Assembly (NCBI RefSeq): GCF_022045235.1
Contig: NW_027266271.1
Coordinates: 26,908,001 to 26,972,000 of the forward strand
Origin: Haliotis cracherodii
Taxonomy: Eukaryota
DNA length: 64,000 nt
Direction of reading: 5' to 3'
Below, in pieces: positions 1 through 64,000 of the stretch (within the stretch, counting starts at the first letter, position 1; each line of letters begins with the position of its first letter). Below the pieces are notes generated by a model. That model ran no database searches and was not told where the DNA came from. It worked only from the letters and a program-made list of their open reading frames with translations. A program made the position numbers and the translations under genes.

Positions 1-896
1 AATGAAATTAGTACCGACAATGTGAACTCAAGTGAAACATCGCTATCATTTATTTTCTAAGTGAATACTTAACAATTCACCATAAAAAAAATATTACATA
101 GATTTTCAGTGACCCAATCATATATATTTTACCGCTGTTGTCCCTTTTACGCCCAATGGAATCTGTTTCGGGATAATCGAGACGGATTAATATTCTCTGG
201 CGTTGGTGTTTCATATGTGACACAGCAAAGACTCCATAACCAATGAGTATTCCATTCAAAATGCTTTTATTCAACCATGTACCGTTCGTTCACAATAGGG
301 TCTAGATACCTGTGTTCTTTGATTTTAAGGGTGTCTTAACAAAGCCAGTCCCATAATTATACAGAGCATGCTGTCAAACGCTAATTAATCGTGAATGTAT
401 TTGTAATGCTTGTTGTCGTTTAAAACAAGAAAATGAAAATTGTTTTCGTTTTGGAGCTGCTGCACTTCTCTGTTTGGACCGAAGAGGACCAGTCATTTCA
501 TCTTCACATTGAAGAACCATTGCCGGGTGGATCCGGAATTTGAAATTTTGGATATGGCATCTTAAATACAATTGAACTCTCTGTGGATTGTATGCTTTTT
601 GTTATGATGCACATTGTATGTTTGTTGTCAAGGCTAGTTTTAACATGAATTCACGATGGACAGATATCAACGTGAGACGGGTCCATCGTTATCCAAGCAG
701 CAAGTTGGCCAGGATATTTTTCGGAGAAGGTTAAACCAGGATGTCACTTGATCGTTTTGTTAAATCACATCCTGAAACAGTAAATAACATATAAAGTACA
801 AGGCATGTGCACTGCGACACAAGCATCGCTTCCTGTATATATAATCCAGGAAATATACTGCTCAGCTTTGTTTCTCATTCTGACAATATTTCTTTC

Positions 897-3800
897 CTAG
901 AACGACCAAATCATATTCTTTTGGAAACTCTTTTGTTTTGACGACATATTCATTTCGGTCACTGCATCAAATTCTTTTCTCAAGCATTTTTTGTGTGTGT
1001 TCTGAAAAAATAGGTATATCGTCGTTGAGGAAGATGTATCAAAAGAAGCTACATGTATCTAAGGAAAAAGGATACATATTGCTTCCAACACAACATTTAG
1101 ATTTATACTGGTAAGGTAATCTAAAAGATACTGTAAATCGTGAAATTAATGCGTCTCCAAAAGAATGCGACCACTAGACCCTAGACCCTAGACTCAATAT
1201 GAATGCAACACCCCCTCCTCTCAAGCATCAGTGGATTTATATCTAAAGATGTCCTCAGTCATGTTTAGAATCCTCACCTTAATCCAACCTTACATTAATC
1301 CAATCACACGCCAAATAGCACCTTTTATTACATGGAAATATCTTGAAGTAAAAAATACGTTACCATACAATGGTTACAGTATTCATTGAACAATATGACT
1401 TCAGCGGGGCACAGGAGGCCCAGTTGCTAAAGGCGCGCCCTTAATCGTGTCAGAAACTTGATATTAGGTTTAAATCTCCGATACACACTGTTTGTGTTAA
1501 TATGTTTGTTTAAGACGCCGCATTTCGCTATGCAGAATTGTCTCCCTTAAGTGAGTGAGTATGTTTTAACACCGCTTTTAGCAATATTCCAGCAATATCA
1601 CGGCGGGGGACACCGGGCTTCACACATTGTACCCATGTCGGAAATCGAACCCGGGTCTTCGGCGTGACGAGCGAATGCTTTAACCACTAGGATACCCGAC
1701 CGCCCCGTATCCCTTAAGCGTGTCAGGAACTTGATATTAGGATTCGATGCCAGATACACCCTGTTTGGTGTTTATAGGTTTGTCGAAGGTCTCGCATTTC
1801 GCTGAGCAGAGTTGACTCACTCAAGCGTGCCATAAGCCTGATCTTAGGTTCGGGTCCCCGATATACTGCTTGTGTTGCTATGTTTGTGGGAAAAGGTTCG
1901 GGTCCCCGATGTACTGCTTATGATGCTATGTTTGTGGGCAATACACCAATGTGGTGCACGTCCTGCATAATTCCGGCCTTCCTTCCACATTAAGTTGACA
2001 CGCCGTCATATAAGTGGAGAACTGTTCAAAGCGGAGATAACCTTGACTCACTCAATATGACATAAGCGATCATTAACAAAGCAATGCCTGGAAATGCCTC
2101 AGATAATGTCGAGAGTTGTCGGCCCTTGTCGTGACTCATTACTTGAGTTGGAAAGTATGGGGGCTGAAATAAGAAAACGTGAACAATAGCACAGGTACAT
2201 ACCTGTTTTCTCCATGGAAGAAAATTCTCACTGCCCCCATAATCATAATGGATTTCTTCACCGGCAAGTATTGATCTCAATGCAAAGAAACTAACGTGAG
2301 GTTCCCCGTCCACAAAGATCGTCCTTGACCTTATATTTGGGATTCTCCATTCATCGTTGATAAGTCTCCCATAAGAACCATCTTCGTCTGACGCATCAAC
2401 CCTTGGAATATGAAATAGGGCGGAAATATTTGAGAATTAACTTCACTTTGTGTGTGTTCAATGGAGTATGAAACTTCATGTGTTGGCATGGTTGATCGAT
2501 GGTATACCATTCGCCAACCTCAAACACAGTGCCTGATCCACCATTCTGTTGACACATTCGGTTCACAGTAAATACACCTTCGTTTTCAGTTGGGTTTTTT
2601 CTGTGAAATGCTTACGCCTACAATTAATCTTGGTATTTAATATGTGTTTTTCCTTTCATATTTCCAGTCCAGACAGCCATCTAAAACACAGTGAACATGA
2701 TTCACTTTCTGCGAAAACAAAATTGAACTACTTGATTCGTATCTGTATCGTATTCACGTCATATATTGTACTTATAGCAAGTCTCTTTACGGTCTCTTCA
2801 TGGTTAAGTTAGCGGGAAGTTTAGGATAGAAACCATACCAACTCGCAATGCTCCTAATTAGAACACTTACCAAAACCGTGTACTGCGATGGATTATTTGA
2901 AATGTGTAGGTGTTGTCGTCTATATCTGGTTCTATGAGGTCCCGTATTCCATTGTAATACGTTACGTATTCGCCTCGAGCAATGTAAGTATTTGCAACTA
3001 TCCCTCTCCCTGTGAGGTAAAAGATGAAATTATAATGACAAAACGTAAATTTGTTCTTAAAATTAAGAGAAAATGTCATCATTTGCATTCACTTCTAACG
3101 CTTACGCATTGGTGAATGCGTTTAGTTAGCGCAACTTTGAAACGTATTTCGGTTATATCATAGCGTGTCAGAGCTTGAAGTGAAACCCACGATCACAGGT
3201 ATAGAGTCGACAAACCAGGCAGCTTAATCAGGAAGCAGCGGGATTCGAACTCACTATCTAAAGTATATCCGAAAAGTTCTGGGTGGATTCGACTAGGCAG
3301 CGCTGTTACGACGTAAATTGTAATAACGCGGTGAAATATGGGCTGCGTGTAGAAGGGACAAGGACCCTCAGCTGACAATGTGCCTAACCAGCCTGACTGT
3401 GCCAGGATCACCCACAGCCTCTTTGCTGCATTTATATAATTAAATCTCTAAGAAGAAGAAGAAAACCCAGACCTTTAGGGCGTCCAAAATCAACAACACG
3501 AAGATACTCGGGAGAAATGTCAGAACGTCGAATGGCTGCCTTTGCTGCTGCTAGTCGTTGCTGCCATGGACATAGTTTTCCCTGAGGAGCAAACATGTAC
3601 GTATATAAGAAAGGATAGGATTTATCCAACTTCTAAAAACCTCTCAAAGAAGTTATGTACGTATGCATTGAAGGCCTGTCTTGAAAAAGAGGAGTCAGGA
3701 GAAGGACGGAAAATATGTCGGTATTATGGGCCCCGTCTTTAACTTCTAGGTAGTAGGGACCCGTGTTTAACTGCATGTGCCCTGAGAAGGAAACGTTTAG

Positions 3801-4942
3801 ATTGTGGGGACCCGTTTTTAACTGCAGGGGCCTTGAGAAGGAAACGTTTAGATTGTGAAACTGCAGGGGCCTTGAGAAGGAAACGTTTAGGTTGTGGGGA
3901 CCCGTCTATAACTGCAGGGACCTTGAGAAGGAAACGTTTAGGTTGTAGGAACCCGTCTATAACTGAAGAGGCCTTGAGAAGGAAACGTTTGGATTGTAGG
4001 AACCCGTCTATAACTGAAGAGGCCTTGAGAAGGAACGTTTGGATTGTAGGAACCCGTCTATAACTGAAGAGGCCTTGAGAAGGAAACGTTTGGATTGTAG
4101 GAACCCGTCTATAACTGAAGAGGCCTTCAGAAGGAAACGTTTAGATAGTAGGGACCCGTCTATAACTGCAGAGGCCTTGAAAAGGAAACGTTTAGGTTGT
4201 AGGGACCCGTCTATAACTGCAGAGGCCTTAAGAAACAAAAACATGAATTTCGTGAGGGTTCTTGAGAAGGAAACGTGTATGTATGTGTGATGCATGTGTC
4301 CTGAGAAGCTATGTACTTATAGCGCCCCGATGGCTTTGAGAAGCAAGAATTGTAGATATTGAGCACCCATCATGTCAATAAGTGCAACAAACCTCTTTCT
4401 AAAATAAGGATAAAAGAGCCCATCGTACGACTCCGAACATATTATAAGCACGTGTTTATGAATCATTATCAGATAGTGATATAAGACCAGGTGTTCGTGA
4501 AAAGGTGAGCCTATCCTGCCCAGCCCGTGTCACTCGTCGAAAACAGATGCAGAAACAATACAACAATACTATTATTTATCTTCTTCTTCTACTGAACAGT
4601 AGCGTTTTCTACTGAACAGTAACGACACTGGTGTATTGTTCTGGAAAAAAAGCAAATTATTATCTTATGTTCATTCACTGGTTTTCCTCACGAGCATTTC
4701 TTCTTATTGCACAGTGAACACGCATAATTTAATACAATGAAAACGACAAACCCACTTTCCATATTCCAATGATGTATAATACGAGCTCCCAGATGTATTA
4801 ATCGCATCACTTTCGCAACTCGAAACAGATCAACCAAGAAAACTGAGCGTGTAAGGCAAACCTCAAAACTATTCCTCGCTTGGCATCCACCAAGCTCCAA
4901 AATAATCCAGAAAGTGATTAGATATATGGCCAATCTTCTCAT
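897..4942 (-). CDS. Gene A: signal peptide + SETD8/KMT5A-like SET-domain protein (~210 aa, 5 exons)
   Basis: Exons 4942-4862 (MRRLAIYLITFWIILELGGCQARNSFE), 3581-3473 (GKLCPWQQRLAAAKAAIRRSDISPEYLRVVDFGRPK), 3009-2871 (GRGIVANTYIARGEYVTYYNG...RFW), 2401-2203 (VDASDEDGSYGRLINDEW...GEEIHYDYGGSENFLPWRKQ) and a tentative last exon 1001-897. All introns are GT-AG, phases 0/1/2/0, and the spliced frame is open. SET motifs GxG, YxG, RLIN, EIxYDY and post-SET PW are present. The last exon is less certain. Confidence 0.8.
1405..2054 (+). mobile_element. Degenerate tRNA-derived SINE with tandemly amplified ~110-bp internal segment, interrupted by a younger SINE
   Basis: tRNA-like head GGGGCACAGGAGGCCCAG, about three diverged repeats of CCCTTAA.CGTGTCAG..ACTTGATATTAGG, and a tail CCACATTAAGTTGACACGCCGT...ACTCACTCA shared with SINE family B. 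Confidence 0.55.
1551..1706 (-). mobile_element. tRNA-derived SINE, family A
   Basis: Reverse complement of the 63687 element, with A/B boxes, (CACT)n tail and TCCCTTAAG target-site duplication. Confidence 0.9.
3755..4275. repeat. 51-bp minisatellite (~10 units) in intron 1 of gene A
   Basis: Unit GAAGGAAACGTTTGGATTGTAGGAACCCGTCTATAACTGAAGAGGCCTTGA. One unit has a 12-bp deletion and one has a 1-bp deletion. Confidence 0.95.
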
Positions 4943-6100
4943 TTCCCACAGCTGGAATACACAACGGCCTTTAATCTGACATGTATATTGACATGCAGAA
5001 GACAGGCAGCGTTACCGTACAGATTATGAGAACATGCTTCAGTGCTGTAAAACTTCTCGTCATCTAATGTTATTTGCTTGCAGCGAAATTAACATTGAAA
5101 ATCCTTCTCTGTTTGGTTTTGTCGTCTTTGCTATTACTCACCAATCACTCCCCGTGTTATATTTTATCTGGAATGCGGTACCGAGGAACAAAGCCGATTT
5201 GTTTCTTGATACAGTCCAGGCTGACATGTTTCAACAATGGAGTTATCGACACTGGAACGCAGTGATGCTGCAGCTGTTGCATTGCGGCCTGTTGTACCAA
5301 GTATACGTCTCAAGTCGTTCAATAAGTGATTATTATTTCTATAGCATTCCATTTGTTCCTTGTGTTCTTATTGTAATGTAGATATTAATAGGTATCGACA
5401 ATTCATACGAAACGCAGCCCGGGGGCTTTCCTTGATCTGAACTATCTTATGTCTGACATCAAACACAAACATGCTTTTCTCTTCAACAATCTGATTTCTT
5501 TTCTGCAGAAAGATTAAACAGTAATTCATTTGGATTATGTCTGAGCGTACTGAGATCTCTAGAACAGCGATCCAATAACACAATGTTGCTTCTGCACATG
5601 TGTTTTGAGGATTTCGCAGCTTAAACGTGTAAATCAGCAATATCACGGCGGGGGACACCGGGCTTCACACATTGTGACCATGTCGGGAGTTCTTATAAGG
5701 GATCTTGTACAAGTGTGCCTTTGAAACTAGAAGCAAATCGTATTACCTATAGTTCGATGTAACATGTCTTGTGTCACACAAACGGTCAAAAAGGTAGATC
5801 GGACAAATACACCTTAAAGATGACGCAAAGCAAATACTGCAAGGAATAAGTCTAAAAAAGAGGCTTCATTGCAGTTAATAGTTATTTAGCTAGTTGGGCT
5901 CTTGGTCTCATATTAACTGTCGGACAAAAGAAAGTATACGCTTGAAAATTGGATTTGACAAAATATTAGCAAAAGTTATCGAAACGTTACTAGGGGGAAA
6001 ACAGTCGCTGAAACACTGAGGTCCAAAACACAACTGTGATACCTGTGTCACATGGTCCGGCAGTTTAGAGGACATCACGAAATCACGGTGGTACCACATA

Positions 6101-7036
6101 CAGTCGAACCCTGTTATCTCGAACCTAGAGGGGCTGTATTGTAACTTCGAGGTATTCGGACATTCGAGATAACGAGGCCTTACCATCCAAAGAGATCAAG
6201 TTACAGTATTATAGATACAAACAATACGATTGCATACACAAGGAATTACGAGCCCAGTACGTTTATGCGATGGCCATTTCATTTGTGACAAGGGGGCGGT
6301 CGGGTAGCCTAGTGGTTAAAGCGTTCGCCGAAGACCCGGGTTCGATTCCCGACATGGGTACAATGTGTGAAGCCCATTTCTGGTGTCCCCCGCCGTGATA
6401 TTGCTGGAATATTGCTAAAAGCGGCGTAAACCCATACTCACTCTCTCACTCACTCACTCACTCACTCACTCACTCACTCACTCATTTGTAACAAATAATG
6501 TATTTTATTAGGCACAGCAGCAATCGCTATTTAGCCTGTCCATTTGGCAAAAACAACAAAGTGCTACTCACACGTCAAGCTTGTTCATTCATAACATGGA
6601 TATTGCTTCACTCGGCTTTGATTGCTTTAATCCAACTTGGATTTATACTTTTTGAATGAAACCAGGAAGGGTCGCCATGCTTGTTTTCACTCATGTCGAC
6701 TCACGATGTTTTATTTGTTAATAAAGATTAACATTACTATTGGATTAAAAGATAAATACACAAGTGGTTGAACGAAGGTTTAAATTGCACTGTACTTTTA
6801 CAGCGATGTTGGGTGCCAGCTTCAAGATAAAGGAACATAATTCTAATGTAATGTCAAAGTTGTGACCGAGTCCAAGGTTCGAGATAGCGCTATGTATTGT
6901 TATCTCGATTTCGAGATAAGCAGGCAAATTTATATGCATTTATGTAGTGAGGCGGGACTGAGATTAGTGCCGAAGGATATGTTCAAGATATCGGTACATT
7001 CGTAATAACGGTGCTCGAGATAACGATGTTCGACTG
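6101..7036. mobile_element. Non-autonomous Tc1/mariner (pogo/Tigger-type) MITE
   Basis: TA|CAGTCGAAC...GTTCGACTG|TA terminal inverted repeats with TA duplication and internal TTCGAGATA subrepeats. Confidence 0.85.
6293..6484 (+). mobile_element. tRNA-derived SINE family A nested in the MITE
   Basis: GGGGCGGTCGGGTAGCCTAGTGG...GGTTCGATTCCC...(CACT)n. Confidence 0.9.
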
Positions 7037-8103
7037 TAGATAGGATTGATGTTATTTACTCGATTTTCTTACCTTTGTTAACGGTAGGTATTATATAATG
7101 TATTGAAACGTAAATGTTTCTTTTCATCAATATATAAATAATTGCTACTGATTTTTGTGTGGTGTCTGTTGTGGATTTTGTAACTTTTCTGATAACTATC
7201 GAATTCTAACTTCGACCCTGTGCAAACCATATACAGTGACTGGGTTGTGATTACCATGGCTTTGATCATGGCAAGTGTGGCAGCTAATATGTGTCGAAGC
7301 CCAAGTGTGGGGTGTCACAGATGTTTCTGACAAACTCTGTACAGTATGGTTCTGACAAACTAAAACTAATTATCAAACCCTGGCTATGAACAAACCCTGG
7401 CAGGGCTCAGGGACACAACAAAGCGAACTGCAGCACAAAAGTACATTGTTCACACCTGTCTCAGGGATTGATTGTTGATTGTATACACACGCATAGTGGA
7501 ACAAGGAACTATGTCGGGAAACTTCCGAAGTTGGTACATTTTGCTCACATTCACTTTGGATAAGTACATACAAAGAAAACACAAACAAGAGCATGTATAT
7601 TTACTCGATGTGGGTCCATGAGTGGGTGTATTATCATTCCCATTACTTCATAGAGGTAAAGTATTGCAAGGTACATCTTTTTCAAAATCGCTTATTTCGA
7701 TCTAACATGACAAGAAGTATATCATGAAAGGCTAACATTTATTCAGAAATTGTTTAAAAGAGTTACATGTAACCAATGATATTCAAATTCAGACCGCATT
7801 TAGGTTTTCATTATTCACAATGAAAGTGGAATCTGAGATTACATCCTGCTAGAATCAGGGACACTGACGGACTTCAGATAGACAGACTTTGTGCCGGATT
7901 TAAAAAAACACACACTTGTGTATAAGAGAATGGTAATTCCAGGTCCTCCAATGGTCGACTACCTTATTCAGTTTCCATATTCTCCATTTTAAAGAAGTAG
8001 AGTAACTGTAACTGACGCTCGTACATCTTTGAGGAAGATGACACATCTGATCGCGACTTGGAGCAGAGCTCCGGGAGCATCAAGTTGGGAGGGACTCCAA
8101 GAG

Positions 8104-11100
8104 TCACTGGTTGTCCTCATTTTCCAATTGGCATGTCGGCATGAATACTGTCTTCAAAAGATCTAACCACGTTCTTCTCTTTGACTGAGGATGCGTCCAT
8201 GTTTTCTGTGACTGAAATGTACAACATAGCTATCAACTGAAATATAGCAGATGTTGTCATTATCTGAGCCCCGATGAAGCATGGACAGGGATAATAAATG
8301 TATATGTACGATTCAGACTATACCATGAGCATCTGTTTTTGATTCACTATCAAAAAGTGATGATACCAGGTGTTCAAGAAAAGGTGAGCGTATACTGCTC
8401 TATCGCTGACACCCATCACAAACACATGCAAAGACAGTCAATTGTTTGCTTGAAACATCTCTGAAACATATGTCACAAGTCAAAATATGGAATTGCCTCG
8501 GTACAAGTATGGTACTAGTAGAATATGCATTAATAACGCTAAAGCGGAATTGACTATGCCATAACACTGGATCAAATACACATAAGTACATCAAGTACAA
8601 CCTTGCACTTATGTCCGAGATATAATAAAGAATAATGCATGCATTTTCTTAAACATGATCAAATCCCTATGCATTGTAAGGTACAAAACTTTAAACAAAA
8701 GAGCATCCATAATCATGGTATTCTAACTCGAATCGTATGAACCTTCTTCGGCCCTTAGATGGAAGTCCCTAGTACTTTATTGTTTGCCATAAGGAGCTAT
8801 TAGATTGGATCTTGTGGACAAGATGGTGGTCCTGTTGACTGCATGTCATCTGATCCCAACGGCTTTGGACATTGCTCAAAATCACCCACTGAATTTGTTT
8901 CTGATTCGACTATTTCAAGGGCGCCGTGGTATGGCAGGAATAGCAAACTCAACAAATTAAATGAAATTTTTGATCACATACTTTTTCATGGAGGTATGAA
9001 GGGGGTATGTCAGAACTTCGGTTGGCTTCTCTGTCCTCTGTTTTCAGTTGCTTCTTCTTCTGCGGGAAAGACATTTATAAAATACACTGTCGGGGTTTCA
9101 AACCATGGAATAGATACAATTAAAAGAAAATATGAAAGAGAAGTAGGACATTTCTATTGATAACGTTTAGGTATTAAGTAAACATTCGACCACTGACCAT
9201 TTTTCATAACGAACCTGTCGCCATGGGAAGGTAGTAGCCCCGTGTTTGTAGTTGAAACGGATCTCTTCACCAGTTCTTATGAATCTGCGGGCAAGAAAGG
9301 CTATGTGTGCTTCTCCATCAACAAAGAAAACTCTTGGTCGTGCATTTGGGGTAATCCATTCATCATTCAAAAGTCGACCATAAGACCCATCCTCTTCGGA
9401 AGCATCAATCCTTTTACAGTAAAACATATTATTGTCAAATACATACACTAACTGAAATATGTTTTTATTAAAGTTGTATTCTCCAAATATACGGGGGAGT
9501 GTATGTTTGTGGGGTGGGTGGGGTGTATTCTTGAGATGTCCCCTTGGATTAAAGGCATGATTCATAGTACGCTACCGACACCTCAAACAAAAAATACACA
9601 TGAAGTCTTGAAACACTTATCGTGAGCATTTACGGATAGTTAAGCAGAAACTTACCAAAAACTATTGCGATAATGGTTCAGTTGAAAGAGATAATCGTGG
9701 TCAAAATCATTCAGGTCTGGTTTCTCTGAACTGTGTATACCATGGTAATAGGTGATAAAATCACCAGGAGAAAACTCCTTGCCCGCAACTATTCCCCTTC
9801 CTGAAATCGAGACGGAAACATATTCATTATCAATAGAAACAGGGGTGTTTAAACTTGAAAAGCTGTGTTTAATCCGAGAACCATCCTGCCAACAGAGGGC
9901 ACTGGGTCTTTTATCCGGCCTTGACGGAAATAGCCGAACGTAAGATTGTCCGAATACTAATGTCACTTATGCGAGTGGTACTACATGTGTGATTCATAGT
10001 TCCAAAACTAATTGCTTGTCCGTTATCCCGGGACTAGCAATTTGTTTTTCGAGCCAGGAATTTCCAACTCTGTTTTTTTGGTGGCCCAATCCCCCAAGAC
10101 TGAAATTCAATGTGAAAAATGCTATCAAATGGCATGCCAAAATCCAAAATCGTGGTTTCGAACACCAGCATCGTTCACGACAAGCATCACTTCGGGCTTT
10201 CCTCCCACATTAAGCTGCCAGAGTGTGATATAACTGAGATATATCTTGAACGATGGTATTAGTATGATTACATGGAGGTTTAAACATTTCGTATTTAAGT
10301 TACAGATTTTTAAGGGATAATTTAACATTTACAAGATGCGACCGAACCTAGCATCAGGTGTACATCTAATAACAATATATGGTTGTCATGTGCTTTCCAA
10401 AGAAAGCAAATATGTTATATTCAGCAACCTTCTCATTGCTCAACCATTGAACTGATTAGTACTCAGGTAGGTGTTCAACAGCCAATGTCTTCAATGCACA
10501 TGTGCCAACAATATGCAGTGTATCACAACCTTTGTGAGGTCCGAAGTCCACTACGCGGAGGTATGACGGTGATATATCTGAATTGCGGATGGCTTCTCTT
10601 GCTTCTGCAAACGGATGCTTCTTCGGCTGTGGTAAAAAAGAAAAGCCAGAGAAAAACCAGTCACGTATATCTGCAAAAACAGATTCCACTGGGCGTAAAA
10701 GACGAACTAGTGGTGAACATTATCTGAATGAGTATGGGATATATACAAATACTATAACAGATTTATGTTCATTAGGTTCAGAATGAAGTTAACTTACGAC
10801 TATTTGTTATAACGAACCTGTCGCCATGGGAAGGTAGTAGCCCCGTGTTTGTAGTTGTAACGGATCTCTTCACCAGCTTTTATGACCTTGCGGGCAAGAA
10901 AGGCTATGTGTGCCTGACCATCAACAAAGAACACCCTTGTTCTTGCATTTGGAGTCTTCCAATCATCATTGAAAAATCGCCCGTAAGACCCATCCTCTTC
11001 GGAAGCATCGATCCTTTCAGAATTATATATGGTATTGCCTTTTAATGAGGTATTGATTACATTTGCTAGCAAGTTGTACAAATGGTTATCAAATATCGTG

Positions 11101-13949
11101 ATGCACAGAATTATTTCGTGATGATTCTTAATAATGGAATTTAAAGGAAAAAAGGCCACATACAAAAACACGTCAACCCAAGAAAATAACCAGTCTTGAT
11201 AATCCCCCGACACAGATTCCATTTGGAGTACCAAAAAATTAAATAACGGTAAAAATCATATGAATGGATCACTACAATCAGTGATGAACCAGGTTTTACA
11301 CGAACAAAATTTACACGACAAGAGTTATGGAACATTCTATCCGTTGTAGTTTATTCTGCAGTGTTATATGACAATGGATCTTCTTGGTTTGATCAAGAGA
11401 AAGGAAATTGCAATAATTTACCAGAAGGTGTTGTGGTAATGGTTCAGCTTAAATAGAAAGTCGTAGTCAGGATCATTGAGCTCTGGTTGCTGTGCACTGT
11501 GTATGCCATGATAATAGGTGATAAAATCACCAGGAGAAAAGTCTTTGCCTGCTACTATTCCCTTTCCTGTAAATCAAAGCGGAAAGTGTTTCTTCATTTT
11601 CATCTTTAAAAAAGGGAGCACGGGTGGCCCAGTCGTCTAAGGCGCTGGGATTCGCTGTTCAGAGGGTACGCCAGACACCGATGATTGTGGGTTCGAATGC
11701 TTCGCCCCGATTATCTTTCTAGGTTTGTCAACACCATACCCGTGCTCGTGGGATTCACCGAAGTGGTGAACGTCTGAGACCTGCATCACTTCGAGTCTTT
11801 TCTCCCACATTAAGCTGACATGCCGTAATATACTTTTAAAAGCGGCGTTAAACCCAACTCACTTTCTCGCTTAAAACAACATTGGCTCTGATTAGCGGAG
11901 GAAATTCTACTTCTGTACCTCTCACACAGGGCAACTATTAAACAATACGAATTTATTTTCAATAATACCAAATACATTTCTCTTGTACAAAAATGTATCC
12001 AGTTCTACATGGAATATTTTAATTTTGAAGAATGAGAGAGTTAAAATTTAACTTCCCATGGGCAATATTTCAGTCATGACGATAATTTTGACCAAAAAAC
12101 ATCAGGACAGCAACATATTGAACGGCGATGATTGTAATCATCGTTTATGTTTTCATATTAATATACGCACATGTTGCCCCCATCATGAAGGCTATCTCTA
12201 ACATACCAATACTCTTTGACCTGAACAGTATTCAAGTTATGTCACAGCGTACTAAAGGTATAATTACTGTACCAGTTGGAGGTCCAAAATCCACCAGGTG
12301 GAGGTAGGAAGGTGCCTTGTCCAGACTGCGGATAGCTTCTCTTGCTACTGCGAATGGATGTTTTGGCTATGGAAGATGAANNNNNNNNNNNNNNNNNNNN
12401 NNNNNNNNNNNNNNNNNNNNNNNNNNNNNNNNNNNNNNNNNNNNNNNNNNNNNNNNNNNNNNNNNNNNNNNNNNNNNNNNNNNNNNNNNNNNNNNNNNNN
12501 NNNNNNNNNNNNNNNNNNTGTTTGGCCCCAATTTTAAATATTTGATTGAACCCTCTAGATGGAAGATGGAAGTGAGTGAGTGAGTGAGTGAGTGAGTGAG
12601 TGAGTGACGATACATTGAAGAGTGTTTGGCCCCAATTTTAAATATTTGATTGAACCCTCTAGTGCGGGCGTGTTGCTTATAAACCAGTGAAAATCAAGGC
12701 GAATCGGACGTAATTATAAAGGCAATGTGTGTATAAAACCGTCTTTCGAAAGTTAAGGCTTGGCGCCAGGAAGCAACCTTAGGAAAAACAAATATACTTG
12801 TTTTCTAAAATGGTTCTACTGTACTTACACACGTGAAACTTCGAACCGTATAGGTGTAGCAATTACGTCCTTCGTCCAATGTTCATTAATGACTGCGCGG
12901 TTCACAACGTTGTTGTCTCAGACGGTAAGGTACTCAAGCGGTCGAATTGAAAGCAAGTAAACCGAACGCATGAACATCGGCCCTTGTTGTCCGAGTGCGA
13001 TCACACACAGAGTGCAATCAGTCAAATTGCAGTTACCAGTTTGTAATAGAATTTAAGAATTTACCTTGATGGGTGAAACAGCACATACTTCAGTCAGGTA
13101 GATTATATAATTGAGAGTGTGTCAAATATGTGTGTATATCGCACGTTGATCAGTAATAGTTGAGAGTTTATCGAGTCTGAGTGTATACCACATGTCAGTC
13201 AGTAATAGTTGAGAGTTTATCGTGTCTGAGTGTATACCACATGTCAGTCAGTAATAGTTGAGAGTTTATCGTGTCTGAGTGTATACCACATGTCGGTCAG
13301 TAATAGTTGAGAGTTTATCGTGTCTAATTGTATACCACATGTCAGTCAGTAATAGTTAAGAGTTTAACGTGTCTGAGTGTATACCACATGTCGGTCAGTA
13401 ATAGTTGAGAGTTTATCGTGTCTAGTTGTATACCACATGTCAGTCAGTAATAGTTGAGAGTTTATCGTGTCTGAGTGTATACCACATGTCGGTCAGTAAT
13501 AGTTGAGGGTTTATCGTGTCTGAGTGTATACCACATGTCGGTCAGTAATAGTTGAGAGTTTATCGTGTCTAATTGTATACCACATGTCAGTCAGTAATAG
13601 TTGAGAGTTTATCGTGTCTGAGTGTATACCACATGTCGGTCAGTCATAGTTGAGAGTTTATCGTCTCTGAGAGTATACCACATATCAGTCAGTAATAGTT
13701 GAGAGTTCGACAGGTGAGAGTTTCTTTGGCGGTAGAACGAGGACACACTAATCACTCCACCTGAATGCACACGGCTCACACACTGATATTACTATAGCAT
13801 TAGCCACATAGAGTACATTACACGTCATGGACATCAACCTACCGCTACCCTTCATCAGTAACACAAACCTCTGCAGCCTCAAGCGTCGCATATTCATCCG
13901 GAATCCAACACATACAGTAAATCGCCGCAAAAACAGATAAACCATGCAT
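8104..13949 (-). CDS. Gene B: signal-peptide-like leader + two tandem SETD8-like SET domains (~379 aa predicted)
   Basis: Exons 13949-13869 (MHGLSVFAAIYCMCWIPDEYATLEAAE), SET-1 12366-12273, 11566-11422, 11013-10818, SET-2 10626-10530, 9800-9656, 9410-9215, a degenerate third pre-SET exon 9059-8982 (KKKQLKTEDREANRSSDIPPSYLHEK) and last exon 8211-8104 (SQKTWTHPQSKRRTWLDLLKTVFMPTCQLENEDNQ*). All GT-AG and phase-compatible with no internal stops. Intron 1 spans the assembly gap. Confidence 0.75.
11614..11872 (+). mobile_element. tRNA-derived SINE, family B
   Basis: GGGAGCACGGGTGGCCCAGTCGTCTAAGGCGC head, GGTTCGAAT B box, tail AAAGCGGCGTTAAACCCAACTCAC. Confidence 0.85.
12381..12518. other. Assembly gap (138 N)
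   Basis: Run of N. Confidence 1.
13151..13708. repeat. 49-bp minisatellite (~11.4 units) in intron 1 of gene B
   Basis: Unit CAGTAATAGTTGAGAGTTTATCGTGTCTGAGTGTATACCACATGTC(A/G)GT in head-to-tail copies with no unique spacers. Confidence 0.95.
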
Positions 13950-16072
13950 CTCGTCAAATGACAACCACCGTCAACTCAAAAGAAAGACATAGGGCGGTAA
14001 GGAAAGGCCTGGTTATACTTTCATAACTACCGTATTTCCTGTATTTATGTGCACTTCATAATGGGTTTTATTTTACAAGATGCATTTGCATATCTCATTG
14101 ACAACATAAAGCACACAATGAAGAGCCGTGTGAGGTAACAGCTAAAGCGTGTGCAGGACATTAAACAAAAGGCGACAAAAACATTTTGTATGTACATGTG
14201 TAACTTTCCTTGTATACAATGTGTAACCACAAACCTAACGAAAAACGTCATCCTTTATCCGATGCGATCCCTTTTTTGACTTGAACCATACGTTCTGTGT
14301 TTGTTCAGGTGATAATGACCTTGAACTGCTCCGTAGAGGAAATGTGTCGCGAATCTCGACTCCCCTGGCAACATTGCAGCCATCATCTTGTACACAAAAT
14401 CTTCACATTAGCTGCCTTTTGCGACATCAAGAAACAAGAAACGTGGAACCTACACTGACAATTTAAAGATCGGAGTTGTATTTCTCCGAAAGGTACATGC
14501 TGTTTAATATCTAAAGATAGAAGATGACCACGCGATAAATCACAAAGAACAATGAAAAACGAAGCGAGGTTTATTTCACGATAAAACATTGTACTATCAT
14601 GACGTCATTTCTGGAGATTCGAATGTGCCCTGGCAAATTCATGACCGCAAATATTGGACGACGTTATTTTTGAGAGGGAAGTGTCTAGTGAGTTGTTCCC
14701 CATAAATGTAGCTGGACTACGCAGATAAACGCAGTGGCCGAACGATTGCATCCAAAAGTGGGAGAGATATGACAATAGGTATGAGGAGAAAAGGTACAGA
14801 TAATCGACGTGAGGATTTCAAGAAAACGCTTGAAATACAAAACTTAACCCACCTGTTCGTAAATTGGGCTTGTCCGACATTTCCAGGTCGGATTCAATTC
14901 AGGGTGTCATAATTTTCAGAATTTGGGTAAATATGTTTAAATCCTCATTGTTTATTCTCCCTGCACCGTTTTATTTTACGATAATCAACGACCACGAGAC
15001 GTTTATTTCTTAATTTATTACACGAATAAGGCTTTTTTAAGGTGTGTCATTACATCATACGAAAATATGGCTCATTATCGGGGAACTTTGTAGAAATGTG
15101 GGTGGCAACCTGGTGACAGGAAGCAATATCCTTAAACGTGTCGTTCAAAATGGCTTATCATAACAAAAAGATAATTTCATAGTTATGACTGCAGGCAAGT
15201 GTTTATTTGTAAGAATGTAATATACTGCGATGTGCTGATGCGATATATACTGGTTTCTGTTGACGCTAATAACGTGGTGTTTACGGTATTGACAGGACGT
15301 TTCGTGTCGAAGGATTCATTGCTATACAACTACCCGTTATTGTTCGCGGTAAAATGGGACCGCTCCCAGCTCTTGGCGACCTACACAACTTAAACCAGGC
15401 CCCTCGCCTTTGTGCCGCTTGTGTGCGGAGTTGTGTGCACTGCGTGTCTATGTTGTATGTGTCTAGCTGACAGTCATTCACAACCCAGGCATATTTACAG
15501 TCGCTTTTTTGCTTTAACCCCACTCCGACTCGATTTTGTACAGGCTGCTGTCATATAGCTGGAATATTGCTGGGTGCCACAATAAACAACAACAGACACA
15601 CTATTTCCTCTAGTGCACCTGCCAATCCCCTTACACGGCACAATACGTGTTCTTCCAATTCCATGTCCGTCTACACTCGGGCGGGGTCAATCCCATAATC
15701 AGTCTTAGCCAGCAGTGGGAAGACACAATATTGGAACTAGGTTCATTAGTTCCACTAGCTCTGTGAACATTTCATTCCACAACACAATCGAACCCTTTTT
15801 ACTGTGGGTCGATAACTAATTGATCATAAAAAAGAGCTTCTTTCACAATTGGCTGTCATGATTCCGAACAATTTGCGGAGGGGTCAATTAGTCTGCGGTT
15901 TTCAGCGAATGCTACAATACCACTACTCCCTTGCTGCTTAAACTCAAGCAATTCCCATTTTACGACAATCAACCTATTGCTCACAGAAATGCGAATAAAA
16001 GTGGATACCTGGATATAACTACAGAAATATGAAGTTAAAGAACTATCACACTTTAAATTATCCCCTAATTGC

Positions 16073-16235
16073 CGGTCGACATGGAAAATCAGAACTTTCA
16101 AGATTATAGGTGAAACGAATTTCTTGACCTGTTTTAATTAACCAATTAACAATCATCGTTGCTTTCGTAATTGGGTTACGCCATTCGTCATTAATAAGAC
16201 GGCAATAGGATCCATCTTCTTGGGATGCATAGATC
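16073..16235 (-). pseudogene. Orphan decayed catalytic SET exon
   Basis: Translates IYASQEDGSYCRLINDEWRNPITKATMIVNWLIKTGQEIRFTYNLESSDFPCRP. It has an internal deletion, DA>YA, PW>PC and donor GT>GC. Flanking 16236-16350 is homologous to the adjacent intron of genes C-E. No other exons are nearby. Confidence 0.85.
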
Positions 16236-16962
16236 CTTTAAATATGAAAATTAACAATATATTACTGCTTCGAACATTAATATTGGGAAGCACGGATCCT
16301 TCAAATATGAAAACTCAAACTAAAATAGCGTTGTGAAGAAATTTGGGCAGGATCGGTGTTTTGAATATGAAAATATTTACAATATCACAGCCGAGGCAGG
16401 AAACGCATGATCTGAGATGCTCTATTAATGTACACTGTACAAATGGACATCCCTTGTGACAATACATACTCTCCAAAAGTAGTATGGGATATTCGAGAAT
16501 AGCAGATGATTACAGAAATACAAAGATTTATCTAATGACGGTAATAGATGGATCAGAACAAAGGAAGGACCAGGTGTAACATGGCAATGAACAGAACATG
16601 TTGGCAGTGTATTGTAGAGGTGCAAACAACTACGAAAGATGACAGGGGTGTCCTCCCAAATCGCCTTTATGCCAAAACACCTTCAGCTTATAACAACAAA
16701 GTTTACAGTTGTATGCACAGCTAGTCTCCTGCCTGTGCCTCTGTAATAGCCGTATTGTTACGAGAAGTTATCTATTTACAATAAGTACATTAAGACTCAA
16801 TAGAAACATGTCATCGATGGACAGTGCAATAGCTAGATTATCATAGATTGTGTTTAAAACTAGTTCGAGAACATTTAAAAGAATAAACTATTATTTCTAA
16901 TAATAACTACATATTTGTAGATCGCTAGAATCCAGCGAGTATTAAATAGGGATTGAGTTTGA

Positions 16963-16963
16963 G

Positions 16964-17031
<68 letters not shown>

Positions 17032-17226
17032 AGTGTGTGAATACCCATCTCATACACAGTATACTGACTCCGAGCCGACTAGGCCTTGTTTTAGCACCTT
17101 AATGCCGAGCGCCAGGCAGGGTTATAACAAGTAGCATCTTTTAACGTCTTTTGGTATGACGCTGCTGGCGATCGAACCCCGTACCTACCGTTCTCTGGTA
17201 GTTCTACCACGAGATCACAGAGGCGA
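16963..17226 (-). mobile_element. SINE family C (MetaSINE/MESC-like core) with (GCGT)n microsatellite
   Basis: Reverse complement of 54404-54755, including the core GTCATACCAAAAGACGTTAAAAGATG...CTGGCGCTCGGCATTAAGG. Confidence 0.8.
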
Positions 17227-18146
17227 TCTTTTCTGTCCCGAGTGAATTAATGTTGAAAGTCCCCAGTCAAAGCTCGGAACGTAAACATTAATTCACTGGG
17301 ACAGATAATCCGTAATTCCTTGGTGCTTTTAGTGTATTCTCTAAATATGATTTTTCAGTGGTGGTGGAAAGGTGAGATGAAGACATATACTCATCTATCT
17401 TGTTATTGTTGACAGAAATGAGGTCAAATCTTTAATTCTACTGAAGTAGTAAAAACAATCCGGTTCGTATGTGAAGAGCAACCGATTAGCTAGGCGAGGG
17501 GCACACCGTGGGACACCTCCTAATTGTCCAAACGTTCTATTCCAATAATTGATAAAGATACTGTCAATCAGGAAGTCCAGGAAGTCACTACATATTTGGG
17601 TATCTTAATATATTTTAGTAGAGTTGCTTTAGAATTACTTAAAATCGTCATAATCATCATTGCATATTTACAATCGTTATAATCTTTCTTCCAACTGTTT
17701 CAGTTTGAAACTAGTACTAACCAGTGTCCTACATTGTCCAACAGACCAGCAGGTACAGAGGCAGGTATTAATGATGCCGTTTGATTGTGACATACTGCTT
17801 ACCAAAACGTCACAATGGTCAGCAAAGTTGCAATCTCAGTGTTGAGATGTCTCCGAGTGTGTGAGATCAAGCGTTATCGCCCGTAGAGGCCAGTTGTGTG
17901 TCGTATGTATAGCATTGGAGTCGGTGCTGAGGAAAATATCACACATTAAAAGAATATGACCTGTCATAAATGTTAAAAACCTGAAGTGATATTAAAAGAC
18001 TACTGCCACATCAACATTAGACATTCTTACAATTAGAACAACGACACAAAGAACGAACTAGTTCAGTCTTGAACTGATTTAATAACACAGTAAACAAATC
18101 CAGAGAATTACAATTAACTGTGTCCTATGTATATCAGCTAACTTTC

Positions 18147-19580
18147 TCAATCTTCTTTATCGATTTTGCAAACCGGCATAAAGGTCGTCTCCAGGAGGCT
18201 CAACCACGTCCTTCGCATACAAAGAAAGTTGGTTTGCACTTTCGATGCCTGAAATATTAATATAGTAATTATGAAATATCAATTGGGGATATCACGTCAA
18301 GCAAATATAAATGTACGAAACAACATGGGACAATTAAACGTGATATGGAAAGCAACGTGATATTAATCCATAGTTATACTATATATAATGAACCTATCTC
18401 CCTTTTGAATATTGTATCGTCGCCTCTTATTGTTACTTGTAAAGTTGGGTCCTTTGAAATCGCCAGAACACTATGATCGTGGGTTCGAATACTGGTTTGC
18501 TCCAATTTTTCTAGGTTTATTAGCACCATACCCGTACCGGTAAAAGTTAAACGTTTAAAGCCTGCATCACTTTGGGCCTTCATCCCGCATTAACCTGACA
18601 CGCCGTGTTTTAACTTGAATACTGTTCAAAGCAGTGTTAAATCCAGCTCATTCATTCACTTACTCACTCGCTCGCTCGCTCGCACGCACGCACTCATATT
18701 GTTACTAAGCATATTATATATCCATGAGCTGGATTTATTTAGGATAATACACTCCCTGCAAACCCATCCAATAGCCATCTTGGCTAGCATTGAAAGGGCA
18801 AGGTGAAGGTTTTGACTCTTACTGTGATGTTGGTCGATATCAAAATTTTAACCTTTTTTAATGTTAATCATCACAAAATCTTTTCTCAAATGACACTCAT
18901 GATGTTCGATCTATAAGCGGTATGTTGGATCAGTTGGTAGTTGTTTACGGTGAATCCTACAAAATCACTTCTCCTTGCTGCTCGAAGTATTGGGACGATA
19001 ACAAAACGGTGCAAGTAAACATAAAATAGGAGGTTCCCTATTCCTGAAGGTGGTCAAAGATAACAATGTTAAACAAGGGTTTTTACGATGTATGCCAAAT
19101 ATTTGACTACATAAACATATGTCTGGTCGACTATGTCAGAAAATGGAACCCGAAAAACTGAAATGTAAACAAATTGTGGAAAAGGATAAAAGAGGCAAGC
19201 ACATGTCGATAATAAGGAAACTATCACATGAAGTCATTCTTATAATTCTTTTTAATCGTAAAAACTTCATACGACACAGGTTTCAATCAGTTCTAAAATT
19301 ACTTTAATTTGAATACAAATATGTATCTTCTGACATGCAGTCTCGCGCCAACTGGAACCGGATTCTATTATATTGTAAATTATTTAACAAGGGAAAATCT
19401 TTTTACACGCGTGTGGATCTAGATAGTTTATTAAATGTATTATATATTTATTAAATTAGAATGGCAGATAGACACGATCTCCCTGATTCAATAAAGTTTA
19501 AAATTTACAGCTAAGAAACGCAAAATATCCTTTCCATTGCCAATTTAATATTTGAAAAGCATTCATACAACAAATTCCTA

Positions 19581-19630
<50 letters not shown>

Positions 19631-22600
19631 TTGTTGATATCAGTCGATTTTCCCCGATGAACGAACATAGGACAACGACAGTCAACTTAGTGAAAGAAAA
19701 TACATCTTACAGATGTCACGCAGAATTCCAGAACTATTTAATATTATAATCACTGATTCAACTTAGGATTCTGCAAAGAAATATTTGAATCAGAATTACT
19801 TGCTCCTTCTTGTAATGAGACAATAGATCGAAGTACGCACTGGTGTATACTTAAACAGTGATAACTGCCCGTCAAGGTTTGACTACCCTGACTACCCTGA
19901 CGGTTTCGTTTAAAAAATACAAATACACGTACAAATACACGAAATAATAGTAAATGTTATCAAATTGGCTCACTGCAAATAAACCAGGCGTACAGGATGA
20001 TGAAGGGAAGCTTGGACAGGATGTGATGGTTCAGAGTCAAGCTTTTTGAGGTACAAAGTCACTTTAACTCTTTTATCGCTCAGGGAATCACCAAAGGTAG
20101 TAGTCCGGAGGTTTTCAAAATAGTCATGTCTACTTTAACGAACAAGGTTGCACTACTTCACAAAGTTGTCATTGTCACAGATGCTTTCTTAAATATAAAA
20201 AACGTTCCCTGCTTTATATGTGAACTATTGTGGAAGCGAATTCTGTATATCGCAACACAGAAATAAATGCAGGAAAGAGTTGCTTCCATTCAAGTTTTAA
20301 CTGTTCACTTTAAGAACGCATACTGCCATGTCGTTGTGTTACAAATTAAAGTTTGGTCGTAAAATACTAACAATGATGGTTTTCTCTTCAAACTAATTTT
20401 CCCATACACCTCAACGGTAAAAATATTAATATGTTGCGATGTAAAACCCACAAATTACCTGTCGCCATGGAAAATCACCATCATTATTATAGTTATAACG
20501 AATTTCTTGACCAGTTGTGATGAATCTGTGAGCAAAAAAGGCAATGTGAGGTCGCCCGTCCGCAAAAATTAACCTCGCTATTGCGTTTGGGTAACGCCAC
20601 TCATCATTCAAGAGACGACCATAGGATCCATCATCTTGGGAAGAATCGATCCTTTCAATATGAAAGAAGAAGAAAATATTACAGCTTGAAAAATGGTATT
20701 AGGAAGCAATGATCCTTCAAATATGGAAACACACAAACAGTAATAGCGTGGTAAATGAATTGTGGCGGCATTAATTTTGAATACAAAAATACACAAAATA
20801 TCTTCGGCCAGACAAGAAAGAGTTCTCAACATTCTACTACACACAGTTTTGCATTGGAAATCATAGATAACAAACAAATTGAAACACATAATCTGAGACG
20901 TTCTAGGAATATACATTCGACAAATTGACATCCCTTATTTGGCTTACCTTTCAATATATAATGTATACTGCCTTGCTCTGATAAATCAGTCTAAGGGCAT
21001 TTTAAACTGAGATTTGTATTGCCAGTTTTCAGAGGGGAAAGGCAACTCCGATGCTTACCAAATATTTTTGCTACCCCAAGACAGTTTAAAGGTGTACTCG
21101 TCTATTACTGGCTCCTTTACACAATATTTTCCATGGTAGTAGGTGATGAAATCGCCTGGAGAGAAGTCCTTGCCAGCAACTATCCCCCTTCCTGAGAACA
21201 AACAACAAAACTGTGTAGTGTAACATTTACTTCATCAGTTGACATACGATGGAGGCTTTCTCATCAGATACTAATGACATAACATTATCTTCGTACGCTT
21301 GTACCATTACGTTTTCAAATCCGTGGACAAATGGCAATGAGACATGATTGCATAGAGTTGTAAATATTTCTTGAATAGAGATGTAAATAGTTCATTAAGA
21401 TACACAACGCTACCAGTTCAGTAGGGCTATATTATTCGCCCCCCAAGACCACTCTTGGTTGTCTTTTGGAATATTTTGATATACTGATATATAGTACAAT
21501 AGCATCACTAGCCAACTAAATAATATTTGTAGCAAGTCGTACACCATAATGGTACTTGAAAATACATGGAAGCATTTCGGAACAAGCATTACAATTGACC
21601 TCAGGTCAACGTATGAGTGAGTGAGTGAGTGAGTTGGGTTTAACGCCGCTTTTAACATTATTCCAGTTATATCACGGCGTGTCAGCTTAATGTGGGAGGA
21701 AAGCCCAAAGTGATGCAGGTCTTAGACGTTTACCACTTCGGTGAAACCCACGAGCACGGGTATGGTGCTGACAAACCTAGAAACATAGTCGGGGTGAACC
21801 GGGATTCGAACCCACAACCATAGGTTTCTGGCGTGTCCAGGGGACGCAACTCTGCACAGCGAATCGCAGCGCCTTAGACGACTGGGCCACCCGTGCCCCC
21901 GTCAACGTATGATGGCACAGTTATAATTGCAGTAGTAACGACACAGGTATAGGCTTAACATAGCTTATCACTTTATTGCTTGGTGAATTAAACATCTCCC
22001 TATAGCTATGACGCAACCTGTTATGGTTTATTATGTAATGCTGCAGTTGTAAAATGGTGGACCCTTTCCCGAATAAAGTATTAATTCAGTCGGCACAATA
22101 AGGTATAGTTTCAGTAGTCACAGGAAAAAACCTAGTGACAGTTTTTTACGACAAACGCTGGGAAGCGTACACCACAAAACCAAGCTACTGCAATGAAATA
22201 CACTACCAATCGGATGTCCAAGGTGAGCTATACGAAGGTATGAAGGCGACATGTCGGATCGTCGGATAGCTGCCCCTGCTTCCTTGATCTGCTGTCTTGT
22301 ATGCTGGGAAGAAGAACGACAAGGACAATACTTGTATTTATTACTTCAGGTCAAGCTAAGTTCAGATTCAAGTAATCAGTTTTACAGGAGTGAGTGAGTG
22401 AGTATGGTTTTACGCCGTCTTTAGCAATGTTCAAGCAATATCACGGCGGGGAACAACAGAAATGGGCTTCACACATTGTACGCATGTCGGGAATCGAACC
22501 CGGGTCTTAATCAGTCCTTAATCAGCTGTCTGGTATGCTGGGAGGAGAAACAGATAACGATAAAATGGGTATAACTTCAGTTCCGATTCAAGTTATCAGT

Positions 22601-25600
22601 TTCGATGTGGATATAGTTTTACAGAAAGAAATATATGTACAAAACACGGTAGTTGTAGGATCATTCAATCGCATCCAAAAGTGAGCGATATATACGACAT
22701 CTGTATTGGGAGAGTCAGTGAGTTCATATTTAACGTCAGGTCGGCAATATTTCAGCCATATTGTGACGAGAAGTTATACAATAGTATAATGCACATTTTT
22801 AGACTAAATATAAACCTGTCACAATATAAAAATGGGCTAGATATCGTAAGTAACTAAAGAGGGCTCACCATGATCGTTACCTTAGGGACCTACAGTACCT
22901 CGGCATCCCGCATGGACCCCGGCAGGAATTATATCATTCCTTCAATCACTGGCGACAGTGTACCAGTTAAGCCAAAGATTAAAATGGCGAATATACTACA
23001 TTTAAAACATACTTCGAATGAAGCAGAATTTAGATACCCTCTTAGGAGAACAAAAAACTTACGCTACTTCAACCCCCTTCGACGGTACCGCCACGAACAA
23101 TCTAAGTTATTAATTAGCACTGCCAATTTATAAGATGCTACAGAAAGTATATCAAGAATAATGAATAAGTTCTATTTCTTTTAAAAAGTATGATATTAAA
23201 TGAGAATAACCATTAATAAGAAGGTCTCTGACTGTGTTTACACTGACATATTTATCCCTTGGGATTGAAAATTTAAAACAGTCAAGCAAGACATCCTTTC
23301 ATCACAAGCGATACAAAACGGTGGATTCTCACCTTTCAATAAATATCCATGGGTATATCTGCTGTGGCCAATAGAACATCGTCGCATTAGACCTCATCAA
23401 ACCTGGACTTACAAACCAAGTAGGTGTAACCGATAGTTGGTTTAATTTGATGTGATTTATTTATACTAACTTGGGTGTCCCACTTTTTTTGCATAAGATC
23501 ATTGATGTACTTATGTAACATCTGATCAAAGGTTTGTAATCGTTGTATAGAATTGGAAGTGGTGTCACAGATTTGTTGAGTGTTTTGTAGCTGCAGCATC
23601 AGCCATTGTGTTACCAATGATACCAACATGGCTAGGTAACAAACACAAAACGATGTCGCATTGGTCAGTAGCAAGAATAATTTCAATTAAGAGTGAATGT
23701 TTACAAGACTGATTTTTAATTGTCTGAAGCCAAGAAAGAGAATGATAAATTGTTTATGTTTGGATTCTTTACTGATGAACTCTAATGCTGTTAATATGGC
23801 CTTTGATTAGAACCTTAAATATGGGTCAGTTATCTGGAAGATATTGTCTTGGGTCCAATTATGGTGGCGCTGGCAACTGCGTCACCATCCTTTGATCAAT
23901 CTGTAAATATAGATTTAAAAGTATCATATTTGTGTCTAAATTAATTATATTCTTGTTCATAAATAAGTTGATTGGTTTCAGATTTCTTTTATTTAGTTAA
24001 TGATAGATCAACCTGAGATGTTACCAATTGCCATGGCGGAGAAGTTCTGTGGGTGCTATATTTTTTAGATTTATTTTAGCAGCAGAAATATGAGGTTTTA
24101 TTCTGATTCCAAGGGGTGGTGCAAGAGATTATTTTTAATTGTAGAATTATTCCTAGAGGGGATTAAAACACAACCGAAGACTAGATTGGAGTTATTGGAA
24201 TGCAATTTAGAAATGTACTGTTAAGGTAACTTAATGTGACGTTGTGTAAGTGATGGCTCATCACTCTCCTGATACGGGCTATTAATCGGAGAGGTTCTAA
24301 AGGCTCCAATGCAAAGCCCCAGGCCCTGATGATGAATGGAATCATTTTTGTTTCAAATTGCTTTTACATACTCCACAATAGATAATGGAGACGTAATTAA
24401 GTTTAGAGCAGATAAGTGCTCAGTGCAGCTGGAGGAGGGTTTTATTATGCCCTCCCCATTTTGAATTTGAAACTACTTTTTAAAAATGCAAAGCTTTCAG
24501 GTATTTAGTCTTTAAATAATGTGTGTAGCAGAAAGGTCAAGTGCTGGTAAAAAATGATACCAAGAAACTTGGCCTCTTTTAGAACTTTGATAGGAGCAGC
24601 TTTCAAAACTAAATCAGGTGTTTCCATGTAGTGTCATATGCTTTTTCGAGATGTAGACACTGCATGTTGTTTGTTTATTGTGACATCTTTAACGAATGAT
24701 TCTAAACGTAATGGTTTCTAAGCACCAAACTAGTCGATTATGTATCATGCGTTCCATGGTTTTGCAAACGCAGCTTGTCAATAAATTTGGTCGATAATTT
24801 GATGGATCGGTGTGATTTTGGTATTGGAACAACAATGACATCACGCCAACTAGGTAGAAATCGCCCTGGCGTCCGAATTTCATCAAACATATTTAACAGT
24901 GATGATAAACATGATCCTTGTAAGTGCTTCAGGAGCTGATAATATATGTTACCGGGTCCAGAAGCAGAATCGTGAACTTGTCCGAGTATATAGTTCATGA
25001 ATAGAGAATATTTTATTGTAATCTTCCCCATGAGCTGAATTCAAATTAATAGCTTTCTTTTCCTGCTACTTTTAAAATTGAGGTACATAATTTGAAGAGG
25101 AAGAATATTGAGCCAAAGTTTCACCCTGTTTAATAGTAATAGTTTTATCAGTGAACAAAACATTCCCATTTTGATATCAGATTCAGATCCCTTACCTTTG
25201 ATTATTTTATTCATGTTCCATACCTTCGACATGAGCGTACGTGAATTTACATTTGAAACGTCGTGCTTAAGCATTTACAATTTTGAATTTATTCAAATTA
25301 TGTATCATAGGATGGTGACGGAAATACTTGTCAGCTTTCTTCCGTGCCTTCATAGCTTGTTTGCAAGTATCATTAACCCATGGTTTACGGATGTGTAGAT
25401 TGGCAGAGGACTTGGAATACATTGAACAGCTATTTAATTTAGTTCTTGTTTTGAATGAGGAACATCATTAAAACGTAAATTGCTTTCACAGAGTACTTCG
25501 AACAAAGACCAGTCAGCTTAAGTGAAGTTCCATCTTCATGAAAAAGGATGTAGTTATTAGTTGGCAAATGGTAACTTCTACAGAGGTTGTCATGAACTGA

Positions 25601-28600
25601 CCAATCAAATTCATTTAGAAGTCCAGAGTTTGTGAGTGATAAATCAAGAGATGAATATGTGCCTGTCCCGGGATGTAAATAGGTTTTAGAGTTATCATTA
25701 AAAATGCATGAGTCATTGTTAGAAATAAAGTATTCTAATATCTTCCCTTTACTGTTTGTAGCAGCACTACCCCAAAGTGGATTATGCCCATGAAGGGCTC
25801 CCATAATGATACATGGCTTTGGGAGCTGGTCATATAGTGCCTGAAGATCAGTTATTTGACGAGTGGAAGATGGAGGTAACATTCATGTTAAAACAATGTT
25901 TAAAGTTACAGCAACAGCCTGAGGTGGCGAGCTGTGTATAATACCCTGACTCACCACGACAGAAGAACATCTAGTGGCTTTAGCATTTGGAGGTGAATAG
26001 AAATGACATTGATCATACTTTCTGATGTCAATTAAATCAGTACTTTTAAAGTAAGTTCCTTGTATGCATAGTGTTGATAGTTAATAATCCTGAATTAATA
26101 ATTGTAAATCATAGCAATTCCATTGGATGATATGAGAAGAGCAACTCATGATGGCTCAACAGGAGAGCATGAGCGGGAGGGTGGCCCATTCCCATGGAGT
26201 GGGACTGAGGGACTAACGTCTATATCTCGAGCTTCAAAAGGATTATGAACCTCTATCGTGGTTGGTGTAGGAAAAGCCATTTCTTACTGCGGGAGTGCCC
26301 TGGCTTTTCTCCTTAATTGATTTTTGTGTCGTCTTTTTGACATTTTGAATTTCAGTGAATGTTTCTGGTTTTGATAGTGTTGAAAGAGTATCTGTTTGGG
26401 AAGTTGATGTTGTTATGGTCGGGACATTTTGAGATGTTGTGCGGGTTTCATGTACATTAATCTGTTTATCCTGTATCCAACATAGATATCAGTTTGTGTT
26501 GAGGCCGTTGATACTTTGACAACTTGGGCTGTTGTAGAGGACACAGAAGCCCAATATGTTTTGGCAGAAGGAGTTTGCAACGGAAGTAACCTTTTGGCTT
26601 CTGTGTAAGTTATGTTGTTTGTAACTTTTATTTTTAATATGTTTTTATCTTTACAGCAGTGACGTCTTGGTTTTTTAATTCAGTTGCTTTGTCGTCTTCA
26701 GTCATGTATGGCAGACAGCGAGCATGATCTCTCACAATGCCTCTGCTAGAATTCAGTGTCTTGTGCACTGAGACAACCACCTTTGTGTTGACAAACTGCT
26801 GGAGACCCAGCAAATTAACGGGTTGTTGTCTCCGTGCACATTCAAGAAGGACTGAGCCAGAACGAAGACGAGTGACATTCTTCACTTCCCCACTGGTACT
26901 TTGGATACCCTTGGAGATGGCAAAAGGATTCAGCTTTAAAGGAGAGTCATCAGTGTATGAAATAGCGATGGACCTAGGCCAAGAATCAGCCACTTGTGAA
27001 CAGACATGTTGTAAGTCTAAGTTTCAGCACCCTTGATCCCTACTCACCAACGAGTGTCAACAAGGACCGTGTGCAGTGGAAGCCAGGCTACAGCACCAGG
27101 GTTATAGGGATGTTATCGTCTTCATCCTTATTCCAAATTGTGAAGAAAACCGTCACCAAAATACACAGCCTATACATTTCCAGCTGTGAACGCAAAGATA
27201 CTGCAAGCTCAGTAGCGAAATACTAGTAGAGTAGAATTTTGACGCATTGCACATGCACTAAATATAATATTCGCCTTTGTTATATTCTTGCGCACAGCCG
27301 GTAGTTAAAAGATAAAAGTCATTGTGACCCTTCCCTTACGTAACAGCTCAGTAAATTTCATGATGAATAGATGGTGCACGGTAACACACATATAACAAAA
27401 CTAGTGCACGAATAGTTCTGCTACATGTTTACGTTCATCAGGGAGAAATAATTAAATTTAAGTTGTGTTCACTGTGCTGCATTGTGACTAGCTGAAGTTG
27501 GTCACGTTGTTTGTTATTGCATTTATTCCCAATAAATATGAAACATTAAGCTTTCTACATTCACCACTACGGAATGTCGGAGAATAATTAATAATACTAA
27601 ATGTTTTTGTTGTAAAAATTAATTATAACGACAGACTGTGTAATTTTGTTGGTATGAATCGAAAAACCTGTGTTCAAACAATACATGGCCAATCCTAAGC
27701 GATTACAGTTATAACATCACAATGCAACTGTACACAAATACTGTGACATCACAATAATTGGCAGCTTTACAATGACAGTGGCAAAACTAGTTACTGCGTT
27801 TGACAATTAGGTTAATGTAATACTGAATTTATAGTTTCTAAATTTGGAACCGAACGCGTAGAGATTATCAATTAGTCTAACATTAATCTACTTTTGAAGC
27901 ACAGTACGTTTATTTCCATTCTAACATGACCGATCTAAAAATTGAAATCCTTCGTTTCGCGTAAGACAGTGTGTCATCTGGCATGGTACAAGGGGCAAAT
28001 TGAAGGTTTCCTGGGTGGGTGGTTGTGTATTTTTTTAAACATTGTAACTGAACAATATTTCTGATGATTTCATGTGCATCTATCCCGAAATGCAAAAAGA
28101 CAGTGACAGTGGTGGCCTTAGCGCCAAATAGCGTTGTTTTTCATTTTCCCTGCGACCGAAGTTCAAAGTTAAATCAAATCAGACTGTTCTTTGCAATTTA
28201 CTTATCTTTTATTTTCCAAAGCATGCCTAAGAAAAAATAATTGGCGCTATGGAACTGAACATCCTGCAAAATATTGATATTTCTCTCAAATGGTGGAAAC
28301 CTCCAGGGTCTAAAACTTGGCATTAATTAGAAACTTTAGCGAGACTATCCTGTAAATCCTGTAGTCCTGTAAACACAGTGTTTTACTGTAAGATAAACAA
28401 CTCCAATTCGTCATTTATTCCGTAATTAAAATGACACTCGGCAGATTCTGCCATGTTCCCCTTGGAATACACTCATCGTCTCTCATATTAATATCATTGA
28501 TGAGTACGGTTTCAACCTCTATATATAAGTAGTCCCTCGGATGTGATAGGAATATAGATTAAACCCTCAATTAATTCCGAAAACTCTCTCAACAAGGTAC

Positions 28601-28797
28601 TTCTTCTTTAAACAAAGTAAACACTGTTTACTGAGCAGGGGAATTTCACTCATCCACATCTCATGCTCACATCAATGAAGTCAATGCAAACATAAAAATA
28701 CAGATAACAAACATACCTCAGCCACCGTCAGTGCCACACATTCATCCTTATTCCAAATTGTGAAGATAACCGTCACCAAGATATACAGCCTATACAT
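18147..28797 (-). CDS. Gene C: signal peptide + SETD8-like SET protein (~201 aa); leader exon assignment uncertain
   Basis: Exons 28797-28717 (MYRLYILVTVIFTIWNKDECVALTVAE), 22303-22207, 21191-21059 (GRGIVAGKDFSPGDFITYYHG...KNIW), 20651-20459 (IDSSQDDGSYGRLLNDEW...QEIRYNY...FPWRQ) and 18248-18147 (ASKVQTNFLCMRRTWLSLLETTFMPVCKIDKED*). The nearer leader exon at 27177-27121 is truncated by a LINE, so the gene may be a pseudogene. Confidence 0.7.
18475..18692 (+). mobile_element. Old family-B SINE in last intron (matching copies at ~38538-38728 and ~55971-56155)
   Basis: GGTTCGAAT...GCACCATACCCGT...CACTTTGGGCCTT...ACTCACT at the same intronic position in genes C, D and E. Confidence 0.75.
19585..19627. 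repeat. (TA)n microsatellite
   Basis: About 21 TA units, absent from the paralogous introns. Confidence 0.95.
21617..21900 (-). mobile_element. SINE family B, recent insertion
   Basis: Full length with TSD GTCAACGTATGA (21605-21616 / 21901-21912). The site is empty in gene D (~42295). Confidence 0.9.
22388..22508 (-). mobile_element. SINE family A, 5'-truncated
   Basis: Matches family A, at the same insertion point as 42787 in gene D. Confidence 0.85.
22712..27120 (-). mobile_element. Degenerate I/Nimb-like LINE (ORF1, AP endonuclease, RT fragments, RNase H)
   Basis: ORF1 26634-26993 (LNPFAISKGI...VTRLRSGSVLLEC), endonuclease 25439-25882 (PKPCIIMG...HNPLWGS...SLDLSL), DPSNYRP at ~24800, RNase H-like IFTD...SKDG at ~23900, 3' tail AATATTGCCGA...AACTCACT. 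Many stops and frameshifts. Confidence 0.85.
27121..27177 (-). pseudogene. Truncated leader (signal peptide) exon
   Basis: MYRLCILVTVFFTIWNKDE followed by an abrupt junction into LINE sequence. The last 8 codons and the GT donor are lost. Confidence 0.85.
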
Positions 28798-29194
28798 TTC
28801 CAATCGTAACCTCAAAGATGCTGCAAGCTCAGTTGCAAAATACTAATAGAGTAGGACAAATATTGATGCAATGCATATCTAACATATTGACTAAACAATG
28901 TCATAGTATTCGCCTTTGTGATATTCTTGCGCACAGCCAGTAGCTAATAAAGAAACGCACCAAGTCAGTGTGACCCTTTTGCAACAGTTCAGTGAAGGGA
29001 TATAACGAAACTCACGCTATAATATCACACGGATTATTCTCCTGTAAGTTGAAGTTTCTTTGGTATTCTGCTACGTCACAGGAATGCTGAAGGTTTGCAT
29101 GAGATTAGGCACTGCTATTTCCCGTCAGTCTTTAACACAAGATTGTCATCAATTTTAAAAAAGAAAACCAAAAATAGGTGGGAAGGGTAGGGCA

Positions 29195-30365
29195 TCTATA
29201 ACTAAGACCGTCATTATACAGTGCTTGAACAAAGCATAGAACATTGTTTACATTGGTTTGAAGGGGATTGGTGTCTCTTTGGCCACAGAAAAGCATCCAC
29301 TTGTTGAGATGGCTTGAGATGGCTTGAGTAATGAGCATGTGTGGTTTATCTCCAAGACTATATGATGATTTCTTGAGTTTTGTTAGAATGTTTCGCAGTG
29401 TGAGGGCTTCCTAGATAAGCGACATGCCATGGGGCAAATCCGTTTCCTTAAGGGCTGCAGATCGCCGTTTTGAGGTAGAATCAGAATATCCATTCTCATT
29501 AGCATAATCCCGCGGTAGTCCATTACCATGGTCATGAGTGGCTTATACCAGAGTTGTGTTGGCCAGTTTGATGCAATGAGAACCGTCTCTCGCCCTTCCT
29601 TCGCCAGCTTCTAGAGACACTGGCAGATTAAGCTGAAAGGAGGCAACTTATCTGCATACATGCAGATAAATGCATCGACACCTATTGATGTAGTGTCAGG
29701 TCGCCAGGAGACGTTATTGTCCAGTTGCTTATTGAATCTGGACACAAAAAAAGTTATCTTCTGGCAAACCTCGGATGTAAACTCATTCCTTATATACCTC
29801 TCTACTCAACATCTACATAGTTCTGTTATTGAAAACCCAAGGCTCGACATCCGTGTCACGTTTTGGATATCTGCAATGTGGGTTGTGCTTACCCCAACAG
29901 CTCTGTCAATGCAGCAATTTCATAACTTCCTACTGACTTGGTTGCAACCCAGAAACATCGCGCCTCCCATGCAACTACTGTATGAGACGGCACTGACATT
30001 GCCAATGTGTAGCTGTATGTGGCTATTTCATTTATCAACGCAGAGTGACCTAAGTTTATTTTGCTAATATTGGTTCCACCCAGCATAAGTCCTGGGTCCA
30101 TTCTCAAAGCATATTCTCCAGCCCGAATGGGACACATCTGAGTTGGTACTAGAACAGTAACATTTTTCCTAGCCCTAAACACATTTTGTATCCACCACAC
30201 AAGATAATTTTTCTTTACAGAGGTGATACACACTTTGGCTCAAAAGTTGCCTTTTGCTAAATTCAGGGCCGAGATAGCATTTAGCATTTTCTTAATTTTG
30301 ACTAACAGAGTGGAAAATGAACTCCAGCTCTTGCAACTGTGAAGTTGTCACAGCCACATTGTCAG
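29195..30365 (-). mobile_element. DIRS-like tyrosine-recombinase retrotransposon remnant
   Basis: RNase H-like HIQLHIGNVSAVSYSSCMGG, methyltransferase-like SRFNKQL...SWRPD...GVDAF and PPFSLICQCL*KL...VLIASNWPTQLWY, and YR N-terminal-like KWMLFC...VLCFVQALYNDGLSY. Related fragments lie at 63430-64000. Confidence 0.75.
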
Positions 30366-32148
30366 ATCATTCCTGAGTAGCACCACAGTAGCATATAAGA
30401 GTTATCCCTCTGTTTCTTCAAAAATATGGAGGATATACATTCTCCTTCACGCGGAATAGCCTCCAATGTTTCCTATTGGTCAAGAAGTAGAGAATCCAGA
30501 GTTTCTCTATGTACATAATAATTTCTGTATTGCAATTCCCTTAATTTGGTATCTCTGTCGCCGAAGTTCATACAGTTTGGCCCTCACTCTATGAAGATTC
30601 ATACTCAAATGAACTCACACAACGTGAATTTATAAGTATAGTAACATCACTGTCAGAAACGAAAGCAAATGTCATCAGAGTCTACTGAGTACACGATGTG
30701 TGGTATGCTGGACATACATATGGAATTGGGCAAGAAGAAGACATTCTTATGGGCACCGGATGTGCTCTCTTCCTTGTTTGATCTGTTTCCTCATCCATGT
30801 AAACAGCAATTCCATCAAATATCTCTTACCAAAATCAATAAGAGTTCTCACTAACATCAGAATATTCAATCTCGATTATCTGCCCGAACATATTATATAT
30901 GGAGTAAAGTGCAACAAATTGATGGTTCTTGCGAAAAGGGTAAGCATGGTCTCCTCAACCAGTATTACACACAATTTTCATATAAAAGGTAAGGGTTATG
31001 GATATGGAAAGCGTTTAGTCGCTTTGTTATTATTTTGTTGACTACACTGCACCCAGCAATACTCCTGCCATCACTGATACGGCCTTTAAACAATCCAGTG
31101 TTGTTAAGACAATCCAGTGATCAGTGTCATGAGCAGTGATCTGCGTCATCTTGATACGATGTCAACCAAGTCACGAATCATGACCACTAGATCCATTAAG
31201 TAAGTGCCATTGAGAAAAAATGAGGTCAGGTGAAATGTGGATTATCGCAATGTCCAAGATTATTGCACTTATTCCTCGCCGTCAGGATACGATGCCACGC
31301 TGTCATCCAAGTCGCCAGTCCATCTATTCATTAAACATAAAACGACAAGGCTACAGAATAACCAGTGTCGGTTTTTCTAAGAAACAGATTCCAGTGGGTG
31401 GAAAAGGCAAAATAGAACAGCGGTAAAACTTATATTAATGGATCACTGAAAACAGGTGTTCATGAAAATGGTAAGAATGTCCTGCCCTGCCGGTAACACC
31501 CACAACTCATTCAGATTGCGTAAGAAAGCATGTGTTTGGTGTCTGACACTGACACAAAATAGCAGTACTCCTGCCATGTGACTGTAGCATGATCACTAAA
31601 TATGTGTGAGAGATGAATTGAGTTGAAGGCGTCGTGTCCACAGAGGCTGTCCTGTAAGTAAAGAGCCGTAAAAACTCCCGGTAAAAGGACATAGTATTGG
31701 ATAGCACAGATGTAAGCTAAATGTGTGTTTCCATGAAATTTGAAATATGCTCCTGCTCTTTAGCGACTGGAAAATGTCGACACCATGAGATGGAACAGGT
31801 GGTATATTGCACTAAGGGAAATTCACAAAAGGGATCGGAACTTATACCTCTTGCCATACAGCTTGGTGCAGTGTTTGCCATCATTTGATATTCTTTTCGC
31901 GGGCACCTTGTGTCTTCACTGATTTGCAGTGCATAGGTAGGTTGACGACACAAGCTCATTTATCATTTTATTGTTGACAGAAATGAGGTCAAATCTTTAA
32001 TTCAACTAAAGTAGTAAAAACAATCCGGTTGGTATGCAATTACAGACAGATCAGCTGGGAGAGGGGCACACTTCCACAACCCGGATGGTACCTTCTACTT
32101 GTCTAAATGGTCTATTCCCATAGGTATTTTCAATCAGGAGGTCCAGGA

Positions 32149-35100
32149 CTGAGTGAGTTAAGGTTTATGGGAACATCGCCAATATTGCAGCCTTATCTTG
32201 ACTAAATCAAGTGATACTGGAGTATATAAATGACACACAAATGTAGACTACAAAACCCGTCGACAAAGGACAGTAAAAGAACTCGATTATCACAGATGTA
32301 GATTTCAAACTAGTATGTAACCATAACAACTGGAGTATTCGGCTATAGATTGCCAGCAACTGAGGGTAGATCATCATACCAGGGAGTAAAGCATCTTACA
32401 GTACTTGTGCTTCCTGTATGGATCCAAGCAGGATTTACATCATCCTTTCGGGTGTTGGCAATTAGTGACAAATTTAGTCGAATTAAAAGAACACATATTC
32501 TACTATAAAAACCGTGGCAGTAATAAATATACTTTCACCACAGATGACAAGAGGTTTCTTACATGATATATTTTTAATAGCCTGAAGACACGAGTGAGAG
32601 TCCGAAAACAATATGAAGTGCTCTTGCTCAGATTGTACATATTTCAGAGCTGTTAAAATAGCATGGGATTCGGCTATAAAACTAGAAGTATTATCTGGTA
32701 ATCAAGACGGTGGCGCTGACAACTGCGTCACCATCCTTGGATACATCTTTAAATATAGATTTATAAGTGTTTATGTGTTCCGCATCTGATTATATTCTTT
32801 TTGGTAAAATAGTTGGTTTGAATCTTAATGACAGGTCAACCTCTGGCCGTACCAACTGCCATGGGGAAGAAGACAAAAGCTGAGTTGGAGCTATATTTTG
32901 AAGAGTGATATTGGCAGCAGAAATGGCAGGTTTGATTCTTATTCCAAGTGGCGGAATGAGGAATGACTTTTTATGGTACATGTCCTCATAAAGATGGTTA
33001 CACAATCATATGCAGGATTAGTTGGATTTGAATCGAACTTTGTGAGATATTGTTATGAGAGTTTGATCTGACGTTGTTATAGTGGTGGCTTATCAGCTTC
33101 CATATACAGACTAATGATAGGGGGTTTCTGAAGGCATCACGGCAAAGCCTCAGGCCTTGATGATGAATACAATCGAATAAATTAGACATAATCCAGTTTA
33201 GAGCGAATAAGTGCCCTGTACATTTGGTCAAGGGCCTTCAGATATTTCTTTTCAAAATATTTTATGTGTGGTAAAAAGGTTAAATGGTGATATTATTAAA
33301 TATCCTTTCAATGGTTTTGCATACACATCTGATCAATGAAATAGGTCGATAATTGGAAACATCAGTATGATCGCGTTCTGGCTTAGGTACAGGAACAGTT
33401 ATAGCTTCTCGCCATGAAGAAGGAAATTCTCCCGATGTCCAGATTTTATCAAAGGTTATCAAAAGGGTTTCCAAACAGGATTGTGTTAAATGTTTGACCA
33501 CCCGATCCCGTTAGTTGCCTTTTACGACAAGCATGGGTTGCCGAAGATCTATTCTACCCCGGATCTTCATTGGTCTTATAGTTGCAAGGGAGTACTCAGG
33601 TTCAGGGCGTGTACCTGGGGGAATATGTGTTTATGTTCGGAAAAACATTGCCCATTTGTTCCCGAGAATATGCTCAAATTATGCAAATGGAATATTCTTA
33701 TTGTTTGATGGGACAACTTGTACATACATGAAAACAGTATTGTGTTTCAATTATATCCCTCCAGAAAGTTCAACGTTTTACAGGACTGTAGATGAGACAA
33801 ATGGGATTGAGAGCCTCCGGAGTCAACTAATGACTGTCATATCTGAGTATGGTGACAATATACAGTTTACTGTAATAGGTGATTTGAATGCGAGGGTTTG
33901 ACTTGAGCAAGATTTTGATGACATCACATACCACAGAATATGATACTGACTGTTTTAACATTAGAAGAATATCCAAGGATAATGTTGTGAATTTATTTGG
34001 ACGATCACTACTATCGCTATGTCGAGTGATGGGGCTACACATGCTAAATGGAAGATCTGGGATAGATAGGTGTGGTAATTTCACTTTCATCTCACATACT
34101 GGAAAGAGTGTAAAGACTTTGTCTTGGTTTCTACAAGTTTGTTCAAAAGTGTTTCAGATTTAGACATACTTGCCATACCAGAATCAGATCACCTACCACT
34201 GGCATGTAGACTTACTTTAATCCCTCAAGTTAATCCACACAAGACAGGCCAGCAGTTAAAGTCATGGAATAGGCTAAATTGGAAACCAAACTCCAGCCAG
34301 GTATATGTTGACCAACTTGTAAATGAAACATGCAACAGCGAGCTGCAAATGACATTTGTAAAGAATCTGGATACAAATGACATTAATGCGGCAGTAAGCA
34401 ACTTGTCTGAAGTTATTTGTAAATGTGCTATTTTCAGTGGTATAACATCAAATAAGGGGTCTGAGGGGCACTCCCCCAGTCAGCCCTAGTGGTGGGACCA
34501 TGAATGTGAGATTCTCAAAGGTGAAAAATATAAGTGTTTAGACAAGTTTAGATTATCTGGTTCTAACATTAACTTCAATAATTAGATTTTAACAAGAAAT
34601 AAATTTAAGAATGCATGTAAAAAAAACAAAACAGATATGACATGGAGGATAAACCAGATGTAATGCGGGTGATAAATAATGAGGGTGTAACCACACGGGA
34701 CTTATGGAAATTCATCAAACGCTACAACAGGCAAGGGAGGTAACTTTGATACTGACTCTGACTTCTGTGAACATGTACATAACTTTATCAGGGATAATGA
34801 AGATCACACAGCCTGCTGTGACAATGTTGAGGTGTACAAGTTTTAGATAAGACTATTACTATGGAGGAAATTAGATCGGTAATTAATGATCTCCCCAACG
34901 GCAAAGCGCAAGGACCTGATGGAATTTTAAATGAACATTTAAAAAGTGTATCTCATATACTTTTACCATATATCCACAGGTTATTTAACAACATATTATC
35001 TGTTGGAGTTTACCCATCATAATGGACAGATGCAATAACATTTCCTATTCATAAAAAAGGTGAAAAAACAGATCCTTATAATTATAGGGGAATATCTTTG

Positions 35101-37742
35101 TTATCAGTAATTAGAAAGGCCTTTACCAAAATTCTAAGTAATAGACTTGTTGGCTGGTGTGAAGAAAAAGAAAAGCTGTATGAGGAACAAGCTGGCTACA
35201 GAAATGGATATAGCACCATAGACAATATATTTGTATTACAATCAGTTATTCAAAAATACCACTCCAAGTCAAAAGGGCGCTGCTATTGTTTATTTAGAGA
35301 CTTTTCGAAGGCATTCGACAGCGTCCAGCACCATTTATTGAAATATGTACTTTTACAAAAAGGTTTAAAAGGTAAATTTTTCACAGTTATCTCATCTCTG
35401 TATAGTCAGCTAAAATCATGTGTTCTAGTTAACAAGTCCTCACTGTCTGAGTTCTTTGAGTGTACAATAGGTAACCAGGCAAGGGTGTATGATAAGCCCA
35501 CTGTTATTCACTCTGTTTTTGAATGAGCTAGTAATTACAGGTTTAATGATTGCAAGGGTATTTTTGTCAGTGAGTATGCTGAAAACATCACTTTGATCAT
35601 GTTTGCAGATGATATTGCTAATGTTGGAGATTCTGTTAGAAGGTTACAGCACCAGATAGATTGTCTAGCAGTCAGTATGGGATGAGTGTTAATTTGGCGA
35701 AAACGAAAATCGTGGTATTCCGAAGAGGTGGTATAGTAACAAAAAAGGAAAAGTGGTATTATGATGGTATTCCTCTGGAAGCAGTATCCGCTTATAAGTA
35801 TCATGGTGAGTTTTTCACTCCTAAGCTCTCATGGAGTTTGGCAAGACGTACCCTGGCACAACAAGGAGAAAAAGCTCTGTATAGATTGTTTGGATTCTTT
35901 AAAAAGTCTAAGCTTAACATTAAAGAGTCCTTGTTTCTATTTTATAGGATGGTTTCTCCAGTCTTATGTTATGCATGATGTGTTTGGGAATTTGAAAGTG
36001 TTCAAGTTATAGAAAATGTGCACTGCAAATTTCTTAGAAAAGTTCTCCATGTTAATTCAAACACTCCATGGGGAGCTAGGACGGTATCCATTACATGTAA
36101 CAACCATGTTCAATTCAACTAAGAATTGGCTGAAAATATTAAACATGTCCACAAATAGGTATCCTAAGGCTTGCTACCTGATGTTATGTCAGTTAGATGG
36201 GGATGGTAGAGCCACATGGGCAACTAGAATAAAATATCTGTTGAACATACTTGGATTTGGTCTAATTTGGTTTGAACAGGGTGTTGGTGACATAACCCAT
36301 TTCCTTAGAATTTGTAGGGAAAGGTTGCAGGATTGTTGGAAACAAACATGGGCACTATCTATAAGTGAAACAAGTAAGCTTAGTAATTATTCCATTATCA
36401 AATCAGTGTTGAAGCCTGAAAGGTATTTGCACAGTATGAAGAATAACAATTTAAGAATTGCTCTTAGTCGATTCAGATGTGGTAACCAAAAACTGGCTGT
36501 TGAAATTTGGCGGTGGGGAGGAGTTGCTAGAGAGGACAGAGTATGTAAATATTGTTTTGATAATCTGAGTGTATCAATTGCGGAGGATGAAGTTTATTTT
36601 ATTACATCATGTTACATGTATAACAAATTCAGAAATATGCTTTTGCCAAGTATTTGCACTAGTAATCTTTCTACACTCGACAAATTTGAGAAAGTTATGA
36701 TAGATAATTCTTTGTTAGAATCTTTAGCACTGTATATTGTTAAATGCACGCAGACAAGGCAGGTTTATCTCAGAGTTTAAAGGGAGACAACTTTATATAT
36801 AGTGTACGAGTGCTTCACTTACTTTTGATGATTATAGTAGATCTTTTCTTAATGATTGTAATTGTTTGCAATTTAAAATTGTTGTGACTTGATTATATAC
36901 ACATGTACTCTGGGCTGGAGGCCTTTATTACAGAATAAAAGAGTCTTGAAGTCTTGAAACAGACTGGAGACGAGTAGCCTTTTTGACAGTACCACATATT
37001 CCTTGAATATATTTGGAAACTACGGTATTGATTTTAAGGTGTTCTGCATCAACACCTTCAGCAACCTGAAATCGTGGCCAAGAGTCGACATTGAATATGG
37101 ATTCCTCATCAAAAGATAGACCAGTGTCTGTGTCAATATGCCTTTTGTGATTTTGTACGAGAACCAGTGAATTGTGAGTTAGCCATAGTGAAAGGAAATA
37201 AATTCAACATACCTGCTCACATCCCGCCATGAGTGTCAACAATGACGGTGTTAAAGGGGAAACCCACTACAAACACAAGGACCACAGAGGTGCTATACTC
37301 AAGCAAAAAGGATACAGGTAGCTATTGTTGTCAAACAAGGTAACGGTCATGCTTGTTCTGCCCTTGACAGTCACCTGAAGACAAATAGAACCCGGACTGG
37401 CCCATGAGCTACCACCTTCTGGCATAGACAAAATTAAATGAATTATATGACACGGTACATAAACTCACAATATGTCACGTTCAAAACCATTGCTATAACA
37501 TTGTTTTGTAAGTCAAGTTGTCCATGCACAGTGCATGGCCTGGCCAGCCGATTGACAGAAACGGGCCCATTCTACCACCAGTCTAGGTGAATGTTCCTGG
37601 CTCCAGTGCCCTCAACCACCAGAATTCCGTCCTTTGCCGACTGAGGGGCGCAGGCTATGGCAAATGGGTTGCCAAATTGTGTCGCTTCTTACGACAAGCC
37701 ATCGAGTGCTAAGACACATTCTACCCCAGGGACCCACGGTGT
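32149..37742 (-). mobile_element. I/Nimb-like LINE with both termini and TSD, internally deleted and interrupted
   Basis: TSD AGGA(G/A)GTCCAGGA at 32136-32148 and 37743-37755, with the empty site at ~17570 in the gene C unit. RT-proximal ORF 33280-33501 (DVSNYRPISL) and ORF1 fragment at ~36960-37180. Confidence 0.85.
33575..36958 (+). mobile_element. Nested LINE (probably RTE-X-like) with endonuclease, RT and C-terminal Cys/His domain, degenerate
   Basis: GGICVYVR, YIPPE, IGDLNAR and SDHLP (APE); NYRGISL, EEQAGYR, DFSKAFDSV and MFADD (RT); SRFRCG...RVCKYC...EDE..F...C; AATAAA plus (GTCTTGAA)2 tail. Confidence 0.85.
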
Positions 37743-38207
37743 AGGAAGTCCAGGAACTCATAACATTTGGGTATCTAAATATATCTTAGTAGAGTTACTT
37801 CATAAGTATTTAAAATCGTTAAAATCATCATTACATAATCGTTAAAATCATTCTTCAAACTGTTTCAGTTTGAAGCTAGCATTTACCATTGTCTAATGTG
37901 TACAATGTACAGCTAACCAACTACAGTGACAGGTGTTATTGATGCCATTTGATTGTGAAATCATGGTAACCGATACGTCACAATGGTCAGCAAAGCTGCA
38001 ATCTCAGTGTAGCGATGTCTCCGAGTGAATGAGATCAAGCGTTATTTCCTGCAGAAGCGAGTTATGTGTCGTATTTATAGCATTGCTGTCGGTTCTGAAG
38101 ACAAATACACCGACACAGGACATTCATACAAGCAGAACAACGACAATAGGGACGAAATATTTCAGTGTTAATACTGATTTAATAAAAGAGGAAACAAATA
38201 TGGAAAA

Positions 38208-41200
38208 TTACAATTCTTTATCCATTTTGCAAACCGGCAAAAAGGTCGTCTGGAGTAGGTCCAACCATGTCCTTTGAAAACAAAGGTTTGTTTGCACTTT
38301 CGATGCCTGAAATATTAATATAATCATTACAAAATATCAATTGATGATAGTATGTCAAACAAATACTAAAGTACAAAAATACATATGAAGATTAAACGCA
38401 AAGATGCAACGAGATATTAATCCATAGTTATACTATATATATTGAGCCTTTTTTCCCTTCTGTATATGGCATCGTCGCCTCGAGCTCTTATTGTTACTTG
38501 TAGAGTTGTGTCTCCTGTTGAATCGCCAGAACCATATGATTGTTGGTTCGAATCCTGGTTTCCCCGACTATGTTTCTCGGTTAGTCAGCACCATACCCGT
38601 ATTCGCGGGTTTTACCGAAGTTGTAAACGTTTAAGGCCTTCTTTACTTTGGGCCTCCCTCCAACATTGAGCTGATACGTCCTGACAAAACTGGAATACTG
38701 CTCAAAGTGTTCGATCAAACTCACTGACTCTTATTGTCACTTAGCATATTCTACATGCATGAGCTGGCTTTAGTTCGGATATCCTTGCACTCCCTCGACG
38801 AACATCCGATAGCTATCTTGGCAAACATTGGGAGGACAAGGTGGCAGTTGTGACCCTTACTGCGATATTGGTCGTTGTCGAAATTATAACCTAATTTATG
38901 TTAATTATCACAAAAACCTTTCTCACTGACGGTCATGATGTTCACACTACAATGGAGGCATCAGTTGGTATGCAGTGTACAGTGAATCCCACAATAACAC
39001 TACTCCGTTGCTACTTCAAATAAACCGAGTAGAGTCCAATGCTTCCTTTGTTGCCTTTGTTATAAGCTGAAGGTGACTGAACCTCACACATCTAACTACA
39101 CAATGGTATTAAGAGGGTTGCTGGTATGTTATTACATTTGGAGTTATAGTAATTATAGACTAACATCCTGATCAAAAGTGTTGTTTACAAACAACATTTC
39201 AAACAATTCCCATTTTACGATATTCCATCTATTGCGTACGTACGGGACACGAACGAGAGTGGCCACTGACGTGAGAACACTGTACAAACATACATAAACT
39301 GTCCTTTGTTATTGGTTTCCTTACATATTGTGGTGGGTTGCCAAGGGATGCCGCATTACAAACCACCCTCAATCTAAACAAGGCTCTCACTCTAGAAGCA
39401 ATACTAAACCCACAAAATAAACTAGAAAACTTCAAGGCCTTAGGCGTATTCTTAATCAAAACGGAACTAATAAAACGCATCTAAAAACATAATAACCTAC
39501 CAAATCAAAATCACATAAACAAACACACATCCACCATACCCAGCTCCCTTAGTTCTCCTCCCCAACCCCATCGGCATCTATTCCAAATCTCAAAATTCCC
39601 AATTTCTATATAAGCAACCCCTAAAGCCCCCTCTTGGGTTGCACAGACCACCTTCGCTCCTTTCGGAAACACATTAAATGGCCTGGCCGGGCCCGTGTGC
39701 GGAAAACGCATCAGTCGGAAAGCGCACGTTAAATCTCCAAAGTAAGTAAGTAAGTAAGTAATAGGAGCTTCATTTTTGCTGAAGGTGGTCAAAGCTAACA
39801 ATGTGAAACCAAAGGACTTCAACGATGTGTGCCAAATATTTGACAAATAAAACATATGTCTGGCTAGTTGAAACCGAAAAACTCAAATGAAAACACCTGT
39901 CGGAAAAGGATCTAAGAGGAAAGCACATGTAGATATATTAAGCAACCATCACATAAAATCATACTTTTACTAAAAACATTCTTTCCCTTTAAGTCTTTGA
40001 AAGGAAGTTAAAAGTGATATCATTTTACCTTGTGAAGGAGTAACATATATTCCGAAACGTTGTGTTCCTCATAATAAAGAAGTTTACATCCATAAATTCT
40101 CTTCCTCTCATCCTCTTTAGTTTAATTTTATAACTGACATGCAGTCTCGGGCGACCTGGAACCGGATAGTATTGTATTGAAAATCTTTTTACACCGGATT
40201 AGATATTGATTGATTATTAAATATTTTTATATTTATTCAATTAGAATGGCAGATGGACATGATCTCCCTGGTTCAATAAAGTTAAAACTTTACAACTAAG
40301 AACCACAAAATATCCTTTCCAAAGCGGAGCAGATTTCATATTTGAAAATGCATTCATACAATAGATTCCTACTATATTTACATGGATATATTTGTCAGTC
40401 GTTTTTTTCCGAATTTCACAGATGGACGAAAATAGGATAACGACAGTCAACCTAGTGAAAAATTAAAACTCACAGATGTCACGCAAATTTCAGAACTATT
40501 CAATATTTCAAGCACTAATTCAACTTGTGTTTCTGCAAACAATTTATGAATCAGAATGTCTTACATCTTCTTGTAAGAAGACCGTAGATAGAAGTACGCA
40601 TTGGTGTATATCTTAACTGTGATAACTGCCCGGTAAGTTCTGACTACCCTAACGGTTTTGGTTATTTATTTTTGTATCAATAACTAAATAACAAGATATA
40701 CGTACAAATAGGCGAAATCATAGTGAATATCAAATTGACTCATTGCAGGTACACCGCGGGTATAGGTTGATGAAGGTAAACTTGGACAGCATGAGTCAGG
40801 CTTTTTTACCTTAACGCTCTTATCGCTCAGGGAGTCACCCAAGGTAGTAGTACGGTTTTCAAAAGTGGTAGTGAGTTATGTCTACTTTATGAGAAACACC
40901 ACAAAGAAATAGCACATTAATGATTATTAAACATGATAGTAAATGGGTTTGTTTTACAAATACAAATTTTATTCACACGCGGCAATGCATTTTAAACGTT
41001 AAATGTTATAAAGGATGGTTTTCATTTCAAAATTAATTTCCCTCAATGTTGAAAGTGTTAATTGGCCCACAAAAATAGCCACAAATTACCTGTCGCCAAG
41101 GAAAATCACTATTATAATTATAGTTGAAACGAATTTCTTGACCAGTTTTGATGAATCTGTGAGCGAAATAGGCAATGTGAGGTCGCCCGTCCACAAAAAT

Positions 41201-43862
41201 TAACCTCGCCATCGCGTTTGGGAAACGCCACTCATCATTCAAGAGACGACCATAGGATCCATCATCTTGGGAACCATCGATCCTGATAACATGAAAATGC
41301 ACAAAATATTACAGCTTGAAAAATGATACTAGGAAGCACTGATCCTTCAAATATGAAAACACACAAACAGTAATAACGTGGTGAATGAATTGTGGCAGCA
41401 TCAATTTTGAATTTGAAAATATACAAAATATCTTAAGCCGGACAATACACTTACACACTTTTGCATCGGATATTTTGATAACAAACAAGTTCAAACACAT
41501 GATCTGAGACTATCTGGATCTGGTATATATAATCTCCAAATGTACAACCCTTACAAGACTTACTTTTCCAAATATAATGTAGAGCTCATACATTATACTG
41601 GTTCGATTGCCTTGCTTTGATACAATCCATCTAGAGGCATTTTAAAATGGGATCTGTGGGGAAAGACAGCTCCGATACTTACCAAAAAGTGCGACCGTCG
41701 CAAGGCAGTTCGAACGTGTACTCGTCTATTATTGGCTTCTCTACACAATATTTTCCATGGTAGTAGGTAATATAATCGCCTGGACCAAAATCCTTGCCAG
41801 CAATTATCCCCCTTCCTGCGAACAAACAATCAATTGTGTAGTGTAACATCAAATGTTACTTCATCAGTTGACATACGATTGAGGCTTTTTTTATCAGATA
41901 CTGATCACATAACATAATTATCTTCGCCTGCCTTCTGTCATTACGTTTACAAATCCGTGGACACAGGACAATGAGTCTTTAAGAGACATGATTGCATAGT
42001 GTTGTAAATAGTACTTGGACAGAGTTAATAGTGTAAATAGTCCATTAAGATACACAGCGCTACCAGTTCAGCAGGGCAAAATCGTATTCCCCTCCCAAAA
42101 CCTCTCAATGCAAAGTATTGTGTTTGCTCTTTGAAGACAGTAGGAAGATGCATACTTTGATACTTATATATGTTCAAAAATAGTCCAAGTACTACAAAAA
42201 TTAATATTTCTAGCAAGTCTTATACCATAATGGTACTGGAAAATACATGGTAGCATTTTGGAACAAGTATATTTACAATTATTGCTTGACCTCAGGTCAA
42301 GGTATGGTGGTCAAGCTATATAATTGCAGTGGTTACGACCATATGTAATTACTGTAGTTACGACATAGGTACAATGACAGTGTAGTTTATCACTGTATTG
42401 CTAGGTGAATTAAACATTACCCTGTAGTTGTGACGTTCCGTTGTAAAATAGTGAACCCTTTCATGAATAAAGTATTCATGTATTCAGTAGGCACAACTTA
42501 AGTATAGTTTCAGTAGTCACAGCAAAGGCATAATAACGGTTTTTTACGGCAAACGCTGGGAAGCGTACACCACAAAACCAAGCTACTGCAATGAAATACA
42601 CTACCAATCGGCAGTCCAAGCAGTGTAATGCGAAGGTATGAAGGCGACATGTCGGATCGTCGGATAGCTGCCCTTGCTTCCTTGATCTGCTGTCTTGTAT
42701 GCTGGGAAGAAGAAAGACAAGGATAATACTTGTATTTATTACTTCAGGTCAAGCTAAGTTCAGATTCAAGTTATCAGTTTTACAGGAGTGAGTGAGTGAA
42801 TTTGGTTTTACGCCGTCTTTAGCAATATTCAAGCAATATCACGGTGGGGGACAACAGAAATGGGCTTCACACATTGTACGCATGTCGGGAATCGAACCCG
42901 GGTCTTGGGCGTGACTTTGCTACCCGACCGCCCCAGGGCGAGCTATGCGAAAGTATAAGGGCGACATGTCTGATCGCAAAATCAGCTGTCTGGTATGCTG
43001 GGAGGAGAAACAGGTAACGATAAAATATGTATTACTGCAGTTCAGATTCAAGTTATCAGTTTCGATGTGGATATAGTTTTACAGAAAGAAATATCTGTAC
43101 ATAACACGGTAATAGTAGGATCTTTGAAATGAAATAGGGTAATGTTGAATCTGAAATATAAGATAGCTAGGTGAAAAATCACAACGAACAATAAAGAAGC
43201 TTGGTTAATTCACGATAAAACTATTGGGAGAAAAGATGCAGATAATGAGCTAAATATTGTGAGAATAAGAAACTTAACCCCCTCCACATAAAATGGACGT
43301 ATTCGACATTCCCGAGGTCGGAGTGTAATCAGGGAGTCATCATCATTTACAAACATGTAATTGTTTTTAAACCTTGTTCATTTGATTGACATCCTTGAAA
43401 AGACTTACAACATGTTGATATCTCAAAGATTCAGTGGACACAGTGTTTTACTGTACGATAAACAACTCCCACTCGTGGTTTATTTCTTAATATTAAAATG
43501 ACACTCGGCAGATTCTACCATGTTCCCCTTTGAATATGCTCATTGTCTCTCGTATTAATATTTATGATGAGAACGATTTCTACATCTATATATAAGTTGT
43601 CCATCGGGTGTGACAGGGATAAAGACTAAAACCTAAATTAAATCCGAAAATTCTCTCAACAAGGTACTTCTTCTTTAAACAAAGTAAACACTGTTTACTG
43701 TGCAGGGGGATTTCACTCATCCACATCTCATACTCACATCAATGAAGTCAGTGTAAACGTTAAAAAAGGAAACAAACATACCTCAGCCACCGTCAGTGCC
43801 ATACATTCATCCTTATTCCAAATTGTGAAAGAAGCCGTCACCAAAATACAGAGCCTATACAT
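38208..43862 (-). CDS. Gene D: signal peptide + SETD8-like SET protein (~200 aa, 5 exons)
   Basis: Exons 43862-43782 (MYRLCILVTASFTIWNKDECMALTVAE), 42701-42605, 41815-41683, 41282-41090 (IDGSQDDGSYGRLLNDEW...QEIRFNY...FPWRQ) and 38306-38208 (ASKVQTNLCFQRTWLDLLQTTFLPVCKMDKEL*). GT-AG, open frame. Confidence 0.85.
42787..42934 (-). mobile_element. SINE family A
   Basis: Family A consensus in reverse with a small internal deletion. Confidence 0.85.
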
Positions 43863-45269
43863 TTCCAGTTGTGAACTCAAAGGTGCTGCAAGCTCAATAG
43901 CCAAATACTCGTAGAGAAGGTAAAATGCTGCATTGTGTATCTAATGAATTGTGATGAACAATGGCATAGTATTCGCCTTTGTTAAAGTCTTGCACACAGC
44001 CGGTAGTTAATCAAGAAAAGTACAAAGTCTTGTGGCAACAGCTTAGTAAACGCACGCACTAATGATACGACATAAATTGTTCTCCTACTTGTTTACATTC
44101 ATCAGGAAGAAATAATTAAATTGACGTTGTGTTCATTGTACTGTATTCTGACAAGCTGAATTTGGTCACGTTGGTTGTTAATGCACTTATTCCCAATAAA
44201 TGTTAAAAAATAAGCCTTCTACATTCACCACTACGGAATGTCGGAGAATTCCAATTACAGTCGGGGGAATTCCCTGTTTCTGGTCACCTGTACTATCATG
44301 CATAGAACGTTTTATCGAAATGCATTTACTTTCATTACGCAAACCACCCTTCAAGGCCGAAGGCCGAGAAGGAATGAAACAGCAAACGTACAGGCTCGTT
44401 CGCCTGGTTTCCACAAATTTCATGACTTCGCGTTCATTTCTAACATGTTTGTTTCCATACTGTGTCTTCCCTAATGTTTGAACGGCCGCCTTCTCCCTGA
44501 CATATTTGTTCCAGTTCTTCTCACCTATTGCCTTGATTGACAGGTCCTATGAACTTTGTTTGATGCTACGCTCAGTTGATTGCCTACTGACTTTGTGTCA
44601 AGTTGTGTTCAAGAAAAGCATCACCTGATTCGTGTCAAGACACAGCACGTATTCAAACGCCGGGAATATTTATCAATCTCTTCATTTTTATCTGCTTTGA
44701 TTTATGTGGATTTGTTGTGGATTAATCTTTAATAATAATAATAATGCATGTTTTCGTTACAATGACTGACTGTGTCGGTTCATTGAGGTATGAATCGAAA
44801 AACCTGTGTTCAAACAATACACGGCCAATCCTAAGTGATTAAAGTTATAACATCGCTATATTATGACGTCACAATACAAGTGTACACAAATACTGTGACG
44901 TCACAATGACGTCACATTGGCAGCTTTACAATGACAGTGGTAAAATTAGTTACTATGTTTAAAAAAGAGATAAATGTCATACTGATTTGATTTGAAACTC
45001 GCAGAGACTATCAACACAGTCTAACATTAATCTCTATTTGAAACACAGTATGTTTATTTCCAGTTTACCATGACTGATTTAAAACTCCTTCTCTCTGCGT
45101 AATCCAGTGTCACGAAATATATTCGCCCCCAGCACACATGACATTACTGAACAATCACCAACCACAAACGTGTGTAGAGGACCAATTTGACTAGCCGGAC
45201 CAATTTTTCTAATCAATATTAACGAAATAAGATTTAAAACGTATCAAATACTTCAAGTTATCGTGATAC

Positions 45270-45798
45270 AAATTTCCATCTGTCGGCGTAGCGTTTATAT
45301 TTATAGGAACATACTATATATAAGTAAATACAACCTAATAATGTCACTGTTCATCGTATTTAAAGCAGACGCGTTGGTTAAAGTAGACCTCTTCTCCCCA
45401 TACTCTCAACAGTCTCACAAGTGTTCGGTCCGAGTTGGCCCGGGCTGTCAAAATCAACTTAAACCTCACAGATGTAACATGAAATGGATTCACACCTATA
45501 GATTAGTATTTTATCTACCTATAAACCACTTAATAGTGTCTCAGATCGCGGATTTAAAGAAAACAAGGTGCTCAAAGTGAAGCCCTTTTCCCTCTACATT
45601 CTCAACATAGTCTCTATCAGAAGTGTTTGGCTTGTGTTGGGTCCAACTTGGCCCGGGCTGTCAAAATCAACTTAAACATCACAGATGTAACATCAAATGT
45701 GTTTACATCTATAGACAAGTATTATGTCTACCTAAATACCACTTTATAGTGTCTCAGATCGCGGTATTTAAAGAAAACAAAGAGCTCAAAGTGAAGCT
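45270..45798. repeat. ~214-bp tandem repeat (2 good copies + 1 degenerate)
   Basis: TTGGCCCGGGCTGTCAAAATCAACTTAAAC...CTCAAAGTGAAGC at ~45435 and ~45648. Confidence 0.8.
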
Positions 45799-46166
45799 CC
45801 TGTGTGTAATCGGTTAAATTGTACGGTATACATTGTAGACAGACAGACAATAATTTATTAATGTCTTACTTCTGTATTTACATAAAACAGCTTTGTACGT
45901 TATACAAATAAACATTGATAGAATGTACAGAACCATTCAATAGAATTATGAGAGATTATTAACAGAATATCCCACTGCTAAGTGTGTGATAAATTGTTGA
46001 ATTAACATTAGATAAGGTTGAGAATTAAGTGTGTGTTTTTTCAATATATCTTAGACTGGTGAGTCGTCTGCTCGATGATAACCAGCCTACTCATATTTTT
46101 ACACTGTTCCCCATTGTTGGAAAGTGTGTCGTCTGCTACCCCAGCTGGAGCCATCTGGTAACAATT

Positions 46167-46369
46167 AATCACAAGCTGTCAATATACAATACATTATAAT
46201 ACATCAAGATGGCAGTTTCCATGTAGAGATAAAGTATTTCTAAGCAACTTAAAGATATACACAATATCTAGATATATGTATCTTTAATTTCCTTAGAAAT
46301 GCTTAATCTTTACATGAAAACTGTCATCTTGATGTATTATTCTGTTTTGTATATTGACAGCTGGCGATT
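46167..46369. repeat. ~200-bp imperfect palindrome (foldback element)
   Basis: Arms AGCTGTCAATATACAA...AAAGATA / TATCTTT...TTGTATATTGACAGCT centred on ATATCTAGATAT. Confidence 0.9.
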
Positions 46370-46822
46370 GAGTACGAGGTATCATTTTTACTGTTTTGAT
46401 ATTTTGCAATATGTTGTGGTCATCAGTTATGCAAATCAGTTTCAGTGTGTCTTTTTAACAATGTGTTTTTCATTAAGATTCACCGCCAGCCCGATTGTTG
46501 CAATCACATGTATACTTTGCTTTGACGATGCCGGTTGATGTTGTTCAATACAGGCTGGCGGTGGGTGTTTATGAATCTATTCTACATGCTAATCATTTCG
46601 GGAAGATGATACACATTCCTCTATATTTTGGGTTACTTTGCTCATATAATATCAGATAATCATTCTTAGTTTTAATTTTTCTCTTCTGCTGTGGTGATAT
46701 CCATCCGAATCCAGGACCTTTGCATAGTCCAGATTTAAAGATTATACATCTAAACGTACGCAGTTTTAAAGACAAAAAAGATTTAATCAGTGCTGAATTA
46801 GATAGTTATGATGGTGTATGTT

Positions 46823-47030
46823 TAAAGCAAGGACTGGTCGGCTCGGAGTCAGTATTCTGTGTCTGAGTGGGGTATTCATGTTTAACTGCGGCATGGTATC
46901 TCAGTGAGCTAGCACTATAAATCGGCATCAGTACAAGCAGCCACACACACGCACACGCGTGCATTCACGTTGCTATATAAGTGCAATAATCTTGGACGCG
47001 ACGTTAAACCCAATTTCACCTCACCTCACC
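46823..47030 (+). mobile_element. SINE family C, 5'-truncated
   Basis: Matches 54545-54755, with a (CACCT)n tail. Confidence 0.85.
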
Positions 47031-49484
47031 CACAACTGATACCATTTTCAAATCGTAGCCTGTAATATGGAATATATTTTAGATCTTAAATCAGAGTATA
47101 GCGGACAGCCTGAGCTGGAGGCGCGCGTGGATATGTTGACAGTTTTTACGTAGTTAGTGTTAAAACCGAATGTTTTCGAGGATTAATAAGATTTCTGAAT
47201 TTCAGTTACGACAGTAACCATACATGTATTTGTTACATTAAGTCATTTCATTCAAATTTGTTTGGTATGATTATGTCTTATAATTATTTTAGGATGGAAG
47301 GTACAGTTACCAAATAAAATATGCCGAAATATCAATTCATTATGACGATATTTCATAATCTATCTTTTAAAGTAACCCTCCTTACATTAAAGATAACTAT
47401 TTAAAGAATATAGTACTTAAAGACATTGCAACAAACCGAATAATCAGAGGGGAGACTTTATACTGAGGGGGGTGCGAAATATATCCGCCCGGGGGAGATT
47501 TTATTTCAGGGGGAGAATCTGTACCGGTATAAAATTTCCGGGGGGAGAATTTGTACGGGGGAGAGTTTATACCGGGACACCGGCATGGCACGAAGAGCAA
47601 TTTGAGCTCGTCTGTGAAAAGGGTGGTAGGTTTCTTGGTAGGTGGTTGTGTATTTTCTAAACATGTAATGTAAACAATATTTTTGATATATTTCACGTGC
47701 CTCTTTTCCGGCATGGGAAAACGAGTGACAGTAATGGCCCTAACGCAATTATTTCTGTAAATGTTTTCATCACTTTGGACAGGTGATTTTGCCCAAGCGA
47801 AAGTGTACTAACATGGATCGACAGGAGTTTTGGTTTTGCAGGAACGCTGGTAGAAAGCAGGATTCTGCTGGTTCAGTACTGACATATATGATTTTTCACG
47901 ATGCAATGGGGCACGAGGGGGTATGAGTTACATTAATTCAGAGTTTTTGCCTGACTCTTATCATGCAAGCACCATGCGACCAAGGTCAAAGTCAAATCAA
48001 ACCAGACTTTTCTTTGCAAATTTACTGGTGATGATTTCTAATTTTAGAAAGATCATCTTGAGAAATTATTATATACCTAGAGAAATTGAGGTTTCGACAA
48101 GTGAGATAGTGGCCATCGGCACTGATATTCAGAAACTTCTTGACCAAGAGGAAACAATGGAGGCTATTTCGCATTTTTTATGTTCCTGAGTAAAGCCACC
48201 GTGAAGGTAAGAATCATCCAGGTAGGGAACTACTGTGCAGCCTCTGTCTCAGAGATGCATGCGCTGGCTTCCACAACTTAGTGATGCTAAGTCATTTGGC
48301 AGGCAAGTGTATTCGTATAATTTACCTGTCGAAATAAATATCATGTATTTTCGGTGCTTTTTTGCCAATGGCACAGAGTAGTAACTAATCATCGTTCAAG
48401 TCAAAGGACATAAAACAATCTGCTCATACTGGATGTTTTTGTTGAACATATTTAATATATGCCTATAAGAATTATCCATCTATATTTACCTACTCATATG
48501 GAGTATATACCTTCTCCATCACGCGAAATAGCGTCCATTGTTTCCTCATGGTCAAGAAGTTTCTGAATTTCAGTGCCTATAGCCACTTCCTCACTCGCAG
48601 AAACCTAAATTTATCTAGGTACATAATAATTTCTGTATTGCAATTCCCTTAATTTCGAATCTCTGTCTCTGAAGTTCATACAGTTTGGCCCGAACACTAT
48701 GAAGATTCATACTCAAATGAACTCACACAAAGTGAAAGTCAATTCTTAGATATAGTAACATCACTATCTTCAAACGTACAGGACATTTTGTCAGAAATGA
48801 AAGCAAATGACATCGGAGTTTACTGATAAATCGATGTGTGGTATGCTGGACATATATACGAAATTGGGCAAGAAATAGATATTCTAATGGGCACCAGATG
48901 TGCTCCCTTCCTTGTTGACCTGTTTCCTCAATCCTGTATATAGCAATCCCAGCACATTTAAACCTACTGAATTTGTCCAAGAAGATGGACATATTTGTTG
49001 GTGATCTGATATTTTCAATAATGGTCACATAGCCAATTCCGTTCCCCAGAATTACCCACATGAACAAGAAATAAAAGAAGATGACTAAGCTATTTCAAAA
49101 TTAGATCTATTTATAAAGATTCAGAGTGACAATATAGCACACAAAAGACAATAAAGCACAAACGTTTGTGTTTGTTCAGAGTTACAGCAGGACTTTAGAT
49201 GAGACTTTCAATGTTTCTGTTTCACAGATGTGGTGTCCGATCGCAATTCCCTTTTCCGACTTGTACCACATGTTTCCGTGTTCGTGCAGGTGAACATTTT
49301 GCCTCATATTTGCATGTGTTGAGTGCGCCTTTTCGCGAACATCTGGTAAAATCATACACTGAAAGTGGTTCATAAACACATGCTTGTGATAGCAGATATC
49401 TGTTATGAGTTTGGGACGGTACTACCAGTAGGGCATGATACGTTCACCTTTTTGCGAACACCTGGTATCATCACAAATACAAAA

Positions 49485-52400
49485 GGACTACAGATCACCA
49501 GCAATCAAAGGTATACATAGATCACCATACTAGGGACTAAAGGTACTTTTGCTTCCTGTATGGACCCCAGCAGGATCATTTCTTGAGTTGGCGATTAGTG
49601 ACAAATTTCGCCGAATTTAAAGAACACATATTCTGCGATTAAAACCGTGGTAGTAATATACTTTGATGGACGTGGTCTTATGTACCTTCGCCGGGCGACA
49701 GTCCTTTTATGCTACTTCAACCCAATTCTGGGTACAGCAATAAACAATCTAAGTTATTAAATTTATTCTACCAATATTAAAAAGTCATTCATTTTATACA
49801 GGTCGAAGTAATCAAAAGTTATGACAGAATTCTATTTCGATAAAAAAAAACATGTTATTAAATCAATGCTAATATTTGTAAAAAGATCCTTCAGAGATAA
49901 TGATTTGAAATGTTTACCCCATGTAATGACAAAAAATACAGCAAATCATGTCCTGCTTGACTGTGATTCTCTCATCACAATGGATACAAATAAATCATTT
50001 CAATATTCATGTGTACATATGCTGTGGTCAATACGACATCATCGTATGATGACCTCTTCCAGTCTGGAGATACAACCAAAGTAGGTGTAACCGATATTTG
50101 GTTTTATTTCATGTAGTTTGTTTATACATACTTGCGTGTCCCACTTCTTTTGCATGAGATCTCTGATGTAAAATCTAATGACAGGTTTGTAATCACTGTC
50201 AGGAATCAGTGGTGGTGTCATAGATTTGTTGTGTTCTACTTAGCAGCAGCAGCAGCCATTGTGTTACCATTGATTCCAACAAGGCTGGGTAACTAACAGA
50301 AAACGATTGACCAGTAGAAAGTTCATTATATAATTCAATAATTTCGATTAAAAGTGGATGCTTACATGATATATATTTAATAGCCTGAAGACACGAGAGA
50401 GTCCGAAAATAATATGAGTTATGTTTATATTGTTTATATTTCAGAGCTGTAAATATTTAACGTCACATCGGCAGTATCTCAGCCATATCGTGACGAGAAG
50501 TTATACATTAATAACATATATTTAGACTAAATAAAAAACTGTCAACAATGGACAGGACAATAAGTAGAATATCACAGATTCGATTTAAAACTAGTGAGAA
50601 TATTTAAAAGCAGAGAGTTAACAACACAATATAAAAATGAACTAGAGATCACCAGTCACTGAAGGGTGATCACCATACAAGGGATCATGGGGACGTACAG
50701 TACCTTTGCTTCCCACATGGACCCCAGCAGGATTCTATCACCCTACAGTCACTGGCAACAGTGTAACAGTTAAGCCTAAGATGGAAATGACGACAATACT
50801 GCGTTTAAAAGTCTGGCGTGCACAAATGTACTGCGAATGATGCGGAACTTCCATACCCTCTTGGGGGGACAATAATGTTACGCTACTTCAACCCCCCTCG
50901 AGGGTACAGCCACTTACAATATGTTACAAGTTAGCACTACCAGTATATAAAATAACACATTATGTACATCAACATTTATTAATTGATTCTATTTTGTATA
51001 AAAAGCACAATATTAAATGACAATTTACCTGACTAAAAGGTCCTTGACTGTTTTTACACTGAAATATTTATTCCTGGTGATGGAAAAATCAACATAGTCG
51101 TAAGGAATCAGTGGTTGTGTCACAGATTTGTTGTGTGCTGCTTCACAGGTTTGTAATCATTGTAAGGAATTGGAAGTGGTGTCACAGATTTGTTGTGTGT
51201 TGGTTAGCAGCAGTATCAGCCATTGTGTTACCAATGATTCCAACATACCTGGGTAACCAACAGAAAATGATGTCGTATTGGTCAGTAGCAAGTTCATCAT
51301 ACAATTGAATAATTTCGATTTAAAGGGGATGCTTACATGTTATATTTTAATAGCCTGAAGATTAATAGCCTGCTCAGATTGTTTATATTTCAGAGCTGTT
51401 AAAATGGCATTGGATTCGGCTCTACAAATATACCTATTATCTGGTAATCAAGACGGTGGTGCTGGTAACCACGTCACAATCCATGGATCCATCTGTAAAT
51501 ATAGATTCATAAGTGTTTATGTGTTCCGCAACTGATTATATTCTTGTTGGTACAGTAGTTGTATGTTTCTGATTTCTTAGTTTAGTTAATGACAGGTCAA
51601 CCTGTCAGACATTCAGACATTTTTTTGTGTTGTAAAACGGTTAAATGGTGATCAGTGATAATACCCAAGAAGTTGGCCTCTTTTACAACTTTTAACGGAG
51701 TGCTATCTAAAACTAAATCAGGGTCTTTATGAGGTTTGTATTTCCCATAAACGTGTGTGCAATTTGTTTTGGAGTTTGAAAATTTAAAACCATTTTCTAA
51801 CGATAATTTATTATCTTATTTTGACACTGTTGTAACTGTCTTATTTAAACATAATTAAAGTTGCCTTTCAACAGTATGCATGTTTTTACCACTACATGAT
51901 ATGTTAAAATCATCCACTAAAAGTGATCCATCAAGTGAATCGTTTAAGACTTTTTGGAAAGTCTATTTATTTTTATGCTGAACAATGTAACAAATAAGAT
52001 ACTGCCCTGTGGGACATCTTGATTATACTGAACACACATGGTTGAATCCTCAAGAACTTGAAATTGTTTGTCTGTTAAAAAATGGATATAAATTGATACA
52101 AAAGGGCGCGCAACCCAAAGTCATGTAAGTCTTATAAAATACCATGCTTCCATGTACTGACATACGCTGTTTGTAAATAAAAAACGATAGACACTGCATG
52201 CTGTTTGTTTATATCAAATGACACCAAGTGAACTAAATGGTCAATAGTAATGCGAGTAGGTCAGGGAAGAGGTGGTAGTGGTTGATTCACCTTTAAACAG
52301 ATTTTAAGCTTCTCAGAATGAGATATCTTTGGTATATTTAATTTCAGGATTTTAGTCTGTGTCACAAAAGAGGGGGTATGATTTCGAAGAGTACATGTGG

Positions 52401-53195
52401 TCACCACTGCAATTTGCACATTTGATGTTATCTGTGCAACCAGCGCCATCATGCTGCTTACTGCAGTGGGAGCAAATTGCTGAGTTATGACAGGACTTAG
52501 CTCCATGTCCAAACTGCTGAAATTTAAACCACAGAGTTCATTTGGTATGTACACATCCAATCCGATGTTGAAATATCCAGCTTTGATTGATGCAGGCCTT
52601 TAATTTGTTTAAAAAGGTACGTTTGGGTTTTAATAAGATTGTCGCCATCTTTTTGTATGAACCGATTTAGAGATATTACGCCTTCAGGTTTCAGCTCTGC
52701 TGCAATTTCCTCTTCTGACATGTTTGAAAGGCACTTGGCACGGTCGCGTACAATGCCCCGACATTAACTGAGAGTTTTGCGCACTGAGACAACAATCTCA
52801 GTATTTGCGAAATAATGTGCTTGGAGACGGTTTAGAGATTGTTGCCTCTGTGCAAACTCCACAAGCCGTGAACCAGACTGGGGACGAGTAGCATTTTTGA
52901 CAGTACCACATATTCCTTGAAAAGATTTGAAAACTACGAAGGGGTTGATTTTAAGGGGTTCAACAACCAGATATCGTGACCAAGAGTCAACACTGAATAT
53001 AGATTCCTCATCAGAAGACACACCAGTGTCTGTATCAATATGCCTTCTTCAGTCACCAGAAGACAAATAGCGCCCAGAGGTCAATAATGCCAGATTGATC
53101 CATGATCCAAAATGATTTAGATAACATGGTACTTAAGATCCCAATATGTCATGTTCATGTTTGAAATTCACGTTGTCCCTGCACAAGGCATGGCC
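49485..53195 (-). mobile_element. Fragmented and nested I/Nimb-like LINE copies
   Basis: ORF1 fragments 52261-53021 (SWSRYLVVE...KINPF...QSGSRLVE), RT remnant with GSLLVDDF at ~51920, RNase H-region repeats, and a second 3' tail at ~50455. Homologous to 32149-37742. Confidence 0.8.
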
Positions 53196-53439
53196 GATTG
53201 AAGGACACATGACCAAGATGGCGGCAGCAGGTCGATTTTCAAACCCACTGAAAAATATTCTTTCATCAAACGGGGATTGTGAACCCAATCTATAAAGGGA
53301 AGGGCAATCGCCTAGACCCTAATTCATACAGACCTATAACTACATTGAGTTGCTTCCGTATCGGCAAACTCTCCACCCAAATATTTGATAACAGATTAAC
53401 TAAATTTGTTGATGATAATAACATGTGAAATCCTGCGCA

Positions 53440-54335
53440 AGCAAGTTTTAGAAAAGTGTTTTCTACTTGTGATATCACCATTGCAATGCAAATGTTGATG
53501 CAAATAATGGAAATATAAAAAAAAGAAATTACATTCGGTTTTTATAGATTTCACTAAAGCATTCGATAAAGTTGGTCTATAGCATAAACTTCAAAAACTT
53601 GGAATAGAAGGTAGGTTTTTTAACCCTGGTCAAGAACATGTACCACAACATCAAATCTACAATTAGCATTAATAACCAGTTCTCTGACGATTTCATTTGT
53701 CATGATGGTGTACGACTGGGTGAGAACCTTACCCTCTCCTATTTTCATTAATGATAAACAACATCTGCTGCAATGACCTTGGAAATCTGATCGATACTAA
53801 CCTTACTGTATTTTTCAAGCTCCTAATACTGCTCTAGGCTGATGACACAGTTATAATAAGTGATAACCCTAAAGACCTACAAAAATCGTTAAATCAATTA
53901 TCCGACTACTGTGCTCTATGGAAGTTAAATGATAATCTAACAAAAACATAAGTTGTGATCTTTGGTGCCGGACCTGCAAACAAATCGAAATTATGTTTCA
54001 CAATTGGCCACGACCCTATCGAAACTGTAGATTCATATAACTAACTACCTTGGCCTAAATATACACAGGAATAGACGATGTATACAAGCAGTCAAATCTC
54101 GGTCAGAAAACGCAACTAAAGCCATGTTCAGCCTACTCATGAAGCCCCGAAATGTTACTTTGCCATTAGATTGCCTCTTATCTGCCTTTGATGAAATCGT
54201 TGTCCCTTTACTATTATATGGTGTCGAGATCTGGGGATACGAGAATCTAACAATTATAGAAAGGGTTCATCTAAAGTTTCTTAAATTAGTTACTGGACTG
54301 AAAAGCATAAGTCCAAGCTTTATTGTGTACAGCGA
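53440..54335 (+). mobile_element. RTE-X-like LINE RT fragment
   Basis: FIDFTKAFDKV, GVRLGENL, LL*ADD and PLLLYGVEIWG...IERVHLKFLK. Confidence 0.8.
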
Positions 54336-54403
54336 ATGGGATATTGGACACTGTTCCTGGCTCAAGTGCCCTCAACCACCAGATTACCTTCTTCCACCGA
54401 CAT

Positions 54404-54755
54404 GACCGCCCCTGTAGTCTAGTAGTAGCGCGTCCGCCCGGGGAGCGGAAGTCCCGGGGTTCGAACCCCGACCGCGTCATACCAAAAGACGTTAAAAGAT
54501 GGTACTTGTTGTCATCCTGTCTGGCGCTCGGCATTAAGGGGCTAAAACAAGGACTCGTAGGCTCGGAGTCAGTATACTGGGTCTTAGTGGGGGTATTCAT
54601 GTTCAACTGCGGCATGGTATCTCAGTGGGTTAGCACTATAAATCGTCATCAGTCCGGATTAGTACAAGCAGCCACATACACACGTGCATGCACGTCGCAA
54701 TATAATTATAAGTACAATAAATTTTGACGCGACGTTAAACCCCATTTCACCTCAC
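54404..54755 (+). mobile_element. SINE family C, full length
   Basis: tRNA head with A box and GGTTCGAACCCC B box, conserved core and (CACCT) tail. Confidence 0.85.
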
Positions 54756-54812
54756 CGTCCACAGACATAGGGACGCAACCCACGACAAACTGCAATCTCA
54801 ATGTAGCGATGT

Positions 54813-55591
54813 GACCCGTGAAGATCCGGGGTTTAATAGGTCTTCAACGACCCATTCTTGCCGTAAAAGGAATTTTCCCGAGGCAAGAGAGTTAAATGAC
54901 TATAAAAGTCCAGTTTCCATCCTTGCCGAACAAGGCTGGTATTATGGACTTATGCATAGTCCAATCAAAATCGCGCAATGAAATCGAAATCCGGTTCGGA
55001 AACTGAAATTGAGATTATGATTGATTGCAGGGTTTGCAAAGCATGTGCAACAGATATTTTCCAAATCTTTTCATACTTTTAGTCAAGGTGCTCAAGTGAT
55101 TTGATGAACTTCGCGATGTAAGACCCGTTTTATCACAATATAGATCTTGATTATTGATCAGATCGTCTTTACTGTAAGCCGCCATTTTGTGTGAAGCAAA
55201 AGCAAGTGATACGACAGGTGGAATCTGATTGGTCTATAGGAGAGGCATAGAGGGACATAACTCGTAATAGTCACTGGTGGCCCTACGATCGAGCCCAGGA
55301 ATTCTAGCCTAGTTCGGCAAGGGTGGAAACTGGGATTTTAACGTCAGTTAGCTCTGTTGCCTCGGGAAGATAGTAAAAGGCGACTATGCTTGTCGGAAGA
55401 GGCAACCAACTGCATCGGATGGTCAGGCTCGCTGACTTGGTTGAAGCACTACATCGATCCCAATTGTGTGGAGCGATGCTCATGATATCAATCACTGGAT
55501 TGTCTGGTCAAGACTCGATTATTTACAGACTGCCCTCATATAGCTGGAATATTGCTGAGTGCGGCGTAAAACAACCATCCAACCAACCAAC
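54813..55591 (+). mobile_element. Non-tRNA short retroelement (family D) interrupted by a MITE
   Basis: TSD CAATGTAGCGATGT, head ACCCGTGAAGATCCGGGG, tail TAGCTGGAATATTGCTGAGTGCGGCGTAAAAC...(CCAA)n. The site is empty at ~38008. Confidence 0.8.
54869..55372. mobile_element. MITE with ~70-bp terminal inverted repeats
   Basis: TTCCCGAGGCAA...CCAGTTTCCATCCTTGCCGAAC versus GTTCGGCAAGGGTGGAAACTGG...TTGCCTCGGGAA. Confidence 0.85.
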
Positions 55592-55793
55592 CAATGTAGC
55601 GATGTCTCCGAGTGAATGAGATCAAGCGTTATCTCGTGTAGAAGTTGTAGGTCGTATTTATAGGTATTGCAGTCGGTGCTGAAAAAAATACACCGACACT
55701 GGACATTCATACACTCAAGCATAACAACGACACTAAGAACGAAATATTTCAGTATTGAGCTGATTTAATAATACAATAAACAAATATGGAAAA

Positions 55794-58700
55794 TTACAAT
55801 TTTTTGTCCATTTTGCAAACCGGCAAAAAGGTCGTCTTGAGGAGGTCCAACCATGTCCTTTGAATACAAAAATTGGTTTGCACTTTCGATGCCTGAAATA
55901 TTAATATAATAATTATAAAATATCAACAGATAATATTATGTAAAACAAATACAAATGTACGAAAGTACAAGTTCGAATCCCGAGTTTGCCCCGATTATGT
56001 TTCCAGGTTTGTCAGCACCATACCCGTATTCGCTGGTTATACCGAAGTTGTAAACGTTTAAGGCCTTCGTCACTTTGGGCCTTCCTCCAACATTGAGCTG
56101 ACACGTCCTGACTAAACTGGAATACTGCTCAAAGTGTTAAATCAAACTCACTGACTCTTATTGTTGCCAAGCATATTCTACATGCATGAGCTTGCATTAG
56201 TTCAGATAAGACACTCCTTCGACAAACATCAAATAGTTATCTTGGCAAGCATTGGGAGGAAAAGGTGACAGTCATGACCCTTACTACGATGTTGGTCGAT
56301 ATCAAAAGTTTAACCTCATTTACACTCTTCAAAAAAAGAAACGCACAGGTAGTATGTAGTTCATGGAAGCTGACTACACTAAAAAATCCGGTATATAAAT
56401 TGGATATATGTTATTTGAAAATGTTGTTGGCCTGATATTCGACAAACGGTCCTTTTATACGCAGCCATGGTCAATGTCTTAAACGGCACTGTTATCACAC
56501 TGTCATTGAGGAAAACAGTAAAGCAAAATACACGTGTAACTAATGGCATTCGTAACTCTTGATAGTGGCTATAAAAAGGCAAGCATAAGCCAATAATTTG
56601 CCATTCAATTGTCAACATTTTTCAAGTTCGAAAATGCCGAGACTCGGCGCTGCCGATCGGAACATCGCCGCAGGACGAATCCAAAGAGGGGAATCGCAGT
56701 CTTCTGGTGCACGCCACTTCAACGTCCACCATAGCACAATTTGCCGCCTTTGGGGCCGATACACACAGTTCAATTCCACCCTGCACAGGATCGCAACATT
56801 CGACTGTTCCACCTACGTCATCGCAATGCCACAGCTACGGAGACTGCAGGACGCATCCCTGGTTTGAGGAGGATGTCGGACCAGACTGTCAGGAACCATC
56901 TTCGCGAGGCTGGAATCCATCCCAGAAGACCAGTTATCGTCCCTGTTTTGCAACAGATTCATCGACAGCGACGCATGCGTTGGTGCCACCTTACAGCCTT
57001 GGAATTTGGGAAATTGGAGATGAGTGTGGTTTAACGATGAATCACGATTTCCTCTTCACCAGCGTAATGGAAGACAACGTGTTTATCGTCGTCGAAATGA
57101 GCGTTTTGGCCAGAATTATGTACGTGAATTCGACAATTTCGGTGACGGTAGTGTCATATCCTACACCACGAGATCTGACTTGGTTGTGGTTCAGGGACAT
57201 TTGACAGCAAATCGCTACATGAATAAAATCCTTCAACTTCACCTTACTAATCATTGAAGCCAGAGGGAGCTGTTTCAACAGGACAACGCTCCAACGAACA
57301 CAGTTAGTGTCACGGTAGACTACCTTCATAATGCCAAAATCAACGACTTGCCCTGCCTGTCGAGATATCCAGACCCAATCGAACACCTCTGGAATGAACT
57401 CGATCGACATGTACGTCAACGTCAGAACACGCTGCAGACACTCCAAAAACTGGCCAACGCGTTACAAGTAGAATGGCGCAGAATTCCGCAGGACAGAATT
57501 CGTACACTTATCCAGTCAGTGCCGAGGAGATGTTGTGATTGCTGCCCGGGGTGGTCACACGAGATACTGAGTTCAGTGCAACCTTCTGTGACATGACAAT
57601 GAACAGTTTTCAATGCCTGTGTCCAACGACAACATGTGACTATCGAGCTCCAAAATTTCATATTTTTTTCTATTATATCAAATTACATATATCGATTAGG
57701 AACAATAATTTTACTAACAATCTACCTGCGCGTTTCTTGTTTTAAGGGGGTATGTAAATTAACAAAATACTTTGTCACTGACGGTCATGATGTTCACACT
57801 ACAGGTGGAGGACTAAGTTGATATGCGGTCTACGGTGAATCCTACAGTAACACTACTCAATTGCTACTTCATTTTGTGACGATTACCAAATAAGCCATAA
57901 GTCCAATGCTTCCTTTGTTGCCTTTGTTATGAGCTGAAGATGACTGAACCTTACACATCAAACTACACAATGGTATTAAGAGGGTTGCTGGTATGTTATT
58001 ACATTATATGTGTAACTTTTTAAGGATATAGTCCATCTGACGCTAGTATGAAGTAACTGTTATTACAGACTATTATCTTAATAAAAAGTGTTGTATATCA
58101 AACAACATTCAAGCAATTACCGTTTTACGGTAATCCACCAATTGCTTACGTACGGAAAACGAAAGCGAGTGGCCACTGATGTCACTGTATAAACATACAT
58201 AAACTGGCCTTCCGTAGGGATTCCTTACATATGTTTGTGTTTCTCGTCGCCAAGGGTTGCCGGGGAGGGGGATGAGTGATGGATGAGCAAAAAATAAAAA
58301 AAAAAAAACCAAGTAAAATAGGAGGTTCCCTATGGCCGAAGGTGGTGAAAGCTAACAATGTGAAACCAAAGGGTTTTGACGATGTGTGCCAAATATTAAA
58401 TTAAACATTTGTCTGGTCTACTATTGAGCGCAAATTGAAACCGAATAAACTCAACGTAAAAACATTTGGGAAAAGGATCTAAGAGGAAAGCACATGCAGA
58501 TATAAAACAACCGTCATATTGTAATTGAAAACATTCTTTCCCTTGACCTATTTCAAGTCATAAAAACTGCAAAAAAACAAGTTCGAATCAGTTCAGAAAT
58601 CATCCTAATTTTAAAACAGATATGTATCGTCTGACATGAAGTCTCGGGCGAATTGAAACGGGATACTTTTGTCTTGAAAATCTTTTTACACGGGTTTAGA

Positions 58701-61700
58701 TCTAAACAGATCATTAAATATGTTTATATCTATTAAATTAGAATCGCAGATGAGCACGATCTCCCTAATTCAATAAAGTTTAAATTTTATAACAAAGAAA
58801 TGCAAAATATCCCTTCCAAAGGGGAACCGATTTCATATTTGAAAAGCATTCATACAATAAATTCCTACAATATTCTCATGGAAATTTATATTAATCGTTT
58901 CCCCGAATTTCACAGATGAGCGAAAATAGGACAATTCAGCTATTTATTATTACAAGCACTGATTCAACTTAGGTTTCTGCAAAGAAATATTTAAATCAGA
59001 ATGTCTTGTATCTTCTTGTAATGAGACAGTAGATCAAAGTACGCACTTGTCTATAGTTTAACAGTGAGAAAGTTTTGACTACCCTGACGGTTTCGATTAT
59101 ATATATTTGTATGAAGTACGGAATAACAAAATAAACATACAAACAGGCGAAATAATGGTAAATGTTATCAAATTGGCTCACTGCAAGTAAGCCAGGCGTA
59201 CAGGATGATGAAGGGAAACTTGGACAGGATGTGATGGTTCAGAGTCAATCTTTTTGAGGTACAAAGTCACTTTAACTCTCTTATCGTTCAGTGAATCACC
59301 AAAGATAGTAGGCCGGAGGGTTTCAAAATTGGTAGCAAGTTATGTCTACTTTAACGGACAAGGTAGCACCACCCTCAAACTTCACATATATGACAGAGGC
59401 CCGCCTGTGTGATTGCCAGACCCAGTCGCAGGTGCTTTCTCAAACATCAACACCGCTCCCTGCTTTATATGTGAACTAGTGTGGAAGCGAATTCTATTTG
59501 ACAAAACACAGAAATAAATGTAGCAAAGAGTTTGGTTTCAAGAATCGAGATACAAATGCTGATGGACGGTGAGAAATTTCGGAATATATGATATTTGTAT
59601 TCTTTCGGCGGGAGGGAATTTTGCATGCGGCGGGACATGAGAAACACGACAATGAGGACGCCTTAAAAGAAATAGCACATTTATATTTATCAGACATAGT
59701 AATGTATTTTTAAACGTTAAATGCTATTAATGATTGTTCTCTTTCCCAAATGATTCGTCCATACACCTCAACAGTGAAAGTATTAATTTGCTTACATTAA
59801 AGCCACAAATTACCTGTCGCCATGGAAAATCACTATTATGATTATAGTTGAAACGAATTTCTTGACCAGTTTTGATGAATCTGTGAGCGAAGTAGGCAAT
59901 GTGAAGTCGCCCGTCCGCAAAAAGTAATCTTGCCATAGCATTTGGGTAACGCCACTCATCATTCAGGAGACGACCATAGGATCCATCTTCTTGGGAACCA
60001 TCGATCCTTTTAATATGGAAATACATAAAATATTACAGCTTGAAAAATGATACTAGGAAGCTTTGATCCGTGCAATAAGAAAACACGCAAACAGTAACAG
60101 CGTGGTAAATGAATTGAGGCAGCATCAATTTGAGTATGAAAATACACAAAATATCTTAGGCCGGACAATACACTTATACATCTGAGACGTTCTAGGATTA
60201 GGCTTACTTTTCATTATATAATGTAGAGCTGGTGCATTATACTGCCTTGCTTTGATACAATCCACCTTGGGGCATTTTTAACTGAGATTTGTATTACTAG
60301 TTTTCAGAGGGGAAAGACATCTCCGATGCTTACCAAAAGGTGCGACCGTCGTAAGGCAGTTCAAAGGTGTACTCGTCTATTATTGGCTTCTTTACACAAT
60401 ATTTACCATGGTAGTAGGTAATGAAATCGCCTGGGGCAAAATCCTTGCCAGCAACTATCCCCCTTCCTGAGAACAAACAATCAACTCTGTAGTGTAACAT
60501 TAAACGTTACCTCATCAATTGATAGGGGGCACTGGTGGCCCAGGCGTCTAAGGCGCCGCGATTGGCTGTGCAGAGTTGCGTCCCTTGGGCATGCCTGAAA
60601 CCTATGATTGTTGGTTCGAATCCCGGTTCGCCCCGATTATGGGTTTCACCGAAGTGGTAAACGTCTGAGACCTGCATCACTTCGGGCTTTCCTCCCACAT
60701 TACGCCGTAGTATAACTGGAATACTGTTAAAAGCGGCGTTAAACCCAACTCACTCACTCACTCATCAATTGATACACGATAGAGGCTTGTTAACCATGCT
60801 AATGACGTAACATAATTATCTTCGCGTGCCTTGTGTCAATACGTTTGCAAATCCGTGGACACAGGACAATAAGTCTTTAAGAGTCATGATTGCAAAGATT
60901 TGAATATAGTACTTGAATAAAATTAACAAAGTAAATAGTCCTTTAAGATACACAACGCTACAAGTTCAATGGGGCAAAATCGTATTCGTCTCCCAAAAGA
61001 AATTGCAAAGTTTCGTGTTTGTCTTTTGGAAGACAGTAGGAAGATGCAGGTTTTGATATACTTATATATGTTCAACAATAGTACAAGTACTCCAATGAAT
61101 AAGATTTCTAGCAAAACTTATACCATAATATTACTGGAAAATACGTGGTAGCATTTTGGAACAAGCATAAATACAATTAGGGTGGCACATCTATAATTAC
61201 AGTTGTTACGACACAGGTACAGGCTGAACATAGCTTATCACTTCATTGCTTGGTGAGTTAAACATTCCCCTAAACTTGTGACGCTACCTCTTATGCTATT
61301 ATGTAATACTGTAGTTGTATAATGGTGAACCCTTTACCGAATGAAGTATTCATTTATTTAGTAGGCACAACATAGGTATAGTTTCAGTTGTCACAGAAAA
61401 AGACATAGTGACAGTTTTTTTACGACAAACGCTGGGAAGCATAAACCACAAAACCAAGCTACTGCAATGAAATACACTACCAATCGGATGTCCAAGGTGA
61501 GCTATACGAAGGTATGAAGGCGACATGTCGGATCGTCGGATAGCTGCCCTTGCTTCCTTGATCTGCTGTCTTGTATGCTGGGAGGAAGGACAAGGATGAT
61601 ACTTGTAATACATCAGGTCAAGCTAAGTTCAGATTCAAGTAATCAGTTTTATAGGACGAAACATAAGCACAAAACACAGTAGTTGTAAGACGATATGAAA

Positions 61701-62916
61701 TAGGGTAATATTGCAACTAGTTATAATTACAATCGGAAGATTCTGCAATGTTCTCCTTGAGGGATGCTCATAGGCTCTGGTATGGATATCTATGAACGGA
61801 ACGATTTTAAGCATCTTTATATCGTCCCAAGGCGAGCTATACGAAGGTATAAAGGCAACATGTCTGATCGTCGGATAGGTGCCCTTGCTTCCTTAATCTG
61901 TTGCCTGGTATGCGGGGAGGAGAAACAGATAACGATAAAATGTGTATTACTTCAGTTCCGATTCAAGTTATCAGTTTCGATGTGGATATAGTTTTACAGA
62001 AAGAAATATCTGTACATATCACGGTAGTTGTAGTATCTTTGAAATGAAATACGGTGATGTTGAATATGAAATATAAGATACTTTGAGCGATAAATCGCAA
62101 AAAAAAAACGAAAAACGAAGCGTGGTTTATTTCACGATAAAATATTGTTCTATCACAACGTTTTTTCTGGGGATTTGAACACGCTCGCAACTTGATGACG
62201 TCTTATTGGACGACGTTATAGTTTTAGAGGGAAGTGCCTAGTGAGTTGTTCCCCATAGATGTAGCTGGGCTAAGCAGATATACGCTATGGTCGAAACGAT
62301 CGCATCAAAAAGTGAGCGAGACACGACAATCGCCATTGGGAGAAAAGGTGCAGATAATGACGTGAAAATTGTGAGAGTATAAAATCTCCTGTACATAAAA
62401 TGGACATGTCCATGTCCATGTCCATGTGATTGTAATCAGAGAGTCACGTAAGAAAAAAAAGACTCGTGGACGTTGTTCATCGGACACCAAAACACAGTGT
62501 TTTACTGTACGATAAACAACTCCAATTCGTCATTTATTCCGTAATTAAAATGACACTCGGCAGATTCTGCCATGTTCCCCTTGGAATACGCTCATCGTCT
62601 CTCATATTAATATCATTGATGAGTACGGTTTCAACCTCTATATATAAGTAGTCCCTCGGATGTGATAGGAATATAGATTAAACCCTCAATTAATTCCGAA
62701 ATCTCTCTCAACAATGTACTTCTTCTTTAAACAAAGTAAACACTGTTTACTGAGCAGGGGAATTTCACTCATCCACATCTCATGCTCACATCAATGAAGT
62801 CAATGCAAACATAAAAATACAGATAACAAACATACCTCAGCCACCGTCAGTGCCACACATTCATCCTTATTCCAAATTGTGAAGATAACCGTCACCAAGA
62901 TATACAGCCTATACAT
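55794..62916 (-). CDS. Gene E: signal peptide + SETD8-like SET protein (~200 aa, 5 exons)
   Basis: Exons 62916-62836 (MYRLYILVTVIFTIWNKDECVALTVAE), 61577-61481, 60466-60334, 60006-59814 (IDGSQEDGSYGRLLNDEW...QEIRFNY...FPWRQ) and 55892-55794 (ASKVQTNFCIQRTWLDLLKTTFLPVCKMDKKL*). GT-AG, open frame. Confidence 0.85.
56323..57750 (+). mobile_element. Tc1-family DNA transposon with frameshifted transposase
   Basis: TA|CACTCTTCAAAAAAAGAAACGCACAGGTAG and its inverted repeat ending |TA. Transposase ~56634-57570 has an HTH start MPRL, WFNDESRF, LFQQDNA and PDPIEHLW. The site is empty in paralogues (~38895, ~18860). Confidence 0.92.
60525..60760 (+). mobile_element. SINE family B, recent insertion
   Basis: TSD CTCATCAATTGATA (60511-60524 / 60761-60774). 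Confidence 0.9.
61820..61912 (-). pseudogene. Duplicated pre-SET exon (pseudoexon)
   Basis: HTRQQIKEARAPIRRSDMLPLYLRIARLGTI* with acceptor AG>CG and no donor. Further-decayed counterparts lie at ~42936-42997 and ~22520-22537. Confidence 0.85.
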
Positions 62917-63686
62917 TTCCAATCGTAACCTCAAAGATGCTGCAAGCTCAGTTGCAAAATACTAATAGAGTAGGACAAATATTGATGCAATGCATATCTA
63001 ACACATTGACCAAACAATGCCATAGTATTCGCCTTTGTTATATGCTTGCGCACAGCCGGTAACTAATCATGAAACACACCAAGTGGCTCTTTTGCAACAG
63101 CTCAGTGAACTCACGCTATAATGATACGACACGAATTGTTCTCCTGTAAGTTGAAGTTTGTTTGGGATTCTGCTGCGTCACAGGAATGCTGAATGTTTGC
63201 ACGAGATTGTGCACTGCTATCTTCCGTCAGTCAATAACACAAGATTGTCACCCTTTTTGAAAAAAGAAAACCATAAATAGGTGGGAAGAGTAGGGCAGAA
63301 TCCACGGGCAGTCATTCACCATAGTCACATGTAGCGTATACCAGGGCTAAGTAGGCCAGTTGGGCGCAATCAGGACCGCTTCTCACTTTGGCTCATTCAC
63401 AACAGTAACTGTTTGCCCTGACCTTATTTTGTATCCACCACACAAGATCATTCCTCATTACAGAGGTGACACATGTTTTGGCTCATAAGTTGCCTTTTGC
63501 TAATTTCAAGGCCGAGATTTAAGCATTTATAAATTTCTGTAGTATAATGGTCCAAATGTCTCCCCTTGAAAACTGCTAACAAGCATGCCAACAACATGTA
63601 CGACTTCCTGAACGGTGGCTTTGGTTTTAGTCTGAAGCTCTGAGCAGGCATTATGAACAGCTAATGCCCTCCTCTCTCAGTACGTA

Positions 63687-63858
63687 GGGGGCGGTCGGGT
63701 AGCCTAGTGGTTAAAGCGTTCGCTCGTCACGCCGAAGACCCGGGTTCGATTACCGACATGGGTACAATGTGTGAAGCCCATTTCTGGTGTCCCCCGCCGT
63801 GATATTGCTGGAATATTGCTAAAAGCGGCGTAAAACCATACTCACTCACTCACTCACT
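63687..63858 (+). mobile_element. tRNA-derived SINE family A, full length
   Basis: Intact A box (TAGCCTAGTGG), B box (GGTTCGATT), (CACT)n tail and TSD CTCAGTACGTA. Confidence 0.95.
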
Positions 63859-64000
63859 CAGTACGTAGAACTGTCATGTCAGTGAATTCAGACTCAATCC
63901 CAGAAATTCAATATCTTGAGATGGAATACATTTGACTATCCGAGTGCATAATGAACCCAAGCTGTTGCAACTGTGAAGTTGCCACAGACACATTGCCAGA

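Follow-up and report, generated by a model that had tools for sequence, protein, structure and literature searches.

Clustered SETD8-like genes of Haliotis cracherodii carry a conserved leader exon with the anatomy of a signal peptide

A window of 64,000 nucleotides from Haliotis cracherodii (contig NW_027266271.1, positions 26,908,001 to 26,972,000 of the forward strand) was found to contain five genes for SETD8-like SET-domain proteins, all of which begin with a short leader exon built like a signal peptide. SET-domain proteins are regarded as intracellular and are mostly chromatin enzymes; the exported ones known to us are bacterial effectors. Judged from sequence, the cluster and its conserved, transcribed leader suggest an animal that routes SET-domain proteins into the secretory pathway. 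If this is true, a chromatin domain has been recruited to the animal secretory pathway, multiplied in tandem and chained into multi-SET polypeptides, which raises the question of lysine methylation or (methyl-)lysine recognition outside animal cells. Full-text searches of the literature revealed no paper describing this abalone leader-SET family. Gene models including the leader exon are already present in RefSeq, where they are auto-annotated as 'N-lysine methyltransferase KMT5A-like' or 'uncharacterized protein'; the earlier claim that the family is undescribed thus applies to the searched literature but not to the databases. The system is tractable, with proteins of 180-200 residues, exact gene models and ready access to abalone tissues and secretions.

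All five genes are encoded on the minus strand. Their models were built stepwise from GT-AG junctions and then compared with database proteins. Gene A (757..4942, 179 aa) consists of exons 4942-4862 (leader), 3581-3473, 3009-2871, 2401-2203 and 771-760 plus the stop codon, with GT-AG at all junctions, and its translation is identical in 172 of 179 residues to the H. rufescens orthologue P0172. The sequence-only reading had placed a bound of the family at 897, where no exon boundary was found. In gene A, a stop codon cuts the tail short. Gene B (8107..13949, 379 aa) comprises exons 13949-13869, 12366-12273, 11566-11422, 11013-10818, 10626-10530, 9800-9656, 9410-9215, 9059-8982 and 8211-8107, which encode the leader, two SET units, the stub of a third pre-SET helix, and a tail; the model translates exactly to P0153 (XP_071101642). 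An assembly gap at 12381-12518 lies within intron 1 of gene B and is crossed by no reading frame. The exon-2 acceptor AG is located at 12368-12367, with 14 intron bases between it and the run of N, and an identical junction of exons 1 and 2 is found in the H. rufescens orthologue P0002. Gene C (18147..28797, 201 aa) is formed by exons 28797-28717 (leader), 22303-22207, 21191-21059, 20651-20459 and 18248-18147, gene D (38208..43862, 200 aa) by exons 43862-43782 (leader), 42701-42605, 41815-41683, 41282-41090 and 38306-38208, and gene E (55794..62916, 200 aa) by exons 62916-62836 (leader), 61577-61481, 60466-60334, 60006-59814 and 55892-55794. Their translations equal exactly the RefSeq proteins P0171 and P0158 (the latter gene D, XP_071101656) of H. 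cracherodii for C and D, and P0161 (XP_071101651) for E. Chance or mis-called exons are ruled out by the RefSeq identity of genes B, C, D and E and by spliced contigs of gene E. A high-copy element in intron 3 of gene E gave no Rfam match.

The cluster occupies about 26.87-27.01 Mb of contig C8; the window covers its middle part, and the cluster extends beyond it on both sides. A genome-wide profile search identified 14 intact SET units and one pseudogene fragment within approximately 145 kb. The window holds six of these units, as gene B contributes two plus the stub; a family of five leader genes was confirmed, but not the count of five SET units. Each unit is made up of three exons, one for the pre-SET helix and one each for the N and C halves of the SET domain, and it starts and ends in phase 0. 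Hence, units can be chained, as are two in gene B and probably six in a plus-strand array outside the window, whose putative joint six-SET mRNA would start at C8:26866106. The pseudogene fragment, which had escaped the sequence-only reading, is a copy of exon 4 at 16076-16246 on the minus strand with an in-frame stop and an 11-residue deletion; it was detected by tblastn and scored 51 bits in the genome-wide profile search. A truncated extra leader of the C/D/E type (19 codons, 27121-27177, minus strand) lies inside intron 1 of gene C, an orphan leader occurs outside the window, and degenerate exon-2 copies are present in gene D (43192-43130 and 43000-42932) and gene E (61912-61826). Other SET clusters of the genome (C3 at 18.6-18.7 Mb and 26.07-26.19 Mb, C8 at 4.27 Mb, C10 and C5) were rejected as members of the family; they gave no tblastn match or carry EZH-, MLL- or SUV39-like exons. 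Exons of the ND type dispersed on C10, C18 and C32 are distant.

The leader exons of all five genes are 81 bp long, run from ATG to GAG followed by gt, and end in phase 0; the following exon starts in phase 0 behind a good acceptor in every case. Translation and splice sites thereby reproduced these exons and their match in phase as read from the sequence alone. The leader ATG has a purine at -3 and an in-frame stop 24-81 nt upstream with no ATG between in all five genes; an extension of the reading frame 5' of this ATG within the same exon is thereby ruled out. The leader exon is longer in the A2 type, and a candidate of 84 bp exists in the plus-strand array. Whole-assembly DNA searches with A-type and C/D/E-type leader exons matched only this cluster, so that an origin of the leader from another gene was rejected.

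In the encoded leader, Met is followed, usually after one or two basic residues, by an unbroken hydrophobic stretch of about 12 residues and then by a polar segment, with Cys-x-Ala at residues 20-22 in most types. Signal peptides were called by hand rules (basic n-region, h-region of 7-15 residues, polar c-region, small residues at -3 and -1, length of about 15-30). Ten leaders were scored (four A-type, five C/D/E-type and one A2-type): net charge ahead of the core is +1 or +2, the hydrophobic cores comprise 9-15 and mostly 12 residues with a mean Kyte-Doolittle value of 1.7-2.6, and the (-3,-1)-rule site falls at residue 22, or at residue 33 in the longer A2 form. In gene A, for example, the n-region MRR precedes a 12-residue h-region and the site CQA|RN at residue 22. 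Leaders of the A, A2, C, D and E types and the array candidate all conform to the hand rules. The leader of gene B conforms weakly; it is devoid of a basic n-region and of Cys-x-Ala, and its sole (-3,-1) site is LEA|AE at residue 25. The previously noted signal-peptide-like anatomy in A, C, D and E and the weaker version in B were therefore recovered, and the alignment of the B leader at W15, D18, E19, L23, A26 and E27 proved correct. An alignment of 12 proteins, in which A and C/D/E types are 47-49% identical, revealed M1, L4, C20 and A22 as the invariant leader positions, the last two of which correspond to the predicted positions -3 and -1. An A-type leader of H. rubra has Gly at -1, which is permitted at this position of signal peptides. 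A similar exon ending GCSA|KQIYE|gt is located about 0.9 kb upstream of the plus-strand array. Among non-Haliotis relatives, proteins with the full domain have polar or basic N-termini, and hydrophobic starts were found only in short fragments.

Expression was analyzed with contigs of the runs X2 and X3, whose RNA nature is inferred from splicing; read-level support covers gene E. These contigs align to gene E with 0 mismatches and are spliced across exons 1-2-3-4 at 62836>61577, 61480>60465 and 60333>60005; they run 39-84 nt into exon 5, and their 5' limit at 62934 lies 18 nt ahead of the ATG, beyond which a further coding exon may exist. The leader-to-pre-SET junction of gene E predicted earlier is thus present in transcripts. 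Furthermore, intact orthologues, leaders included, occur in H. cracherodii, H. rufescens, H. rubra and H. asinina. Pairwise dN/dS among C, D, E and F ranged from 0.25 to 0.53, indicating from sequence comparison that the family is under moderate purifying selection; no strong positive selection of the kind known from abalone reproductive proteins was seen in these pairwise values. The cluster does contain relics, namely the broken exon 4, the truncated leader at 27177-27121, the orphan leader and the degenerate exon-2 copies, and a stop codon truncates the tail of gene A, as would be expected if the family were decaying duplicated DNA and its models annotation artefacts with no functional product. 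Such decay is very improbable, because the frames are intact with GT-AG junctions in all five genes, gene E yields spliced transcripts, the orthologues are unbroken in four species and dN/dS is below 1.

We consider it reasonably likely, on the strength of the leader anatomy, that the leader is a cleavable signal peptide and that the proteins enter the secretory pathway. The signal recognition particle would bind the emerging hydrophobic core, the nascent chain would pass into the ER, and signal peptidase would cut behind residue 22. The mature protein left after cleavage would comprise about 160-180 residues and consist of little besides a single SET module, or else of several modules in an array. 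With less assurance, the mature SET module might bind lysine or peptides, or might be a methyltransferase that handles its cofactor differently; either role would be luminal or extracellular. The composition of the mature parts looks cytosolic and counts against secretion: N-x-S/T sequons are almost absent, and the number of cysteines varies and is frequently odd (1 in A, 3 or 4 in C-F). In addition, AlphaFold2 models residues 2-42 as one continuous helix with a pLDDT of 57-67 in the leader and 96 in the pre-SET helix, which leaves room for the leader to be a structural N-terminal extension.

This helix, the few cysteines and missing sequons, and the presumably intracellular, leaderless proteins of the wider ND-x-H clade would all agree with a leader that does not target the protein at all but extends the N-flanking helix as a hydrophobic segment for oligomerisation, partner binding or peripheral membrane binding, the proteins being cytosolic or nuclear. 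We regard this as unlikely, since about 12 purely hydrophobic residues after Met-x-Arg at the N-terminus form the textbook substrate of the signal recognition particle. Moreover, the leader sequence drifts while its hydrophobicity and the -3/-1 residues are retained, which is the mode of evolution of a signal peptide and not that of a packed helix, and the confidence of the model is lower in the leader than in the pre-SET helix. Even with a non-targeting leader, the cluster would still be a well-defined case of lineage-specific expansion within an uncharacterised ND-x-H branch of the KMT5A-like genes.

The hydrophobic N-terminus is likewise evidence for a leader that brings the protein to the ER and stays uncleaved, or for a protein kept within the cell, either as a short signal anchor or as a luminal resident of ER or Golgi. 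The helix running from the leader into the pre-SET helix is compatible with this, and most C/D/E/F-type tails end with KMDKEL, which is reminiscent of the KDEL retrieval signal. The PROSITE pattern for ER retention is [KRHQSA]-[DENQ]-E-L, and DKEL falls outside it. The tail is also not conserved: it reads KKL in E, KED in C and KIL in P0156 and is missing in A and B; with tails of DKEL, DKKL, DKED, DKIL or none, KDEL-type retention was rejected as a feature of the family. Cores of 9-15 and mostly 12 residues with charged residues behind them are short for a membrane span, and the invariance of Cys-x-Ala at 20-22 would be expected of a peptidase site. Residence in the ER or anchoring therefore appears rather improbable.

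The SET domain itself was confirmed by matches to PF00856: positions 1-105 of this profile are matched, with scores exceeding the curated cut-off, by P0002, P0007 and P0004, the last of which is for the greater part of its length identical to the product of gene D. Single exons of A, B and E match as well. SETD8 is the best PDB match (phmmer E-value 2.6e-10), followed by the MLL1 family (1.7e-4). Foldseek returned SETD8 for all of the top 25 matches (TM 0.77, 26% identity); the assignment as SETD8-like thus holds for both sequence and fold among solved structures. KMT5A/SETD8/PR-Set7, a nuclear H4K20 monomethyltransferase, shares with the abalone proteins the N-flanking helix, the compact SET domain, the short C-flank with Pro-Trp, the GRG loop, the Tyr of (E/Y)YHG and the second Tyr of ELxYDY. 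An alignment of 46 sequences revealed conservation of GRG, the Tyr of YYHG, Asn119, Tyr158 and Pro-Trp-Arg, with Tyr158 invariant and Tyr78 (YYHG) and Trp166 nearly so. The equivalents of SETD8 Tyr245, Tyr336 and the C-flank Trp349 are retained; the position of Tyr334 varies, being Phe in D, E and B2 and Tyr in A, B1 and C.

Unlike KMT5A/SETD8, which is encoded by a single gene, the abalone family comprises 14 clustered units, some of them chained in one polypeptide, and a hydrophobic leader exon takes the place of the long N-terminal regulatory region; only about 30 residues separate the leader from the SET core. The NHS motif is replaced by NDEW or NDDW in every window copy, a change on which the sequence-only reading had not remarked. 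Asp120 is invariant in the 46-sequence alignment in place of the NHS His, and HMMER pairs this Asp with His299 of SETD8. Because NHS reads NDE or NDD followed by Trp, and because the SET-I insert (from YHG to the FW-ID strand) lacks about 11 residues relative to SETD8, the domain is perhaps no longer a standard SAM-dependent histone methyltransferase. The replacement in every copy favours a non-catalytic binder over plain lysine methylation. Furthermore, SAM supply in the animal secretory pathway or extracellularly is to our knowledge not established, and enzymatic activity there would need explaining.

That abalone secrete SET proteins, some of them with two to six modules chained behind a single signal peptide, and that these act outside the cytosol is a possible but doubtful reading; they would then be either protein-lysine methyltransferases of the lumen or the extracellular space, with a re-engineered cofactor site, or a novel type of extracellular module that binds lysine or peptides and derives from a chromatin enzyme. 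Mucus, haemolymph, gamete coats and pathogen defence are possible settings. Full-text searches of the literature returned no proteomic or localisation evidence and no abalone proteome match for the family. The type III/IV-exported SET effectors Legionella RomA/LegAS4 and Chlamydia NUE reach the host nucleus and methylate histones. Such effectors likewise leave the producing cell, as the abalone proteins would if secreted; in contrast, the latter are products of host genes, would be exported via Sec61 and signal peptidase, and carry a cofactor motif that is altered.

Phylogenetic analysis placed all 18 Haliotis units in one clade (SH-aLRT 98); the nearest rows from outside Haliotis are the bivalve protein P0022 and protein P0176. 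The search for close relatives yielded four Haliotis species and no others, in agreement with the lineage-specific expansion proposed earlier. The best 150 matches of the profile search belong to a wider ND[DEN]H clade of 'KMT5A-like' proteins from teleost fish, bivalves and holothurians, which is auto-annotated and, as it seems, uncharacterised. Its members share the Asn-Asp signature, the Pro-Trp-Arg C-flank and the overall domain with the abalone family; however, their N-termini are polar or basic and leaderless, many carry C-terminal extensions of 1000-4000 aa, and the fourth residue of the motif is His instead of the abalone Trp. A sea-cucumber '8 x SET' protein (P0001) was rejected as a parallel to the chained units, as its repeated C-terminal half-domains look like a merged gene model. 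Small SET proteins of giant viruses and bacteria formed the nearest clusters by language-model features (score 0.93-0.95, to be read as a lead only); they resemble the abalone proteins in size (about 150-205 aa) and in their 'SET domain only' architecture, whereas sequence searches place the abalone family within the animal KMT5A-like clade.

The translations of the five leader exons, which begin at ATG and end at GAG ahead of gt, agreed with those of the sequence-only reading in 5/5 cases, and the next exon was in phase 0 in all genes, as had been claimed, and preceded by a pyrimidine-rich acceptor. In all five genes, a stop lies in frame 24-81 nt ahead of the leader ATG, which has a purine at -3 and no in-frame ATG before it. 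Exons were charted by tblastx and tblastn, and GT/AG boundaries were then enumerated for each gene; single exons or database proteins served as queries in homology searches, and exon joins were used for model comparison only. The mapping revealed a common coding unit of four coding exons and a tail exon, namely the leader (ending in phase 0), the pre-SET helix (phase 1), the N half of SET (phase 2) and the C half of SET, which ends in phase 0 with PWRQ ahead of gt. For genes B to E, a single GT/AG model each reproduced letter for letter a Haliotis cracherodii RefSeq protein (E, P0161 = XP_071101651; D, P0158; C, P0171; B, P0153 = XP_071101642). The gene A model, enumerated likewise, has 179 aa, of which 172 are identical to the H. 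rufescens orthologue P0172.

Contigs of sequencing runs were aligned on window positions 57401-63400, the gene E region. Contigs of runs X2 and X3 (organism B) matched gene E with zero mismatches and skipped its introns. A 562-nt contig spans 62934-62836, 61577-61480, 60465-60333 and 60005-59813, and beyond the aligned stretch 39 more letters match exon 5 (55892-55794); two more contigs repeat the gene E junctions. The junction 62836>61577, proposed from sequence inspection, is thus present in spliced contigs and holds for gene E, which has read-level support, whereas the models of genes A to D are supported by RefSeq identity and orthologues. That the runs with intron-less joins are RNA is our guess, for which the joins argue. 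A processed retrocopy as source of these contigs is unlikely, because the exon-4 copies recovered by a profile search of the whole genome were confined to intron-containing loci of the cluster and a few distant loci. Contigs of runs X1 and X4 (organism A) were unspliced and about 5% different from the window, which suggests DNA of a relative.

The count of five leader-bearing genes stood, but the SET units in the window number six. Gene B (8107-13949, minus strand) comprises two complete SET units, a third pre-SET helix stub (9059-8982) and a tail. The window corresponds to C8:26908001-26972000, and inspection of 60 kb on either side of it revealed further members on the same contig. Gene F (protein P0159; C8:27003640-27011679), downstream of the window, is of the type of C, D and E, and gene A2 (C8:26900388-26905471), upstream, is of the A type with a longer leader. 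An orphan intact leader (L004; C8:26979507-26979587, minus strand), downstream of the window and 8.6 kb upstream of the gene E leader, could be either a relic or an alternative first exon. Furthermore, a plus-strand array (L002/L008/L003; C8:26866106-26890898 including a candidate first exon) lies 17-42 kb before the window. It holds six units of exons 2, 3 and 4 (C8:26867010-26890898) with phase-0 donors after PWRK(Q/K), and a phase-0 acceptor lies ahead of the next pre-SET exon in 5/6 units. The candidate first exon at C8:26866106, about 0.9 kb upstream, codes for a 28-residue stretch that has a hydrophobic core and finishes with GCSAKQIYE ahead of gt. This array is probably a single six-SET gene with its own leader, as predicted from these features.

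An exon-4 profile detected 14 intact units and one pseudogene fragment in the 1.18-Gb assembly, all within C8:26.87-27.01 Mb, and a search of the assembly with leader DNA gave no match outside the cluster. Degenerate pieces in the window include this fragment, a broken exon 4 found by tblastn (16076-16246), a truncated leader copy in intron 1 of gene C without SET exons of its own (27121-27177, minus strand) and exon-2 copies at 61912-61826, 43192-43130 and 43000-42932. Distant SET exons with an ND-type motif are dispersed outside the cluster (L025-L028, at C10:10888272, C32:1930023, C18:3755278 and C32:1258423); the three translated ones read NDGW, NDS and NDGEW. They may be remnants of a leaderless ancestral type.

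Exons 3 and 4 match PF00856, and the full proteins match its positions 1-105. The gene E product hit SETD8/KMT5A in the PDB with an E-value of 2.6e-10, the next family being MLL1 (1.7e-4). An AlphaFold2 model (mean pLDDT 74) had a confident core and a tail, residues 163-200, below 50; its best 25 Foldseek matches were all SETD8, with TM up to 0.77 and 26% identity. The label SETD8-like is therefore justified by both sequence and fold. Conserved are the GRG loop, the Tyr of YYHG (SETD8 Tyr245), Asn119, Tyr158 (Tyr336) and Pro-Trp-Arg (Trp349). However, every copy has Asp in place of the His of the Asn-His-Ser (NHS) cofactor motif, and the next residues are Glu/Asp and Trp. In several SET enzymes (SUV39H1, G9a, EZH2 and SET7/9), activity is lost when this His is mutated; hence, standard catalysis by the abalone proteins is doubtful. 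The abalone segment from YHG to the FW-ID strand falls about 11 residues short of its SETD8 counterpart. At the position of SETD8 Tyr334, the Phe/Tyr product-specificity switch, genes D and E and the second unit of B carry Phe, and A, C and the first unit of B carry Tyr (exon 4; including 9250-11020, minus strand).

The exon-4 profile was also compared with 1.84 billion representatives and gave 1612 matches. Nearly all of the best 150 were ND[DEN]H proteins from teleost fish, bivalves and a holothurian, with polar or basic N-termini; among the matches listed, hydrophobic N-termini outside Haliotis were limited to short fragments starting inside the domain. Word-indexed searches with a gene D-like protein and a 12-sequence Haliotis profile recovered close relatives from four species only, H. 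cracherodii, H. rufescens, H. rubra and H. asinina. A maximum-likelihood tree of 52 domain sequences, with two NHS-type sequences as root, united 18/18 Haliotis units in a single clade (SH-aLRT 98) set off by a long stem; A, B and C-F formed a subclade (SH-aLRT 96), the plus-strand units being basal. The lineage-specific expansion postulated earlier is thus borne out: by these sequence comparisons the expansion is, and the leader probably is, specific to the abalone lineage within the collections searched.

The leaders were scored by classical signal-peptide rules, using a script. The A-type leader of four species has the n-region MRR (+2), a hydrophobic core of 12-15 residues and CQA or CQG ahead of RN at residue 22. 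In C, D, E and the H. rubra homologue, MYR or MFR (+1) precedes a 12-residue core with a mean hydropathy of 2.1-2.4 and CVA or CMA ahead of LT, again at residue 22; eukaryotic signal peptides are typically of this length. The A2 leader carries the same motif at residue 33, and the array candidate a 12-residue core and Cys-Ser-Ala ahead of Lys. The exception is gene B, whose leader lacks a basic residue and whose sole rule-fitting site is LEA ahead of AE at residue 25; the basic n-region in A, C, D and E and the weaker leader in B had been noted correctly. The most telling leader result came from an alignment of 12 proteins. Overall identity between the A and C/D/E types is 47-49%, and their leaders have diverged almost wholly. 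Only M1, L4, C20 and A22 are invariant leader positions; of these, C20 and A22 correspond to the predicted positions -3 and -1. At -1, Gly is the one alternative observed, and signal peptidase accepts it too.

Hence, the claim of a secreted family finds support in the signal-peptide layout of most leader types, but not in the gene B leader, the composition of the mature parts or the predicted structure. We consider it fairly probable that the leader directs ER targeting with cleavage. Against targeting count mature parts almost devoid of N-x-S/T sequons, variable and often odd cysteine counts, and the AlphaFold2 model, which gives residues 2-42 as one helix. The leader could accordingly be a non-targeting helix, but pLDDT within it, 96 over the pre-SET helix, falls to 57-67 over the leader, and we regard this reading as rather unlikely. 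That the leader stays uncleaved or the protein is retained seems unlikely. Non-functional genes are very improbable given the spliced gene E contigs and a dN/dS of 0.25-0.53 among C, D, E and F (Nei-Gojobori, whole coding sequence); these genes are constrained, though not strongly, and their leader evolves no faster than the rest.

With ER targeting as the favored reading, the chain would enter the ER co-translationally and be cleaved after residue 22, which would free one or several SET modules. The leader exon ends in phase 0 and the three-exon SET cassette is in phase 0 at both ends, so that tandem copies within a gene keep the frame; such duplication occurred in gene B and probably in the plus-strand array. 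Since the NHS His is lost and the substrate-side insert shortened, a binding role or altered chemistry is predicted to be more likely than ordinary lysine methylation. Chains of up to six modules are typical for extracellular binding proteins; we know of none among SET enzymes. The gene anatomy is solid, and secretion is the step we infer; if confirmed, it would surprise chromatin specialists. The papers searched describe no signal-like leader, tandem cassette architecture or altered motif, nor do the papers and proteomes searched mention these abalone proteins; their absence there also counts against targeting. The family had been thought undescribed, which stands for this literature. However, the genes themselves are not new, because RefSeq already lists their models, with the leader, under automatically assigned names ('N-lysine methyltransferase KMT5A-like', 'uncharacterized protein LOC124143016').

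Leader-exon DNA is identical in C and E, while dS is about 0.2 across the rest of the coding sequence, a pattern that suggests gene conversion or a more recent copying of the 5' promoter-leader segment. The 5' ends of C (28371-29194) and E (62490-63297) are 93% identical over 828 bp. In gene B, a run of N (12381-12518) interrupts intron 1, 14 intron bases from the exon-2 acceptor AG (12368-12367); no reading frame crosses the gap, and the junction of EAAE with PKHPF is also found in the H. rufescens orthologue P0002. RefSeq additionally lists a 323-aa gene B isoform, which reads through the donor past the second SET unit.

Within 685-771 (minus strand), exon 5 of gene A codes for no more than Asp-Val-Ile, followed by TAA. 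Beyond this stop the same frame resembles the conserved B-F tail (W-x-x-L-L ... P-x-C); thus, the tail was lost through a nonsense change, which is shared with H. rufescens. The tail exons of E (55794-55892), D (38208-38306) and C (18147-18248), all on the minus strand, end KDEL-like, yet the ending is not conserved: genes D and F and most of the copies in H. rufescens have KMDKEL, gene E has KMDKKL and gene C has KIDKED.

Intron 1 carries a minisatellite in both gene A (51 bp x 9.7, 3753-4234) and gene B (49 bp x 11.8, 13132-13707), and the two consensus units differ. Intron 3 of gene E contains a very high-copy interspersed element (60520-60770), with related copies near 11700-11880, 10170-10270, 55985-56150, 1960-2030 and 6390-6460. 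Contig depth over it summed to 10^5-10^6 in each of the four runs, and rearranged joints were numerous; an Rfam search gave no match, and it is probably a SINE-like repeat.
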